64,000 nucleotides of DNA from Malacoraja senta (Eukaryota): positions 1,736,001-1,800,000 of the forward strand of contig CM075981.1 of NCBI GenBank assembly GCA_038087875.1, given 5' to 3'. Shown here piece after piece: positions 1 through 64,000 of the stretch. Each line of letters begins with the position of its first letter. Within the stretch, counting starts at the first letter, position 1. The notes under the pieces were generated by a model. The model searched no databases. It saw only the letters and a program-made list of their open reading frames with translations, and had not been told where the DNA came from. Made by a program: the position numbers and the translations under genes.

Positions 1-243
1 GTTTCTGCTCAGGGATCTGGAGTAGGAAGTGAACCCTAATTGTACTGACCAGGGGACAGAACACTGACACAACAGGTACAATAACAGCACTGCCTGCACT
101 TCATACCGGAGACATTGGCCGTGAAGCAATATGACACATCATGGAACGATTTAAGTTTTCTTGCATGTTTTCTTCAAAATGTATCTATTTCCATTAAACA
201 GTTCATTTGTTCTCCATCTGAAAGTTTCTCCCCTCCAATTCAG

Positions 244-558
244 CTGCAGTGTGGGGAGAGACGTATGTAACAGGAGTTGTGGGAAGAGCGATCACAATCT
301 ATTGTCACTATGAAGCAGAGTACCGCTCACACACAAAATACTGGTGCCGTGTGCAGAATCGGCAATGTACAGATATGATGGAAACAAATGGGCAACACGG
401 ACGGAGTGGAAGAGTGTCAATCACAAATAACCCGGCACGAGGAATATTTACTTTGACTGTGGAGGATCTTCACTCTGGAGATACAGGATGGTACAGGTGT
501 GGAATTACAACATCTAACGGCCGTTCAATGTTAAACGTAGAACTCCAAGTATCTGACG
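244..558 (+). CDS. Ig V-set exon V1, CD300/CMRF35/pIgR-like
   Basis: Acceptor ctccaattcag|CT, donor GACG|gtacgt, 315 nt, phase 1-1. Translation AVWGETYVTGVVGRAITIYCHY..KYWCRVQNRQC..DTGWYRCG has the canonical B/F Cys pair plus the extra C-C' Cys pair of the CD300/pIgR family. Confidence 0.92.
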
Positions 559-758
559 GTACGTTTCTCAGCGATTGACTTGTCGTCTGCACTGAAAGGC
601 CTGATCTATGTTTTCTCCGGGAAGGGTCAGGGCAGCACCGATATCCCGAGGCTCCGCAGCAGTGCAGAGACCTGCGGGGAGCGAGCGGGGGTCGGGAAAC
701 CGCACTCATTTTGCTCTCACCCTGAGCGGGCTCTGCCCCACTGAGCGGCCACCCACTT

Positions 759-2725
759 AGAAACATAGAAACATAGAAAATAGGTGCAGGAGGAGGCCAT
801 TCGGCCTTTCGAGCCAGCACCGCCATTTGTTGCTATCATGGCTGATCGTCCCCAATCAATGACCTGTGCCAGCCTTCTCCCCATATCCCTTGATTCCACT
901 AGACCCTGGAGCTCTATCTGACTCTCTCTTAAATCCATCCAGTGATTTGGCCTCCACTGTCCTCGGTGGCAGGGAATGCCACAAATTCACAACTCTCTGG
1001 GTGAAAACGTTTTTTCTCACCTCAGTCTTAAATGGCCTCCCCTTTATTCTAAGTGTGGCCCCTGGTTCTGGACTCGCCCAACATTGGGAACATTTTTCCT
1101 GCATCTAGCTTGTCCAGTCCTTTTATAATGTTATGTGTTTCTATAAGACCCCCCTCAAACTTCTAAACTCCAGTGAATACAAGCCTAGTCTTTTCAATCT
1201 TTCCTCATAAGACAGTCCCGCCATCCCAGGGATCAATCTCGTGAACCTATGCTGCACTGCCTCAATCACAAGGATGTCCTTCCACAAATTAGGAGACCAA
1301 AACTGTACGCAATACTCCAGATGTGGTCTTTCCAGAGCCCTATACAACTGCAGAAGAACCTCTGTACTCCTATACTGAAATTCTCTTGTTATGAAGGCCA
1401 ACATTCCATTAGCTTTCTTCACTGCCTGCTGTACCTGCAAGCCAACTTTCAGTGACCGGTGTACAAGGACACCTAGGTCTCGCTGCGCCTCCCCCCTACC
1501 TAACCTAACCCCGTTTTGATAATAATCTGCCCCCTTGTTTTTGCCACCAAAGTGGATAACCTCACATTTATCTATATTATACTGCCACGCATCTGCCCAC
1601 TCACTCAACCTGGTCACCCTGCAACCTGCTAACATCCTCTTCATAGTTCACACTGCCATCCAGCTTTGTGTCATCCGCAAACTTGCTAGTGTTGCTCCTA
1701 ATTCCCTCTTCCAAATCATTAATATAAATGGTAAACAGTTGCGGCCCCAACACCGAGCCTAGCGGCACTCCATTCGCCACTGCCTGCCATTCTGAAAAGG
1801 ACCCGTTCACTCCTACTCTTTACTTCCTGTCTGCCAACCAATCTTCTATCCACGTCAACACCCTACCCCCAATACCATGCGCTCTAATTGTAGTCACCAG
1901 TCTCCCGGGCGGGTACTTATCAAAGGCTTTCTGAAAGTCTAGATACACTACATCCACTGGCTCCCCTTCATCCATTTTACTTGTCACATCCTCAAAAAAA
2001 TCCAGAAGATTACATAGATACATAGAAAATAGGTGCAGGAGTAGGCCATTCGGCCCTCCGAGCCTGCACCGCCATTCAATATGATCATGGCTGATCATCC
2101 AACTCAGTATCCCGTACCTGCCTTCTCTCCATACCCCCTGATCCCTTTAGCCACAAGGGCCACATCTAACTTCCTCTTAAATATAGCCAATGAACTGGCC
2201 TCAACTACCCTCTGTGGCAGAGAGTTCCAGAGATTCACCACTCTCTGTGTGAAAAAGTTTTTCCTCATCTCGGTCTTAAAGGATTTCCCCCTTATCCTTA
2301 AGCTGTGACCCCTTGTCCTGGACTTCCCCAACATCGGGAACAATCTTCCTGCATCTAGCCTGTCCAACCCCATAAGAATTTTGTACGTTTCTATAAGATC
2401 CCCTCTCAATCTCCTAAATTCTAGCGAGTATAAGCCAAGTCTATCCAGTCTTTCTTCATATGAAAGTCCTGACATCCCAGGAATCAGTCTGGTGAACCTT
2501 CTCTGCACTCCGTCTATGGCTATAATGTCCTTCCACTTGAAGTGTGTCGAGCATGATTTTCCTTTCATAAATCCATGCTGACTTGGACTAATCCTTTTAC
2601 TGCTATACAAATGCCCCATTATTACCTCTTTAATAATTGACACCAGCATCTTTCCCACCACCGAAGTCAGGCTAACTGGTCTGTAATTCCCCGTTTTCTC
2701 TCTCGCTCCTTTTTTGAAAAGTGGA
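759..2725 (-). mobile_element. 5'-truncated CR1 LINE (RT C-terminal part), interrupted by a second CR1
   Basis: (TTTCTATG)n tail at 759; RT fragments GVPLGSVLGP..FADDTK (1601-1810) and [11 protein letters not shown] (1141-1644). Confidence 0.9.
2013..2545 (-). mobile_element. CR1 3' fragment nested in the preceding CR1
   Basis: Has its own ctatgtatctatg tail. Host sequence rejoins across it as tcatgctcgac|taatcttctgg, matching the uninterrupted copy near 15135. Confidence 0.85.
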
Positions 2726-2879
2726 ATTTAACTTCTCTTTCACTTCACTTTTCACTTCAAGTGGAATGCTCAGCACATTTCCCTTCCTCTGAACTGTATG
2801 AAATGTCACCCTGTCAGAAGTTTGCATTCCGACTCAAAATAATAATCCGACAGATCAGTGAGAACAAGTGTTGCTCGCG

Positions 2880-3960
2880 GACTGAATACCCCGAGAGTTT
2901 TTAAAAAATCAGTCCCCAGAGCTCAATAGAGTGCGTTCAGTCCTCCCGGGGTAGGGCATCCCTCTTCCCGCCCCCATCTCAGGGACCAGTCATTCCCTCC
3001 CAAACCCCGCGCTCTCTCTCTCTCCCTCTGCCCCGTCAATGCGCCCCCATCCCCAGCAGCCACTGTCCACCCACCGCCCGGCAGTCAGCCAACCTCTCCA
3101 CCCGGACATTTCCCCGATGTTAAGCAGAATAAACTCATCTTTCACCACATCAGCCGTCGCACACAACACATAATCATCCAACATTATCGCCACCTGCAAC
3201 GGGATCCCACTACTAGACATATATTTCCATCTCCACCGCTTTCTGCTTTCCGAAGAGACCGTTCCTTCCGTAACTCCCTGGTCAACGTCCACCCTCCCCC
3301 CCCCCAAAAAAAAACATCCCCTCCCCAAGTACCTTCCCCGACAACTGCAGGAGATAGATCACCTGTCTCGATACCTCCTTCCTCTATTCCGTCCAAGGTC
3401 TCCAACAATCTTTTCGGGTGAGGATTGACTTGCATCTCCTCCAAGCTCACCTACTACATCCGCTGTTGCAGGTGTGAACTACTATATATCGGCTAGACCA
3501 AGCGCAGACTCGTCGATCGTTTCGCTGACTAACTCCGCTCAGTCTGCTCCTGGACCTCCTCCACTATCCAACGTAAATAGGAGGAAAAGCACCTGGGCAA
3601 CTTACAACCCATCGTTTGAATATTGACTTCTCTAACTTCAAGGAACCCTTGCTTTACTCCTGTCCCCATCCCGCCACCATCCTGGCTCTCCAGTTAGTTG
3701 CACAGTCAAACTGATTTTCTTTTACTTATTGTATGCCTCGTTGTCACCTTCCCTTCAGCTCACAATGATCCATTGTCCATTTTATTTTCACCTTTGATCA
3801 CTTGTTTTCACACATTACCTGTCCATTTATCTTCTGTCTCCCTGTCCCATGATTCTCAGGCTGAAGGTGGGTCTCGACCCGAAACGTCACCCATTCCTTC
3901 TTTCGAGAGATGCTGCCTGCTCCGTTGCGTTACTCCAGCATTTTGTGTCTATCTTAAAGG
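2880..3960 (+). mobile_element. Degraded Penelope-like element 3' part (GIY-YIG region plus terminal repeat)
   Basis: Remnant LTYYIRCCRCELLYIG-x-TKRRL-x-DRFA and the terminal repeat gggtctcgacccgaaacgtcacc. Confidence 0.8.
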
Positions 3961-4589
3961 GATCGTAATTCGTTTTCCACAGCAGAGATGGTTAAGTGTG
4001 TGTAGACATGTAATGGGGGAAATGGAACTCGGTGCATTGTGGTGATGGATCTGAAATCACACTTGAATATCTACACAATGTTCGTAGTTTAACCACTGTT
4101 GACACATGGTCGAATTGCATCCTGACGATAAATGAAAGGCTTAAAATAGCGAATAAATTTGAAGCAGATACTGCAAGACACCTGGACCGAAGGCGAGAGG
4201 TTCCAACGTCATCTGTAAGTTAATTCTACACTTTTAAAATGTGTTTACCAAGGAGGTGGAAGTCAGGATTGTGGACTCATTGTGTCAGTTCAAACATTCC
4301 CTGCATTTGTCCGGCTCAACTCTGTCGCAAACCCAACAATTCCCCGGAGTCTGAGACTGAACCACTGTCCTCGCTCTATCCACCCACCCCAACTCTCTCT
4401 CCATCATCTCTCCAATCCGCGGCCCAGTCGTGCTGAATTGTCCAGGGCGAGCCGGGGTCATTGAGAATAAAACCTGTCCCAGATGAGCAGCGGGACATTG
4501 GGCTCACAATTCAGTTTAGTTTATTGTCACGAGTACCGAGGTACAGTGAATCTGGCGGTGTGTGTTTTCACGCTAGTAGCGTTCTCCAG

Positions 4590-4910
4590 CAAGGGACCCG
4601 CTTTATTGTAACCCGTCCGTATTCTGTCCTCAGTCAGGGCGTTGTAAAGACAGTGGCTGCGGTGAATTTCTAAACACGGGTCCGGCCCTGTGTCGGTTGA
4701 GAGATGAATGCTGGCAGCGCCGACACTGAAATAGCAAAGTGGGGTATTTCTGTAGGGTGAGAAGCCGGGAACCGCCTGGGATTGTTGAAAGGCAGCTCCT
4801 GCAACACTGCCGCGCTCCCTCAGTACCGCACTGCGATCCCAGCCCAGTTTCTGCGCAGGGATCTGGAGTGGGTAGTGAACCCTAATTCTACTGACCAGGG
4901 GACATAACAC
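4590..4910 (-). mobile_element. Old Deu-domain SINE remnant (AmnSINE1/SacSINE1-like); its duplicate end is at 1-60
   Basis: Minus strand cccactccaga..cagtgcggtactgagggagcgcggcagtg..ctatttc..ctcaaccgacac resembles the DeuSINE central domain as I recall it; not aligned computationally. Confidence 0.55.
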
Positions 4911-5084
4911 TGACACAACTTGTACAATAACAGCACTGCCTGCACTTCAGACTGGAGACATTGGCCGTGAAGCAATATGACACATCATGGAACGATTATG
5001 TTTTTCATGTACTCTTCAAAATGTATATATTTCCATTAAACAGTTCATTTGCTCTCCATCTGAAAGTTTTCCCCTCCCTTTCAG

Positions 5085-5399
5085 CTGCAGTGTGGGGAGA
5101 GAGGAATTTAACAGGAGTTGTAGGAAGAGCCATCACAATCGATTGTCACTATGCAGCAGAGTACCGCTCACAGGCTAAATACTGGTGCCGTAGGCAGAGT
5201 CGCCAATGTACAGATATGGTGGAAACAAATGGGCAACACGGACGGAGTGGAAGAGTGTCAATCACCGATATACCGGCACTAAGAATATTTACTATGACTG
5301 TGGAAGATCTTCACTCTGGAGATACAGGATGGTACAGCTGTGGAATCACAGCATCTGCCGACAATTCAATGTTTAACGTATATCTCCAAGTATCTGACC
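5085..5399 (+). CDS. Ig V-set exon V2, tandem paralogue of V1
   Basis: Acceptor ctccctttcag|CT, donor GACC|gtacgt, 315 nt, phase 1-1; four Cys conserved (DCHY, KYWC, RQC, WYSC). Confidence 0.92.
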
Positions 5400-5719
5400 G
5401 TACGTTTCGCAGCGATTGATTCATGTCTCCACTGAAAAGCCTGATCCATGTTTTCTCCGGGAAGGGTCAGGGCAGCACCGATATCTCGAGGCTCCGCAGC
5501 AGTGCAGAGGCCTGCGGGGAGCGGGCGAGGGTCGGGAAACCCCACTCATGTTTGCTCTCACCCAGTGCGGGCTCTGTCCCACTGAGCGGCCACCCACTTC
5601 AAGACACTCAACACATTTCCCTGCCTCTGAATTGGATGAAATATCACCCTGTCAGAGGTTTGCATTCCGACTCAAACTAATAATCCGACAGATCAGTGAG
5701 AAACAAGTGTTGCTCGCCG

Positions 5720-6835
5720 TCTGAATACCCGGAGAATCATAAACAGGGAATCAGTCCCCAGAGCTCCACAGACTGCGTTCAGTCCTCCCGGGGCAGGCCA
5801 GCCCGCTTCCCGCCCCCACCTCAGGGATCAGTCACCCCCTCCCCACCCCGCGCACTCTCTCTCTCTCCCTCTGCCCAGTAAATGCGCCCCCACTGCCAGC
5901 AGCCATTGTCTACCCACCGCCCGGCAGCCAGCCAGCCTCTCCTCCCGGACATTTCCCCGTTCGTAAGCAGAATAAACTCATCTTTCGCCCCATCAGCCGT
6001 CGCACACAGCATATATTCCTCCGACATTTGCGCCACCTACAACGGGATGCCACAACTAGTCACATCTTTCCATCTCCATCGCTTTTTGCGTTCCCTCCGC
6101 AACTCCCTGGTCAACTCGTCCTCCCCCCCCTCCCCCCGTCCCCAGGTACCTTCCCCTACAATTGCAGGAGATGCAACACCAGTCACTATATATCCCCCCT
6201 TTACTCCGTCCATGGGCCTCAACAGTCTTTTCGGGTGAGGCAGAGGTTCACTTGCATCTCCTCTAACCTCATCTACTCTATCCGCTGTTCCAGATGTGAA
6301 CAAGCGGATATAGTAGCTGAACAACTCCGCTCAGTCTGCCTCGGCCTACGCTACATCCCGAGTGCTAAACACTTTTATTCCCCCTCCCATTCCCAAACTG
6401 ATCTTTCCGTCCTGGACCTCCTCCAGTGTCAGAGTGAGGCCAAAGGCAAATTGGAAAAACAGCGCCTCATATTTCGCTTGGGCAGCTTACAACCCAGCGG
6501 TTTGAATATTGACATCTTTAACTTCAAGTAACCCTTGCTTTACTCCTTTCCATCCCGCCCCCATCCGAAACCTCCAATTAGATTCACCTGATAATATTTT
6601 ACTGATGGTATGCCTCGTTGTCACCTTCCCTTCAGCTGACAATTATTCATTCTACATTTCCCTTTAACATTGTCACCTTTGATCACTTGTTTTAACATCT
6701 TCCATTTCTCTTCTGTCACCCAGAACATGACTGTCAGGCTGGAGAAGGGTCTCGATCCGAAACTTCACCCACTCCTTCTCTCGAGAGATGCTGCCTGCTC
6801 CGCTGAGTTCCTCCAGCATTTTGTGTCTCTCTTAA
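5720..6835 (+). mobile_element. Penelope-like element 3' part with GIY-YIG endonuclease remnant
   Basis: ORF 6028-6531: RQRFTCISSNLIYSIRCSRC..KHFYSPSHS..LIFRLGSLQPSGLNID. Confidence 0.85.
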
Positions 6836-7753
6836 AGCGATCGTAATTAGTTTTCGCGATTAAATTACAAGGCATTGAATTGTGTTTTTGGCACGCTGGT
6901 CTTCATCAGTGAGAACATTCAGAATATAATTTGAGATAATATGCTTCAGACGTGCAGATGTTCAGTCCACACTTTGGGAATTGTGTTCAGCTTCAGTCAC
7001 TCAGCTCCAAGAAAAGTTGAGATGGACAGCGTGCAGAAAGGTTTTAGGGCGACGTTGCCTGGACAGGATGGGATTGACGCAGGGAGCGATTGGACAAACT
7101 CAGACTTCATTCCTTAGTGTGGAAATGATTGAGAGAGGAACTTATAGAAATGTAACAATCACGAGAAGCATGTTCATTTTCCCACGATGTGTGGAATCAA
7201 AAAGTGGAGGACAGAGGTAATGGGAACTATTTAAGGTGCAATTGACCGTAATGGCATGTTTTGTCCAGATGAGTGGCCGAAGCTGAACACAATTCGCACA
7301 AGTTCGAACTCAACCACATATGTACAACTGAAACATAACATCCAACATATGTTCTGAGGGACAACATTTTCCACACATTGGGTAATATGTACATGGAACC
7401 TGCTGCCAGGGGAACTTGTTGAGGCAGTTAGAATAGCAGCGTTTAAAATAAATTTTGGATATTTGCGTAGATTGGGATCATTGCGAGTATTAAATGAGAA
7501 ACGCGGACATATGGAAATGTCATAGAAAGACATGTTGGTCGGCATTAATGAGCTGTTGTGATGGGCATCTTTCGGTTCTCTATAACTCTAACCTTCTTCG
7601 GTTTCTGCGCTTCGCACACTCCCAGAGATGTAGATGAGCCGGTGAGGTATCAACCGGACGGTTCGGGCTGAGATAAAGTGCTGCTGAGATTTAGTGAGTG
7701 TTTGGTTTTTAACAATTCATACAGGTGACTGAATATTTGCTCCATTCCCACAG

Positions 7754-8074
7754 AACCCATGTCTGCTCCTGTGCTCAGTTATCTGTCAGCAGCAAATGCC
7801 TCACGTCTTGGAGGCTCAGTGTCAGTGTCCTGTGAGTCTCTCCGTGGATCCCTTCCCATCCATTACACATGGTTTGAGAAGGACGAGCATTGGGTTTCTA
7901 CGATCTTGAAAGGCAATCAACTGGATCTGAGTTGTGAAATCCTCAGAGGTGAACACCTTCGATATTACTGCACAGCCGCAAATAATCGTGGGACAAAATC
8001 CAGTGAAATACTCACGGTGAAAGTCTTCAAAGGAGCAGGAACGTGCAGTTATGTGACAGAAATGAACAATGCAG
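7754..8074 (+). CDS. Ig C2/I-type exon C2a, FCRL/PECAM-like
   Basis: Acceptor ccattcccacag|AA, donor GCAG|gtgagt, 321 nt, phase 1-1. PMSAPVL..GGSVSVSCESLRGSLPIHYTWF..YYCTAANN resembles the C-x4-GS-x-PI-x-Y-x-W pattern of FCRL/PECAM C2 domains. Confidence 0.88.
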
Positions 8075-9326
8075 GTGAGTGTCCCTCTCGTGAGCCTGAA
8101 CCTGCTGCTATTCACCTTGTGGTGATGTTCATGGATTTCTTGTTATTTGCAGACGGCATCATTGCAGCCACCGTGAGCTCATGGTGTAAAATGCGAGAGT
8201 TTGTTTGGGGGACTGGCAAATAATTGCCCGTAGCTTCCACCATTGAGGTGTTGAGCAATTTCAGCAAAGGAGAGAAAGACATGCACTTGTCACAAAGGGT
8301 TGAGTGCACTCCATCAAATGTCTGCCTTCTGCCTTAAAAATGCCGCTTGGCTGCCGCTTAAGGTCTCACAGTCACTTTGAGACATTGAAAGCAACCAAAT
8401 GCATTCTGTTTGGATCCGCCATCATTTACAATCAAGGATGTACAATTTCATGATCATGTTCATGATTTTATCTGTTAATTTGTGTTAAACTCCAGTAATA
8501 TCACTAAATTAAATTGTAATCTACTTGGCCGTCACTCCATCAAGTATAACCCTTACTTTTGTCAAAGAGAATTTTGAAATGAACTCCCAGTAGGCGTGGA
8601 GACGTTCAGATTGGAAGTCCAGAATAGAGTGTGAATGGTTTACATCAGAGACACCAAGCTTATACAATGCCAGCGTTTCTTAAACTATTTCAGTGCCATT
8701 CACCCTTGAGTCTTTATTACAAGATTTAATTCACCCTCCACAAAATATTCTTATGTTTTTTTGGTTATTATCATCTTATTTTCACGTGTGCATAATTTTA
8801 TATATAATTTATTTTGTCACATGAGCAAAAAACATGAATTAGCTCATTCACCCCAAAATAATTTCATTCGCCCTTGGGTAAACCATTCATCAGTTTAAGA
8901 AGCACTGGCCGAGGCTACAATTTCGCCGAACACTTGTGTTTGGTCTGTCATGACCCAGAGTCGTACTTGATAGACACCCCGTTGATGCAGAGCAGCAGCA
9001 CTTTGCACCATCTGCACGATGCACTGCAGCAACTCACCAAGACTCCCAAGACATTACCTTCCAATTGCAACAGGCTCCGTGTTCAATGCATCATTCTTCA
9101 CCATTCACACCCACATTGGCTGGGAAGCGCTTTGGAACGACCTGTGCAGATGGTGAGGGACGGTGTACAGTATCTGTCCCTCATCGCAATCTAGGTGGAA
9201 TTCAACTGAGTTAAGAAAATGATTGGGCGGACTCCCCTGTATACATTGATGTATACAATAATGTATATGTTTGTGAAAGGCTAATTTTGCTCTTGAATCT
9301 ATGAAAGAATTTTCCTTCAGTTTCAG

Positions 9327-9638
9327 GTGCACTGTGGGCAGAGAGCGAAGTACGAGGGGTTGCGGGAAGAGCGATCTCAATCGATTGTCACTATGCAGCA
9401 GTGTACCGCTCACACACAAAATACTGGTGCCCTGGGACAAATCGCCAGTGTACACATATAGTGGAAACAAATGGGAAACAAGGACAGAGCGGAAGAGTGT
9501 CAATCACAGATAACCCGGCACGAGGAATATTTACTGTGACTGTGGAGGATCTTCACTCTGGAGATACAGGATGGTACCGATGTGGAATTATTACACCTGG
9601 CGAACCAACATTTAAAGTACATCTCCAAGTATCTGAAG
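9327..9638 (+). CDS. Ig V-set exon V3, CD300/pIgR-like
   Basis: Acceptor ccttcagtttcag|GT, donor GAAG|gtagat, 312 nt, phase 1-1. Open frame ALWAESEVRGVAGRAISIDCHY..KYWCPGTNRQC..GWYRCG. Confidence 0.9.
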
Positions 9639-10834
9639 GTAGATTTCTCAGTGAGTGACTTCATGTCTCGACTTTGGCATCTGCATAAAACATATGTTGG
9701 GTCACATATGGGAGTCTGGTGCACAGTTCTGGTCGCCGCTTTATAAAACAAAAGATGTGAAAGGTTTGGAGAGGTTACAGAAAAATGTCACCGGGATATT
9801 TAGTTGTAGGTTACAAATGCAACATGGAAATGGATCCTTCGGCTCACCGAGTCCACACCGACTAGCGATCACCGGTCACACTGGTTCTATGTTATTCCAC
9901 TTTCCCATTCGCTCCCTACACACAATTCTACAAAACCGCCATTCTCACACCTCATTAGTGCAACATTATCACTATCAACAATTTTATACAAGGAAATTAA
10001 AAAGTTGTTGATAATGATATATTGCACTAACGAAGTGTTTGAATGTTGGTATTGTAGAATAGTGGCAGAGTTTCAGATTAAAAGAAGATTAACTGCAGAT
10101 GCTGGAAATATAAAACAAAGATAGATGGTGCTGCTGTGTATTGGTACAGTGGCAGACATGGTAGTTCTGGCAGCTGGGAGGATGGAGAGACACAGAGATG
10201 TTCAAATCTGATAAATTGTGAGGAGAAGGAGCAGAGAAGACTTACAAGGATGTTGTGATGACTTGAGGGCCTGACACACAGGGAGGGATTGAGCAGATTA
10301 GGACTTCATTTCTTGGAGCGCAGGAAGATGAGGGATGATCTCATGGCAGGTAAAACATCATGCGAGGAATAGATCGAGTTAATACACAGAGTCTTTTGCT
10401 CAGAGTAGGGGAATCGAGAACCGGAGGACATGGTTTTAATATGAGGGGGGAATGATTTAACAGGAACCTGGGGAGTAACGTATTTTACACAAAGGTTGGT
10501 AGGCACATGAAACGAACTGCAGACAGAAGTAGTTATGGCAGGTACTATCGTAACATTTAATAAAATATTGGACAGGTACATGAATATGATATGTTTAGTG
10601 GGTTAAGGGCCAAGAAAGGGCAGGTGGAACTCGTGTAGATTGGGCGTGTTGGTCAGCGCAGGCAAGTTAGACCGAAGGGCCTGTTTCTATGCTGTATGAC
10701 TATGATTCTATGTAGATGGATGGGTCAGATTCCAACCTGGCGGCTCTGGCTAAGGTACAGAGATGGTGGATATTGGCGAGTGGTTGATTTTCAGATGTTC
10801 ACCCAGTGTCTGACAGTTTGCTCCTTACCCACAG

Positions 10835-11155
10835 AACTCGTGTCTGTTCCTGTGCTTGGATTCCTGTCACCAGTCAATGACTCCTGTCTCGGGGGCTCAG
10901 TGACAGTGTCCTGTGAGGCGGTCAGTGGATCACCGCCCATTAGCTACAGCTGGTATGAAAAGACCCTATCTGTGGATTCAAAGATCTCAGACCAAAATGC
11001 CTTGGATCTACATTGTCAATCCTTCAAACACCAGCACCATCAATATTACTGCACAGCCTCCAATAATGATGGATCAAAATCCAGTGAAATGGTCAACGTG
11101 TCCATCTCCAGCAGTGACGTGCCCTGTAGTTTTCTAGTGAAAATCAACGGCACTG
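10835..11155 (+). CDS. Ig C2/I-type exon C2b, paralogue of C2a
   Basis: Acceptor ctccttacccacag|AA, donor ACTG|gtaagt, 321 nt, phase 1-1. LVSVPVL..GGSVTVSCEAVSGSPPISYSWY..YYCTASNN. Confidence 0.88.
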
Positions 11156-11999
11156 GTAAGTAGTGGAGGGAATGAGGAGAAGAAGGGGAAGTGGGGTGGG
11201 GCGGTTTATATGATCACAAGTGATAGAAGCTGAAATAGACCATTCAATCATGGCTGATCTATCTTCACCTCTTCATCCCATTCTCCCGTCTTCTCCACAT
11301 AATCCCCGACACCCTGAAATCCATGCACATTATTTAATGAACATCAATATTAAAATGATAGAATTATGGCCCATTTGTCAATACTTGGTTGCTGGGCTCC
11401 AGGAATAGATTCCCCAGTGCTGGTGTAGGGCAGATTCCTGGCTAGAACCTCCTCTTATGTTTACACAGTTTTAAACTAGGTTTGCAGTTACATCATTCCA
11501 AGCACTTTCACTTTCCTGCCATAATCTCCGCATGACCGACACTCAAAAATGGGAAGGGAATAGAAATTATCCGTAAATGTGGCTGCAGTTAACTCCTAGA
11601 CTATATCAGCTTTGGTCCACTGTGTTAATGTTGACCATTCAGCATCATCGATACTAATCCCATTTACCATCCCCTCACCCACAGTCTTCTCAGACTTGAC
11701 AATTCATGTGTCTTCACCATCTAGGTTTAAAAATATTCCTTGCTCAGATACCCTCCAAATATTCTACTCCTTAACCCAACCCTATGTTCTCCACTTCTAC
11801 ACACATCTGCTGTGCTGATTTCCCACAAAGTACCCTATCTATGTTCCTCATAGCTTTACACACCTGTAATAGGTTCCCCCTTCTTTTCCTGTGTGGATTA
11901 AAATCTCCGACTATCCAGCCTCTCCTTCGAACTGTAATGTTTCATCCCAGGCACTACCCCTCGCATGAAATCACCTCCTTTAGTTTAATTTAGAAATCC

Positions 12000-12250
12000 A
12001 GCGTGGAAGCAGCTGCCTTTAACCTGTGCACTAATTCTATCCTACTCACTAGGGGCAATTTACAGAAGGCAATTAACCTAAAAACCTGCACGTCTTTAGA
12101 ATATGGGAGAAAACCGCAGCACTTGAATAAAACCCACGCGGTCACATGGAGAACATAAACACTCCGTGCAGACAGTACCCGTAGTCAGGATTGAACTCGG
12201 GTCTCCTGCGCTGTAAGGCAGCAACTCAACTGGTGGGCCACTGTGCCGCC
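12000..12250 (-). mobile_element. tRNA-derived V-SINE (HE1-like)
   Basis: Reverse complement of the tRNA-like head (ttgagttgctgccttacagcgc..gagttcaatcc) and central domain. Confidence 0.75.
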
Positions 12251-12445
12251 CTAATGTAGGCAACCTGAGTTCGAACCAGCACTACAGCTTATCACGATAA
12301 CATCTCCCATTTGCTGCAAATTACACTGAAGAAACATTGCCCTGTCAATTAAACCTATAAACTCCTTATATCGGACAAACATGCTCGCTTGTTCAACTGC
12401 AAGTGAAAAGCAGTGAAACTGATTTTTATTTCCTTGTTCCAACAG

Positions 12446-12494
12446 GACTTGAATATTCTTGTGAAACTTCGAAAAGAACCAATTATTCTTCAAG
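12446..12494 (+). CDS. 49-nt stalk mini-exon (GLEYSCETSKRTNYSSR)
   Basis: Acceptor tttttatttccttgttccaacag|GA, donor CAAG|gtaaac. Its phase 1-2 exactly bridges phase-1 C2b to the phase-2 TM exon. Not in the ORF track. Confidence 0.8.
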
Positions 12495-12724
12495 GTAAAC
12501 TACTCTGTTTCCAATGAAAGGTGCCATGTACTAATTGCTGGTGTTTTGATTGGGATTGCTTCAATTTGCAGAACGTTGTGTCTTCCGTTTACTGGCATTA
12601 AAGGCCCTTGGGAGTATTGATCTGAATGCACATTGACACAGCCAGTGGAACCACAGCCTCACAATGCCAAGAACCTGAACTTAGGCGCCGTCTATGTGTG
12701 TTCTGCAAATTTCGCCTTTCATTG

Positions 12725-13770
12725 TGTTGGAAGGAACTGCAGATGCTGGATTAAACTGAATATAGGCACAAAAAACTGAGTATATCGGCGGGTCTGACAG
12801 CACCTTTAGAGAAAAGGCATAGGTGACGTTTCGGGTTGAGTCCCTTCTTCAGAGTGAGGGGCAGGGGAAAGGGAAACGAGAGCGATATCAACGGTGATAT
12901 AGAAAGGTATAAAACATTGAATGAAAGATATGCGACAAAAGTAACGATGATGAATGAAACGATCCATTGTTAGCTGTGCGCTCGGTGAAAACGAGTTGTA
13001 CGGACAATGAGACACTACAAGACAGTCAAATTCGTACAATGACTAGGCTGGGGGAGGGACGGGGAGAGAGGGGATGCAAGGGTTATTTGAAGTTATAGAA
13101 ATCAATATTAATATCGCTTGGCTGTAAGATGCCCAAGCGAAATATATGGCACTGTTCCTCCAATTTCCATTTGGCCTCACTCTGGCAATGGAGAAAGCAC
13201 AGAATAGAACGGTCAGTGTGGGAATGGGAGGGGGAGTTAAAGTGTTTAGCAACTGGAAGATCATATAGTCCCAGGCGGATTGAGCGTATGTGTTCAATGA
13301 AACGATTGTCCAGTCAACGTTTGGTCTTGCTGATGTATAAGAGTCCACACCTGATACAATAGATGAGGTTCGAGGCGGTTCAAATGAACTATGCCGAACC
13401 TCAAATGACTGTTGAGTTCCTTGGACAGAGTCGAGGGGGGAGTTATAGGGACAGATGTTGCATTTCCTGCAGTTGAACGGGAAGGAATCTGGGGAGAGGT
13501 TTGTTTGGATGGGAAAGGATGAGATAACCAGGGAGGTATAGGTCATAAGGTCATAAGGGATAGGAGTAGAATTGGGCATACAACAGGATTGCACAGGGAA
13601 CGGTTTCCTGCACTCCACCTGGCACTCAAATGCACTTGGACCATCTCCAAAACCTCCCTCCGCTTTCTCGATCACACAATCTTCATCACAGGAGATAGAC
13701 TATCGATGGATGTCTATTATAAACTGACTGACTCCCACAACTATCTAGATCGCACTTCTTCTCACAGGAT
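12725..13770 (-). mobile_element. Penelope-like fragment; 13590-13770 is an RT C-terminal piece in the opposite (+) orientation
   Basis: Minus-strand GIY-YIG region (13043-13675). Plus-strand LKCTWTISKTSLRFLD..DVYYKLTDSHNYLD. Confidence 0.8.
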
Positions 13771-14489
13771 TTGTGTAAATGTGGTTGATGGTCAGCGCAG
13801 ACCTGAAGGGCCAAATGGCCTATTTCCATACTGCGTCTCTCTATGGATCCTATGAGCCCAAATATCAGGAAACATAAGCAATGCTTTTGCATGTGTTTCA
13901 AGACTGACACTGAAAGATAAATTTATCTCTTAAACATTCTTCTAAACAAGAATTTAGAAGAATGAGGGGGGACCTCATTGAGACATACATAACAGTGAAA
14001 GGCTTGGATAGAGTGAATGTGGAGAGGGTGTTTCCACCAGTGGGAGAGTCTAGAATTAGAGGAAGTAGCCTCAGAATTAGATGCTCTTTTTAGGAAGGAG
14101 ATGAGAAATGTCTTCAGTTAAAGGGTGGTGAATCTGTGGAATAATTTGCCACAGAATGATGTGGAGGCCAAGTCAGTGGATACATTTATGGCAGAGATAG
14201 ATAGATTCTTCTTTAGTACGGGTGTTGGAGGTTATGAGGAAAAGGCAGGAAATGGGGTTAGGTGGGAGAGAAAAATCAGTCATGATTGTATGGCGGAGTA
14301 GACTTGATGGGCCGATTGGCCTAATTCTGCTCCTATTCCTTATGACCTTATGACCGAATTCTATAATAATATACGTATATAATTTGCAAACCAGATATTA
14401 GCTAATTAATCAGAAGGGAAATTGCTTACATCTCATTGTGTTGTGTATATGCTTGGGTTATAAGAACAGGATCCTCCATTTGTTGCCAT

Positions 14490-16412
14490 TCATATGCACT
14501 ACGGGCTGAAAAGATGAAGTACGAGGGGAAGCTGGCCAGGAATATAAATAAGGATAGTAAAAGCTTCTTTAGAAAATGTTAAGGGAAAAAGAGTAGCAAA
14601 ATTTGATGTGGGTCCCTTGAAACCAGACATGGGTGAAATTATTATGGGGAACAAGGAAATGACAGAGGAGTTGAACAGGTACTATGGATCTGGCGTCACT
14701 AAGGAAGACACAAACAATCTCCCAGAAGTACTGGAGGACAGAGGATCAAAGGGGGTAGAGGAACTGAAAGAAATTATCATTAGGCGAGAAATAGTATTGG
14801 GTGGGCTAATGGGACTGAAGGATGATAAATCCCCTGGGCCTGATGGTCTGCATACCAGGGTCCTCAGGGAGGTGGCTCTAGAAATAGTGGACGCATTGGT
14901 GATCATTTTCGAATGTTCAATAGATTCAGGATCAGTTCCTGTGGATTGGATGATAGCTAATGTTATCCCACTTTTCAAGAAAGGAGCGAGCGGGAAAACG
15001 GGGAATTACCGACCAGTTAGCCTGACTTTGGTGGTGGGAAAGATGTTGGAGTCAATCATTAAAGAGGTAATAATGGGGCATTTGGATAGCAGTAAAATGA
15101 TTAGTCCAAGTCAGCATGGATTTATGAAAGGAAAATCACGCTTGACTAATCTTCTGGAATGGTTTGAGGATGTGACAAGTAAAATGGATGAAGGGCAGCC
15201 AGTGGATGTGTAGTGTCACTCGACTTTCAGAAAGCCTTTGATAGGTCTCGCATGGGAGACTGGTGACTAAAATTAGAGCACATGGTACTGGTAGGGTGTT
15301 GACGTGGATAGAAAATTGATTGGCAGACACGAATCAAAGCGTAGGAGTGAACGGGTCCTTTTCAGAATGGCATGCAGTGGCGAATGGAGTGCCGCAAGGC
15401 TCGGTGTTGGGGCCGCAACTGTTTACCATATATATTAATGATTTGGAAGAGGGAATTAGGAGCAACGCTAGCAAGTTTGCGGATGACACAAAGCTGGGTG
15501 GCAGTGTGAACTGTGAAGAGGATGTTAGGAGGTTGCAGGGTGACCTGGACAGGTTGAGTGTGTGGGCAGATGCGTGGCAGATGCAGTATAATATAGATAA
15601 ATGTGAGGTTATCCACTTTGGTGGCAAAAAAAAGGGGCAGATTATTATCTCAATGGGGTTAGGTTAGGTAAGGGGGAGGAACAGCGAGACCTGTGTGTCC
15701 TTGTACACCGGTTACTGAAAGTTGGCGTCCAGGTACAGCAGGCAGTGAAGAAAGCTAACAAGAGGATTTCAGTACAGGAGTAGAGTGGTTCTTCTGCAGT
15801 TGTATAGGGCTCTGTTAAGACCACATCTGGAGTATTGTGTACAGTTTTGGTCTCCTAATTTGCGAAAGGACATCCTTGTGATTGAGGCAGTCCAGCGTAG
15901 GTTCACGAGATTGATCCCTGGGATGGCGGGACTGTCTTATGAGGAAAGATTGAAAAGACTAGGCTTGTATTCACTGGAGTTTAGAAGGATGAGGGGGTAT
16001 CTTATAGAAACATATAAAATGCTTTTTATTTTTTAAGACTGGACAAGCTAGATGCAGGTAAAATGTTCCCAATGTTGGGCGAGTCCAGAACCAGGGGCCA
16101 CAGTCTTAGAATAAAGCGGAGGCCATTTAAGACTGAGGTGAGAAAAAACGTTTTCACCCAGTGAGTTGTGAATTTGTGGAATTTCCTGCACAGAGGACAG
16201 TGGAGGCCAAATCACTGGATGGATTTAAGAGAGAGTTAGATAGAGCTCTAGGGCTAGTGGAACCAAGGGATATGGGGAGAAGGCAGGCATGGGTTATTGA
16301 GTGGGGGCGTTCAGCCATGATCACAATGAATGGCGGTGCAATGATAGGGCCGAATGGCCTCCTCCTGCACCTATTTTCTATGTTTCTATGTTTCCATGTT
16401 TCTATGTTTCTA
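14490..16412 (+). mobile_element. 5'-truncated, frameshifted CR1 LINE
   Basis: [43 protein letters not shown] and [11 protein letters not shown] across ORFs 14608-16036; ctatgtttc tail. Confidence 0.9.
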
Positions 16413-17019
16413 TAGGGCGTTCCCTGCGGTATTCACCATGACTTCTCCATCACTAACCTCACCCCATGGTGTGAGATGAGTATAGTTGCCAAACACAACT
16501 ACTGCTGCTTTGCCTTGCAGTGACTGCTCTAGTGTGGTACTGATAGGAAAATGCATAGTGAATTATGGGCTAAATCACCAACTTGCGGAGTTGGTCAAAG
16601 TCTCAATGTCAGGCATTCCAACAGCAGGAAGTGTCTCCACCTAGAACGTGACCCTGTGTGGTAGGCACGTTAAGTCACACTGCTGACCTTGAGATGGTCA
16701 TGGTGAGCTGCCTTCTGAAGATGTTCCATATTGCAGACAGCTCTAAACGAACAGTCAATGTCCAAACCAATGTTGGTGGATGTGGAGATGGAGTTGTGAA
16801 TGGCATTGGGGTGAGATTTGTGGAATGAAGTGCATTGTTTTCTCTTTGGCATGGTGTTCTCTCCACCGAGGTTGGAACAGGGTTGTAGAACCGCGCTCAC
16901 AACGTGGTGGTTTCAAGGATAGCTGCAAATATTTGGGTAAATCCCTCAGATACCACACCACTGCAGTACTGAGGGAGGGCAGCGTGCTAGCTGTAAGATA
17001 TGAAAACTCCAATAACAGT

Positions 17020-17315
17020 GGCATGGTGGGACAGCGATATAGTTGCTGCCTTATTGCCCCAGAGACTTATGTTCGATCCTGACTCCTGTTGCTGTCTGTT
17101 CGGAGTTTGTTCCTTCTCTCAGAGACCACGTGGGTGTTCTCCAGGTGTTCCAGTTTTCTCCCACATTCCAAAGACGTGCAGGTTTGTAGGTTAATTGGCT
17201 TCTGTAAATTGTCTCTAGTGTGTAGGGTAGATCTAATATATGGTGATTACTGGTCGACGCAAATTTGGTGGGCCGAAAGTCCTGTTTACATGCTGTATCT
17301 CTAAAATAAATTAAA
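17020..17315 (+). mobile_element. V-SINE; its (TAAAC)n tail resumes at 18203-18250
   Basis: tRNA-like head with gttcgatcc B box, central ctccaggtgttccagttttctcccacattccaaagacg, and 3' gggccgaa..cctgttt..gctgtatctctaaa. Confidence 0.8.
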
Positions 17316-18202
17316 TTAACAACAATACAATTTATTTGTCTTTTTTGTCTTTTGGACAAATTTTTCATTTGGACCCCGTTGAGGTCCAAACGAAATGTCG
17401 TTTCTGCAGCCATACATTACAAAACGAAGAAGACCCGAGACACAACACAATTTACACATACATCCATCACAGCGCTGTGATGGAAGGCAAAAAAACGTAT
17501 CTCTCCACTGCACTCCCCCCCCCCCCCGCCCACCATGTCAGAGTCAAAGTCAAAGCCCCCGGCGGGCGATTATCCCGCGGCCATTAAAGCCACGCCGGTT
17601 AATGCAAGGTCGCGCACCGGGTCTTGGTGTTAGAGCCCCGGCGCGCGCTCGCAAAGTCCGGCGGCCATTCCAAGCCGTGCGGGGCGACGATGTAAAGCCC
17701 CGCTCCAGGTGCTCTTCAACCCCGCAACTCGGGCGGGAGAAGTCGCCGCTGCGGAAGCCCCGAAAAGCGGTCTCCCACCAGGGGACCCGCGGGCTTCCGG
17801 TGTTGCCGTCCGCCAGACCCGCGGTTGTAGCCTCCGAATCTCCGGGGGTCGGGTAGCAGCAGCGATTGTCTCCACCACAGCTCCACCCGCTCCGGACTCG
17901 GCCAGCCCCGCGACGGTGAGTAGTCCGCAGCTCCGCAACTGGAGCCCCAGGTCGTTCCTGCTGGAGGCCGCTCCACGTTGCCCAGCCCCAACGACAACGG
18001 AGACCCGACAAAGAAAAGGTCGGGTCTCCCGTGCAGGGGAAAGATTTTAAAGTCCCCCCCCACCCCCACCCCCACCCTCCCACACACATACCCCGACAAA
18101 AAAAAACAAAAAAAAATACATAAAAACGAGACAAAAATAATAAAGAGACAGACGGACTGCAGAGGCCGCTGCAAACGAGTCGCGCCGCCCACCGTTGGAT
18201 GA
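17316..18202 (-). mobile_element. GC-rich non-coding retro-element with LINE-type 3' stem-loop
   Basis: 3' end tttggacc..ggtccaaa hairpin plus gacaaataaa, related to 61340-61700; no recognisable protein. Confidence 0.5.
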
Positions 18203-18552
18203 TAAACTAAACTAAACTAAACCAAACTCAGCTGAACTAAACTAAAGTAATCATTGCTATTAATGTGTAACAGTTCCCATGCATTGTTCGTGAAGGAGGA
18301 GGGAGGGTTCCTTAATGTTTGGGCGCAATTGCTCTTGAACCAGTTTCATGATCGTTGGTCAATGTCACCTTACTGTGAGCAGATTAGCTGCTGCGTTACT
18401 CACCGAAACAGACTCTACACCTCATCTCCTTTGCTGCATACTTCAAAAAAATCATGAAAGGTGCCATATAAATTGTTGACTTTTGTTCTTTACTGAAGGC
18501 CAAGAATCAATGATGAGCCATATCTCACCCTTCCCTATTCTCTGTCCGACAG

Positions 18553-18641
18553 GATCACTTACATAGTTGCGTCTGGTGTCGCTGTGCTTCTCCTGATTCT
18601 CATCATTGCCTTCTTTTGGTACCAAAAGCGTAAAACCAAGG
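18553..18641 (+). CDS. Transmembrane exon (R-ITYIVASGVAVLLLILIIAFFWY-QKRKTK)
   Basis: Long polypyrimidine acceptor cccttccctattctctgtccgacag|G, donor AAGG|gtgagt. About 23 uncharged hydrophobic residues followed by a basic stop-transfer motif. Confidence 0.88.
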
Positions 18642-19369
18642 GTGAGTTTCTGATTTCCCTTAAATAATTTCACAATACTTGTCTCAGTTCCCTCCAGAAT
18701 GTCAAGAGATTTAATTCTGATCTAATCAACAAATGCCCTGCATTAAAGTAATACAGTGTTGGAGGAAGCATGGATGATCAATAATGCTATCACGTTTGAT
18801 GCTATAATGGTGACTCGGTGACAAAAACTATTCTTTTAACATCATTGTACTTAAACTGTCTGAGTGTGAAATGGCAGAGATGCGTGAGAACTAAGAGGCT
18901 AGGTAGAAGTAAGATTTACATCGATACTCTCATCCTCTCAGCTGTTAGAATATGCTTCGTGTGATTAGCTGTTGTATTTCAAATCAGATTAAGTCGTGTT
19001 TATTGTCACATGCACAAGCATGATGAAGTAGTTACAATGAAGATCACACCTGCAGCCTCACAGGGACATAAACAACGTACAACATACCTGCATCACACAG
19101 AGGGCGGTGGGTATATGACAGGAGCTGCCAGAGGAGGTAGTTGAGGCAGGGTAGGTCTAGCCTGGACAGGTAATCCAAGATGTGAACACCCATGAACTTG
19201 AAGCTGCCAACTATCTCCACCGCCGATGAAAATGTGAAAGTTCACTGAGCTGTTCCTCAGTCAGAGAGCATTAGTGGAAAGTAAAACAGTAAACATTTCA
19301 CATCCAAGACCCATTACAACAGGGAAAGAGGGAAAAGAGGGGGAACCTCATTGAAAGATCAAATAGTGA

Positions 19370-22300
19370 AAGGCCTAGATACAGTAGATGTAGAATGGAT
19401 GTAGAAGGGACTCAAATAGAGAATGCTATTAGACAGTGTGTGAGGCAGGAGGCAGAGAAGGAAAGCACTCAGACCCAACATGTAGGGGGGGAAGAAGAAA
19501 ACAATAATAAAAAGAGAATAAGAGGTGGTGGGGTTCTTAAATGGGTGAGCAGAGAAACAGAGGGGTGTCAAATGCGGGCGGAAGCAATAGGTAGCAAGGT
19601 GAAAAGTAAAAGTGGCAGGCAGACAAATCCAGGGCAAAAATCAAAAAGAGCCACATTTCAACATAATTGTATAAGGGGTAAGAGCGTTGTAAAAACAAGC
19701 CTGAAGACTTTGTGTCTCAATGCAAGGAGCATTCGTAATAAGGTGGATGAGTTGAACATGCAGATAGCAATTAATGATTATGATATAGTTGGGATCACGG
19801 AGACATGACTCCAGGGTGACCAAGGCTGGGAGCTGAACATCCAGGGATATTCCATATTCAGGAGGGATAGAGAGAAAGGAAAAGGAGGTGGGGTAGTGTT
19901 GCTGGTTAGAGAGGAGATTAACGCAGTGGAAAGGAAGGACATTAGCTTGGAGGATGTGGAATCGGTATGGGTAGAGCTGCGAAACACTAAGGGGCAGAAA
20001 ACGCTGGTGGGTGTTGTGTACAGGCCACCTAGCAGTAGTAGTGAAGTTGGGGATGGCATCAAACAGGAAATTAGAAATGCGTGCAACAAAGGCAAAACAG
20101 TTATAATGGGGGACTTCAATCTACATATAGATTGGGTGAATCAAATTGGCAGGGGTGCTGAGGAAGAGGATTTCTTGGAATGTATGAGGGATAGTTATCT
20201 AAACCAACATGTAGAGGAACCAACGAGAGAGCAGGCTATTCTAGACTTGGTATTGAGTAATGAGGAAGGGTTAGTTAGCAGACTTGTTGTGCGTGCCCCC
20301 TTGGGCAAGAGTGACCATAATATGGTTGAGTTCTTCATTAGGATGGAGAGTGACATTGTTAATTCAGAAACAACGGTTCTGAACTTAAAGAAAGGTAACT
20401 TTGAGGGTATGAGACGTGAATTGGCCAAGATTGACTGGCAATTAGTTCTAAAAGGGTTGACGGTGGATATGCAATGGAAGGCATTTAAAGACCGCATGGA
20501 TGAACTACAAAAATTGTTCATCCCAGTTTGGCAAAAGAATAAATCAGGGAAGGTAGTGCATCCGTGGATAACAAGGGAAATCAGGGATAGTATCAAAGCA
20601 AAAGATGATGCGTACAAATTAGCCAGAAAAAGCAGCATACCAGAGGACTGGGAGAAATTCAGAGACCAGCAGAGGAGGACAAAGGGCTTAATTAGGAAAG
20701 GGAAAATAGATTATGAAAGGAAACTGGCAGGGAACATAAAAACTGACTGCAAAAGTTTTTGTAGATATGTGAAGAGAAAGAGATTAGTTAAAACAAATGT
20801 AGGTCCCTTGCAGTCAGAAACAGGTGAATTGATGATGGGGAACAAGGATATGGCGGACCAATTGAATAACTACTTTGGTTCCGTCTTCACTAAGGAAGAC
20901 ATAAATAATCTGCCGGAAATAGCAGGGGGCCGCGGGTCAAAGGAGATGGAGGAACTGAGTGAAATCCAGGTTAGTCGGGAAGTGGTGTTGGGTAAATTGA
21001 ATGGACTAAAGGCCGATAAATCACCAGGGCCAGATAGGCTGCATCCCAGAGTACTTAAGGAAGTAGCTCCAGAAATAGTGGATGCATTAGTGCTAATTTT
21101 TCAAAACTCTTTAGATTCTGGAGTAGTTCCTGAGGATTGGAGGGTAGCAAACGTAACCCCACTTTTTAAGAAGGGAGGGAGAGAGAAAACGGGGAATTAC
21201 AGACCAGTTAGTCTAACATCGGTAGTGGGGAAACTGCTAGAGTCAGTTATTAAAGATGGGATAGCAGCACATTTGGAAAGTGGTGAAATCATTGGACAAA
21301 GTCAGCATGGATTTACGAAAGGTAAATCGTGTCTGACGAATCTTATAGAATTTTTCGAGGATGTAACTAGTAGAGTGGATAGGGGAGAACCAGTGGATGT
21401 GTTGTATCTGGACTTTCAGAAGGCTTTCGACAAGGTACCACATAAGAGATTAGGATACAAACTTAAATCACACGGTATTGGGGGTTCAGTATTGATGTGG
21501 ATAGAGAACTGGCTGGCAAACAGGAAGCAAAGAGTAGGAGTAAACGGGTCCTTTTCACAATGGCAAGCAGTGACTAGTGGGGTACCGCAAGACTCAGTGC
21601 TGGGACCCCAGCTATTTACAATTTATATTAATGATCTGGACGAGGGAATTGAAAGCAACATCTCCAGGTTTGCGGATGACACTAAGCTGGGGGGGCAGTG
21701 TTAGCTGTGAGGAGGATGCCAGGAGACTGCAAGGTGACTTGGATAGGCTGGGTGAGTGGGCAAATGTTTGGCAGATGCAGTATAATGTGGATAAATGTGA
21801 GGTTATCCACTTTGGTGGCAAAAACGGGAAGGCAGACTATTATCTAAATGGTGGCCGATTAGGAAATGGGGAGATGCAGCGAGACCTGGGTGTCATGGTA
21901 CACCAGTCATTGAAAGTAGTCATGCAGGTGCAGCAGGCAGTGAAGAAAGCGAATGGTATGTTGGCCTTCATAGCAAGAGGATTTGAGTATAGGAGCAGGG
22001 AGGTTCTACTGCAGTTGTACAGGGTCTTGGTGAGACCACACCTGGAGTATTGCGTACAGTTTTGGTCTCCAAATCTGAGGAAGGACATTATAGCCATAGA
22101 GGAAGTGCAGAGAAGGTTCACCAGACTGATTCCTGGGATGTCAGGACTTTCATATGAAGAAAGACTGGATAGACTTGGCTTATACTCGCTAGAATTTAGG
22201 AGATTGAGAGGGGATCTTATAGAAACGTACAAAATTCTTATGGGGTTGGCCAGGCTAGATGCAGGAAGATTGTTCCCGATGTTGGGGAAGCCCAGGACAA

Positions 22301-22605
22301 GGGGTCACAGCTCAAGGATAAGGGGGAAATCCTTTAAGACCGAGATGAGGAAAAACTTTTTCACACAGAGAGTGGTGAATCTCTGGAACTCTCTGCCACA
22401 GAGGGTAGTTGAGGCCAGTTCATTGGCTATATTTAAGAGGGAGTTAGATGTGGCCCTTGTGGCTAAGGGGATCAGGGGCTATGGAGAGAAGGCAGGTACG
22501 GGATACTGAGTTGGATGATCAGCCATGATCATATTGAATGGCGGTGCAGGCTCGAAGGGCCGAATGGCCTACTCCTGCACCTATTTTCTATGTTTCTGTG
22601 TTTCT
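19370..22605 (+). mobile_element. CR1 LINE with nearly complete ORF2 (APE endonuclease plus RT), two lesions
   Basis: Frame from 19395 (LNARSIRNK..GITET) broken by TGA at 19806-19808 (expected TGG); continues 19896-21704 ([24 protein letters not shown]); G-run frameshift near 21690-21696; ends in 21577-22509 plus tail. Confidence 0.93.
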
Positions 22606-22939
22606 ATTAGTGGGATAGTCTAGGACCAGAGATCATAACTTCAGAATTAAAGGACATTCCTTTATGATGGACATGAGGAATAATTTAGTTCGTCAGAGGG
22701 TGATGAATCTGTGGAATTCTTTGCCACAGAAGGCTGTGGAGCCCGTCAATAGATATTTTAAGGCATAGATAGATTCTTGATTCGTACAGGTGCCCTGGAT
22801 TATGGAGGGAAGGCAGGAGAAAGAGGTTAGGAGGGAGAGATAGATCAGCCATGGTTAAATGGCGGAGTAGATGGATGGGCTGCATAGCTTAATTCTACTC
22901 TTATCACTCATGAACTTATGAAAACCTTTTTAAGCAGAT

Positions 22940-23340
22940 TAGGTTAGGGTGATGGACACAAAATGCTGGAGTAACTGAGCGAAACAAGCAGCATCTCTGG
23001 AGAGAAGTAATGTGTGATGTTTTAGGTCGAAACTCTTTTTCAGACTGATGTCAGGCAAGTGGCAGTACTGAGATAAAGTATAGTCGGACACAGTAAGACT
23101 GGTCAGAGAACTTCGAAGGGGGAGTGGATGGAGGGAGGGAAAGCAAGGGCTACTTGAAGTTAGAGAAGTCAATGTTCATACCGCTGGGGTGTAACCAGCC
23201 CAAGGAAATATGAGGTGCTGTTTCTCCAATTTGTGCTGGGCCTCACTCTGAGAATAGATGAGGCCCAGGACAGAATGGTTAGTGTGGGAATGGGAGTAGG
23301 AGTTAAAGTGTTGATCAACCGGGAGATCAGGTAGGTTTAG
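22940..23340 (-). mobile_element. Penelope-like 3' fragment
   Basis: Reverse complement of cttgggctggttacaccccagcggtatgaacattgacttctctaacttcaag (LQPSGMNIDFSNFK) and the terminal repeat. Confidence 0.75.
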
Positions 23341-23977
23341 GCAGCTTCAGTGTGAGATGGGGTAGAGTACAGGGAATATGATCCATTCTGAACATTACGT
23401 ACAGTAACCAAAACAACAGGGCAGATTCTTACTCCATACGTGCAAATATACTGCAGTGCCTTTGGGGTTCTCCTAAATATAAGGTCGTGGCAACAACACG
23501 TAGATGTTTGTGTGTTGGAAGGAACTGCAGATGGTGGTTTACACTGAAGGTAAACATAAAATGCTCTAGAAATTAGCGGGTCAGGGGCGACATTTTGCCA
23601 GCAGCGCAACAGAAAATCATCAAATATAGTAGTTCTCAGCTTAGCTGGATAAAAGAAACAGATTGAGTATGTGTGTATGTGTATATATACACACTGAACT
23701 TATTTTTCTCTCCCGTTATGTACTATGTCTACATATTCTGTTGTGCTGCAGCAAGTAAGATTGTCATTGTTCTATCTGGGACATATGACAATAAAACACT
23801 CTATACTCTTGAAAAGGAACAGTTGACGTTTCAAGGCGAGACCCTTCTTCAGACTGAGAGTCAGGTGAAAGGGAAACAAGAGATATAGAAGGTACATGGA
23901 ACAAATGAATGAAATATATGAATGAATGATGTTTAAACCTGTTCATAATATGGCTCTATCGACAACATATTTTCCAG

Positions 23978-24024
23978 AATCCAAGTGCAATACATCACAC
24001 GGTGAAGACAACAATGAAATCCAG
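23978..24024 (+). CDS. Cytoplasmic mini-exon (ESKCNTSHGEDNNEIQ)
   Basis: Acceptor catattttccag|AA, donor CCAG|gtaaaa, 47 nt. Phase 1-0 bridges the TM exon to the last exon. Confidence 0.78.
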
Positions 24025-24442
24025 GTAAAAATGTGAAATATAAATTCTCTGAGTGATGAAAAATATATAATATTGAATTATCTGTGTTTACACAGGCCAT
24101 TTAGCAACACCAGTCCACTCCAGTTAAGAGAACCAGCACAGAAACAGGCCCTTTGGCCCACCGAGTCCACGCCGACCGGTGACCCACGCACACAAAAACT
24201 ATCCTACGCACACTAGGGACAATTTGCAATTATGCCAAACCAATTAACCTACAAACATGTTGTAGGCACTGTCAGGCAACAACTCTACCGCTGCTCCACC
24301 ATGCTGCGCTATCTTTGTGTTGTAAACAGCAGCAATGGCCTGTTCTGTACACTGAACAGTTTGAGACCTACTTTGTAATAGACATCTGTTGAGGACCTTT
24401 CAAATCTATTAGGTTGTAAAATTGGATTTTGTTATATTTTAG

Positions 24443-24718
24443 GAAATGGCAGTGTTGGAAGGGAACCACGTTGATGCAAATCTGCAGCAAATTGGAAACA
24501 ACAGGGCAGCTGACCATTTGGATAACAATGAAGGTGGAATCACGTATGCAGTGGTGAAATGTCAAAGGAAGTCGAGATCAAGGCACCCTGAGACTCACAA
24601 CACTGTTCTCTACGCAGATGTTAATTTTCATCGCAACTGCCCAAAGGGCAATCGGAAACCCCACTCTACTAGGGCTCCAGAGAACTCTGAAACAATTTAT
24701 GCCTCTGTTGTTTCTTAG
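24443..24718 (+). CDS. Terminal cytoplasmic exon with ITIMs ITYAVV and VLYADV and ITSM TIYASV
   Basis: Acceptor ttttgttatattttag|GAA, phase 0, stop TAG at 24716-24718. Motifs match the I/V/L/SxYxxL/V and TxYxxV/I consensuses. Confidence 0.88.
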   Translation, partial: EMAVLEGNHVDANLQQIGNNRAADHLDNNEGGITYAVVKCQRKSRSRHPETHNTVLYADVNFHRNCPKGNRKPHSTRAPENSETIYASVVS

Positions 24719-25426
24719 GAGAGATCTTTAATTCGGTGTGAGTTTTTAGCAATACTTGCTTTACCACTCTATTTAGATTACACTGCTTTAATCTGTCCTA
24801 TACGTTGTGAAAGATGGACACAAAATGCTGGAGTAACTCAACAGGTCAGACAGCATCTCTGGAGAAAATAGACAGTTGATGTTTGACGTTGGGACCCATA
24901 TTCAGATGGTCTGTAGAAAGGTCCTGACCCAAAATGTTACCCATTAATTTTCACCAGAGATATTTCATGACCATCTGAGTTACTCCAGCATTTTGGGTTC
25001 GTCTTTGGATAAACCGGCATCTTTTTATAGCTATACTTTGTCAAGCTCCTTCTGAGCTGGTTCGTTCAATTCATCAGGTGTAAGGGGTGATGGGGAGAAG
25101 GCAGGAGAGTGATGTTAGGAGGAAGAGGTAGATCAGCGATGATTCAATGGTGGAGTAGCTTTCATGGGCAAAATTGTCTGCCCCTATCACTGATGACCTT
25201 ACGAATTACACTCACTTCTACGATCTCTTTCATCCGCCAGTATAATGAATGACTCTAGATCACGCATACAAATGATAAAACGCCACTGGTTCCCATTCTT
25301 GTCATACCCACCCTCATTCCCTCCACCCACAAATTCCCCAACCCTCCCATCATAATTCCTTGCAAGGGTCAGCCTAAGCACACCTCAACCCATTGTCTCT
25401 GGGCCAAAAGATTGTGCGTTCAAGTC

Positions 25427-25432
25427 AATAAA
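25427..25432 (+). promoter_or_regulatory. Candidate polyadenylation signal (AATAAA); a second is at 25711-25716
   Basis: First canonical hexamer I found downstream of the stop codon; usage unverified. Confidence 0.35.
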
Positions 25433-26479
25433 GGGGCAATGGACCAAGCAAGAAAATGGGTTCAAGTGGATAGTGGGCTAAGGCAGAGAAGCCCAAGATG
25501 CAGCAGAAGTAAGTTCAATTGGAAATGCTGATCTTAGCAGCATTTCTACAGAACCTCTTCTAAACTCTAGAGGTACTCTGTTCGAAATATACAAAGTTCT
25601 TACAGAGCAGGAGAGTGCAGGTGAAGGGATTAGATTTTCCATGGCTCGTAGTGAGGAGGGGTTAGTTGGGCCAAAGGGTCTGTTTCTTCGTTGTATGAAT
25701 CTATGACTCGAATAAACTCTAGCCTGGGAACAATTTTTTCTTCAATATTGAAGGATTCACGGAAATAGAACTAGTACTGGATATTGAGATGATAAAGGAT
25801 AAGGTATGATTTTAATGCATGGTGTAGTTATGAAGGACCTAGTGCGGACTGACATATTTGTTCATTAATTTGTTCGCCCTACAATACACTTTTTCTTAAC
25901 ACATTTCCAGTCAATGTACAAACACATCAAAGGCCATCGTGCGATGGAAATAGATATTGGGTTCTGAGTCAAATGTGTGAGCTGCATCTTTCTGTAGTCA
26001 ACGAGCTTCCTGTTAATATGTGCAGTTGAGTAAACACAAAACAACACTTCAGTGGGTCAAGCAGCATCTCTGACAGGAAATGGGCACATGACATTTCAGG
26101 TCAAGACCCTACTTCAGACTGGTGTTACTTTTCTCAGAATATGACTGCCGCAGAAACCCACAAACATACAATGTGCATAGGTTAGTACGTTTTTAGTGCA
26201 GAATTAGGCATCTCGGCCATTCAAGTCTACTCCACACTTCAATCATGGCTGATGTATTTTCCCCTCCCAACCCCATTCTCCTGCCTTCTCCTTATAATCC
26301 CTGAAGCCCACACTGATCAGGAATCTTTCAATCTCTGCCTCCGAAATATCCATTGACTTGGCTTCCACTACCGTCTGTTAAAATAAATTCCACAGATTCA
26401 CCACCCTCTGACTAAGGAAATTTGGCCCATATCTCTCTAAACCTATCATGTCAAGGTACCCTCAGGTTCCTATTAAATC

Positions 26480-26590
26480 TTTCCCCCCTCCCCCCCCTCA
26501 CCCCCTCAACCCCCCCCCCCCCACCTCACCCCCCCTCACCCCCCCCCCCCACCTCACCCCCCCCTCTCACCCCCCCCTCTCTCCCCTTAA
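26480..26590 (+). repeat. C-rich low-complexity tract (cccccctca-like units)
   Basis: Directly visible; absent from the paralogous position near 29880-29895. Confidence 0.9.
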
Positions 26591-26699
26591 ACCTATGTCC
26601 TCTGGTCCTCAAGTGTTCAGCAAGAACATGTAGAGTGTAAGAATGTTCGCTCAGGGAGAGCACCTTGTCCTGGCAGGTTAGTGGGTTTCAGGTAGAACA

Positions 26700-26955
26700 C
26701 AGTGGCACAGCGGTAGAGTTGCTGCATTACCACGGCTGAGATCCAGGTACGATGCTGACTTCGTGTGCTGTCTCTATGGAGTATGTACGTTCTCCCTGTG
26801 TCCGCATGGGTTTTCTCTGGGTACTCCAATTTCCTCCCACACTCCAAATACATACAGGTTTGTAGGTTAATTTGCTCAATAAATTGTATATGGGGTGAAC
26901 ACTGATTGGCGCGGTGTCGATGGGCCGAAGACCCTGTTCCCACGCTGTATCTATA
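26700..26955 (+). mobile_element. V-SINE
   Basis: A box tggcacagcggtag, V domain, 3' gggccgaagaccctgttccacgctgtatct. Confidence 0.8.
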
Positions 26956-29900
26956 ACGTTTTCTTGTCAATTGCGCACACCGGAAGGAGCTGGATATCAT
27001 TCTTGTCCAGAGCACAGCTGCCTTGTGTACCTCGGACGTTGTGCAACACAACGCAACGATAAAATGGTCTGACTGGGGAGCCCTTCCCACCAACTTGATA
27101 GGGCTCTTAAAGATAGCAGAGTCAGGGGATATGGGGAGAAGGCAGGAACATGGTACTGATTGTGGATGATCAGCAATGATCGCATTAAATGGCGGTGCTG
27201 GCTCGTAGGGCCGAATGGCCTTCTCCTACACCTATTGTCTATTGTCTATTGTCTATAACACCCAAGGAAGGATGTTCACTGTCGGCTTCCAAAACCATCA
27301 GGGAGGAAGTACCATAGACTTAACTCTGCAGTTTGCTTGCTGGTTTGCAAGCATGTGTCGAGGAGGATGGTGGCTTAAGAGTTAATGTGTACATGACAGA
27401 TTGCTTGTTGCACGTGGTGAGCCTGCTTTACCCACTTAGGATTGTTAACTAATGAATGGTTTTGCAGAACTAAAAAAGGTATTGTGACTAAAAAGGGAAG
27501 AGGCCCGATACCAAGTAGTACTGCAGTTAAAACACATCTGTTCTAAACAATAAGAACCAGTGCAGAAATGTGCTGATTGTGTGATTAGCTGGACACATGA
27601 CCACTCATGTATAAATATACTGCCTGTGCACAGAAAAATTGAGTGGGACCGTGAGGGGCAACGATTATGTAACCATACTCATGTATGCTCTCCAACTCCC
27701 GCGTGCGTAATAAAGAGGAATTGTTACATTCTTAAAGTGACTAATTTGGTTTGTTGTTTGATAGCGCGGTTTGAAATTTAACATTGGCATAGTCGGCAGG
27801 ATATCGCTGGGACCATCCCCGACGACTGCGTAAGCAGCTGTTATCTGGCCGGGACCTCGAGGTGGTAAAAAAGTGTACTATCGGATCCATTGAGTCTGAA
27901 CTCCCGAACGAGTTCTCGGGAAACCGTGGTCCCTCGTCTGAGGTTGATCTGGTTCCCTGCCGAGATTCACAAGAGTCAGAGGTAAGAGAAACATCGTTAT
28001 AATAGTCAAAAGGTGGGTTAATTGAACATTCAAACTGAGAAGAGTGGGGTCTGTGTAAATTAAGATAATAATTGAACATTCCCATCGTAATTCCTTGCAA
28101 AGGTCAGCCTAAGCACACCACAACCCATTCTCTCTGGGCCAAAATATTGTGGGTTCAAGTCCGTAAAGGGGCAATAGATCAAGCAAGAACATGGGTTCAA
28201 GTGGATTGTGGTCTAAAGCAGATAAGCCCAAGATGTAAAATGATCCTCAAGCCTGGGTAAGGGGCCTCACTGAACCTTGGTCAAGACTGGATTTTACCTG
28301 CCTCAGTGACCAGTTGCAAATAAACTGATCTTAAGTGAGCCCATCCCTAGATACGACCTAGCAGAGGGGAAATGGGGAGGGATGTGAGTAATTTAGCGTG
28401 GAACTGCAGAAATATTCATAGATTTTCTAATTTGTTAGAATGCAAGAAGTGCGACAAGAGTGTTTTATTGTCATAGAGTATGTACTTGCAGCTGCACAAT
28501 AGAGCAATATACATGAATTCCTTTATCTTTTGTACTAACTGAGAATGCAAGGTGGAGGAAGGGGAGGAAGGCAATGTAGATGTGGTTGTGTAAAAGGCAA
28601 TGAATGCTTTGTATCTGAGGGCATCTGCCCCAGGACATGAGTAACTAAAGTTGGCCAATGTGTAATAAAAATAATTTGTTCTGAAAATAAGCCCCCGAGT
28701 CCACGTGAAATGTTCCCGTCTACAACGTCCTTCCCCAGTAAATGAGCACACGACGTACGAGCACTTCAGTGCCAACTGTGGAGTACATCAATGCCTGAAC
28801 TGCAAACTTCTGAGTGAGATTCGAAACCAAGAAGATTCAACTGTCATGACCACAGAACCCCCAACCCCTCTCCAAAAAAAGGCAATTTCTGTAGCAGAAG
28901 AAAGTTCGATAGGAAATTCCGGTCTTAGCAGCATTGCTAAAGGACCTCTTCTCAACTCTGGAGGTACTCTGTTCGAAATATACAAAGTTCTTACAGAGCA
29001 GGAGAGTGCAGGGATGAGGCCTATCTTTGCTCAATTATCCAGACGCAGTGAGGAGGGGTAAGTTGGGCCAAATGGCCTGTTTCTGCGTTGTATGACTCAA
29101 TGACTCAAATACAATCTAGCCTGGGAACAATTGTTTCTTTGATATTAAGGGATCTATGGAAATAGAACTAGTACTGGAAACTGACATGATAAAGGATAAG
29201 CTACGATTTTAATGCATGGTGTAGTTATGAAGGACCGAATGGGGCCTGATATACTTGTTCATTAAATTGTTCACCCAACAATACACATTTATTTGTTTTG
29301 AACACATTTCCAGTCAATGTACAAACACATCAAAGGCCAACGTGCGATGGAAAGAAATATTGGGTTCTGAGCATAATGTGTGAGCTGCATCTTGCTGTGG
29401 TCAACGTGCTTCCTGTTAATATGAGCAGTTGAGCAAAACACAAAAAAACACTACAGTGGTTCAAGCAGCATATGTGAAAGGAGATGGGCAAGTGACATTT
29501 CAAGTCAGGACCCTACTTCAGACTGGTGTTACTTTTCTCAGAATATGATTGCAGCAGAAACCCACAAACAAACAATGGTCATAGGTTCATAAGTCCTAAG
29601 TGCAGAATTAGGCCTTTCGGCCCATCAAGTCTACTCCGCCATTCAATCATGGCTGATCTATCTTCCCCTCTCAACTCCATTCACCTGCCTTCTCCCCATA
29701 ACCCCTGACTCCCACACTAATCAGGTATCTGTCAATCTCTGCCTAACAAATATCCATCGAATTGGCTTCCACAGTTGACTGTTGAAAAAATTCCACAAAT
29801 TCACCAACCTCTGACTAAAGAAATTTGGCCCATATCTCTCTAAACCTATCCTGTCCAGCTTCCCTCAGGTTCCTATTAAATCTTTCCCCAACCTTAAACC

Positions 29901-30019
29901 TATGACCACTGCTTCTCAAATTATGTCCTCTGGTTCTCAAGTATTCAGCAATAACATGTAGAGTATAAGAATGTTATCTTAGGGAGAGCACATTGCCCTG
30001 GCAGGTCAGTGGGTGGAAC

Positions 30020-30435
30020 ACAGTGGCACTGCGGTAGAGTCGCTGCCTTACAGCGCCTGAGACCCAGGTTCGATGCTGACTTCGGGTGCTGTCTGTATGG
30101 AGTTTGTACGTTCTCCTTGTGTACACATGTTTCTCGGGGTGCTCCGGTTTCCTCCCACACTCCAAAGACATATAGGTTTGTAGGTTGTTAAAGAAGGAAC
30201 TGCAGATGCTGGAAAATCGAAGGTACACAAAAATGCTGGAGAAACTCAGCGGGTGCAGCAGCATCTATGGAGCGAAGGAAATAGGCAACGTTTCGGGCCG
30301 AAACCCTTCTTCAGTTTCGGGCCGAAACCCTTCTACCTTAGGTTTGTAGGTTAATGTGCACAGTAAATTGTATATGGGGTGAACACTGATTGGCGCGGTC
30401 TCAGTGGGCCGAAGAGCCTGTTTCCACGCTGTATC
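30020..30435 (+). mobile_element. V-SINE interrupted by a Penelope-derived repeat (30186-30335, minus)
   Basis: SINE sequence aggtttgtaggtt is duplicated on both sides of the insert. Confidence 0.8.
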
Positions 30436-30824
30436 TATAAAGATTTCTTGCCAATTGCACACTCCAGAAGTAGATGGATAACAGTTTTGTCCAGAGCACA
30501 GCTGCCTTGTGCAGATCTGTGGTTGTGCAACACAACGCAACGCAAAAAGGATCTGACTTTGGAGCCCTTCCCACCACCACCCAACGTAGGATGTTCACAG
30601 TCGGCTTGCAAAACCATCGAGGGGGAAGTACCATAGACTTAATTCTGCAGTTTGCTTGCCGGTTTGCAAGCATGCAGCTCCCATGTTGCTACCCAGGGTT
30701 CAATCCTTGCTCTTGCCTGCAAGGTAAGTTGAAATATATGTCAGACAATCACACATTGGCACAGCAGGTAGAGCCGCTGCCGCACAGCATCCGAGTCCCA
30801 GGTTCGATACTGACCTCGAGTGCT

Positions 30825-31802
30825 GTCTGGAAATCATTTGTAACCAATGATGTAGAATTTCATGATCACGGCAGGATTAAAAACGTATTAATTTGTGTGA
30901 ATCTCTGGAGGAACTCCAGTAATCGCACAACATTAAAGTGAATCTGCTTGGCCGTCACTCCATATTTTCCTTACTTTTGTCAAAATTATTTTGAAATGTA
31001 TCTCCCAGTCGGTGTGGAGACGCTCAGGAGGGAAGTCCAGAAGAGAGTGTGAATGGTTTACATCAGCGTGGCCAAGCAAAACCTGGGCCACAGTTTCGCT
31101 GAACACTTGTGCTTGGTCTGTCATGACCCAGAATCGCGCTTGATAGACACCCCATCCTCAACCTCCCCCGCTGATGCAGAGCAGCAGCAGTTTAGCACGA
31201 TGCACTGCAGCAACTCACCAAGACTCCCTCGACAGCGCCTTGCAATTGCAAAAGGCTCCGTGTTCAAGGCATTATTCTTCACCATTCCCACCAACACTGG
31301 CTGGGAAGTGCTTTGGAACGACCTGTGCAGGTGGTGAGGGACGGTGTACAGTATCTGTCTCTCATCGCAATCTAGGTGGAATTCAACACAGTTACGAAAA
31401 TGATTGGGCGGTCTCCCCTGTACACAGTGATGTATATTATAATGTATCTGTTTGTGAAAGGCTAATTTTCCTCTTCAAATTATGAAATATTTAACCTTCA
31501 CTTTCATGTGCACTGTGGGCAGAGAGCGCAGAAAGAGGGGTTGTAGGTAAAGCGATCACAATCGTATGTCACTATGCAGCAGCGTACCGCTCACACACAA
31601 AATACTGGTGCCGTGGGACAAGTCGCCAACGTACACATGTGGTGGAAACAAATGGCAAACATGGACAGAGCGGAAGAGTGTCAATCACAGATAACCCGGC
31701 ACGAGGAACATTTACTGTGACTGTGGAGGATCTTCGCTCTGGAGATACAGGATGGTACAAATGTGGAATTATTACATCTGGCGAACCAACATTTAAAGTA
31801 CA
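30825..31802 (+). repeat. Duplicate of the C2a-V3 intron plus V3 (about 8405-9620)
   Basis: Shared anchors aactccagtaat, cttggccgtcactcca, gaacacttgtg-ttggtctgtcatgaccc and ggtgagggacggtgtacagtatctgtc; part of about 8650-8870 is absent from this copy. Confidence 0.85.
31508..31802 (+). pseudogene. Decayed V exon V4 (paralogue of V3)
   Basis: Acceptor mutated (ctttcat| versus tttcag| in V3); C' Cys lost (RQR versus RQC); homology stops after TTTAAAGTACA, so the donor is missing. Confidence 0.85.
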
Positions 31803-32759
31803 CAACAAAAACCGTGCAGGTTTTCATATCCTGAAGTTAAACCAAATCTCGATGTATATGATATCACGAGGTATTGTCAGGTTGTACGTGTGCAGAATGG
31901 ATTTCTGTGCCCGGTGTGGATTCTTAGGGGTCCATCTTCCAGACAGCAATGTGTTGGGGGTGGTCGGGTCAAATAAAGCGTGGTTCCCACTGTCAATGAG
32001 TCTGATGACTTCACATTGTCTTTTGCAGAGACGCGATGAGTCAGAAGCTGGCCACTCGACCCACGAATTACAATGAAGACACCTAGCTTGCACCAACAGT
32101 GAGGGAATTCTGCACCGCGATGAAATATTTACGCATCATCCTGCTTTGTCAACTGATATCAATTCGACGGAATATACGTCTCTTGCAATTCAACTAATGA
32201 ATTCATGAAAGTGACTTCAAAGCAATGTTCCAAAGTTTCCAAACCATATATGTTTCCAAAACGCATTTCCGGCAATGATCTGATTGTTTGTCACCTCTTC
32301 CAAGGTTTCTTTCGTCACCTTCGAACTGTTGTTTTAACCTTTGCATGTTTTCCGTTGCTCCAACGTCTTATACTCTGTTAAACTATATTATATGCATTCA
32401 ACTTCCTGGAAAAAAATGTTTTCGCTGATTATTGAATAATAATGCATCATAATGCTTCTTAATAAATTGTTATTGTCGATAAATTGTTTGTCTGATTTGT
32501 TTTGTATATACTGCAACTTCAGTGATGAAGAACAGACTGCAATCAGACTGCTGCATATTCCTTCGGTTGCCAAACGTTAAAGGCGTTTAGGAAAGGCAAT
32601 CAATTAATCTTTCAGACCATGCTATTCTATCAGAACAAAATTATGCAACGACATTGTTTTGACTATTAGCCTTATTTTTTATCTCCACAGATGTTGACTG
32701 ACGCGCTAAGCACATCTAGCATCTGCAGATTTAATTTCCGATATGCAACTAATTTTTAG

Positions 32760-33450
32760 GTTGGAAGGAACTCCAGATGCTGTTTTTAAACTGAAGATAG
32801 ACATAAATTGCTGGGGTAACTCAGCGTGATAGGCAGCATCTGTGGATCGATCAGGTAGGTTTAGGCGGACTGAGCGGGGGCGTGAGACGATCGCCGAGCC
32901 TGCGCTTGTTCTCGCTTCTCAGCGATCGTTTCGCTGAACACCGCCGCTCAGTCCGCCTAAATCTTACCTGATATCCCGGTCGCTAAACACTTTAACACCC
33001 CCCTCCCATTCACCACTGACATTTTCAATCCTCGCATCCTCCATTGTCATAGTGAGTCCAGCGTAAATTGGAGGAACAGCACCTCATATTTCGCTTGGGC
33101 AGCTTACACCCCAGCCGTGTGAACAATTATTTCACTAACTTCAGTACCCTTGCTTTCCTCTCAATCCACCCGCCCCCCCTCCCCCACCTTCCCAGTACTC
33201 CGATCAGTCTGACAGTCCCCGATTATATTTATCTCTAATTGCGGTTGTTGTCACCTTCTCCAGCTAACAATAATCTATTCTACATTTTCCTTGATCCACA
33301 TCACCTTTGGCATCACGCCTTACAGTTCCTTATCCAAGTATCTCCCTCTCCCCTGACTTCAGTCTGAAGAAGGGTCTCGACCCGAAACGTCACCCATTCC
33401 TTTCATTCATAGATGCTGCCTGTCCCGCTGAGTTACTCCAGCATGTTGTA
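32760..33450. mobile_element. Fold-back Penelope element (inverted terminal-repeat copy plus sense 3' part)
   Basis: Minus-oriented terminal repeat at 32760-32880, plus-oriented GIY-YIG 3' end and terminal repeat at 32900-33450. Confidence 0.75.
33364..33391 (+). ncRNA. Minimal type I hammerhead ribozyme core in Penelope terminal repeat
   Basis: CTGAAGA-A-GGGT-CTCG-ACCC-GAAAC-GTC: CUGANGA and GAAA boxes, 4-bp stem II, palindromic ACGT stem III, GUC cleavage triplet. Stem I is weak (about 2 bp). Confidence 0.6.
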
Positions 33451-34099
33451 CAACAATATTTTTTGATTAACTGATTGAATGATACAGCATGGATACAGAC
33501 CATTTGGCCCACCGAGTCCACGTAAACTAGCAATCAACCCTTTCACACTAATTCTATATCACTCCACTTTCGCGTCTTTTGAGCACAGTAATATCGATAT
33601 ACATTTTAATGCTGCAACACGAGTTATTCATTTTGTCTACCGTACAAATGAGTTAAAGGACAAAAATAAAGGACACGATGGCGCAACGGTAGAGTTGCCG
33701 CCGCCACAGCGCTTGCATCGCCGGAGACCCGGGTTCGATGTGTACGGAGTTTGTACGTTCTCCCCGTGATCCCATGGGTTTTCTTCGAGATCTTCCGCCT
33801 CCTCCCACACTCCAAAGACGTACAGGTATGTATGTTAATTGGCTTTGCTATTAATGAAATTTGTCCCCAGTGTGTATGCGGTCAGTGTGGACTCGCTGCT
33901 GACACTTTGCTCGCGCTGCTGCAACAAGGTGTGTAGATTCGTATCTCTGAACCGCATCTTGCGAGCAACTCGTTGGAACACTGTTTGCTGAACAGTGTTT
34001 GCAGAAGTCATGGGTCAATGGCGAATGAAGACAGAATTAAATTGTTTTGGTGCATCGTTCCGTTCCTCTTTGCAGTATTGTTTATGTTGGGCAAGTAAA

Positions 34100-34299
34100 N
34101 NNNNNNNNNNNNNNNNNNNNNNNNNNNNNNNNNNNNNNNNNNNNNNNNNNNNNNNNNNNNNNNNNNNNNNNNNNNNNNNNNNNNNNNNNNNNNNNNNNNN
34201 NNNNNNNNNNNNNNNNNNNNNNNNNNNNNNNNNNNNNNNNNNNNNNNNNNNNNNNNNNNNNNNNNNNNNNNNNNNNNNNNNNNNNNNNNNNNNNNNNNN
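34100..34299. other. Assembly gap (200 N)
   Basis: Run of N; true gap size and contiguity across it are unknown. Confidence 1.
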
Positions 34300-34756
34300 G
34301 TACCTGTCTAAATGTTTCTTAAACATTGTGATAGTACCTGCCTTTTGGGATGTGGGAGGAAACCGGAGCTCCCAGAGAAAACCCACGCGGTCACAGGGAG
34401 AATGTGCAAACTTCACACACAGACCGGTGACACCTGACCTGCTGAGTTCCTCCAGCACTTTGTGCTTTTTGTTCTAGGTTCCAGCATCTGCTGTTCTTTA
34501 TGTGTCTAAAGAAGGGTCTCGACCTGAAACGTCAGCCATTCCTTCTCTCCAGAGATGCTGCCTGTCCCGCTGAGTTACTCCAGCATTTTGAGTCATTCTT
34601 TATTTACGTTTAGTGTTTTGAGATACAGCGCGGAAACAGGTCCTTCAGCCCACCGAGTTCCCGCCGACCAGCGATCCCCACACCCTAACACTACCCTACA
34701 CACACCAGGGACAATTTACAATGATACCAAGACAATTAACCTACAAACCTGCACGC

Positions 34757-35056
34757 CAAGGGTCGGCCCACGGGCCGAATCTAGCCCGTAAACCGAAATC
34801 ATTGGGCCCGCAGGCGACTTGTGCGCTACAGCCAGTCCCGGGGCACGCAGGCGAAAAACAACACCAAGTGTCACACCAGTTAGTACGTATAATTACTAAT
34901 GTATGTATTATTAGTATGTATTATTACTAATTACTAATTTAGTTAGTATGTATTATTATTACCTCCGTTTATGAACTATGGCGATAGATGTGGCCCGCCA
35001 TCGGCTCACAGACATGGGTCCTGGCCCCCATGCAAAACAAGGTCACCGACCCCTTG
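34757..35056. mobile_element. hAT (Charlie-type) MITE inserted in a V-SINE
   Basis: Termini caagggtcgg / ccgaccccttg; 8-bp TSD ctgcacgc / ctgtacgc with central TA; AT-rich interior. Confidence 0.75.
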
Positions 35057-35404
35057 CTGTACGCCTTAGGAGTGTGGGAGGAAACCCAAGATCCCAGAGA
35101 AATTAGTCCCCGTAACCCCTGGGTGTCAGGGCTTACGGGGAGAAGGCAGGAGAATGGGGTTGAGAGGGAAAGATAGATCAGCCATGATTAAATGGCGGAG
35201 TAGACTTGATGGACAGAATGGCCTAATTCTGCTCCTATCACTTATGAGCTTATGAACATGAAAACCCAGGTCACAGGGAGAACATACAAACTCCATAGAG
35301 TCAGCACCCATAGTCAGGATCGAACCCAGGTCTCTGTCGCTGTAAGGCAGCAACTCTACCGCTGCGCCACCGTGCACACCTCTGACATACGGGCTTACAT
35401 GATC

Positions 35405-38400
35405 GACTGGGCTTGTTTACATTGGAATTTAGAAGGATGACAGGCAATCTTATAGAAACATGTAAAATAGTAAGATTAAACGAGAACTTACCAGTATGAA
35501 GTTTGATCTTTATTTTATGAGGAGTTACGTTGGTGATTACGTGAAGAAGACCCGTCAGGGCGCCTGCGCGTCAATCTTCAAAGCAACGGTGTGAAATCAC
35601 AAACAACAAGAACGAAGTAATATAGTAACATAGCAAAACGAGTAAATTAAGAACTTCCATCTGACCTTTATGAAAGGGGGTTGGGCGTGGTGGGCACATA
35701 ATCACCAACGTAACTCCTCATAAAATAAAGATCAAACTTCAAACTGGTAAGTTCTCGTTTAATCTTACTATTTTACTTCGGAGTCACATGAGTGACTACG
35801 TGAAGATTTTAAAGCTTTGTGATTTCATGCCGCAGATACAAATCCCGGCTTCTCACTGCATTGATTGACTCGGAACGAGAAATAATCAATAATGCATTAA
35901 TAATGACATTTGCATGACAAATGCAGTAATTCATTAATTTTAATAATAGAATTAACAGTATCCCCTTTAACCCATGGGAATTTAAGCAGAACTTAATATA
36001 GTATCTGCAAACAGCCCCGTATTGGCAATAGGCCAATGGTAAAAGTGTTGAAACTCCAACATTAGATCACCCGGCTGCTGCGAGAATATGGTCGACGGGA
36101 CGTCCTTTGCCCTGGTCGTCAATGTTGCTGCTAAACTGAATGGAATGTAAAACCATCACTGTTCACACCTGCAGCAACCAAGACTTGTTTTAACCATCTT
36201 GAAATAGTCTGAACTGACACTATCTTGTATGGTTTTTCATGAATGATAAACAATCTTGTTTTCATATTTCATAAGACCTTTGTAGCCTCAATGTATTGCA
36301 ACAAATATATCTTAACACATAGACATGGATCCATGGAATATGCTAATAAAACACCCTTGAATCCTGTCACACCTGACCCTACTTCATTTGATTAGGTCAT
36401 AAATGTAAAACATAACATAATCCTGAGGTACTTCCATCCTGTGTATCTGTAACTTTTGTAATGTCTGCACTCTCTGTGCTTGTTACAAATGCCAGAAGCA
36501 TGACTACCTTCATGCTGAACTTGGCCAAATCAGAATCGTACCAAGATTCCATTGATGAAGTAGCTTAAAACCACTCTATATTCCAGATTGCCATACCTAG
36601 GTTTAGAAGGTCTGGAATTAAAATTCCTTTCATTAATCTGGAAATGAAAGAACGAGACTCAATAGGATGTCTTTCCGACCCCATCAATAAAAAACAAGGA
36701 CAATGTACTTCTGGCTGAATAAATCGCACTATAACTCAACCCCTCAAATAGAGTGTTGAGAAAACCTAAGACATTTGAGACATGTGCCGTACAACATCTC
36801 ATATTCTTTTGTACACAGAAAATTTTCCCCAATTCTTTACATAATGGGAAAGCAGCATTTACAGAGTCACAACCTCAGATTCGCAAATGTACTGCTTTTG
36901 AGTGCTCTTCCGCCAGACTGCTGTAAGCATGTCCACAGTATGCCCAGACAATCCTCTTTTTAAAACCTGCAAATTAACAGATCCATACAGGCACATAACG
37001 GATATTACTCTCCAATTATCGGATACACCAGTAAATCCCTTCTTTTGGGAACCTTTATCAGAAACGGTGTCATTAATTCCAATATCAATGGGAACCATGG
37101 CTGCGTAGACCAGTCCGGTACCACCAGTACCCCAGAGGCAGCATCCTGCTTCATTTTAATCAGACACCGGTTTATGAGACAGAATGATGGAAAATGCATA
37201 TAAAAACATACCACCCTAATGTAGCGAGAAAACATCAATCGCTACTGTCTCCCGATGTAGTTCCCATAACACATATCTCTGTAACTGGTGACTGAGTCTG
37301 GATGGAAACAAGTCGTATCTGGCATCCCAAATCTGACTACTATATCATTAAAATCTTAAGGTTCAACATCCATTCTTTGTTATCATGGAAATTCCTGTAA
37401 CCTGCTGTCTGCTACTATATTGAATCTACCTGGTAGATAAATAACTGAAACCAAATATTTGTCAACACACCAAGTCCAGATTTGATTAGCCAATTTGTCA
37501 CATGACACCAACTTAATTCCACCCATACAATTAATACATGCCATTGCTGTAGTGTTGTTAATTTGAAGCTGAACATGCAGATTAGTTGTATTAACAACAA
37601 GCTTGGAGCTCATAAGCCTTCCAATAGCTGTAAAACGTCGATTCTCCATGTCTGCAAAAATAATGCCTCTTCCATATTCCACCTGTCCACAGATGGATAC
37701 CATCTCAGTGGCACCAATCCTAGTGCACTGACATCAGTCTGTAAGACCATGGAAGGCTGTTCAATCAGTATCTTGCTTGAACTACTGGAGACATGTTAAA
37801 TCCACCACTGCAAATCAGAAGCAGCATTTGTTGCTTAACTGCATGGCCTATCAAAAATGGTCACCATGCATCTTAGTGCCTTTTTTTTTGCCGTCTGTAG
37901 CTGCTGGTAGTACAATGGCCCATATTGTATTGCTGGAAATAACACTAATTTTCCCAGCAAGCTGGCCACCTGTCTTAATTGAAGATTGTTGCTTTTTCAA
38001 CAGCTAAATGCAACCATCAATCAGCTCTACCCTTTACCCTGGGTAAAATTACTACCATGTCAATTGAATCAATTGTGAAATTAAAATAATCAATTGTTGT
38101 AAGTGGCGTTAACCTTAATTTCTCTCTGGATGAATTAAACCCAAAACTTTCAAAAGTGGATTGAACAATTGAGAGAGATAACTCACTAATTCTCTTGTTC
38201 GTCTTAATTAGGACATCATCCAGTTAAGCCATCAACATCTGTCCTTGGACTCTAATTAGCCCCCAAAATTGGTTTTACCAATTTAGTGAAATTCTAGGAA
38301 CTGAAGTTAACCCATTAGACAGAACTTTGAATTGCCATAATTGTTTCATTCCGATAAACTTCAAATATTTTTATCTTACAAATGAACAGACACTGAGTAA

Positions 38401-40650
38401 TATACATCTTTCAGATCTATAGGTGCCATATAACATCTTTTGAAATAAGTTGTTAGGCAGTCTCAAAGTCTCCATTTTGAAGTGTCTATACTTCACAAAA
38501 TTTTAAAGACTTGTCAGATCTAAAATACTCCTCACCTTTTTAGGTCGAGAAAATGTAAACACAATTTGGTGGTTTTGATAAACCAACCTTTCAATTACTT
38601 GTTTATAGACAAGTTTTCAAATTCAGCTTGAACCTCCATCACTTCTTTTTGTGAAATTGGGGTGTTCTGCTAGGAACATGCTGGATGGCAAATCATTATT
38701 TGGATCGAATCAATTCGAAACCTTTGAATAATACTCAGAATAATGAATCTGAAGTAATTTGCTTCCAATATTTGGCTGTTTTTGCCTTAATATGTTCCCA
38801 TGAGAACCAGGTCCGCCTACCTCCTTTGTCACCTGAGTGACCTGTGGTCCCTGGCTCCTGGCAGGAAAAACCCACGCTTTTTCGTGTTCCCGCTGCAGGA
38901 CACCAACTGCGCCCCTGCTTCAATGGTCGACTTGTTCCTGGTGTAGGCCCAGGATTCTGTATGATGTCTGAAAGGATACGTCCTCTTCACAGACTTGCCG
39001 ACCATCGATGTTTTGATCAACCTTGCTGTTTTTGCCTCATCATCCAACTCTTTCCCACGTTTCGTGAGGTTTTCCTCCGAAGAGTAAGTTGAGTGACTGC
39101 ACATTGCTGGGCTTTACAGAGTTGCTGCAACTTGGGGTTGATGGTGGGCCGAATGGCATACTTCCTGAAACAATTCATCTCGAAGTGGGCGCTACATAGC
39201 ATCCCTAGTGCCTCTTGATGCATCTCCATCCCTGGCCTCCATCCATTGTTCTTGCAAAAATGCAGTTGTTCCTCAACCCAGCAGCTTCTATTTCTTAGGC
39301 TCACATGCCCTCACCCATCTGACCCCTTATATCTTGGTTCACTGCTAGTACTTTCAGCAAAACGCAGTTCCTTGGGGTCTCATGCTTTTTTGGCATTTTC
39401 ATCCATCGTAAGCTACTGGAGCTGATGGAAGACACAATAGTTGATCGTAGAGGCCACTTCCTTTCCCAGTGGCTCTCCTGACTCTGACGGGGCAGCGAAT
39501 CGTACTGCCAGGAGTAAAACATCTGGCAGCTGCCGTCTTCGCTTGTATTGGCCTCACCGTCAGACTCAGGGTCAGAACTCTCACAGAGCAGCGAATCGTA
39601 CTGCCAGAAATAGAACATCTGGCAGCTGCCATCTTCGCTTGTATCGGAAAACTCTGCTGACCCTGTGCACGCGCCTCATCAATGAGGGTGCTCTCAAACA
39701 GCCCTTTGCTAGGTGCTGCTGACCTGGCTTCTGGAGCCTGGCTTTAGCAACACTCTTCCCTGAGTGTGCTTTGCTTGAGTAACCTGTGTAACAGGCTCTC
39801 CATTTGAGAAATCCACTCAAAAGCAGTATCCAGCCCTGGAGTCGAATCCTCCTGATCGGACTCCTCCTCCGTGGGCCTGACGGACTTGAACTTAGCATTG
39901 CGCCCCACTGGCGCTGACTGTATTCTTTTAAGACCCAAGTCCACAGTCGCTACGCTCCCAGCCGGCGACTGTACAGGCGTCTGAGGCAGCTGTTCGCCGA
40001 CCGCAATCTTGCGACTTTCCACCGGCTTTGCCGCTTGCCTCTTCCACTTGCCCGTTTTTTCCATGGCGCCTGTGGAAAAAATCCCCACAGACCCACAGCA
40101 TACGGACCCGGAAACTTCTGTAAAAAATGTTTTCTCTTACCTTGTAGTTCAAACTACATTTCCACTACAGGAGCGCTGCTCCTTATGTCCGTTCACGCCA
40201 ATGCGTCTGACGTAATGACGCGCAGGCGCCCTGACGGGTCTTCTTCACGTAGTCACTCACGTGACTCCGAAGTAAAATTCTTATGGGATTGGACGGGCTA
40301 GATGCAGGAGAAATGTTCCCGATGTTGGGGGTGTCCAGAACCAGGGGTCACAGTGTAAGAATAAGTGTTAGGCCATTTAGGACTGAGATGAGGAAAAACA
40401 TTTTCACCCAGAGAGTTGTGAATCTGTGGAATTATTTGCCACAGAAGGCAGTGGAGGCCAATTCACTGGATGTTTTCAAGAGAGAGTTAGATATAGCTCT
40501 TAGGGCTAACGATATCAAGGGAGATGGGGAGAAGGCAGGAACGGGGTACTGATTGACGATGATCAGCTATGATCATATTGAATGGCAGTGCTGGCTCGAA
40601 GGGCCGAATGGCCTACTCCTGCACCTATTGTCTATGTTTCTATGTTTTTC
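35405..40650 (+). mobile_element. CR1 3' fragment split by DIRS copy 1 (35405-35467 and 40278-40650)
   Basis: Rejoins as cttatagaaacatgtaaaa|ttcttatggg, matching the intact CR1 at about 22218-22245. Confidence 0.88.
35464..40277 (-). mobile_element. DIRS1-like tyrosine-recombinase retrotransposon, copy 1 (degenerate ORFs)
   Basis: Starts TTTTACTTCGG. ITR match 40216-40251 with 35538-35573. ICR at 35695-35806 is complementary to both ends. Remnants of gag, RT, RNaseH, MTase (VPDWSTQPWFP) and YR. Confidence 0.92.
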
Positions 40651-41689
40651 TGAAGACCCAGGCTGCTGTATGTAACTTACGTCCATGTAGTTGAGAAGAG
40701 GCTCAGTCGATGTCTGCAGTGTGGAACATTGTTGCGTGTGGCCGCGTTGGATCAGATCCAACTTGTTGTGCTCCCAGAATTCCGGCAGCATCCCTTTCTC
40801 CCTCATCCTTTGCCGGATCGACTTGTGCCTCCTCAGTGGAATTCTGTGGAGACACCATGGAAAAAAAAATGACACATGGATATGTAGTGAATGGAGGGAT
40901 ATGGATCACATGCACACTGATATGATTACTTACTTGCAGGCCTATCTATCACCAATTAGAGAGCAGTCCTGATCTACCATTTTGTAGAGGAAACAAGTCC
41001 TTCGGCCCAACTTGCCACTCTGCCCAACATATCCCAGCTATACTTGCCCCACCTGCCCGCGTTTGGTCCATATCCCTCCAAACCTGTCCGATCCGTGCAC
41101 CTGTCCAACTGTTTCCTAAACGTTGGGATAGTCCCAGCCTCAACTACCTCCTCCGGCAGCTCATTCCATACACCCACCACACTTTGTGTGAAAAAGTTAC
41201 CCCTCAGACTCCTATTAAATCTTTTCCCCTTCACCTTCAACCTATGTCCTCTGGTCCTCGATTCACCTACTCTGGGCAAGAGACTCTGAGAGGAAGAGTC
41301 CCGACCCGAAACGTCACCCATTCCTTCTCTCCAGAGATGCTGCCTGAGTTACTCCAGCATTTTGTGTCTATCTTCGGTTTAAACCAGCATCTGCAGTTCC
41401 CTCCTACACATTTCATCTACGCGATCTATTCCTCTCATGATTTTGTACGCATCATGTACACATTATACACATCTACATCATTGGAGACCCTCGGACTATA
41501 TTTAATTCGACCTTACTGGACTTTATCTTGCACCAAACATTATTCCCTTTATCCTGTATCTGTACTCTGAGGATCCAGGTCTCTGGTGCTCTACCAGAAT
41601 AAGGGGTCGGCCATTTAGAACGGAGATGAGGAAAAACCTTTTCACCCAGAGGGTTGTGAATCTGTGGAATTTTCTGCCTCTCTGGATGC

Positions 41690-44600
41690 TTTTTTTTTTT
41701 TTTATTTTTTTATTTTTTATTTTTTTTTTATTTTTATTTTTTAGAAGTACGGTAGATTACAGTAATGTACAACACGTATATATTAATACATTTTTTGTAC
41801 CGCTTCACTTTTTAAACTTTAAGAAAGAAAAAGAAAGAAGTAAGAAAAGTGAAGAAAGTGCACAAAGGTTGTGAGGTGCAAAAGAGTGTTGGGAAAAGAA
41901 AGCCCCTTAGAAAAGAAGTTAGAGAAGGAAGTAAAGTTAGAAAATAGACCCTAGAAAAAAAAAGAGAAAGAAAGAAGGAACAATCGCTCTTATAACTCTT
42001 ATACCATACTTCATAGAGAAGGAACTACCAACCAAGTCTGTTTTTATTTTACCTCCCATTACCAGGTCCAGATACCTTTTATTTATTTATTTGTTTTTCT
42101 AAATTACTATTGCACCTCATGCTTGTAATAGGTCCAAAAACGTAGACCACGTCTTTTGAAATTGATCTACTTTGCCTACTAGGAGGAATCTCATCTCTTC
42201 CAGATGTAATGTTTCCAACATATTTGATGTCCACATTTTTATTGTTGGTGTGGGCGCATTTTTCCAGAATTTAAGTATAAGCTTTTTTCCCATTATTAGC
42301 CCATAATTGAGTAAATTCTTCTGATACACGTTTAATTCAGGAATACCTTCCGATATTCCAAAAATAATCCATTCTGGTTTTGGTACCAGTTTTATTTTGA
42401 TTAATTTTGAAAAAATATCAAATATTTCAAACCAGAATTTTTGGATTTTTGTACAAAAAACAAAAGAATGTGCTATGGTAGCTTCTTGACATATACATTT
42501 ATCACAGATTGGTGAGACGTTAGGAAAGATTTTGTTTAGTTTGGTTTTTGAATAATATAATCTATGTAATGTTTTAAATTGGATAAGCGTATGTCGTACG
42601 TTGATCGAGCATTTATGCACCTGTAATAAATGATTATCCCAACTCTCTTTTGAAATTTTTATACCTAGATCTTGTTCCCAATCTCTTCTAATTCCATCTG
42701 TTGTGGGTATTTCTATATTTAAGATGATATTATATAAGTATGATATTAAATTAACTGATTCCGCCTTTGTCTTCATTGCTTCATCTAGTAAGTCGGAAGG
42801 CATATTATAATAATCTTTTGTGTGTGTTTTCAAATAGTCACAGATTTGTAAATATTTAAAATATTGATTATTTTTCAAATTATATTTCAGTTGTAGTTGT
42901 TGGAATGATAGTAATTTTTCTAATTCATACAAATCTTCGAGCGTTTTAATTCCCATTCTTTCCCATTGTATAAATGCTTTATCTATGATTGAAGGTTTAA
43001 ACGATGGGTTATTGACTATTGGTATTAAGAGAGATAGGTTTCTTAATTTTAGATTCTGTTTTATTTGCTTCCATGTTCTAATAGTGCTATATATAATTGG
43101 ATTTTTATTATAATTTTTATTATTCAAATTTATTGGAGAGAGAATAATCGCTCCTATATTATTCGGGGAGCAATCCCCTTTTTCCATTATAATCCAGTCC
43201 ACCTGCTGGGCAGAATTGTCCAGCAGGTGAATCATATTTTTAATATTTACTGCCCAGTTATAATACATAAAGTTAGGGAGCGCTAGACCCCCCAACTCTT
43301 TTCGTTTGTTAAGGTGTGTTCTTTGTATTCTGTGGGATTTGTAATCCCATATAAAATTTGTAATGTCTGAGTCCAGTTTTTTGAAAAACTTTTTTGGGAG
43401 ATATATAGGTATTGATTGAAATAGGTAAAGGATTTGTGGTAAGAAAATCATTTTTATAGCATTTATCCTACCTATTAAGGACATCGGAAGTGTTTTCCAA
43501 AATTTAATCAGATTATTTAATTTCTTAAGTAGGGGATTATAATTAGCTTTAAACATATCATGGTAATTTCTAGTAATCTCAATTCCTAAATATTTGAATT
43601 TTTCCATAGCTATTTTAAAAGGGAATTTCCTGAGATGTGTTGAGTCTTTTGGTTTAATCGACATAATTTCACTTTTGTTCCAATTTATTCTATATCCTGA
43701 AAAGGATCCAAAGTCCTCAATTAAGTTTAATATATTTGGTATACTAATTTGTGGTTTTGTGATGTACAGTAGTACATCATCAGCATATAGGGATAGTTTG
43801 TTGTTTGAATATTTTGTGTTATAACCGTGAATATTCGAGTGTGTTCTTATTTTTTCAGCAAGGGGTTCAATTACCAAAGCAAATAACAGCGGTGATAGTG
43901 AACATCCTTGTCTGTTGCCCCTAGATAATTCGAATTTTGAAGATAATATATTATTAGTTAGTATTCTAGCCGTAGGTTTGTTATATAGTAGTTTTATCCA
44001 TGCAATAAAGTTTTCTCCCAATTGGAATTTTTGCAATACTTTGATCATATAGTCCCATTCTACTTGATCAAACGCTTTTTCTGCGTCCAGTGAGATGATA
44101 GCTAACTCTTGGTCATCAGATTTATGTGAATGCATTATGTTAAGCAAACGTCTCAAATTATTAAATGAGTGTCTCTTAGGTATAAATCCTGTTTGATCCT
44201 CATGTATTAGTCTACTAACATACTTGCTTAATCTATTGGCTAATGTTTTTGCTATTATTTTCTGATCCGTATTTAACAAAGCAATAGCTCTATATGATCC
44301 TGGTTCTTCTATATTTTTAATCTTTTTTAAGTATTAATATGATCGTTGATTCCGCTAGTGTTTCAGGTAGGTTTTGCTCTTTATAAGCATATGTATACAT
44401 TTTTTGTAATCGTGGAGTAACTATATCATAAAAAGATTTATAAAATTCATTACTGAATCCGTCTGGTCCTGGTGTTTTTCCATTTTTTAGTGTTTTTATT
44501 GTGTCTTCTATCTCCTTAGAAGTAATTTGTGCTCCCAGTTCCTCTTGTTCCCTGCGTTCTAATTGTGGTAGATTACAATTATCTAAAAATTCTGAGATTT

Positions 44601-46113
44601 TATTATTGTCTATTGACGTTTTAGATGTGTATAGATTCTGGTAAAATTGAGCAAATCTTTTATTAATATCCTTGGGTAGTGTTAATACTTCCCCTCTATC
44701 TGATTTAATCTTTAATATTGCATTCTCTTTTTCCCGTTTTTTAAGTTGTCGTGCTAGAAGTTTGTGGGGTTTGTCCCCGAATTCGAAGTGTTCTTGTTTT
44801 GTGATTTGAAATAATGTTATAACTTTCTCTGACAGTAATTTATTTAACTGAAATTTCAGTAGTAGTATTTTATTATGTTTATCCATAGTTGGGTCTTTAG
44901 CATTATCTATATCTAACTGTTTTATTTGATCTTCTAAGTGTCTTTGTTCATTCTTATTCTTTTTATTTTGATAAGCTTGAAATGAAATAATGACTCCTCT
45001 TATAAATGCTTTGAAGGATTCCCATAATAACGTGGGGGATATCTCTGGTGTATCATTTAACTCAAAAAATAGATCCATCTGTTTTTTTAGATAGATACTC
45101 CCTTGAGGGTCTTTTAAAATTTGTGAGTTAAACCTCCAGAACGGTTTATTCATAGACATTCCTTCTAGTTTTAGAACAAAAGTTAACGGAGAATGATCTG
45201 AGATCGCATTAATATGATATTTAGGATTCAGAGATTGCGAAATTAATTTTGTATCCACAAGAAAATAGTCTATCCGTGAATATGTTTTATGCACCATTGA
45301 ATAAAACGAGTAATCCCTTCCCGTCGGGTTTGCAATCCTCCATACATCTGTTATATTTGTGTTTTCCATATATGTGTGTAAGAGTTCACTGGTTTTAGAT
45401 TTCGTCTGACCTTTTTGTTTTTGCATCGATTTATCTAAATAAGGATCTAAAACACAATTAAAATCTCCTCCGATTATAACATTTTGATAATTAGATTCTG
45501 CAATTATATTCAGAATTTTATTAAAAAATTGAGGGTTATCAAAGTTGGGCGCATATATGTTTACCAGCGTAATTGGCATATTATTGATCTCCCCTGCTAC
45601 TATAAGATATCTCCCTTCCTTATCTAAAATAGTGTTCTTTGATTTAAATGGAATTCCTTTACGAATAATAATTGCAGTACCTCTAGATTTGGAGGTAAAT
45701 GAAGAGTGAAATGTTTGGCCTATCCAGTTCGCCCTCAGTCTTGTCTGATCTTGCTGTTTAAGATGTGTTTCCTGTAGAAACGCAATGTCCGTGTTGTATG
45801 ATTTCAACTGAGCTAGTATCTTGCCCCTTTTAATAGGTTCATTAATCCCCCTTATATTCCAACTACATAATGTGATTCCTCCTATTTTCTTTTGATTGTC
45901 GTCATGCATTTTTACCAGTTTTAATGACCTTAATTATTGTGGTGCGTTCATACCTCCGGACTCTGGTTATTTTGGGAGTATTTCTATTATAGACTTCCTT
46001 GGTAGTTCTCCTGCGCGATTGTCCTTGAAGAAAAAACACACAGATGTGACATATTGTGATTAAAAAAAATATATATAAATCAAATAAATTTACGGTGTCT
46101 AAAATTTCAACAC
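41690..46113 (-). mobile_element. L1-clade LINE, 5'-truncated just upstream of ORF2; ORF2 about 1263 aa with one frameshift
   Basis: EN (SWNIRG, LQETH, GGDFN, YSRIDY, SDHSP; 44317-45909); RT (SLDAEKAFD, RQGCSLSP, YADD) and C-terminal CDKC..H..C (42117-44279); A-rich tail; TSD cctctctggatgc at 41677-41689 and 46114-46126. Confidence 0.93.
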
Positions 46114-46629
46114 CCTCTCTGGATGCTTTCAAGAGAGAGCTAGATCGAACTCTTAAAGATAGCGGAGTCAGGGGAAATGGGGAGAAGGCAGGAACGGGGT
46201 ACTGATTGTGGATGATCAGCCATGATCACAGTGAGTGGTGGTGCTGGCTCAATAGACAATAGACAATAGACAATAGGTGCAGTAGGCCATTCGGCCCCTC
46301 GAAGGTTTTCTCCGGGTTCTCCGGTTTCCTCTCACACTCCAAAGACGCACAGATTTGTAGGTTAATTGGCTTCTGTAAATTGTAAATTGTCCTTAATACG
46401 TAGGATAGTGCTAGTGTAAAGGGTGATCGTTGGTCAGCGCAGACTTGTTGGGCCAAAGGGCCTGTTTTCACACTGTATCTTTAAAGTCTAAAGGCTAAAG
46501 TCTTAAAGTGTAGTGTAAACGGGCGATCGATGGTCGGCAGGGACTCGGTGGGCCGAAGGGCCTGTTTCCAGGCTGTGTCTCTGAACTCAACTAAACTAAG
46601 AACTAACTAGTGTGAATGGGTGATCAATA

Positions 46630-48105
46630 GTTTATTTAAATATTTATTTTATTAGAAGCAATTGTTCAAGGAGAAAGTAATCGACATAACAATGATACAA
46701 TTTTTGTAGAGCTTCAATTTTTTACATTTTATAAACTAATAACTAAATGGGAAAAAAAGAATAAAGGAAAAAGGGGAAAGGAAGAAGAGAAGAAAAAGAA
46801 AAGAAAGAATTTCGAAAAAGACACGAAAGAGAAAAAAGAAAAAACCCAGAACTAATGAAGAAGTGAAAGAAGCGGAGATATATCCCACTGCCCTTCCCTA
46901 CGCCCGCTCACCTGACCCCAGCGTCAGTTTTGTATTTATGTTCAACCATTATGTTGTTGAAGAAATTCAATGAAAGGAGACCATATTTTGGAAAGTTGAT
47001 CTGGTTTGTCAGTCAAGACCAGCCTTATTTTTTCTAGATGTAGTGTCTCGGTCATTTCTGTAATCCACATCTTCACTGTGGGGACTGTTATCTTTTTCCA
47101 GAATTTAAGTATAAGATTTTTTACAGTTATTAAACCGTAGTCAAGGAAGCGTCTTTGAGATATCGTTAAATTAGGGCAGCCCTCTGGCATTCCTAATATT
47201 ATTAGTTTTGAATCTGACTCCAATTGAATTTTAAGTGTTTTAGAAATGATATTGAATATTCCCGTCCGGAAGTTTTGTATTTTTATACAGGATACAAAAG
47301 AATGAGTTAGGGTGGCTTCTTGGAAGTGACATTTATCACAGAGAGGAGAGACAGTTGGGGAGATCTTGTTCAATTTGGTCTTTGAGTAGTATAACCTATG
47401 CAATACTTTAAATTGTATCAGGCAATGCCTGGCATTTAAAGAACAGTAGTGTATGTATAGTAGGCTTTCCTCCCATATATCTTTCGAGATGGGTAGACCC
47501 AGCTCGTCCTCCCATGCTCACCTATAAATCTCAGAGGGTGGGGTGTCAATATTTAGAAGAGTGTAATAAATGTAAGATATCAACTTACTTGTATCGGCCT
47601 GTCTATTCAAACAATCGTCTAATATATCTGGACCCATAAGAGGACAGTCTTGTGTATATGTTTTCACATAATCTCGGATTTGAAGGTGTCTAAAAAAATT
47701 GTTGGCGTTCAAGTGATATTTCTCCTGTAGTTCTTGAAAAAAAGAGATAATCCCCTTCTTATAGAGGTCTCCCACAGTATTGATTCCCAGGTTATTCCAT
47801 TGAACAGATACCATATCTAAAGTAGACGGTTTAAACGAGGGATTATTTGCAATAGGAAGAAGGAGAGACATGTTTCTCAATTTAAGACTGAATTTCAGCT
47901 GTTTCCAGATACGGATAGTACTGTGTCTTATCGCATTTTGCTCATACGTTGACTTATTCAAATGTATTGGCGATAGGAGGATCGAGCCTATCCTAAAAGG
48001 CAAACAATCTTCCCTCTCCATTTTTAACCAATTTACACATTGACATGTATCGTGCAACCAGTAAGTTCTATTTTTAATATTAGTTGCCCAGTAGTAAAAA
48101 AGAAT
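46630..48105 (-). mobile_element. Second L1-clade LINE 3' fragment (different subfamily)
   Basis: ORF2 C-terminus HRLYYSKTKLNKISP..CDKCHFQEATLTHSFVSC, related to the preceding L1; pyrimidine-rich 3' UTR. Confidence 0.85.
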
Positions 48106-49986
48106 AGTTGGCGCGGACTTGGTGGGCCAATGGTTCTGTGTCCGCCTGACTCTCAAGTCAAGTCAAGTCAAGTTTATTCGTCACATACACATACGAATTG
48201 TGGAGTGAAATGAAAAGTGGCAATGCTCGCGATTCGTGCAAACAACAAACAAACAAACTACAAACAGAATGGAACAGAATCACATATTCACATATTACAT
48301 ATTTGTAGGGGGGAGTGAAGAAAAAGAAAAAAAGCAGCAATTTAAAAAAGACACCACATAACAGTAAATTGGTTCAGTAAAGTTAGTCCCTGGTGAGGTA
48401 GGAGTTTACAGTCCTAATGGCCTCTGGGAAGAAACTCCTTCTCATCCTCTCCATTCTCACAGCATGGCAACGGAGGCGTTTGCCTGCCTAACTCTAATAC
48501 CCCGCGTACCTCTGTGTCCCTAAGTCAAACCAAAAGAGGTTTTGTTTAATTACCTTTTAAGACTCTCCGAAAGGTCGAGCCAAACGAGTGCAAAGATTAA
48601 CCACTTCATCGCAACGTGCTTCATCGCGCTGGGCCCGGGCACGGACCTGCAATACAGAGAACTTGTAGCACCAGATTATTAAAGACCAGAACACAATACG
48701 AAAGACCAGCCCTGTGCCAAGGGGCAAGGCAAATGAGGCAGGAATTAGTCAACAGCTTCCTGATAAAGTTTGGAGGTTTTCAGGTAACTTTTACAATGGG
48801 AAAGTTTACCCACTCTATCAGTAGCATCTGAAACATGCTTTGCATAAGGGTTAGTCACTGTGTAGCACAATACCAGAGAGAGAGAGAGTGAGATATGTAT
48901 AACAGTTCCGCCCAGTAAAATAATCAGGCATTTGTCGTAAATTGGAGGCAAAGACTTAAGGAGATTAATTTTAAATAACTCCCCCGCTTCCCCCCACCTC
49001 TCCCATTCCTCTGCATACCGCCCCCGCCCCCTCCCCCCGCCATTGTGCTATCCTTCTCCCATTACCTTTAGGAAGGAGATGGTGAGGAGGAATTTCTTTA
49101 GCCAGAGGGTGGCGAATCTGTGGAATTCATTGCCACAGACTACTGCGGAGGCCAAGTCAGTGGATATATTTAAGGCAGAGATAGACCAGGTCAGCGTCGC
49201 TTACATAAATCTTGTTACGTCTTCAATGACAGAATGGAGCGCCCTTAAGGCAGAGATAGATAGATTCTTGTTTAGTGCGGGTGTCAGGGGTAACGGGGAG
49301 AAGGCAGGAGAATGGGGCTGAGAGGGAGAGATAGATCAGCCATGATTGAATGGTGGAGTAGACTAGATGGGCTGAATGGCCTAATTTTACTCCTATAACT
49401 TATGACCTTATAAATGTCGAGACTTCAACCCAATGGTTCGGACTCCATTTTAATCACACGTTGGGATCCAGACTTCTGAGGATGCCATGGTTTTTCTACA
49501 AATACACCTGTGAGGCAACATAGGACTAGATGGAACAGGTGATAGCATGGACTCGGTGGGCCAAATGGCCTGTATCCATTAATCATTCAATAGCACTGTC
49601 TGTAGAAGGGTCCTGACCCAAAATGTCATCGACCAATGTCATAGAATCTTAGAGTCATAGACTGATACCGTGTGGAAACTGGTCCTTCGGCCCAACTTGT
49701 CCCACCTACACCAGTCTCACCTGTTTGACCCATATCCCTCTAAATGTTGTGCCTCAACCACCTTCTCTGGTAGCTCGTTCTATACACCCACCTCCCTTTG
49801 TGTGGAACAAGTTGCCCCTGAGGTTCCTATTAAATCTTTCCCCTCTGACCCTATGACCTCCAGTTTTTGATTCCCCAACTCTGGATAAAACACTGTCCAT
49901 TTACCCAATCTATTCCCCTCGTGATCTTATAGGCCTCCGTTCACTGGAGTTTACAAGGATGAGGGGGGGATCTTATAGAAACATAT

Positions 49987-52900
49987 AAAATAGTAAGATT
50001 AAACGAGAACTTACCTAAGTTTGAAGTTTGATCTTTATTTTATGAGGAGTTACGTAGGTGATTACATGAAGAACCCCGCCAGTGCGCCTGCGCGTCAATC
50101 TTCAAAGCAGCGGTGTGAAATCACAAAAAACAACAACCGAAGTAATATAGTCTCATACTAAAACGAGTAAGACAAGAACTTCCATCTGACCTTTATGATA
50201 GAGGGTAGGGTCGTGGCGGGCACGTAATCACCTACGTAACTCCTCATAAAATAAAGATCAAACCTCAAACTTAGGTAAGTTCTCGTTTAATCTTACTATT
50301 TTACTTCGGAGTCACGTGAGTGACTACGTGAAGATTTTAAAGCTTTGTGATTTCATGCCGTGGATCAATCCCGGCTTCTCACTGCATAGATTGACTCGGA
50401 ACGAGAATAATCAATCATGCATTCATAATAACATTTGTACCACAAATGCAGTAATTCATTTCAAGAATGAAATGAATCAGATCCCCTTTAAACCAGAGGA
50501 ATTTACACAGAACTTAAAATAGTTTCTGCAAACAACCCCGCATTAACAATAGGCCGATGGTAAAAATGTTGAAACATCAACTCATTGGACCACCCGGCGG
50601 CTGCGAGGATATGGTCGACGGGGCCGTCTTTTGCCCTGGCCGCCGACATTTCTGCTGCCCTAGTCGAGTGAGACGTAAAAACATAAGTGTTAATACCAGC
50701 AGCTGTTAAGACTTCTTTTATCCATCTGGAAATAGTCTGTATTGAAACTCTCTTGTGTGGTTTCTTGTGTGTAATCAACAACCCAGTTTCCGTATTCTCA
50801 AATTCTTTGTGACCTCAATGTATTGTAATAAATATGTCTTCATACAGAGACATGGATCATTTGGATATGCTGCCAGCATAATTTTAAATCCTGTCACACC
50901 TGGCCTAATTTGCTTTAGTAGGTCATAGATATAGAATGTAACCTTGTCTTCAGTTACTTCCATACTGTCTATTTGTAATTCTCCAAGTGTTTGCACTCGT
51001 TGCGCTGTCACTCATGCCATAAACATGAATACTTTCATACTGAGCTTGACCAAAGGTAAAGACACACTTGATGACCATCACGAAGTAGTTTCAGTACCAC
51101 ACTTACATCCCAGATTGTCACGTACCTAGGTTTGGAATTAAAGATTCCTTTCATTAATCTGGAAACAATTGGGTGTGACCCAATTGAGTTTCTTTCTGAA
51201 TCCAGAACCAAATATGAGGACAATGCACTTCTGGCTGAATTAATTGCACTACAACTCAGACCTTCATCATAATAAAGTTTTGACAGAAATTCTAAACATT
51301 TGAAATATCTGCAGTACTTTATTGCACATTCTTTTGTACCCAGAACTCTTCCCATTTCTTAACATAAGAAAGGTACTGTTTTTGAGTGCTCTTCCTCCAG
51401 ACTGCCGTAAGCATGTCCACAGTATGCTCAGACAGTCCTCGTCCCAGAAAAGGCATTCTTAAAACCTGCAAATCAACAAATCCAAACGATCATATAATGG
51501 ATGTTGTTCCCCTGTACAGGGTGCAGCAATAAATTACTCTTTTTTGGGACTTTCATCAACATTTGTGTTGTTAATTCTAATATCAACGGATACCATGGCT
51601 GTGTAGGCCAATCTGGTACTACCAATACCCTTGAAGCAGCATCTTGCCTGATTTTAAGCAAACATTGGCTTATGAGGCAGAAAGGTGGAAATATATATGA
51701 AAACATACCACCCCAATGTAGCGAGAAAGCATCAATCGCCACTGCTCCTGGATCTGGTTTCCATGAGACATATCTCGATAGCTGATGATTCAAGTCGATG
51801 TCGGTCATTCCAAATCTGATGACTATATCATTGAATACCTCTTGATTCAACATCCATTCTTTATTATCATGGAACTTTTCGTGACCTCGTGTCTGCTATC
51901 GTTCATTCTACCTGGTAGATAGATAGCTGAAATCCAAATGTTCTTTTCAATACACCAAGCCCAAAGTTGATTAACCATTTTGTCACAAGACACCGACTTA
52001 ATTCCATATCATTAATATAAACAACTACTGTTGTGTTATCAATTTGAACTTGAACATGCTTATTAGTTGTGTTAGAACAATAAGCTTGGAGCCCATAGAA
52101 ACATCCTAGAAGCTCCAAATAGTTAATTCCCCATGTCTGCAGTAACAATGACTCTTCCTGATTCCATCTGCCTCCTCAGCTAGATGTTAAGTCAGTTGCA
52201 CCCCATCCTGGTGCACTGGCATCAGTTTGTAATATCATGGAAGGTTGTTCAATCAGCACTTTGCTGGAACTGCTTGAGACATGTAGAATCCACCACTGCA
52301 GATCAGAAACAGCATTTGTTGTTAGTTGCATGGTTCTATCAAAATGACCAACATGCATTCTCGGTGCCTGTTCTTTAAGTCTCTGCAGCTGTTGATAATG
52401 TAATGGTCCGAATTGGACTGCTGGGAATGCTGCTACTAATTTTCCCAGTACACGAGCCACCTGTCTAATTGAAGGTTTTTGCTCGTTTAGGAGATTACTG
52501 CAATCTTTAATCAAATCCACCTTTTTCCCTGGGCAAAGTAATATTCATTTGGACTGAATCAATTGTGAACCCCAAATAATTAATAGAGGTACATGGTGTT
52601 AACCTAGATTTCTGTGGATGAATTAGAAACCCCAAATTTTCAAAAGTTGATTTCACAACTGCAACAGATACTTCTGTTGACTGTTTTGTCTTTCCTATAA
52701 TCAAGACATCATCCAAATATGCCATTGGTACATGCCCCTGGCTACTCAGTAAGCCCAGAATTGGTTTTAACAATTTTGTGAATATTCTGGGTGCAGATAT
52801 TAACCCATTAGGCAGAGCTTTGAACTGCCACAACTGGTTCATCCATTTAAATTTAAGATACTTCCTATCTTCTGAATGAACAGACACTGAATAATATGCA

Positions 52901-54770
52901 TTTTTCAAGTCTATAGTTGCCATATAACATGCTTCTGAAATAAGCTGTTTGGCAGTCACAAATGTTTCCATTTTAAAATGTCTAAATTGCACAAAAGGAT
53001 TCAGATTTATCAAATCTACAAGAATCCTACATCCTCCATCCTTTTTTGATCGAGGGAATATATTTGACACAAATTGGTGACTTTGGTAGACTGATTTTTC
53101 AATAACCCCTTTTTTATATAGGGTTTCAATTGCAACCTGAACCTCCATCACTTCTTTTTGTACAAAGTGCAGAGTTCGGCTAGGAACATGCTGAACAGGC
53201 AAATCATAATTTGGATTGAATTCAATTCGAAATCCTTGTATATTATTCAGGATTACCACATCTGAAGTAATTTTCTTCCAATTATTATAGAAGAAATGTA
53301 ACCTGCCTCCAACTTTTGGACTTAATCCAGTTAGTATGTTCCCATGAGAACCAGGTCCACCTACCTCTTGAGTCATTTGAGTACCCTGAGATTCCTGGGT
53401 TCTCCCGGAAGCACGCCCACTGGTTCTTGCTCCCGCTGCAGGCCGCCAACTACGTCCCTGCGTTGATGAGCGACTTGGTCCAGGATCCGTATGACGTCTG
53501 AAAGGATACTTCCTCTTTACAGACTTCACAACCATTGATGTCTTCATCAATCATGTTTTCGCTTCATCTTCCAACTCTTTAATACGTCTCCCGAGATCTC
53601 TCCAAAGAGTAAGTTGGGTAATTTGTATATTACTTGGTTTGCAGAGTGCTGCGAATTTCGGATTCATAGTAGACCGTATAGCACTTCTCGAAGTGGGTGC
53701 TGCATAGCAACCCCAGTGCTTGCTGATGCAACTTCGTCATCTTTTGGTTGTTACCTGCTATTCTGGTAAAAGCAGTTATTCCAGAACCCAGCAGATTTAA
53801 TATTCTCTGCAACTGATTCCAGATACTCTTGCAGTCTCATCCATTTCATGCTGTTCCAGCTAATGGTAAACCAAGTAATTTATTAAGGAGGCCAGTTCTT
53901 CCTAATGGCTCTCCTGACCCTGACGGGGCAGCGAATCCTACTACCAGGGGTGGAACATCTGGCAGCTGCCTTTCATCGCCTTGTACAGCCTCACCGTCAG
54001 AGTCGGGGTCTGAAATCTCATGACCCGTAGCACGCTCCTCATTCCTGAGGGTGCATTCCATCAGCCCTGAGCCAGGTGCTGTTAAGCTGCTCCTGCAGCT
54101 TGGATTACAGTACACTCCTTCCTGAGTGAACTTTTGCTCCAACAACCTATGAAAAAGGCTTCTATTTGGGCAATACCCTCGAAAGCAGTATCTAGCCCTG
54201 TACCAGGAGCTGTTTGAGCTGTTTCCAGCAGCTTGGCTTTCAGAACACTCCTTCCTGAGTGAACTTTGCTCCAACAGCCTGTGTAAAAGGCTTTCTATTT
54301 GGGCAATACGCTCTAAAGCAGTATCTAGCCCTGGAGCTTCTTCATTGCCTGGGACTCCCTCCGTTGGGATTTAAACTTTGTCTTTTGCCCGACAGGCACT
54401 GACTGTGTTTTCACCAGCCCCAGGTCCACAGTCGCTATGCTCACCGCTGGCGACTGTACCGGGGTTTAGAGGCGGTTGGTCTCTAACCGCGGACTCCCGA
54501 CTTTCCCGACTTCTGTCGGCTATGTCGCTCGCCTCTTCCCCCTGTCCGTTTTTTCCCATGGCGTCTGTGGAAAAAATCCCCATAGACCCACAGTAAACGG
54601 ACCTGGAAAACCTGTAAAAAAGTTTTTACTTACCTTGTAGTTGAAAAACTACAAACCACTCGAGGAGCTCTGCTCCTCACGTCCGTTTGCGTCAAGGCGT
54701 CTGACGTAATGACGCGCAGGCGCACTGGCGGGGTTCTTCACGTAGTCACTCACGTGACTCCGAAGTAAAA
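49987..54770 (-). mobile_element. DIRS1-like retrotransposon, copy 2 (gag, RT/RNaseH, Dam-like MTase, tyrosine recombinase; frameshifted)
   Basis: RT 52507-53550 (IDLKNAYY, LPNGLISAP, YLDD); RNaseH TDAS..GWG and INYLEL; MTase YIFPPF; YR AQR, HSTR, AAGWS, FYHRP; ICR at about 50221-50334; ITRs. Confidence 0.93.
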
Positions 54771-56892
54771 TTCCACAGATTCACCACTCTCTGTGTAAAA
54801 AATGATTTTCTCATCTCGGTCCTAAAAGACTTCCCTCTTATCCTTAAACTGTGACCCCTAGTTCTGGACTTCCCCAACATCGGGAATAATCTTCCTGCAT
54901 CTAGCCTGTCCAACCCCTTATGAATTTTGTAAGTTTCTATAAGATCCCCCTCAATCTTCTAAATTCTAGCGAGTACAAGCCGAGTCTATCCAGTCTTTCT
55001 TCATATGAAAGTCCTGCCATCCCAGGAATCAGTCTGGTGAACCTTCTCTGTAGTCCCTCTATGGCAAGAATGTCTTTCCTCAGATTAGGAGACCAAAACT
55101 GTACGCAATACTCCAGGTGTGGTCTCACCAAGACCCTGTACAACTGCAGTAGAACCTCCCTGCTCTTATACTCAAATCCTTTTGCTATGAATGCTAACAT
55201 ACCATTTGCTTTCTTCACTGCCTGCTGCACCTGCATGCCTACTTTCAATGACTGGTGTACCATGACACCCAGGTCTCGTTGAATCTCCCCTTTTCCTAAT
55301 CGGCTACAATTCAGATAATAGTCTACTTTCCTGTTTTTGCCACCAAAGTGGATAACCTCACATTTATGCACATTATACTGCATCTACCATGCATTTGCCC
55401 ACTCACCCAGCCTATCCAAGTCACCTTGCAGCCTCCTAGCATCCTCCTCACAGCTAACACTGCCCCCCAGCTTCGTGTCATCCACAAACTTAAAGATGTT
55501 GCATTCAATTCCCTCATCCAGGTCATTAATATATATTGTAAATAGCTGGGGTCCCAGCACTGAGCCTTGCGATACCCCACTAGTCACTGCCTGCCATTCT
55601 GAAAAGGACCCGTTTACTCCTACTCTTTGCTTCCTGTCCGCCAGCCAGTACTCTATCCACATCAGTACTGAACCCCCAATACCGTGTGCTTTAAGTTTGC
55701 ATACTAATCTCTTATGTGGGACCTTGTCGAAAGCCTCCTGAAAGTCCAGATATAACACATCCACTGGTTCTCCCTTATCCACTCTATTAGTTACATCCTC
55801 ATTTAACCCCCGGTCCCTTGCTATTTCCGGCAGATTATTTATGTCTTCCTCAGTGAAGACAGAACCAAAGCAGTTATTCAATTGGTCTGCCATGTCCTTG
55901 TTCCCCATGATCAATTCGCCTGTTTCTGACTGCAAGGGACCTAGATTTGTTTTAACTAATCTTTTGCTCTTCACATATCTATAAAAACTTTTGCAGTCAG
56001 TTTTTATGTTCCCTGCCAGTTTTCTTTCATAATCCATTTTCCCTTTCCTAATTAAGCCTTTTGTCCTCCTCTGCTGGACTCTGAATTTCTCCCAGTCCTC
56101 TGGTAGGCTGCTTTTTCTGGCTAATTTGTACACTTCATCTTTTGTTTTGATACTATCCCTGATTTCCCTTGTTATCCACGGATGCACTACCTTCCCCGAT
56201 TTATTCTTTTGCCAAACTGGGATGAACAATTGTTGTAGTTCATCCATGCAGTTTTTAAATGCCTTCCATTGCATATCCACCGTCAACCCTTTAAGAATCA
56301 TTTGCCAGTCTATCTTGGCCAATTCACGTCTCATACCCTCAAACTCACCTTTCTTTAAGTTCAGGACCCTTGTTTCTGAATTAACAATGTCACTCTCCAT
56401 CCTAATGAAGAACTCAACCATATTATGGTCACTCTTGCCCAAGGGGGCACGCACAACAAGACTGCTAACTAACCCTTCCTCATTACTCAATACCCAGTCT
56501 AGAATAGCCTGCTCTCTCGTTGGTTCCTCTACATGTTGGTTTAGAAAACTATCCCGCATACATTCCAAGAAATCCTCTTCCTCAGCACCCCTGCCAATTT
56601 GATTCATCAAATCTATATGTAGATTGAAGTCACCCATTATAATTGTTTTACCTTTGTTGCACGCATTTCTAATTTCCTGTTTGATGCCATCCCCAACTCC
56701 ACTACTACTGTTAGGTGACCTGTACACAACTCCCACCAGCGTTTTCGGCCCCTTAGTGTTTCGCAGCTCTACCCATACCGATTCCACATCCTCCAAGCTA
56801 ATGTCCTTCCTTTCTATTGCGTTACTCTCCTCTCTAACCAGCAACGCTACCCCGCCTCCTTTTCCTTTCTGTCTATCCCTCCTGAATATTGA
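54771..56892 (-). mobile_element. CR1 LINE, same subfamily as 19370-22605, with internal deletion and missing 3' tail
   Basis: ORFs 55384-56844 and 54937-55383 nearly identical to the 19896 copy; 3' end abuts DIRS copy 2. Confidence 0.9.
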
Positions 56893-56899
56893 AGTTAGT

Positions 56900-59800
56900 T
56901 TTTAGTAAGAGGGTGGTGAATCTGTGGAATTCTTTGCCACAGACGGCTGTGGAGGCCAAGTCAATGGATATTTTTATGGCAGAAATGGATAGATTCTTGA
57001 TTAGTACAGGTGTCAGGGGCTATGGGGAGAATGGGGTTGAGAAGGAAAGAAAGATCAGCCATGATTGAAAGGCGGAGTAAACTCGATGAACTGAATGGCC
57101 TCATTCTGTTCCTACTGCTGATGAACTTATGAAGACGTGCGGGTTTGCAGGTTAATTGGTTTTTGTAAATTGCCCCCTAGTGTGTAGGGAGTGGATGAGA
57201 AAGTGAGATGGGGCGGCAAGGTGGCGCAGGGGTGTAGTTGCTGCCTCACAGCGCCAGAGACCCGGGTTCGATCCTGACTGCGGGCGCTGTCAGCATGGGG
57301 AAAGAGAGAGGATTGAGAGCTTCAATTTTTAAAATATTACCAGCGATCTGTGGTGGACCAAGAAGACACATCAACTCCTGTATAAACATAGAACACAGGT
57401 GCAGGAGTAGGCCATTCGGCCCTTCGAGCCAGCACCGCCATTCAATATGATCACGGCTGATCATCCAAAATCAGTACCCCCGTTCCTGCTTTCTCCCCAT
57501 ATCCCTTTGATTCCGTTGGCCCTAAGAGCTAAATCTAACTCTCTTGAAAACATCCAGCGAATTGGCCTCTACTGCCTTCTGTGGCAGAGAATCCCCACTT
57601 CCTCATTCGCTGCAAGGCGGCAACTCTACCGCTGCGCCACCGTGACCACCCGGTCGATGCCCTATGACTCTCTGACTCTGAGAGTCCCGACCCAAAACGT
57701 CACCCATTCCTTCTCTCCAGAGATGCTGCCTGACATAGAAAACATAGAAAACATAGAAAATAGGTTCAGGAGGAGGCCATTCGGCCTTTCGAGACAGCAC
57801 CGCCATTCATTGTGATCGTGGCTGATCGTCCCCAATCAATAACCCGTGCCTGCCTTCTCCCCATATCCCTTGATTCCACTAGCCCCTAGAGCTCTATCTA
57901 ACTCTGTCTTAAATCCATCCAGTGACTTGGCCTCCACTGCCCTCTGTGGCAGGGAATTCCACAAATTCACAACTCTCTGGGTCAAAAAGTTTTTTCTCAC
58001 CTCAGTCTTAAATGACCTCCCCTTTATTCTAAGACCGTGGCCCCTGGTTCTGGACTCGCCCAACATTGGGAACATTTTTCCTGCATCTAGCTTGTCTGAC
58101 CAGCTGAGTTACTCCAGCACTTTGTGTCTACCCTTTATTCATAGGTCAGGAGGGTCTGGACACCAGCACAGTTTTCCATTTGCTTTGCCTACTCTTACAT
58201 AAAGAGCAATCCGTAGCCCTATAAACCCCTATTCAACTGAAACCATTTCACTCCAATCAGTTACTGATTATTAGAAACAGGCGGCACAGCGGTAGAGTTG
58301 CTGCCTTACAGTGCTTGCAGCTCCGGAGACCTGGGTTCGATCCCGACTACGGGCACTGTCTGTACGGAGTTCGTACGCTCTCCCCTTGACCTGCGTGGGT
58401 TTTCTCCGAGATCGTCGGTTACCTCCCGCACTCCGAAGACTTTCAGTGCCACAGAAAGTAGTTGAGGCCAGTTCATTGGCTATATTTAAGAGGGAGTTAG
58501 ATGTGGCCCTTGTGGCTAAAGGGATCAGGGGGTATGGAGAGAAGGCAGGTACGGGATACTGAGTTGGATGATCAGCCATGATCATATTGAATGGCGGTGC
58601 AGGCTCGAAGGGCCGAATGGCCTACTCCTGCACCTATTTTCTATGTCTATGTCTATATAAGTCTGCACAGAAGCAAGCTGGTTTTAACCTGGGTCAAGCT
58701 CTGTCAGTTGCTTCCTTTTGTTAACTGGCTTGGTGTAAATGTTTAAAAAAAAATTGTCCCTAGTGTGTGTAGGATAGTGTTACTGTGCGGGGATCGCTGG
58801 TCGGTGCGGACTCGGTGGGCCGAAGGGCCTGTTTCCGCGCTGTGTCTTTAAACTAAGCTAAAGTATCTACAATGTCAATGGTACAGAATGATAAGAGAAC
58901 CATTCGTAATCTTCAATCAACAAACAACAAACATGCCAGGATAAAACCAAAATGATTCTGCAATTTTCTAGGAACCCCAGTCCTCGACAGTCAATGGTAT
59001 GCCAACTCTCAACATGGGCAAAACATAGAGTCACGGAGTAACGCAGCACGGAAACAGGCCCTTCGGCCCAACTTGCCGACACCGACCAAGGTGCCCCATC
59101 TACGCTAGTCCCACCTGCCCGCGTTTGCCCCAACATCCCTCTATATCTGTCCCATCCATGTACCTGTCCAGGTGCACTTAAATTCCCGTGGCATGATGGC
59201 GCAGCGGTAGAGTTGCTGCCTCACAGCGCCAGAGACCAAGGTTCGATCCTGATGACCGGTGCTGTCTGTGTGGAGTTTGTACGTTCTCCCTGTGACCTAC
59301 ATTGGTTTTCTCCAGGTGCTCCACTCCAAAGACGTGCAGGTTTGTAGGTTAATTGGCTTCTTTAATAATTGTTCCCAGTGTGTGTAGGGTAGAACTAGTG
59401 TACGGGGTGATCGCGGGTCGGCGCGGACTCGGTGGGCCGAAGGGCCTGTTTCCACGCTGTATCTCTGAACTAAATACTGTTATAGCAATGTACCTGCATC
59501 AACTACCTCCTCTGGCAACTCGTTCCATAGACCCACCACCCTCTGTGTGAAACAATTACCCCTCAGGTTCAGTGGGTAATTTTAAGGCAGAAATTGACAG
59601 ATTCTGCGGTGGCGCAGAGGTGGAGTTGCTGCCTTACAGTGCCCCGGTTCGATCCCAACCACGGGTGCTGTCTGTACGGAGTATGTACGTTCTCCCCGTG
59701 ACCTGCGTGGGTTTTCTCCGAGATCTTTGGTTTCATAGAAACATAGAAACATAGAAAATAGGTGCAGGAGTAGGCCATTCGGCCCCATTAGCCAGCAGCG

Positions 59801-60325
59801 ACATTCAATATGATCATGGCTAATCATCTAAAATCAGTACCCCTTCCTGCTTTTTCCCCATACCCCTTGATTCCTTTAGCCCCAAGAGCTAAATCTAACT
59901 CTCTCTTGAAAACATCCAGTGAATTGGCCTCCACTGCCTTCTGTGGCAGAGAATTCCACAGATTCACAACTCTCTGGGTGAAAATATTTTCCTCATCTCA
60001 GTTCTAAATGGCCTTATACCCCTTATTCTTAAACTGTGTGTGACCCCTGGTTCTGGACCCCCAACATCGGGAACAAGTTTCCTCCATTTAGCCTGTCCAA
60101 TCCTTTAGTAATTTTATGTTTGTATAAGATCTCCTCTCATCCATTTCCTCCCACACTCCAAAGACGTACAGGTTTGTAGGTTAATTGGCTTGGTATAAAT
60201 TTAAAGATTATCCCTAGTGTGTGTAGGATAGTGTTAATGTGCGGGGATCGCTGGTCGGTGGGCTGAAGGGCCTGTTTCCGCGCTGTATCTCCAAACTAAA
60301 CTAAACTAAGCTAAACTAAACCAAA
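56900..60325. mobile_element. Dense nest of short CR1 3' ends and V-SINEs (e.g. CR1 57380-57595 -, 57730-58095 -, 58446-58660 +, 59735-60140 -; SINEs 58280-58865, 59190-59475, 59605-60325 +)
   Basis: Repeated CR1 3' UTR gatcagccatgatc..gggccgaatggcct..ctatgtttc and SINE heads and tails; boundaries approximate. Confidence 0.8.
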
Positions 60326-60474
60326 CTGAACAGATGCGCTACAATGCTGAGAACTATATTCTGCATTCTACTCCGCACAATATGACAATTATATATATAT
60401 GGCAAACATTTATGGTCCCAGCACCAATTCCAGCCCAGACCCTCGAGGCAGAACAACAATCTTACGCCTCTACC

Positions 60475-60900
60475 TTAGCCTTCTATGAACGCAGATTGGA
60501 GGAACAGCACCTCATATATCACTTGGGCAGCTGACAACCCAGCAGTATGAATATCGACTTCTCATACTTCAAGTAAACCTTGCTTTCCCTCTCTCTCCAT
60601 CCCTACCCCATCCTAATTTTCCGCCCAGTCTGACTGTCCTCCTGATTACATTTTATCTCTGTATGCTTTCGTTGTCACCTTCCCCTAGCTAACGATGATC
60701 TATTCTACATTTTCCTGGATCTCCGCCCTCTTTGTTGTCTCCTTTTCACACCTTGCACTTCCTTATCTCCGATTCTCCCTTTCTCCTGACTCTCAGTCTG
60801 AGGAAGGGTCTCGACCCGAAACCTCACCCATTCCCTCTCCCCAGAGATGCTGCCTGTCCCGCTGGGTTACTTCAGCGTTTTGTGTCCATCTGCTGTCCCT
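60475..60900 (+). mobile_element. Penelope-like 3' fragment with hammerhead-like core at 60798-60825
   Basis: LEEQHLIYHLGS..QPSSMNIDFSYFK remnant; CTGAGGA-AGGGT-CTCG-ACCC-GAAAC-CTC. Confidence 0.8.
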
Positions 60901-61169
60901 TCCTACACAGTGTTGGGTCCAACTTGCAAAAGCTCCAGGCATCCCATAACCTTCTAGACCAGCCCACGGTGTGGGAGCTTGTGCGTGAGAGTGAACGGTT
61001 GGAGTGGAAGAGATAACAAATCTTAGATTTGAATCGCAGTGAAGGCCTTGCCAACAAAGTAACCTTCAATTGTTTTAAAGGTTTGATTTAGTTATCTTTT
61101 ATTTCCACATATTTTCCAGCGCAATATTCGTGCAGTCTGGTGCGGTTTGTAACACACTGTGTCAGATTG

Positions 61170-62415
61170 TTTTAATTTAGTTCAGTTTTAGTTTTAGAGA
61201 TACAGGCCCTGTTTAGAGAAACAGGCCCTTCGGCCCACCGAGTCCGCACCGTTCAGCGATCCCCGCACACCAACACTACCCCAGGCGGACTAGGGACAAT
61301 TTACATTTATACCAAGCCAATTAACCTACACACCTGTAGAGAGATTAGAGATTAGAGATTCCTTTATTTGTCATTCAGACCTTTCGGTCTGAACGAAATT
61401 TCGTTGCCTGCAGTCATACATATAATAATAAATGACAAAACACACAATAAACACAAATTAACATCCACCACAGTGAGTTCACCAGGCACCTCCTCACTGT
61501 GATGGAGGCAAAAGTCTTAAAGTCTCTGTCTCTTCCCGCTTTCTTCTCCCTCTGCGCTGAGGCGATCCAGGCTTCTGATGCTGTGGCCCCGCCGGGCGAC
61601 GGTAAGCCAGTCCAGCGGCCGAATCCGTGCTCCACGACGGGCCGGTTCAAACTCCGTGGCCTGGGGTGGTCGAAGCTGCCGAAGCTGCCGCCCTCCAGTA
61701 CGTCTTTGGAGCACTTTATACGTCTCTGTAAAGGGCCTGTCCCACAGGCATGCGACTCCATGCAGCAAGCGCGATCTAACCGGAAGTGGGGGCCGCGCGG
61801 AGGCTGCGCGGAGGTCGAGTGATCCCGTACAGGGCCGGTCCCACCAGCATGTGGCTGCATGCGGCAAGCGCGACCAAACCGGAAGTGGGGGCTGCGCAGA
61901 GGTCGAGTGACGTCAAGACGGTGCGTACGGCATCGAGGCGGTGCGCACGGCGTCGAGGCGGCTGCGGGGCGGCAGGCCTTTGCCGCGCGGAGTTTTTGAA
62001 CAGTGTCAGTTTTTTGGAGCCCCGCGCGATGTTGGGACCAGCTCCGCACATCTCCATACGGCTCCGGCGATCGAATTGGGACCAGCCCCGCGACCTCCGC
62101 GCAGCTCCCGCACGGCCCCCCGCTTCCAGTTAGGTCGCGCTTGCCGCATGGAGTCGCATGCCCCTGGGACAGGCCACTTAACTCTCCAAAAATAGCCCAG
62201 TGTGATTTCAAACACCAGGCCCGGCAGCTGCTTAATCCCAATGTTCTGTTCAAAAACATGGCCTTAAGAACGTGGGAGGAAACCGAAGATCTCGGAGAAA
62301 ACCCACGCGGGTCACGGGGGGAGAACGTAAAACTCCGTACAGACAGCACCCGTAGTCGGGATCGAACCGGGGTCTCCGGCGCTGTGAGGCAGCAGCTCTA
62401 CCGCTGCGCCACCGT
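61170..62415 (-). mobile_element. V-SINE split by nested inserts (LINE-tail element 61339-61697 and Harbinger MITE)
   Basis: SINE 3' part at 61170-61338, a short piece gtacgtctttggag at 61698, and the 5' part at 62266-62415. Confidence 0.75.
61732..62178. mobile_element. PIF/Harbinger-type MITE with long GC-rich TIRs
   Basis: About 85-bp imperfect TIRs beginning agggcctgtccc, flanked by TAA on both sides; the same terminus recurs at 62451. Confidence 0.75.
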
Positions 62416-63460
62416 GCCACCCTTATATGCAAGGTCGTCTGGTACAGTGTAGGGCCTGTCCCACTTTGCGATTTTTTCGGCAACTGCGAACACCAGCGAC
62501 TGACGCCTGTAGTCGCCCTAAAAACCGTCAAGTTGTACGACACTGCGCGTCACCGTCACGTCAAGCTATGTACACGTGACAATAAAAGACCTTTGAAATG
62601 GCCTACCCCTTATTCTTAAACTGTGACCCCTGGTTCTGGACTCCCCCAACATCGGGAACATGTTTCCTGCATCTAGTCCAATCCCTTAAGAATTTTTATA
62701 TGTTAATAGACAATAGACAATATGATAATAGACAATAGACTATAGGTGCAGGAGTAGGCCATTCGGCCCTTCGGCCATTCAATGTGATCATGGCTGATCA
62801 TCCCCAATCAGTACCCCGTTCCTGCCTTCTCCCCATATCCCCTGACTCCACTATCTTTAAGAATCCTATCTAGCTCTCCTCTCGTCCTTCTAAATTCCAG
62901 TGAATATAAGCCCAGTCGATCCATTCTCTCGTCATATGTCAGTCACGTAGATGCAAGTAGAGAACGCAAAACTATTAAAATGATATTTCAATATTTATTT
63001 CCAAATATTCTCCATTAATTCTTCATGATAATCTGCAACACTCATTTCCAAACGGCTTTCCCAGCTGCCGTGGCTACCTCTTCAGTTCGGAACGAGTGTG
63101 TTATCAACGTATACAATGAATATTTACAATTACTTGAATTATTGGCGCTGCCGCTGAATTAGCCGTCGTGTTTGTGATTGCGAGTGATGGGTGGGTGGGG
63201 GGGGGGAGATTTGTAACTTAGGGAGGGGCGCACAGGGACGTCAAGCAGCCTGCGCAAAACCCACGCGGTTGGTTCCCCTGTCGAAGATGGAGTAATATTC
63301 TCCAATGAAGACATCGCCAAGAATCCACAGCTCCTCACTGCCTCCCAAAGACATGGAGGCGAAACCACTGGCGCAGCTGTCCTGGCCATTGTAGTCCCTC
63401 TGGAAGAAAACAGATCAAAGTTCAAAGTTCAAAAGGGTAAATGAATGTGTAGGAAGGAGC

Positions 63461-63931
63461 CAAAGATCCTATTCAAGGGTAATTTTCGGCCCCATTTCCG
63501 TAACCGGCATCCGTCTCCGCACCAAAGATCCCGTAGCGGAGCAAAGATAACTAGTGCGGAGACGGAAGCCGGTTACGGAAACATCCTGGTAAAAATCTTC
63601 TCCTCATTATCAGAATTATAATTTATCAACACAACCTGTTACCCCGCAACGTTGATTACACTGCGGGTCGGGTCGGGTCGGGTTACTGAAATGGATAAAA
63701 AAAAGGCCCACGTCCCGCTCCGTTGCGTACTACACGTCAGCCCATAGGAAGAAGGGTTTCGGCCTGAAACGTTGCCTATTTCCTTCGCTCCATAGATGCT
63801 GCTTCACCCGCTGAGTTTCTCCAGCATTTTTGTGTACCTTCGATTTTCCAGCATCTGCAGTTCCTTCTTTAACACAACAGCCCATTGCATTTAGCAGGAG
63901 TGGTCTATCTTGCTCCGCTATAGGATCTTTG
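63461..63931. mobile_element. hAT-type MITE containing a Penelope-derived insert (about 63746-63877)
   Basis: TIR caaagatcctat / ataggatctttg; 8-bp TSD gaaggagc / gaaggaac; internal (CGGGT)n. Confidence 0.7.
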
Positions 63932-64000
63932 GAAGGAACTGCAGATGCTGGTTTGCTCCGGAGTTTATCCCGATGTTATAGTATGTGCTTTGTGTGTTAA

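Follow-up and report, generated by a model that had tools for sequence, protein, structure and literature searches.

The window, a stretch of 64,000 nucleotides from the skate Malacoraja senta, contains a gene of nine plus-strand exons between positions 244 and 24718, all with AG/GT splice sites and compatible phases (Table 1). Spliced from V1 to the final exon, they read open for 680 codons, and the product has the order V-V-C2-V-C2-stalk-TM-tail. Canonical splice dinucleotides are present in 17 of 17 cases, with an AG acceptor on all nine exons and a GT donor on all but the last. The first-pass annotation had set the same limits, which coincide exactly with the first exon acceptor and the stop codon, and had described nine phase-compatible exons encoding V-V-C2-V-C2-stalk-TM-ITIM-ITIM-ITSM; each exon was located, and the motifs ITYAVV, VLYADV and TIYASV are in place. 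The three exons that it had found missing from the ORF track are those of the stalk, TM and cyt1. They fall outside the ORF list (60 aa or more) and were located by hydropathy and by tblastn with relatives.

Table 1. Exons of the window gene and related features, in window coordinates.
Feature	Position	Strand	Length (nt)	Phase	Evidence and remarks
V1 exon, pIgR/CD300-type V, four cysteines (B, C, C', F strands)	244..558	+	315	1-1	Pfam V-set E 7.6e-14; PDB matches pIgR and CD300
Intron stretch between V1 and V2	3974..4437	+			88.5% nt identity to the intron starting 60 nt after the Amblyraja leader exon
V2 exon, V1 paralogue (78% aa)	5085..5399	+	315	1-1	
C2a exon, FCRL5/CD22-like C2	7754..8074	+	321	1-1	Pfam Ig_C17orf99/Ig_2/Ig_3; best PDB match FCRL5, E 4e-38 (summed over repeats)
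V3 exon, membrane-proximal V type, most conserved Ig exon	9327..9638	+	312	1-1	95.8% nt to Amblyraja; V3-type clade
C2b exon, second C2 type (47% aa to C2a), three N-glycosylation sequons	10835..11155	+	321	1-1	Pfam; PDB match; domain tree
Stalk exon, GLEYSCETSKRTNYSS	12446..12494	+	49	1 to 2	tblastn with MDIR3 and Leucoraja relatives; splice sites
TM exon, ITYIVASGVAVLLLILIIAFFWY followed by QKRKTK	18553..18641	+		2 to 1	Hydropathy scan; 87% aa to MDIR3
cyt1 exon, ESKCNTSHGEDNNEIQ	23978..24024	+	47	1 to 0	95.7% nt to three Amblyraja copies; splice sites
Final exon, ITIM ITYAVV, ITIM VLYADV, ITSM TIYASV, stop	24443..24718	+		0	79% aa to MDIR3 tail
V3-type pseudo-exon downstream of the gene	31513..31803	+			Acceptor CAT instead of CAG; 3' end lost
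MDIR5-type terminal exon, RRDESEAGHSTHELQ, stop	32029..32076	+			Good acceptor; intact counterpart in Amblyraja

Pfam recognises each of the V exons as V-set (E about 1e-13) and the C2a and C2b exons as Ig_2/Ig_3/Ig_C17orf99. Searches with family proteins by tblastn gave E-values down to 1e-40 to 1e-58 for individual exons, which excludes chance for the exon set. The predicted splicing pattern follows splice-site logic and collinearity with the MDIR3 cDNA described below. The short stalk bears a cysteine, and the membrane span of the TM exon carries no charged residue. Another hydrophobic stretch, at 12528 (VLIAGVLIGIASICRTLCL), was considered as a TM exon and rejected; it sits in the intron just past the stalk donor and is matched by no relative. 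Large LINE insertions fill the introns of the gene. Neither 41 family leader peptides in tblastn nor three Amblyraja leader regions in blastn revealed a leader exon in the window; the blastn hits comprise a short interspersed repeat adjoining the leaders and the leader-intron homology between V1 and V2. The leader exon lies upstream of the window, which therefore holds a 5'-truncated gene.

The closest solved relatives of the V domains are pIgR (whole-chain E 5.6e-54; best single domain D1, i-E 2e-14) and CD300 (E 2e-18). All four cysteines of V1 align to pIgR D1 and make up the canonical pair and the extra C-C' pair, in agreement with the CD300/pIgR-type V domains proposed in the first-pass annotation. 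Its FCRL-like C2 domains are likewise borne out by structure, since FCRL5 is the best solved match of both C2a and C2b (E 4e-38 and 1e-43, summed over repeats); the two also match the structures of FCRL4 and CD22. The nearest non-chondrichthyan relatives of the C2 domains are named FCRL5, CD22-like or sialoadhesin-like. Skate domain trees resolve four types (distal V, V3, C2a and C2b), and every domain of the window gene is placed in one of them, with C2a in its clade at a support of 100/99. In the V tree, V1 clusters with domains of Leucoraja P0206, and its Amblyraja counterpart is domain 2 of P0164; V2 falls together with domain 2 of Amblyraja P0167 and domain 3 of Leucoraja P0152.

Over its full length, the 680-aa model is 76.6% identical to MDIR3 (P0166) of the clearnose skate, Rostroraja eglanteria, across 684 alignment columns (model 1-680 against P0166 20-701). 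The names of P0166 and of MDIR5 (P0186), from the same species, were taken from UniRef. After its leader, MDIR3 has the order V-V-C2-V-C2-stalk-uncharged TM, as does the window gene, and in the tails of both the three tyrosine motifs occupy matching positions; identity reaches 86-88% in V3 and TM. They differ in the last motif, which is SIYASV in MDIR3 and TIYASV, the ITSM consensus, in the window gene. Moreover, the two distal V domains of the window gene fall in another subclade than those of MDIR3, and we therefore call the gene MDIR3-type and make no claim of strict one-to-one orthology. Predicted "pIgR-like" proteins of other skates likewise align with the model over its whole length, at up to 79.7% identity (Amblyraja P0167).

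The window gene shares the hallmarks of the MDIR family. Its ectodomain is built from a few recurring Ig domain subfamilies, which in family members vary in number and order (2 to 11 domains); its ITIM tail and uncharged TM span are those of the MDIR2/3 type; it is similar to, and collinear with, the product of a published MDIR cDNA over the full length; and it belongs to a clustered multigene family, with further family exons at 31.5-32.1 kb and tandem units in Amblyraja. MDIR ectodomains are reportedly composed of one to six domains from four Ig subfamilies. We consider it highly probable (about 0.87) that the window holds an MDIR3-type modular domain immune-type receptor gene, with its leader exon upstream, in a tandem skate cluster.

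The better known receptor families fit less well. pIgR and CD300 ectodomains consist of V domains only. The V domains of the window protein, with their aligned canonical and extra C-C' cysteines, are of the pIgR type, but two C2 domains are interleaved among them, and the tail is of the ITIM/ITSM kind and not that of pIgR. CD300/CMRF35-like receptors have a single V domain with the extra disulfide, a stalk and a TM span with an ITIM tail or a charged span, whereas the window protein has five Ig domains including C2. FCRL5, FCRL4 and CD22 are C2-set receptors with ITIM tails and resemble it in the C2 match and in a similar inhibitory tail logic. FCRL ectodomains, however, are C2-only, with ITIM and/or ITAM-like tails, and lack the pIgR-type V domains of which the window protein has three. 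Identity is only about 27-34%, which indicates a distant relationship and not orthology.

The V2 exon and its flanks are duplicated, positions 4847-5599 matching 1-758 at 90% nucleotide identity. The V-V pair was created by exon duplication or paralogue fusion, and the intron stretch between V1 and V2 marks the junction of that event. Amblyraja P0167 was rejected as independent support for the V-V order, its model spanning 75 kb and skipping a complete 3' exon set and two further leader exons. At least one Amblyraja model of this order, P0167, thus appears to be a chimera, and the MDIR3 cDNA carries more weight than predicted proteins.

In Amblyraja, the locus comprises at least four units in tandem within 95 kb, with both ITIM-type and arginine-TM-type 3' ends, and has the same exon set and spacing as the window gene. 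Amblyraja gene B matches the V2-C2a-V3 block at ~89% identity across exons and introns. Gene B and MDIR5 contain the same four domain types as the window gene, but the MDIR5 type has an arginine-containing TM span and a short motif-free tail in place of the uncharged span and ITIM/ITSM tail. Downstream of the window gene, the MDIR5-type terminal exon has no partner TM exon with arginine in its span within the window and is thus a remnant of a neighbouring non-ITIM paralogue. The cluster pairs the inhibitory-type gene with arginine-TM, MDIR5-type paralogues that share near-identical ectodomain exons with it. The 1-1 phase common to the Ig exons allows the modules to be reshuffled by duplication, fusion and exon skipping, and the locus shows clearly at the genomic level how such exons, and tandem paralogues with inhibitory or arginine-TM ends, are recombined.

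The first-pass annotation had regarded the gene as a previously uncharacterised lineage-specific hybrid receptor, with V/C2 interleaving as a new architecture. It was right in pointing to a cartilaginous fish, and in the searches made the interleaved design was confined to chondrichthyans, with alternating V/C2 relatives in rays, sharks and one chimaera; the non-chondrichthyan C2 relatives are runs of C2 with at most one Siglec-type V, and those of the V domain lack any Pfam family that would be particular to C2 domains of this kind. Novelty would also agree with the inconsistent database labels of the family (mostly pIgR-like, FCRL5 or uncharacterized, also titin-like) and with the scarce mention of MDIRs in the open literature. 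It is nevertheless extremely improbable, because the clearnose skate MDIR3 cDNA has the identical domain order and tail at the identity given above, and the MDIR family, as cited in PMC3031540, has been in print since 2006 (Cannon et al. 2006, Immunogenetics 58:362, PMID 16738934). The search thus ended at a described family: the architecture was already known from skate cDNA, and the window gene is one more copy of it.

Two other readings concern what this copy produces. V1 and V2 might not both be present in the mature product, V1 being either the remains of an upstream paralogue or the result of an exon duplication, with one of the two normally skipped, so that the main form would be V-C2-V-C2 with an ITIM tail and the five-domain form minor or absent. 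The reading frame survives the loss of either exon, V-C2-V-C2 is the arrangement met most often among family members, whose NCBI isoforms differ by whole V-C2 units, and the leader-intron-like sequence between V1 and V2 is what the fusing of two genes would leave behind. V1, however, is intact, with canonical sites and four cysteines, and is retained across skate genera (Amblyraja P0164 domain 2, Leucoraja P0206 domains); no leader exon was found between V1 and V2 by the same tblastn and blastn searches, and the MDIR3 cDNA itself has two same-type V domains in tandem, which makes routine skipping rather unlikely. Pairwise dN/dS is ~1.0-1.2 for V1 and for one tail-exon comparison and 0.4-0.9 for the other exons, from small counts; the values fit a fast-evolving immune receptor or relaxed constraint alike. 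The value for V1 could speak for its skipping, and those near 1 for V1 and the tail exon could speak for an unexpressed or decaying cluster member, a pseudogene that has yet to acquire a stop codon. Decay would be in line with the clearly decayed V3-type exon nearby, with the LINE-laden introns and with a leader and promoter outside the stretch seen. Against it stand the 680 open codons and intact splice sites of all nine exons despite ~10% nucleotide divergence from Amblyraja, and the fact that no structural cysteine or tryptophan, and none of the three tail tyrosines, has been lost. In addition, the share of sampled words present in runs X1 and X2 (type unspecified) is 0.95-0.98 for the final exon with its 3' flank but only ~0.52 for an intron-rich 6 kb stretch, a difference that is weakly suggestive of transcription. 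We regard decay of this copy as very unlikely.

As an MDIR3-type receptor, the window gene carries the inhibitory-type tail that the first-pass annotation had recognised from its three tyrosine motifs. These start at -59, -37 and -8, and occur at the same positions in seven other skate relatives, MDIR3 among them; the skate proteins P0002 and P0182 keep only the last two. Judged from the sequence, its most probable role is that of an ITIM/ITSM inhibitory receptor. The gene encodes a glycoprotein of type I membrane topology whose five Ig domains are a distal pair of V domains of the pIgR/CD300 type, C2a, a V domain of a distinct conserved type and C2b. We infer expression, ligand binding and phosphatase recruitment as follows. 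The distal V domains may bind a putative ligand. Clustering near activating receptors would allow Src-family kinases to phosphorylate the tail tyrosines, and the phosphotyrosines could recruit the tandem-SH2 phosphatases SHP-1 and SHP-2 and so damp signalling. The ITSM might additionally bind SAP-like adaptors.

The match of MDIR V domains to pIgR D1 and of their C2 domains to FCRL5 makes these receptors candidate immunoglobulin sensors of cartilaginous fish, although Ig or lipid binding by the window receptor is speculation. It is quite unlikely, in our estimate, that MDIRs are the cartilaginous-fish counterpart of Fc/polymeric-Ig receptors, binding IgM, IgW or IgNAR, or the relic of an ancestor that combined the pIgR/FcmuR/CD300 V type with the FCRL/FcR C2 type. 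Either proposal, if true, would contradict a 2014 survey according to which sharks lack homologues of pIgR or FcRL (PMC4016189). The discovery value of the present gene is small, its architecture having been published, but the near-invisibility of the MDIR family in the open literature, together with its inconsistent database labels, makes it easily rediscovered. By description, a comparable combination exists in carp SITR, in which a CD300-like V domain is joined to a second Ig domain of another set. SITR is soluble, with two domains and no signalling motif, and its authors draw a comparison between its V domain and MDIRs (PMC3031540).

The window consists of vertebrate DNA in which LINE fragments are abundant, and it carries a nine-exon gene whose architecture is that of the modular domain immune-type receptor MDIR3, a kind of receptor already known. 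We performed self-tblastn with the domains of the first-pass annotation as queries and found V-type exons at 249, 5090, 9332 and 31513, C2-type exons at 7759 and 10840, and a single tail ORF at 24446-24718. The five Ig exons have strong polypyrimidine-AG acceptors, GT donors and lengths that are all divisible by three. Splice dinucleotides are canonical and phases compatible across all nine exons, which when joined read without interruption for 680 codons, in agreement with the exon set and coordinates of that annotation. It had also placed three exons outside the ORF track, and the stalk, transmembrane (TM) and first cytoplasmic (cyt1) exons are indeed missing from the listing of ORFs of at least 60 aa. 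No leader exon was found within the 64-kb window; thus, the gene is truncated 5' by the window edge.

Features of the Malacoraja senta window and of the Amblyraja radiata locus L001 (on CM021389.1)
Feature	Sequence	Coordinates	Strand	Remarks
Exon V1	window	244-558	+	phase 1-1; boundaries read from sequence
Exon V2	window	5085-5399	+	phase 1-1; boundaries read from sequence
Exon C2a	window	7754-8074	+	phase 1-1; boundaries read from sequence
Exon V3	window	9327-9638	+	phase 1-1; boundaries read from sequence
Exon C2b	window	10835-11155	+	phase 1-1; boundaries read from sequence
Stalk exon	window	12446-12494	+	49 nt; phase 1 to 2; tblastn with relatives
Transmembrane exon	window	18553-18641	+	phase 2 to 1; hydropathy scan
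First cytoplasmic exon (cyt1)	window	23978-24024	+	47 nt; phase 1 to 0; tblastn with relatives
Final exon	window	24443-24718	+	entered in phase 0
V3-type pseudo-exon	window	31513-31803		acceptor reads CAT, not CAG; 3' end lost or replaced
MDIR5-type terminal exon	window	32029-32076		RRDESEAGHSTHELQ, then stop; intact-looking, good acceptor; about 225 nt past the pseudo-exon
Reverse-transcriptase LINE family copies	window	759-2752, 14608-16415, 19896-22509, 54937-56844	-, +, +, -	gene introns and downstream
Different LINE	window	42117-45909	-	in an AT-rich block of about 0.30 GC; ORFs of 530 and 720 aa, both long and intact
Interspersed repeat, about 100 nt	window	3857-3955, 6735-6833, 30214-30314, 33360-33449, 41290-41411, 60794-60891, 63748-63846 and others
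First unit	L001	leader 10004; 3' exons 39314-46896		ITIM-type 3' end
Gene B (MDIR5 type)	L001	leader 52705		V, C2a, V3, C2b, different stalk, arginine-containing TM, short tail
Third unit	L001	leader 73717		half V exon, then ITIM-type stalk, TM, cyt1 and final exons

V1, V2 and V3 are V-set domains according to Pfam, and C2a and C2b fall in Ig_2/Ig_3/Ig_C17orf99. The best match of V1 among solved structures is pIgR (whole-chain E 5.6e-54; i-E 2e-14 for D1 alone), followed by CD300 members (E about 1e-18 to 1e-16), NKp44, TLT-1, TREM2 and FcmuR. Its canonical B and F cysteines and its extra C and C' cysteines all align with the cysteines of pIgR D1. C2a and C2b best match FCRL5 (E 4e-38 and 1e-43, respectively, summed over FCRL5 repeats), and then FCRL4 and CD22. 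The top matches of a C2a search are cartilaginous-fish proteins in which this C2 type alternates with pIgR-type V domains. Outside cartilaginous fish, an exhaustive profile-free search returned only multi-C2 proteins, with 25-36% identity; those looked up are annotated as sialoadhesin-like, CD22-like, hemicentin-like or FCRL5, and each of the ten scanned has at most one N-terminal Siglec-type V domain. The original labels, CD300/pIgR-type for the V domains and FCRL-like for the C2 domains, thus stand on the structure matches, the aligned extra cysteine pair and the relatives found with C2a. The domains of the gene are related to those of pIgR, CD300 and FCRL, yet its architecture falls outside the definition of each of these families.

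Among the cartilaginous-fish relatives, the Rhinoraja longicauda protein P0002 has a V-C2-V-C2-V-C2-stalk-TM layout and a tail almost identical to that of the window gene. Used as a query, it retrieved 87 proteins, 85 of them chondrichthyan (skates, rays, sawfish, many sharks and the chimaera Callorhinchus); more than 20 genomes of this class have annotated relatives. Most of these proteins are automatically named "polymeric immunoglobulin receptor-like" or "Fc receptor-like protein 5", and two matches, both from the clearnose skate Rostroraja eglanteria, carry the curated names MDIR3 (P0166, 701 aa) and MDIR5 (P0186). Published MDIR cDNAs number five, with GenBank entries that include ABC86796, ABC86797 and ABC86799. 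MDIRs were reported by Cannon and co-workers in 2006 (Immunogenetics 58:362, PMID 16738934). The spliced product can be aligned over its whole length with residues 20-701 of MDIR3, with 76.6% identity over 684 columns, and is 79.7% identical to the A. radiata model P0167, itself probably chimeric. MDIR3 comprises a leader, V, V, C2, V, C2, a stalk, an uncharged TM and a tail whose three tyrosine motifs occupy positions matching those of the gene, and every MDIR feature tested was found in the latter. The first-pass annotation, correct in its domain calls and inhibitory tail, was therefore mistaken in suggesting a possibly new, uncharacterised architecture, as that of MDIR3 had already been published.

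Domain trees resolve four skate types (a distal V group, V3-type, C2a-type with support 100/99, and C2b-type), to one of which every domain of the window gene is assigned. This agrees with the four Ig-domain subfamilies, with one to six domains per MDIR, that the abstract of the original description reportedly lists; ITIMs in MDIR2 and MDIR3 and a distant similarity to FcR homologues are also said to be mentioned there. The two distal V domains of MDIR3 lie in another subclade than V1 and V2 of the window. We thus keep the assignment at MDIR3-type and do not claim strict MDIR3 orthology.

The encoded type I membrane protein carries five Ig domains, N-glycosylation sequons in V2 (one), C2a (one) and C2b (three), a cysteine in the stalk and an uncharged transmembrane span. 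The ITIM-ITIM-ITSM tail proposed earlier is confirmed by ITYAVV and VLYADV, which fit the ITIM consensus, and TIYASV, which fits the ITSM consensus and reads SIYASV in most skate relatives; the three tyrosines are spaced by 22 and then 29 residues. By analogy with established ITIM/ITSM receptors, a ligand would co-cluster the receptor with activating receptors, Src-family kinases would then phosphorylate the tail tyrosines, and these would recruit SHP-1/SHP-2, with the ITSM possibly also binding adaptors of the SAP type, such that signalling would be inhibited. This mode of action would resemble that of CD300a or FCRL-type ITIM receptors. The literature searched yielded no report of an MDIR ligand or function. 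Since arginine-TM paralogues with near-identical ectodomain exons lie in the same Amblyraja cluster, a paired system of inhibitory and non-inhibitory receptors would fit the gene content.

This Amblyraja locus (L001), which holds P0167, is a tandem cluster containing three units, with more genes of the family on its flanks. The P0167 model (L001 10001-84969) spans 75 kb, joins the V exons at 14.1 and 59.8 kb, and skips a full C2b, stalk, TM, cyt1 and final exon set (39.3-46.9 kb) and the two later leader exons. As it crosses a complete 3' exon set and two more leaders, P0167 probably combines three tandem genes into one chimeric model. The V exon of the third unit is broken mid-exon and joined to what is normally the intron after C2b. 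With its introns, the V2-C2a-V3 block of the window shares about 89% identity with gene B, the arginine-TM unit; beginning with C2b, the ITIM-type units resemble the window at least as closely. Downstream of the window gene, the V3-type pseudo-exon and the MDIR5-type terminal exon look like the remains of a neighbouring non-ITIM paralogue collapsed by deletion; no arginine-containing TM exon matching this terminal exon was found in the window.

The V-V pair lies within repeated sequence, with 1-758 matching 4847-5599 (90% identity) and 2753-3977 matching 5595-6855 (81% identity). The gap between the first-copy segments, 759-2752, matches the position of reverse-transcriptase-like ORFs on the minus strand. 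We infer that the pair arose either by a duplication spanning intron 1, the V exon and part of intron 2, or by a deletion that would have joined two neighbouring paralogues with loss of the second leader. Directly after the end of the first copy, 3974-4437 is homologous to an Amblyraja intron starting 60 nt past a leader exon, and no leader exon was found in the V1-V2 interval. Under either origin, a single transcription unit would hold V1 and V2. Separate counterparts of V1 and of V2 exist in Amblyraja and Leucoraja proteins, and the pair thus predates these skate genera.

Pairwise dN/dS values against Amblyraja exons, all from small counts, are high: about 1.0-1.2 for V1, 0.4-0.9 for the other Ig exons (V2 0.58), and 0.78 and 1.12 in two comparisons of the tail exon; they are compatible with a fast-evolving immune receptor or with relaxed constraint. 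The final exon and its 3' flank have 0.95-0.98 of their sampled words in two coded runs of unspecified kind, and an intron-rich 6 kb stretch about 0.52 in the same runs, which hints weakly at transcription of the gene. A 2014 survey reported that sharks are without homologues of pIgR or FcRL (PMC4016189); in terms of domain homology, this is contradicted by the V and C2 domains of the window gene. It seems unlikely that MDIRs serve cartilaginous fish as their Ig receptors, or that they keep an ancestral combination of V and C2.

Several other elements were observed. An open stretch in the stalk-TM intron (16395-16502, plus strand; GVPCGIHHDFSITNLTPWCEMSIVAKHNY), preceded by an in-frame stop just upstream, is 61% identical to a C-terminal segment of P0168, a protein predicted in Rhinoraja, and has counterparts between stalk and TM of the ITIM-type units of L001 (42957-43046 and 80663-80749). 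An alternative exon is one possible reading of this stretch, a conserved element of the intron another. Upstream of the TM exon, the intron is GC-rich at 17400-18200, where long ORFs of up to 194 aa overlap on both strands and no family protein matches; this region could be a CpG-rich repeat or element remnant. The LINE family in the gene introns is CR1-like by the look of its ORFs, and its copy at 19896-22509, with open segments of 602 and 310 aa, may be young. In the LINE of the AT-rich block, the shorter ORF looks endonuclease-like and the longer one reverse-transcriptase-like, and the element was possibly active recently. Finally, the interspersed repeat is present in more than 15 copies on both strands of the window, and it also borders Amblyraja MDIR leader exons with 84-96% identity.
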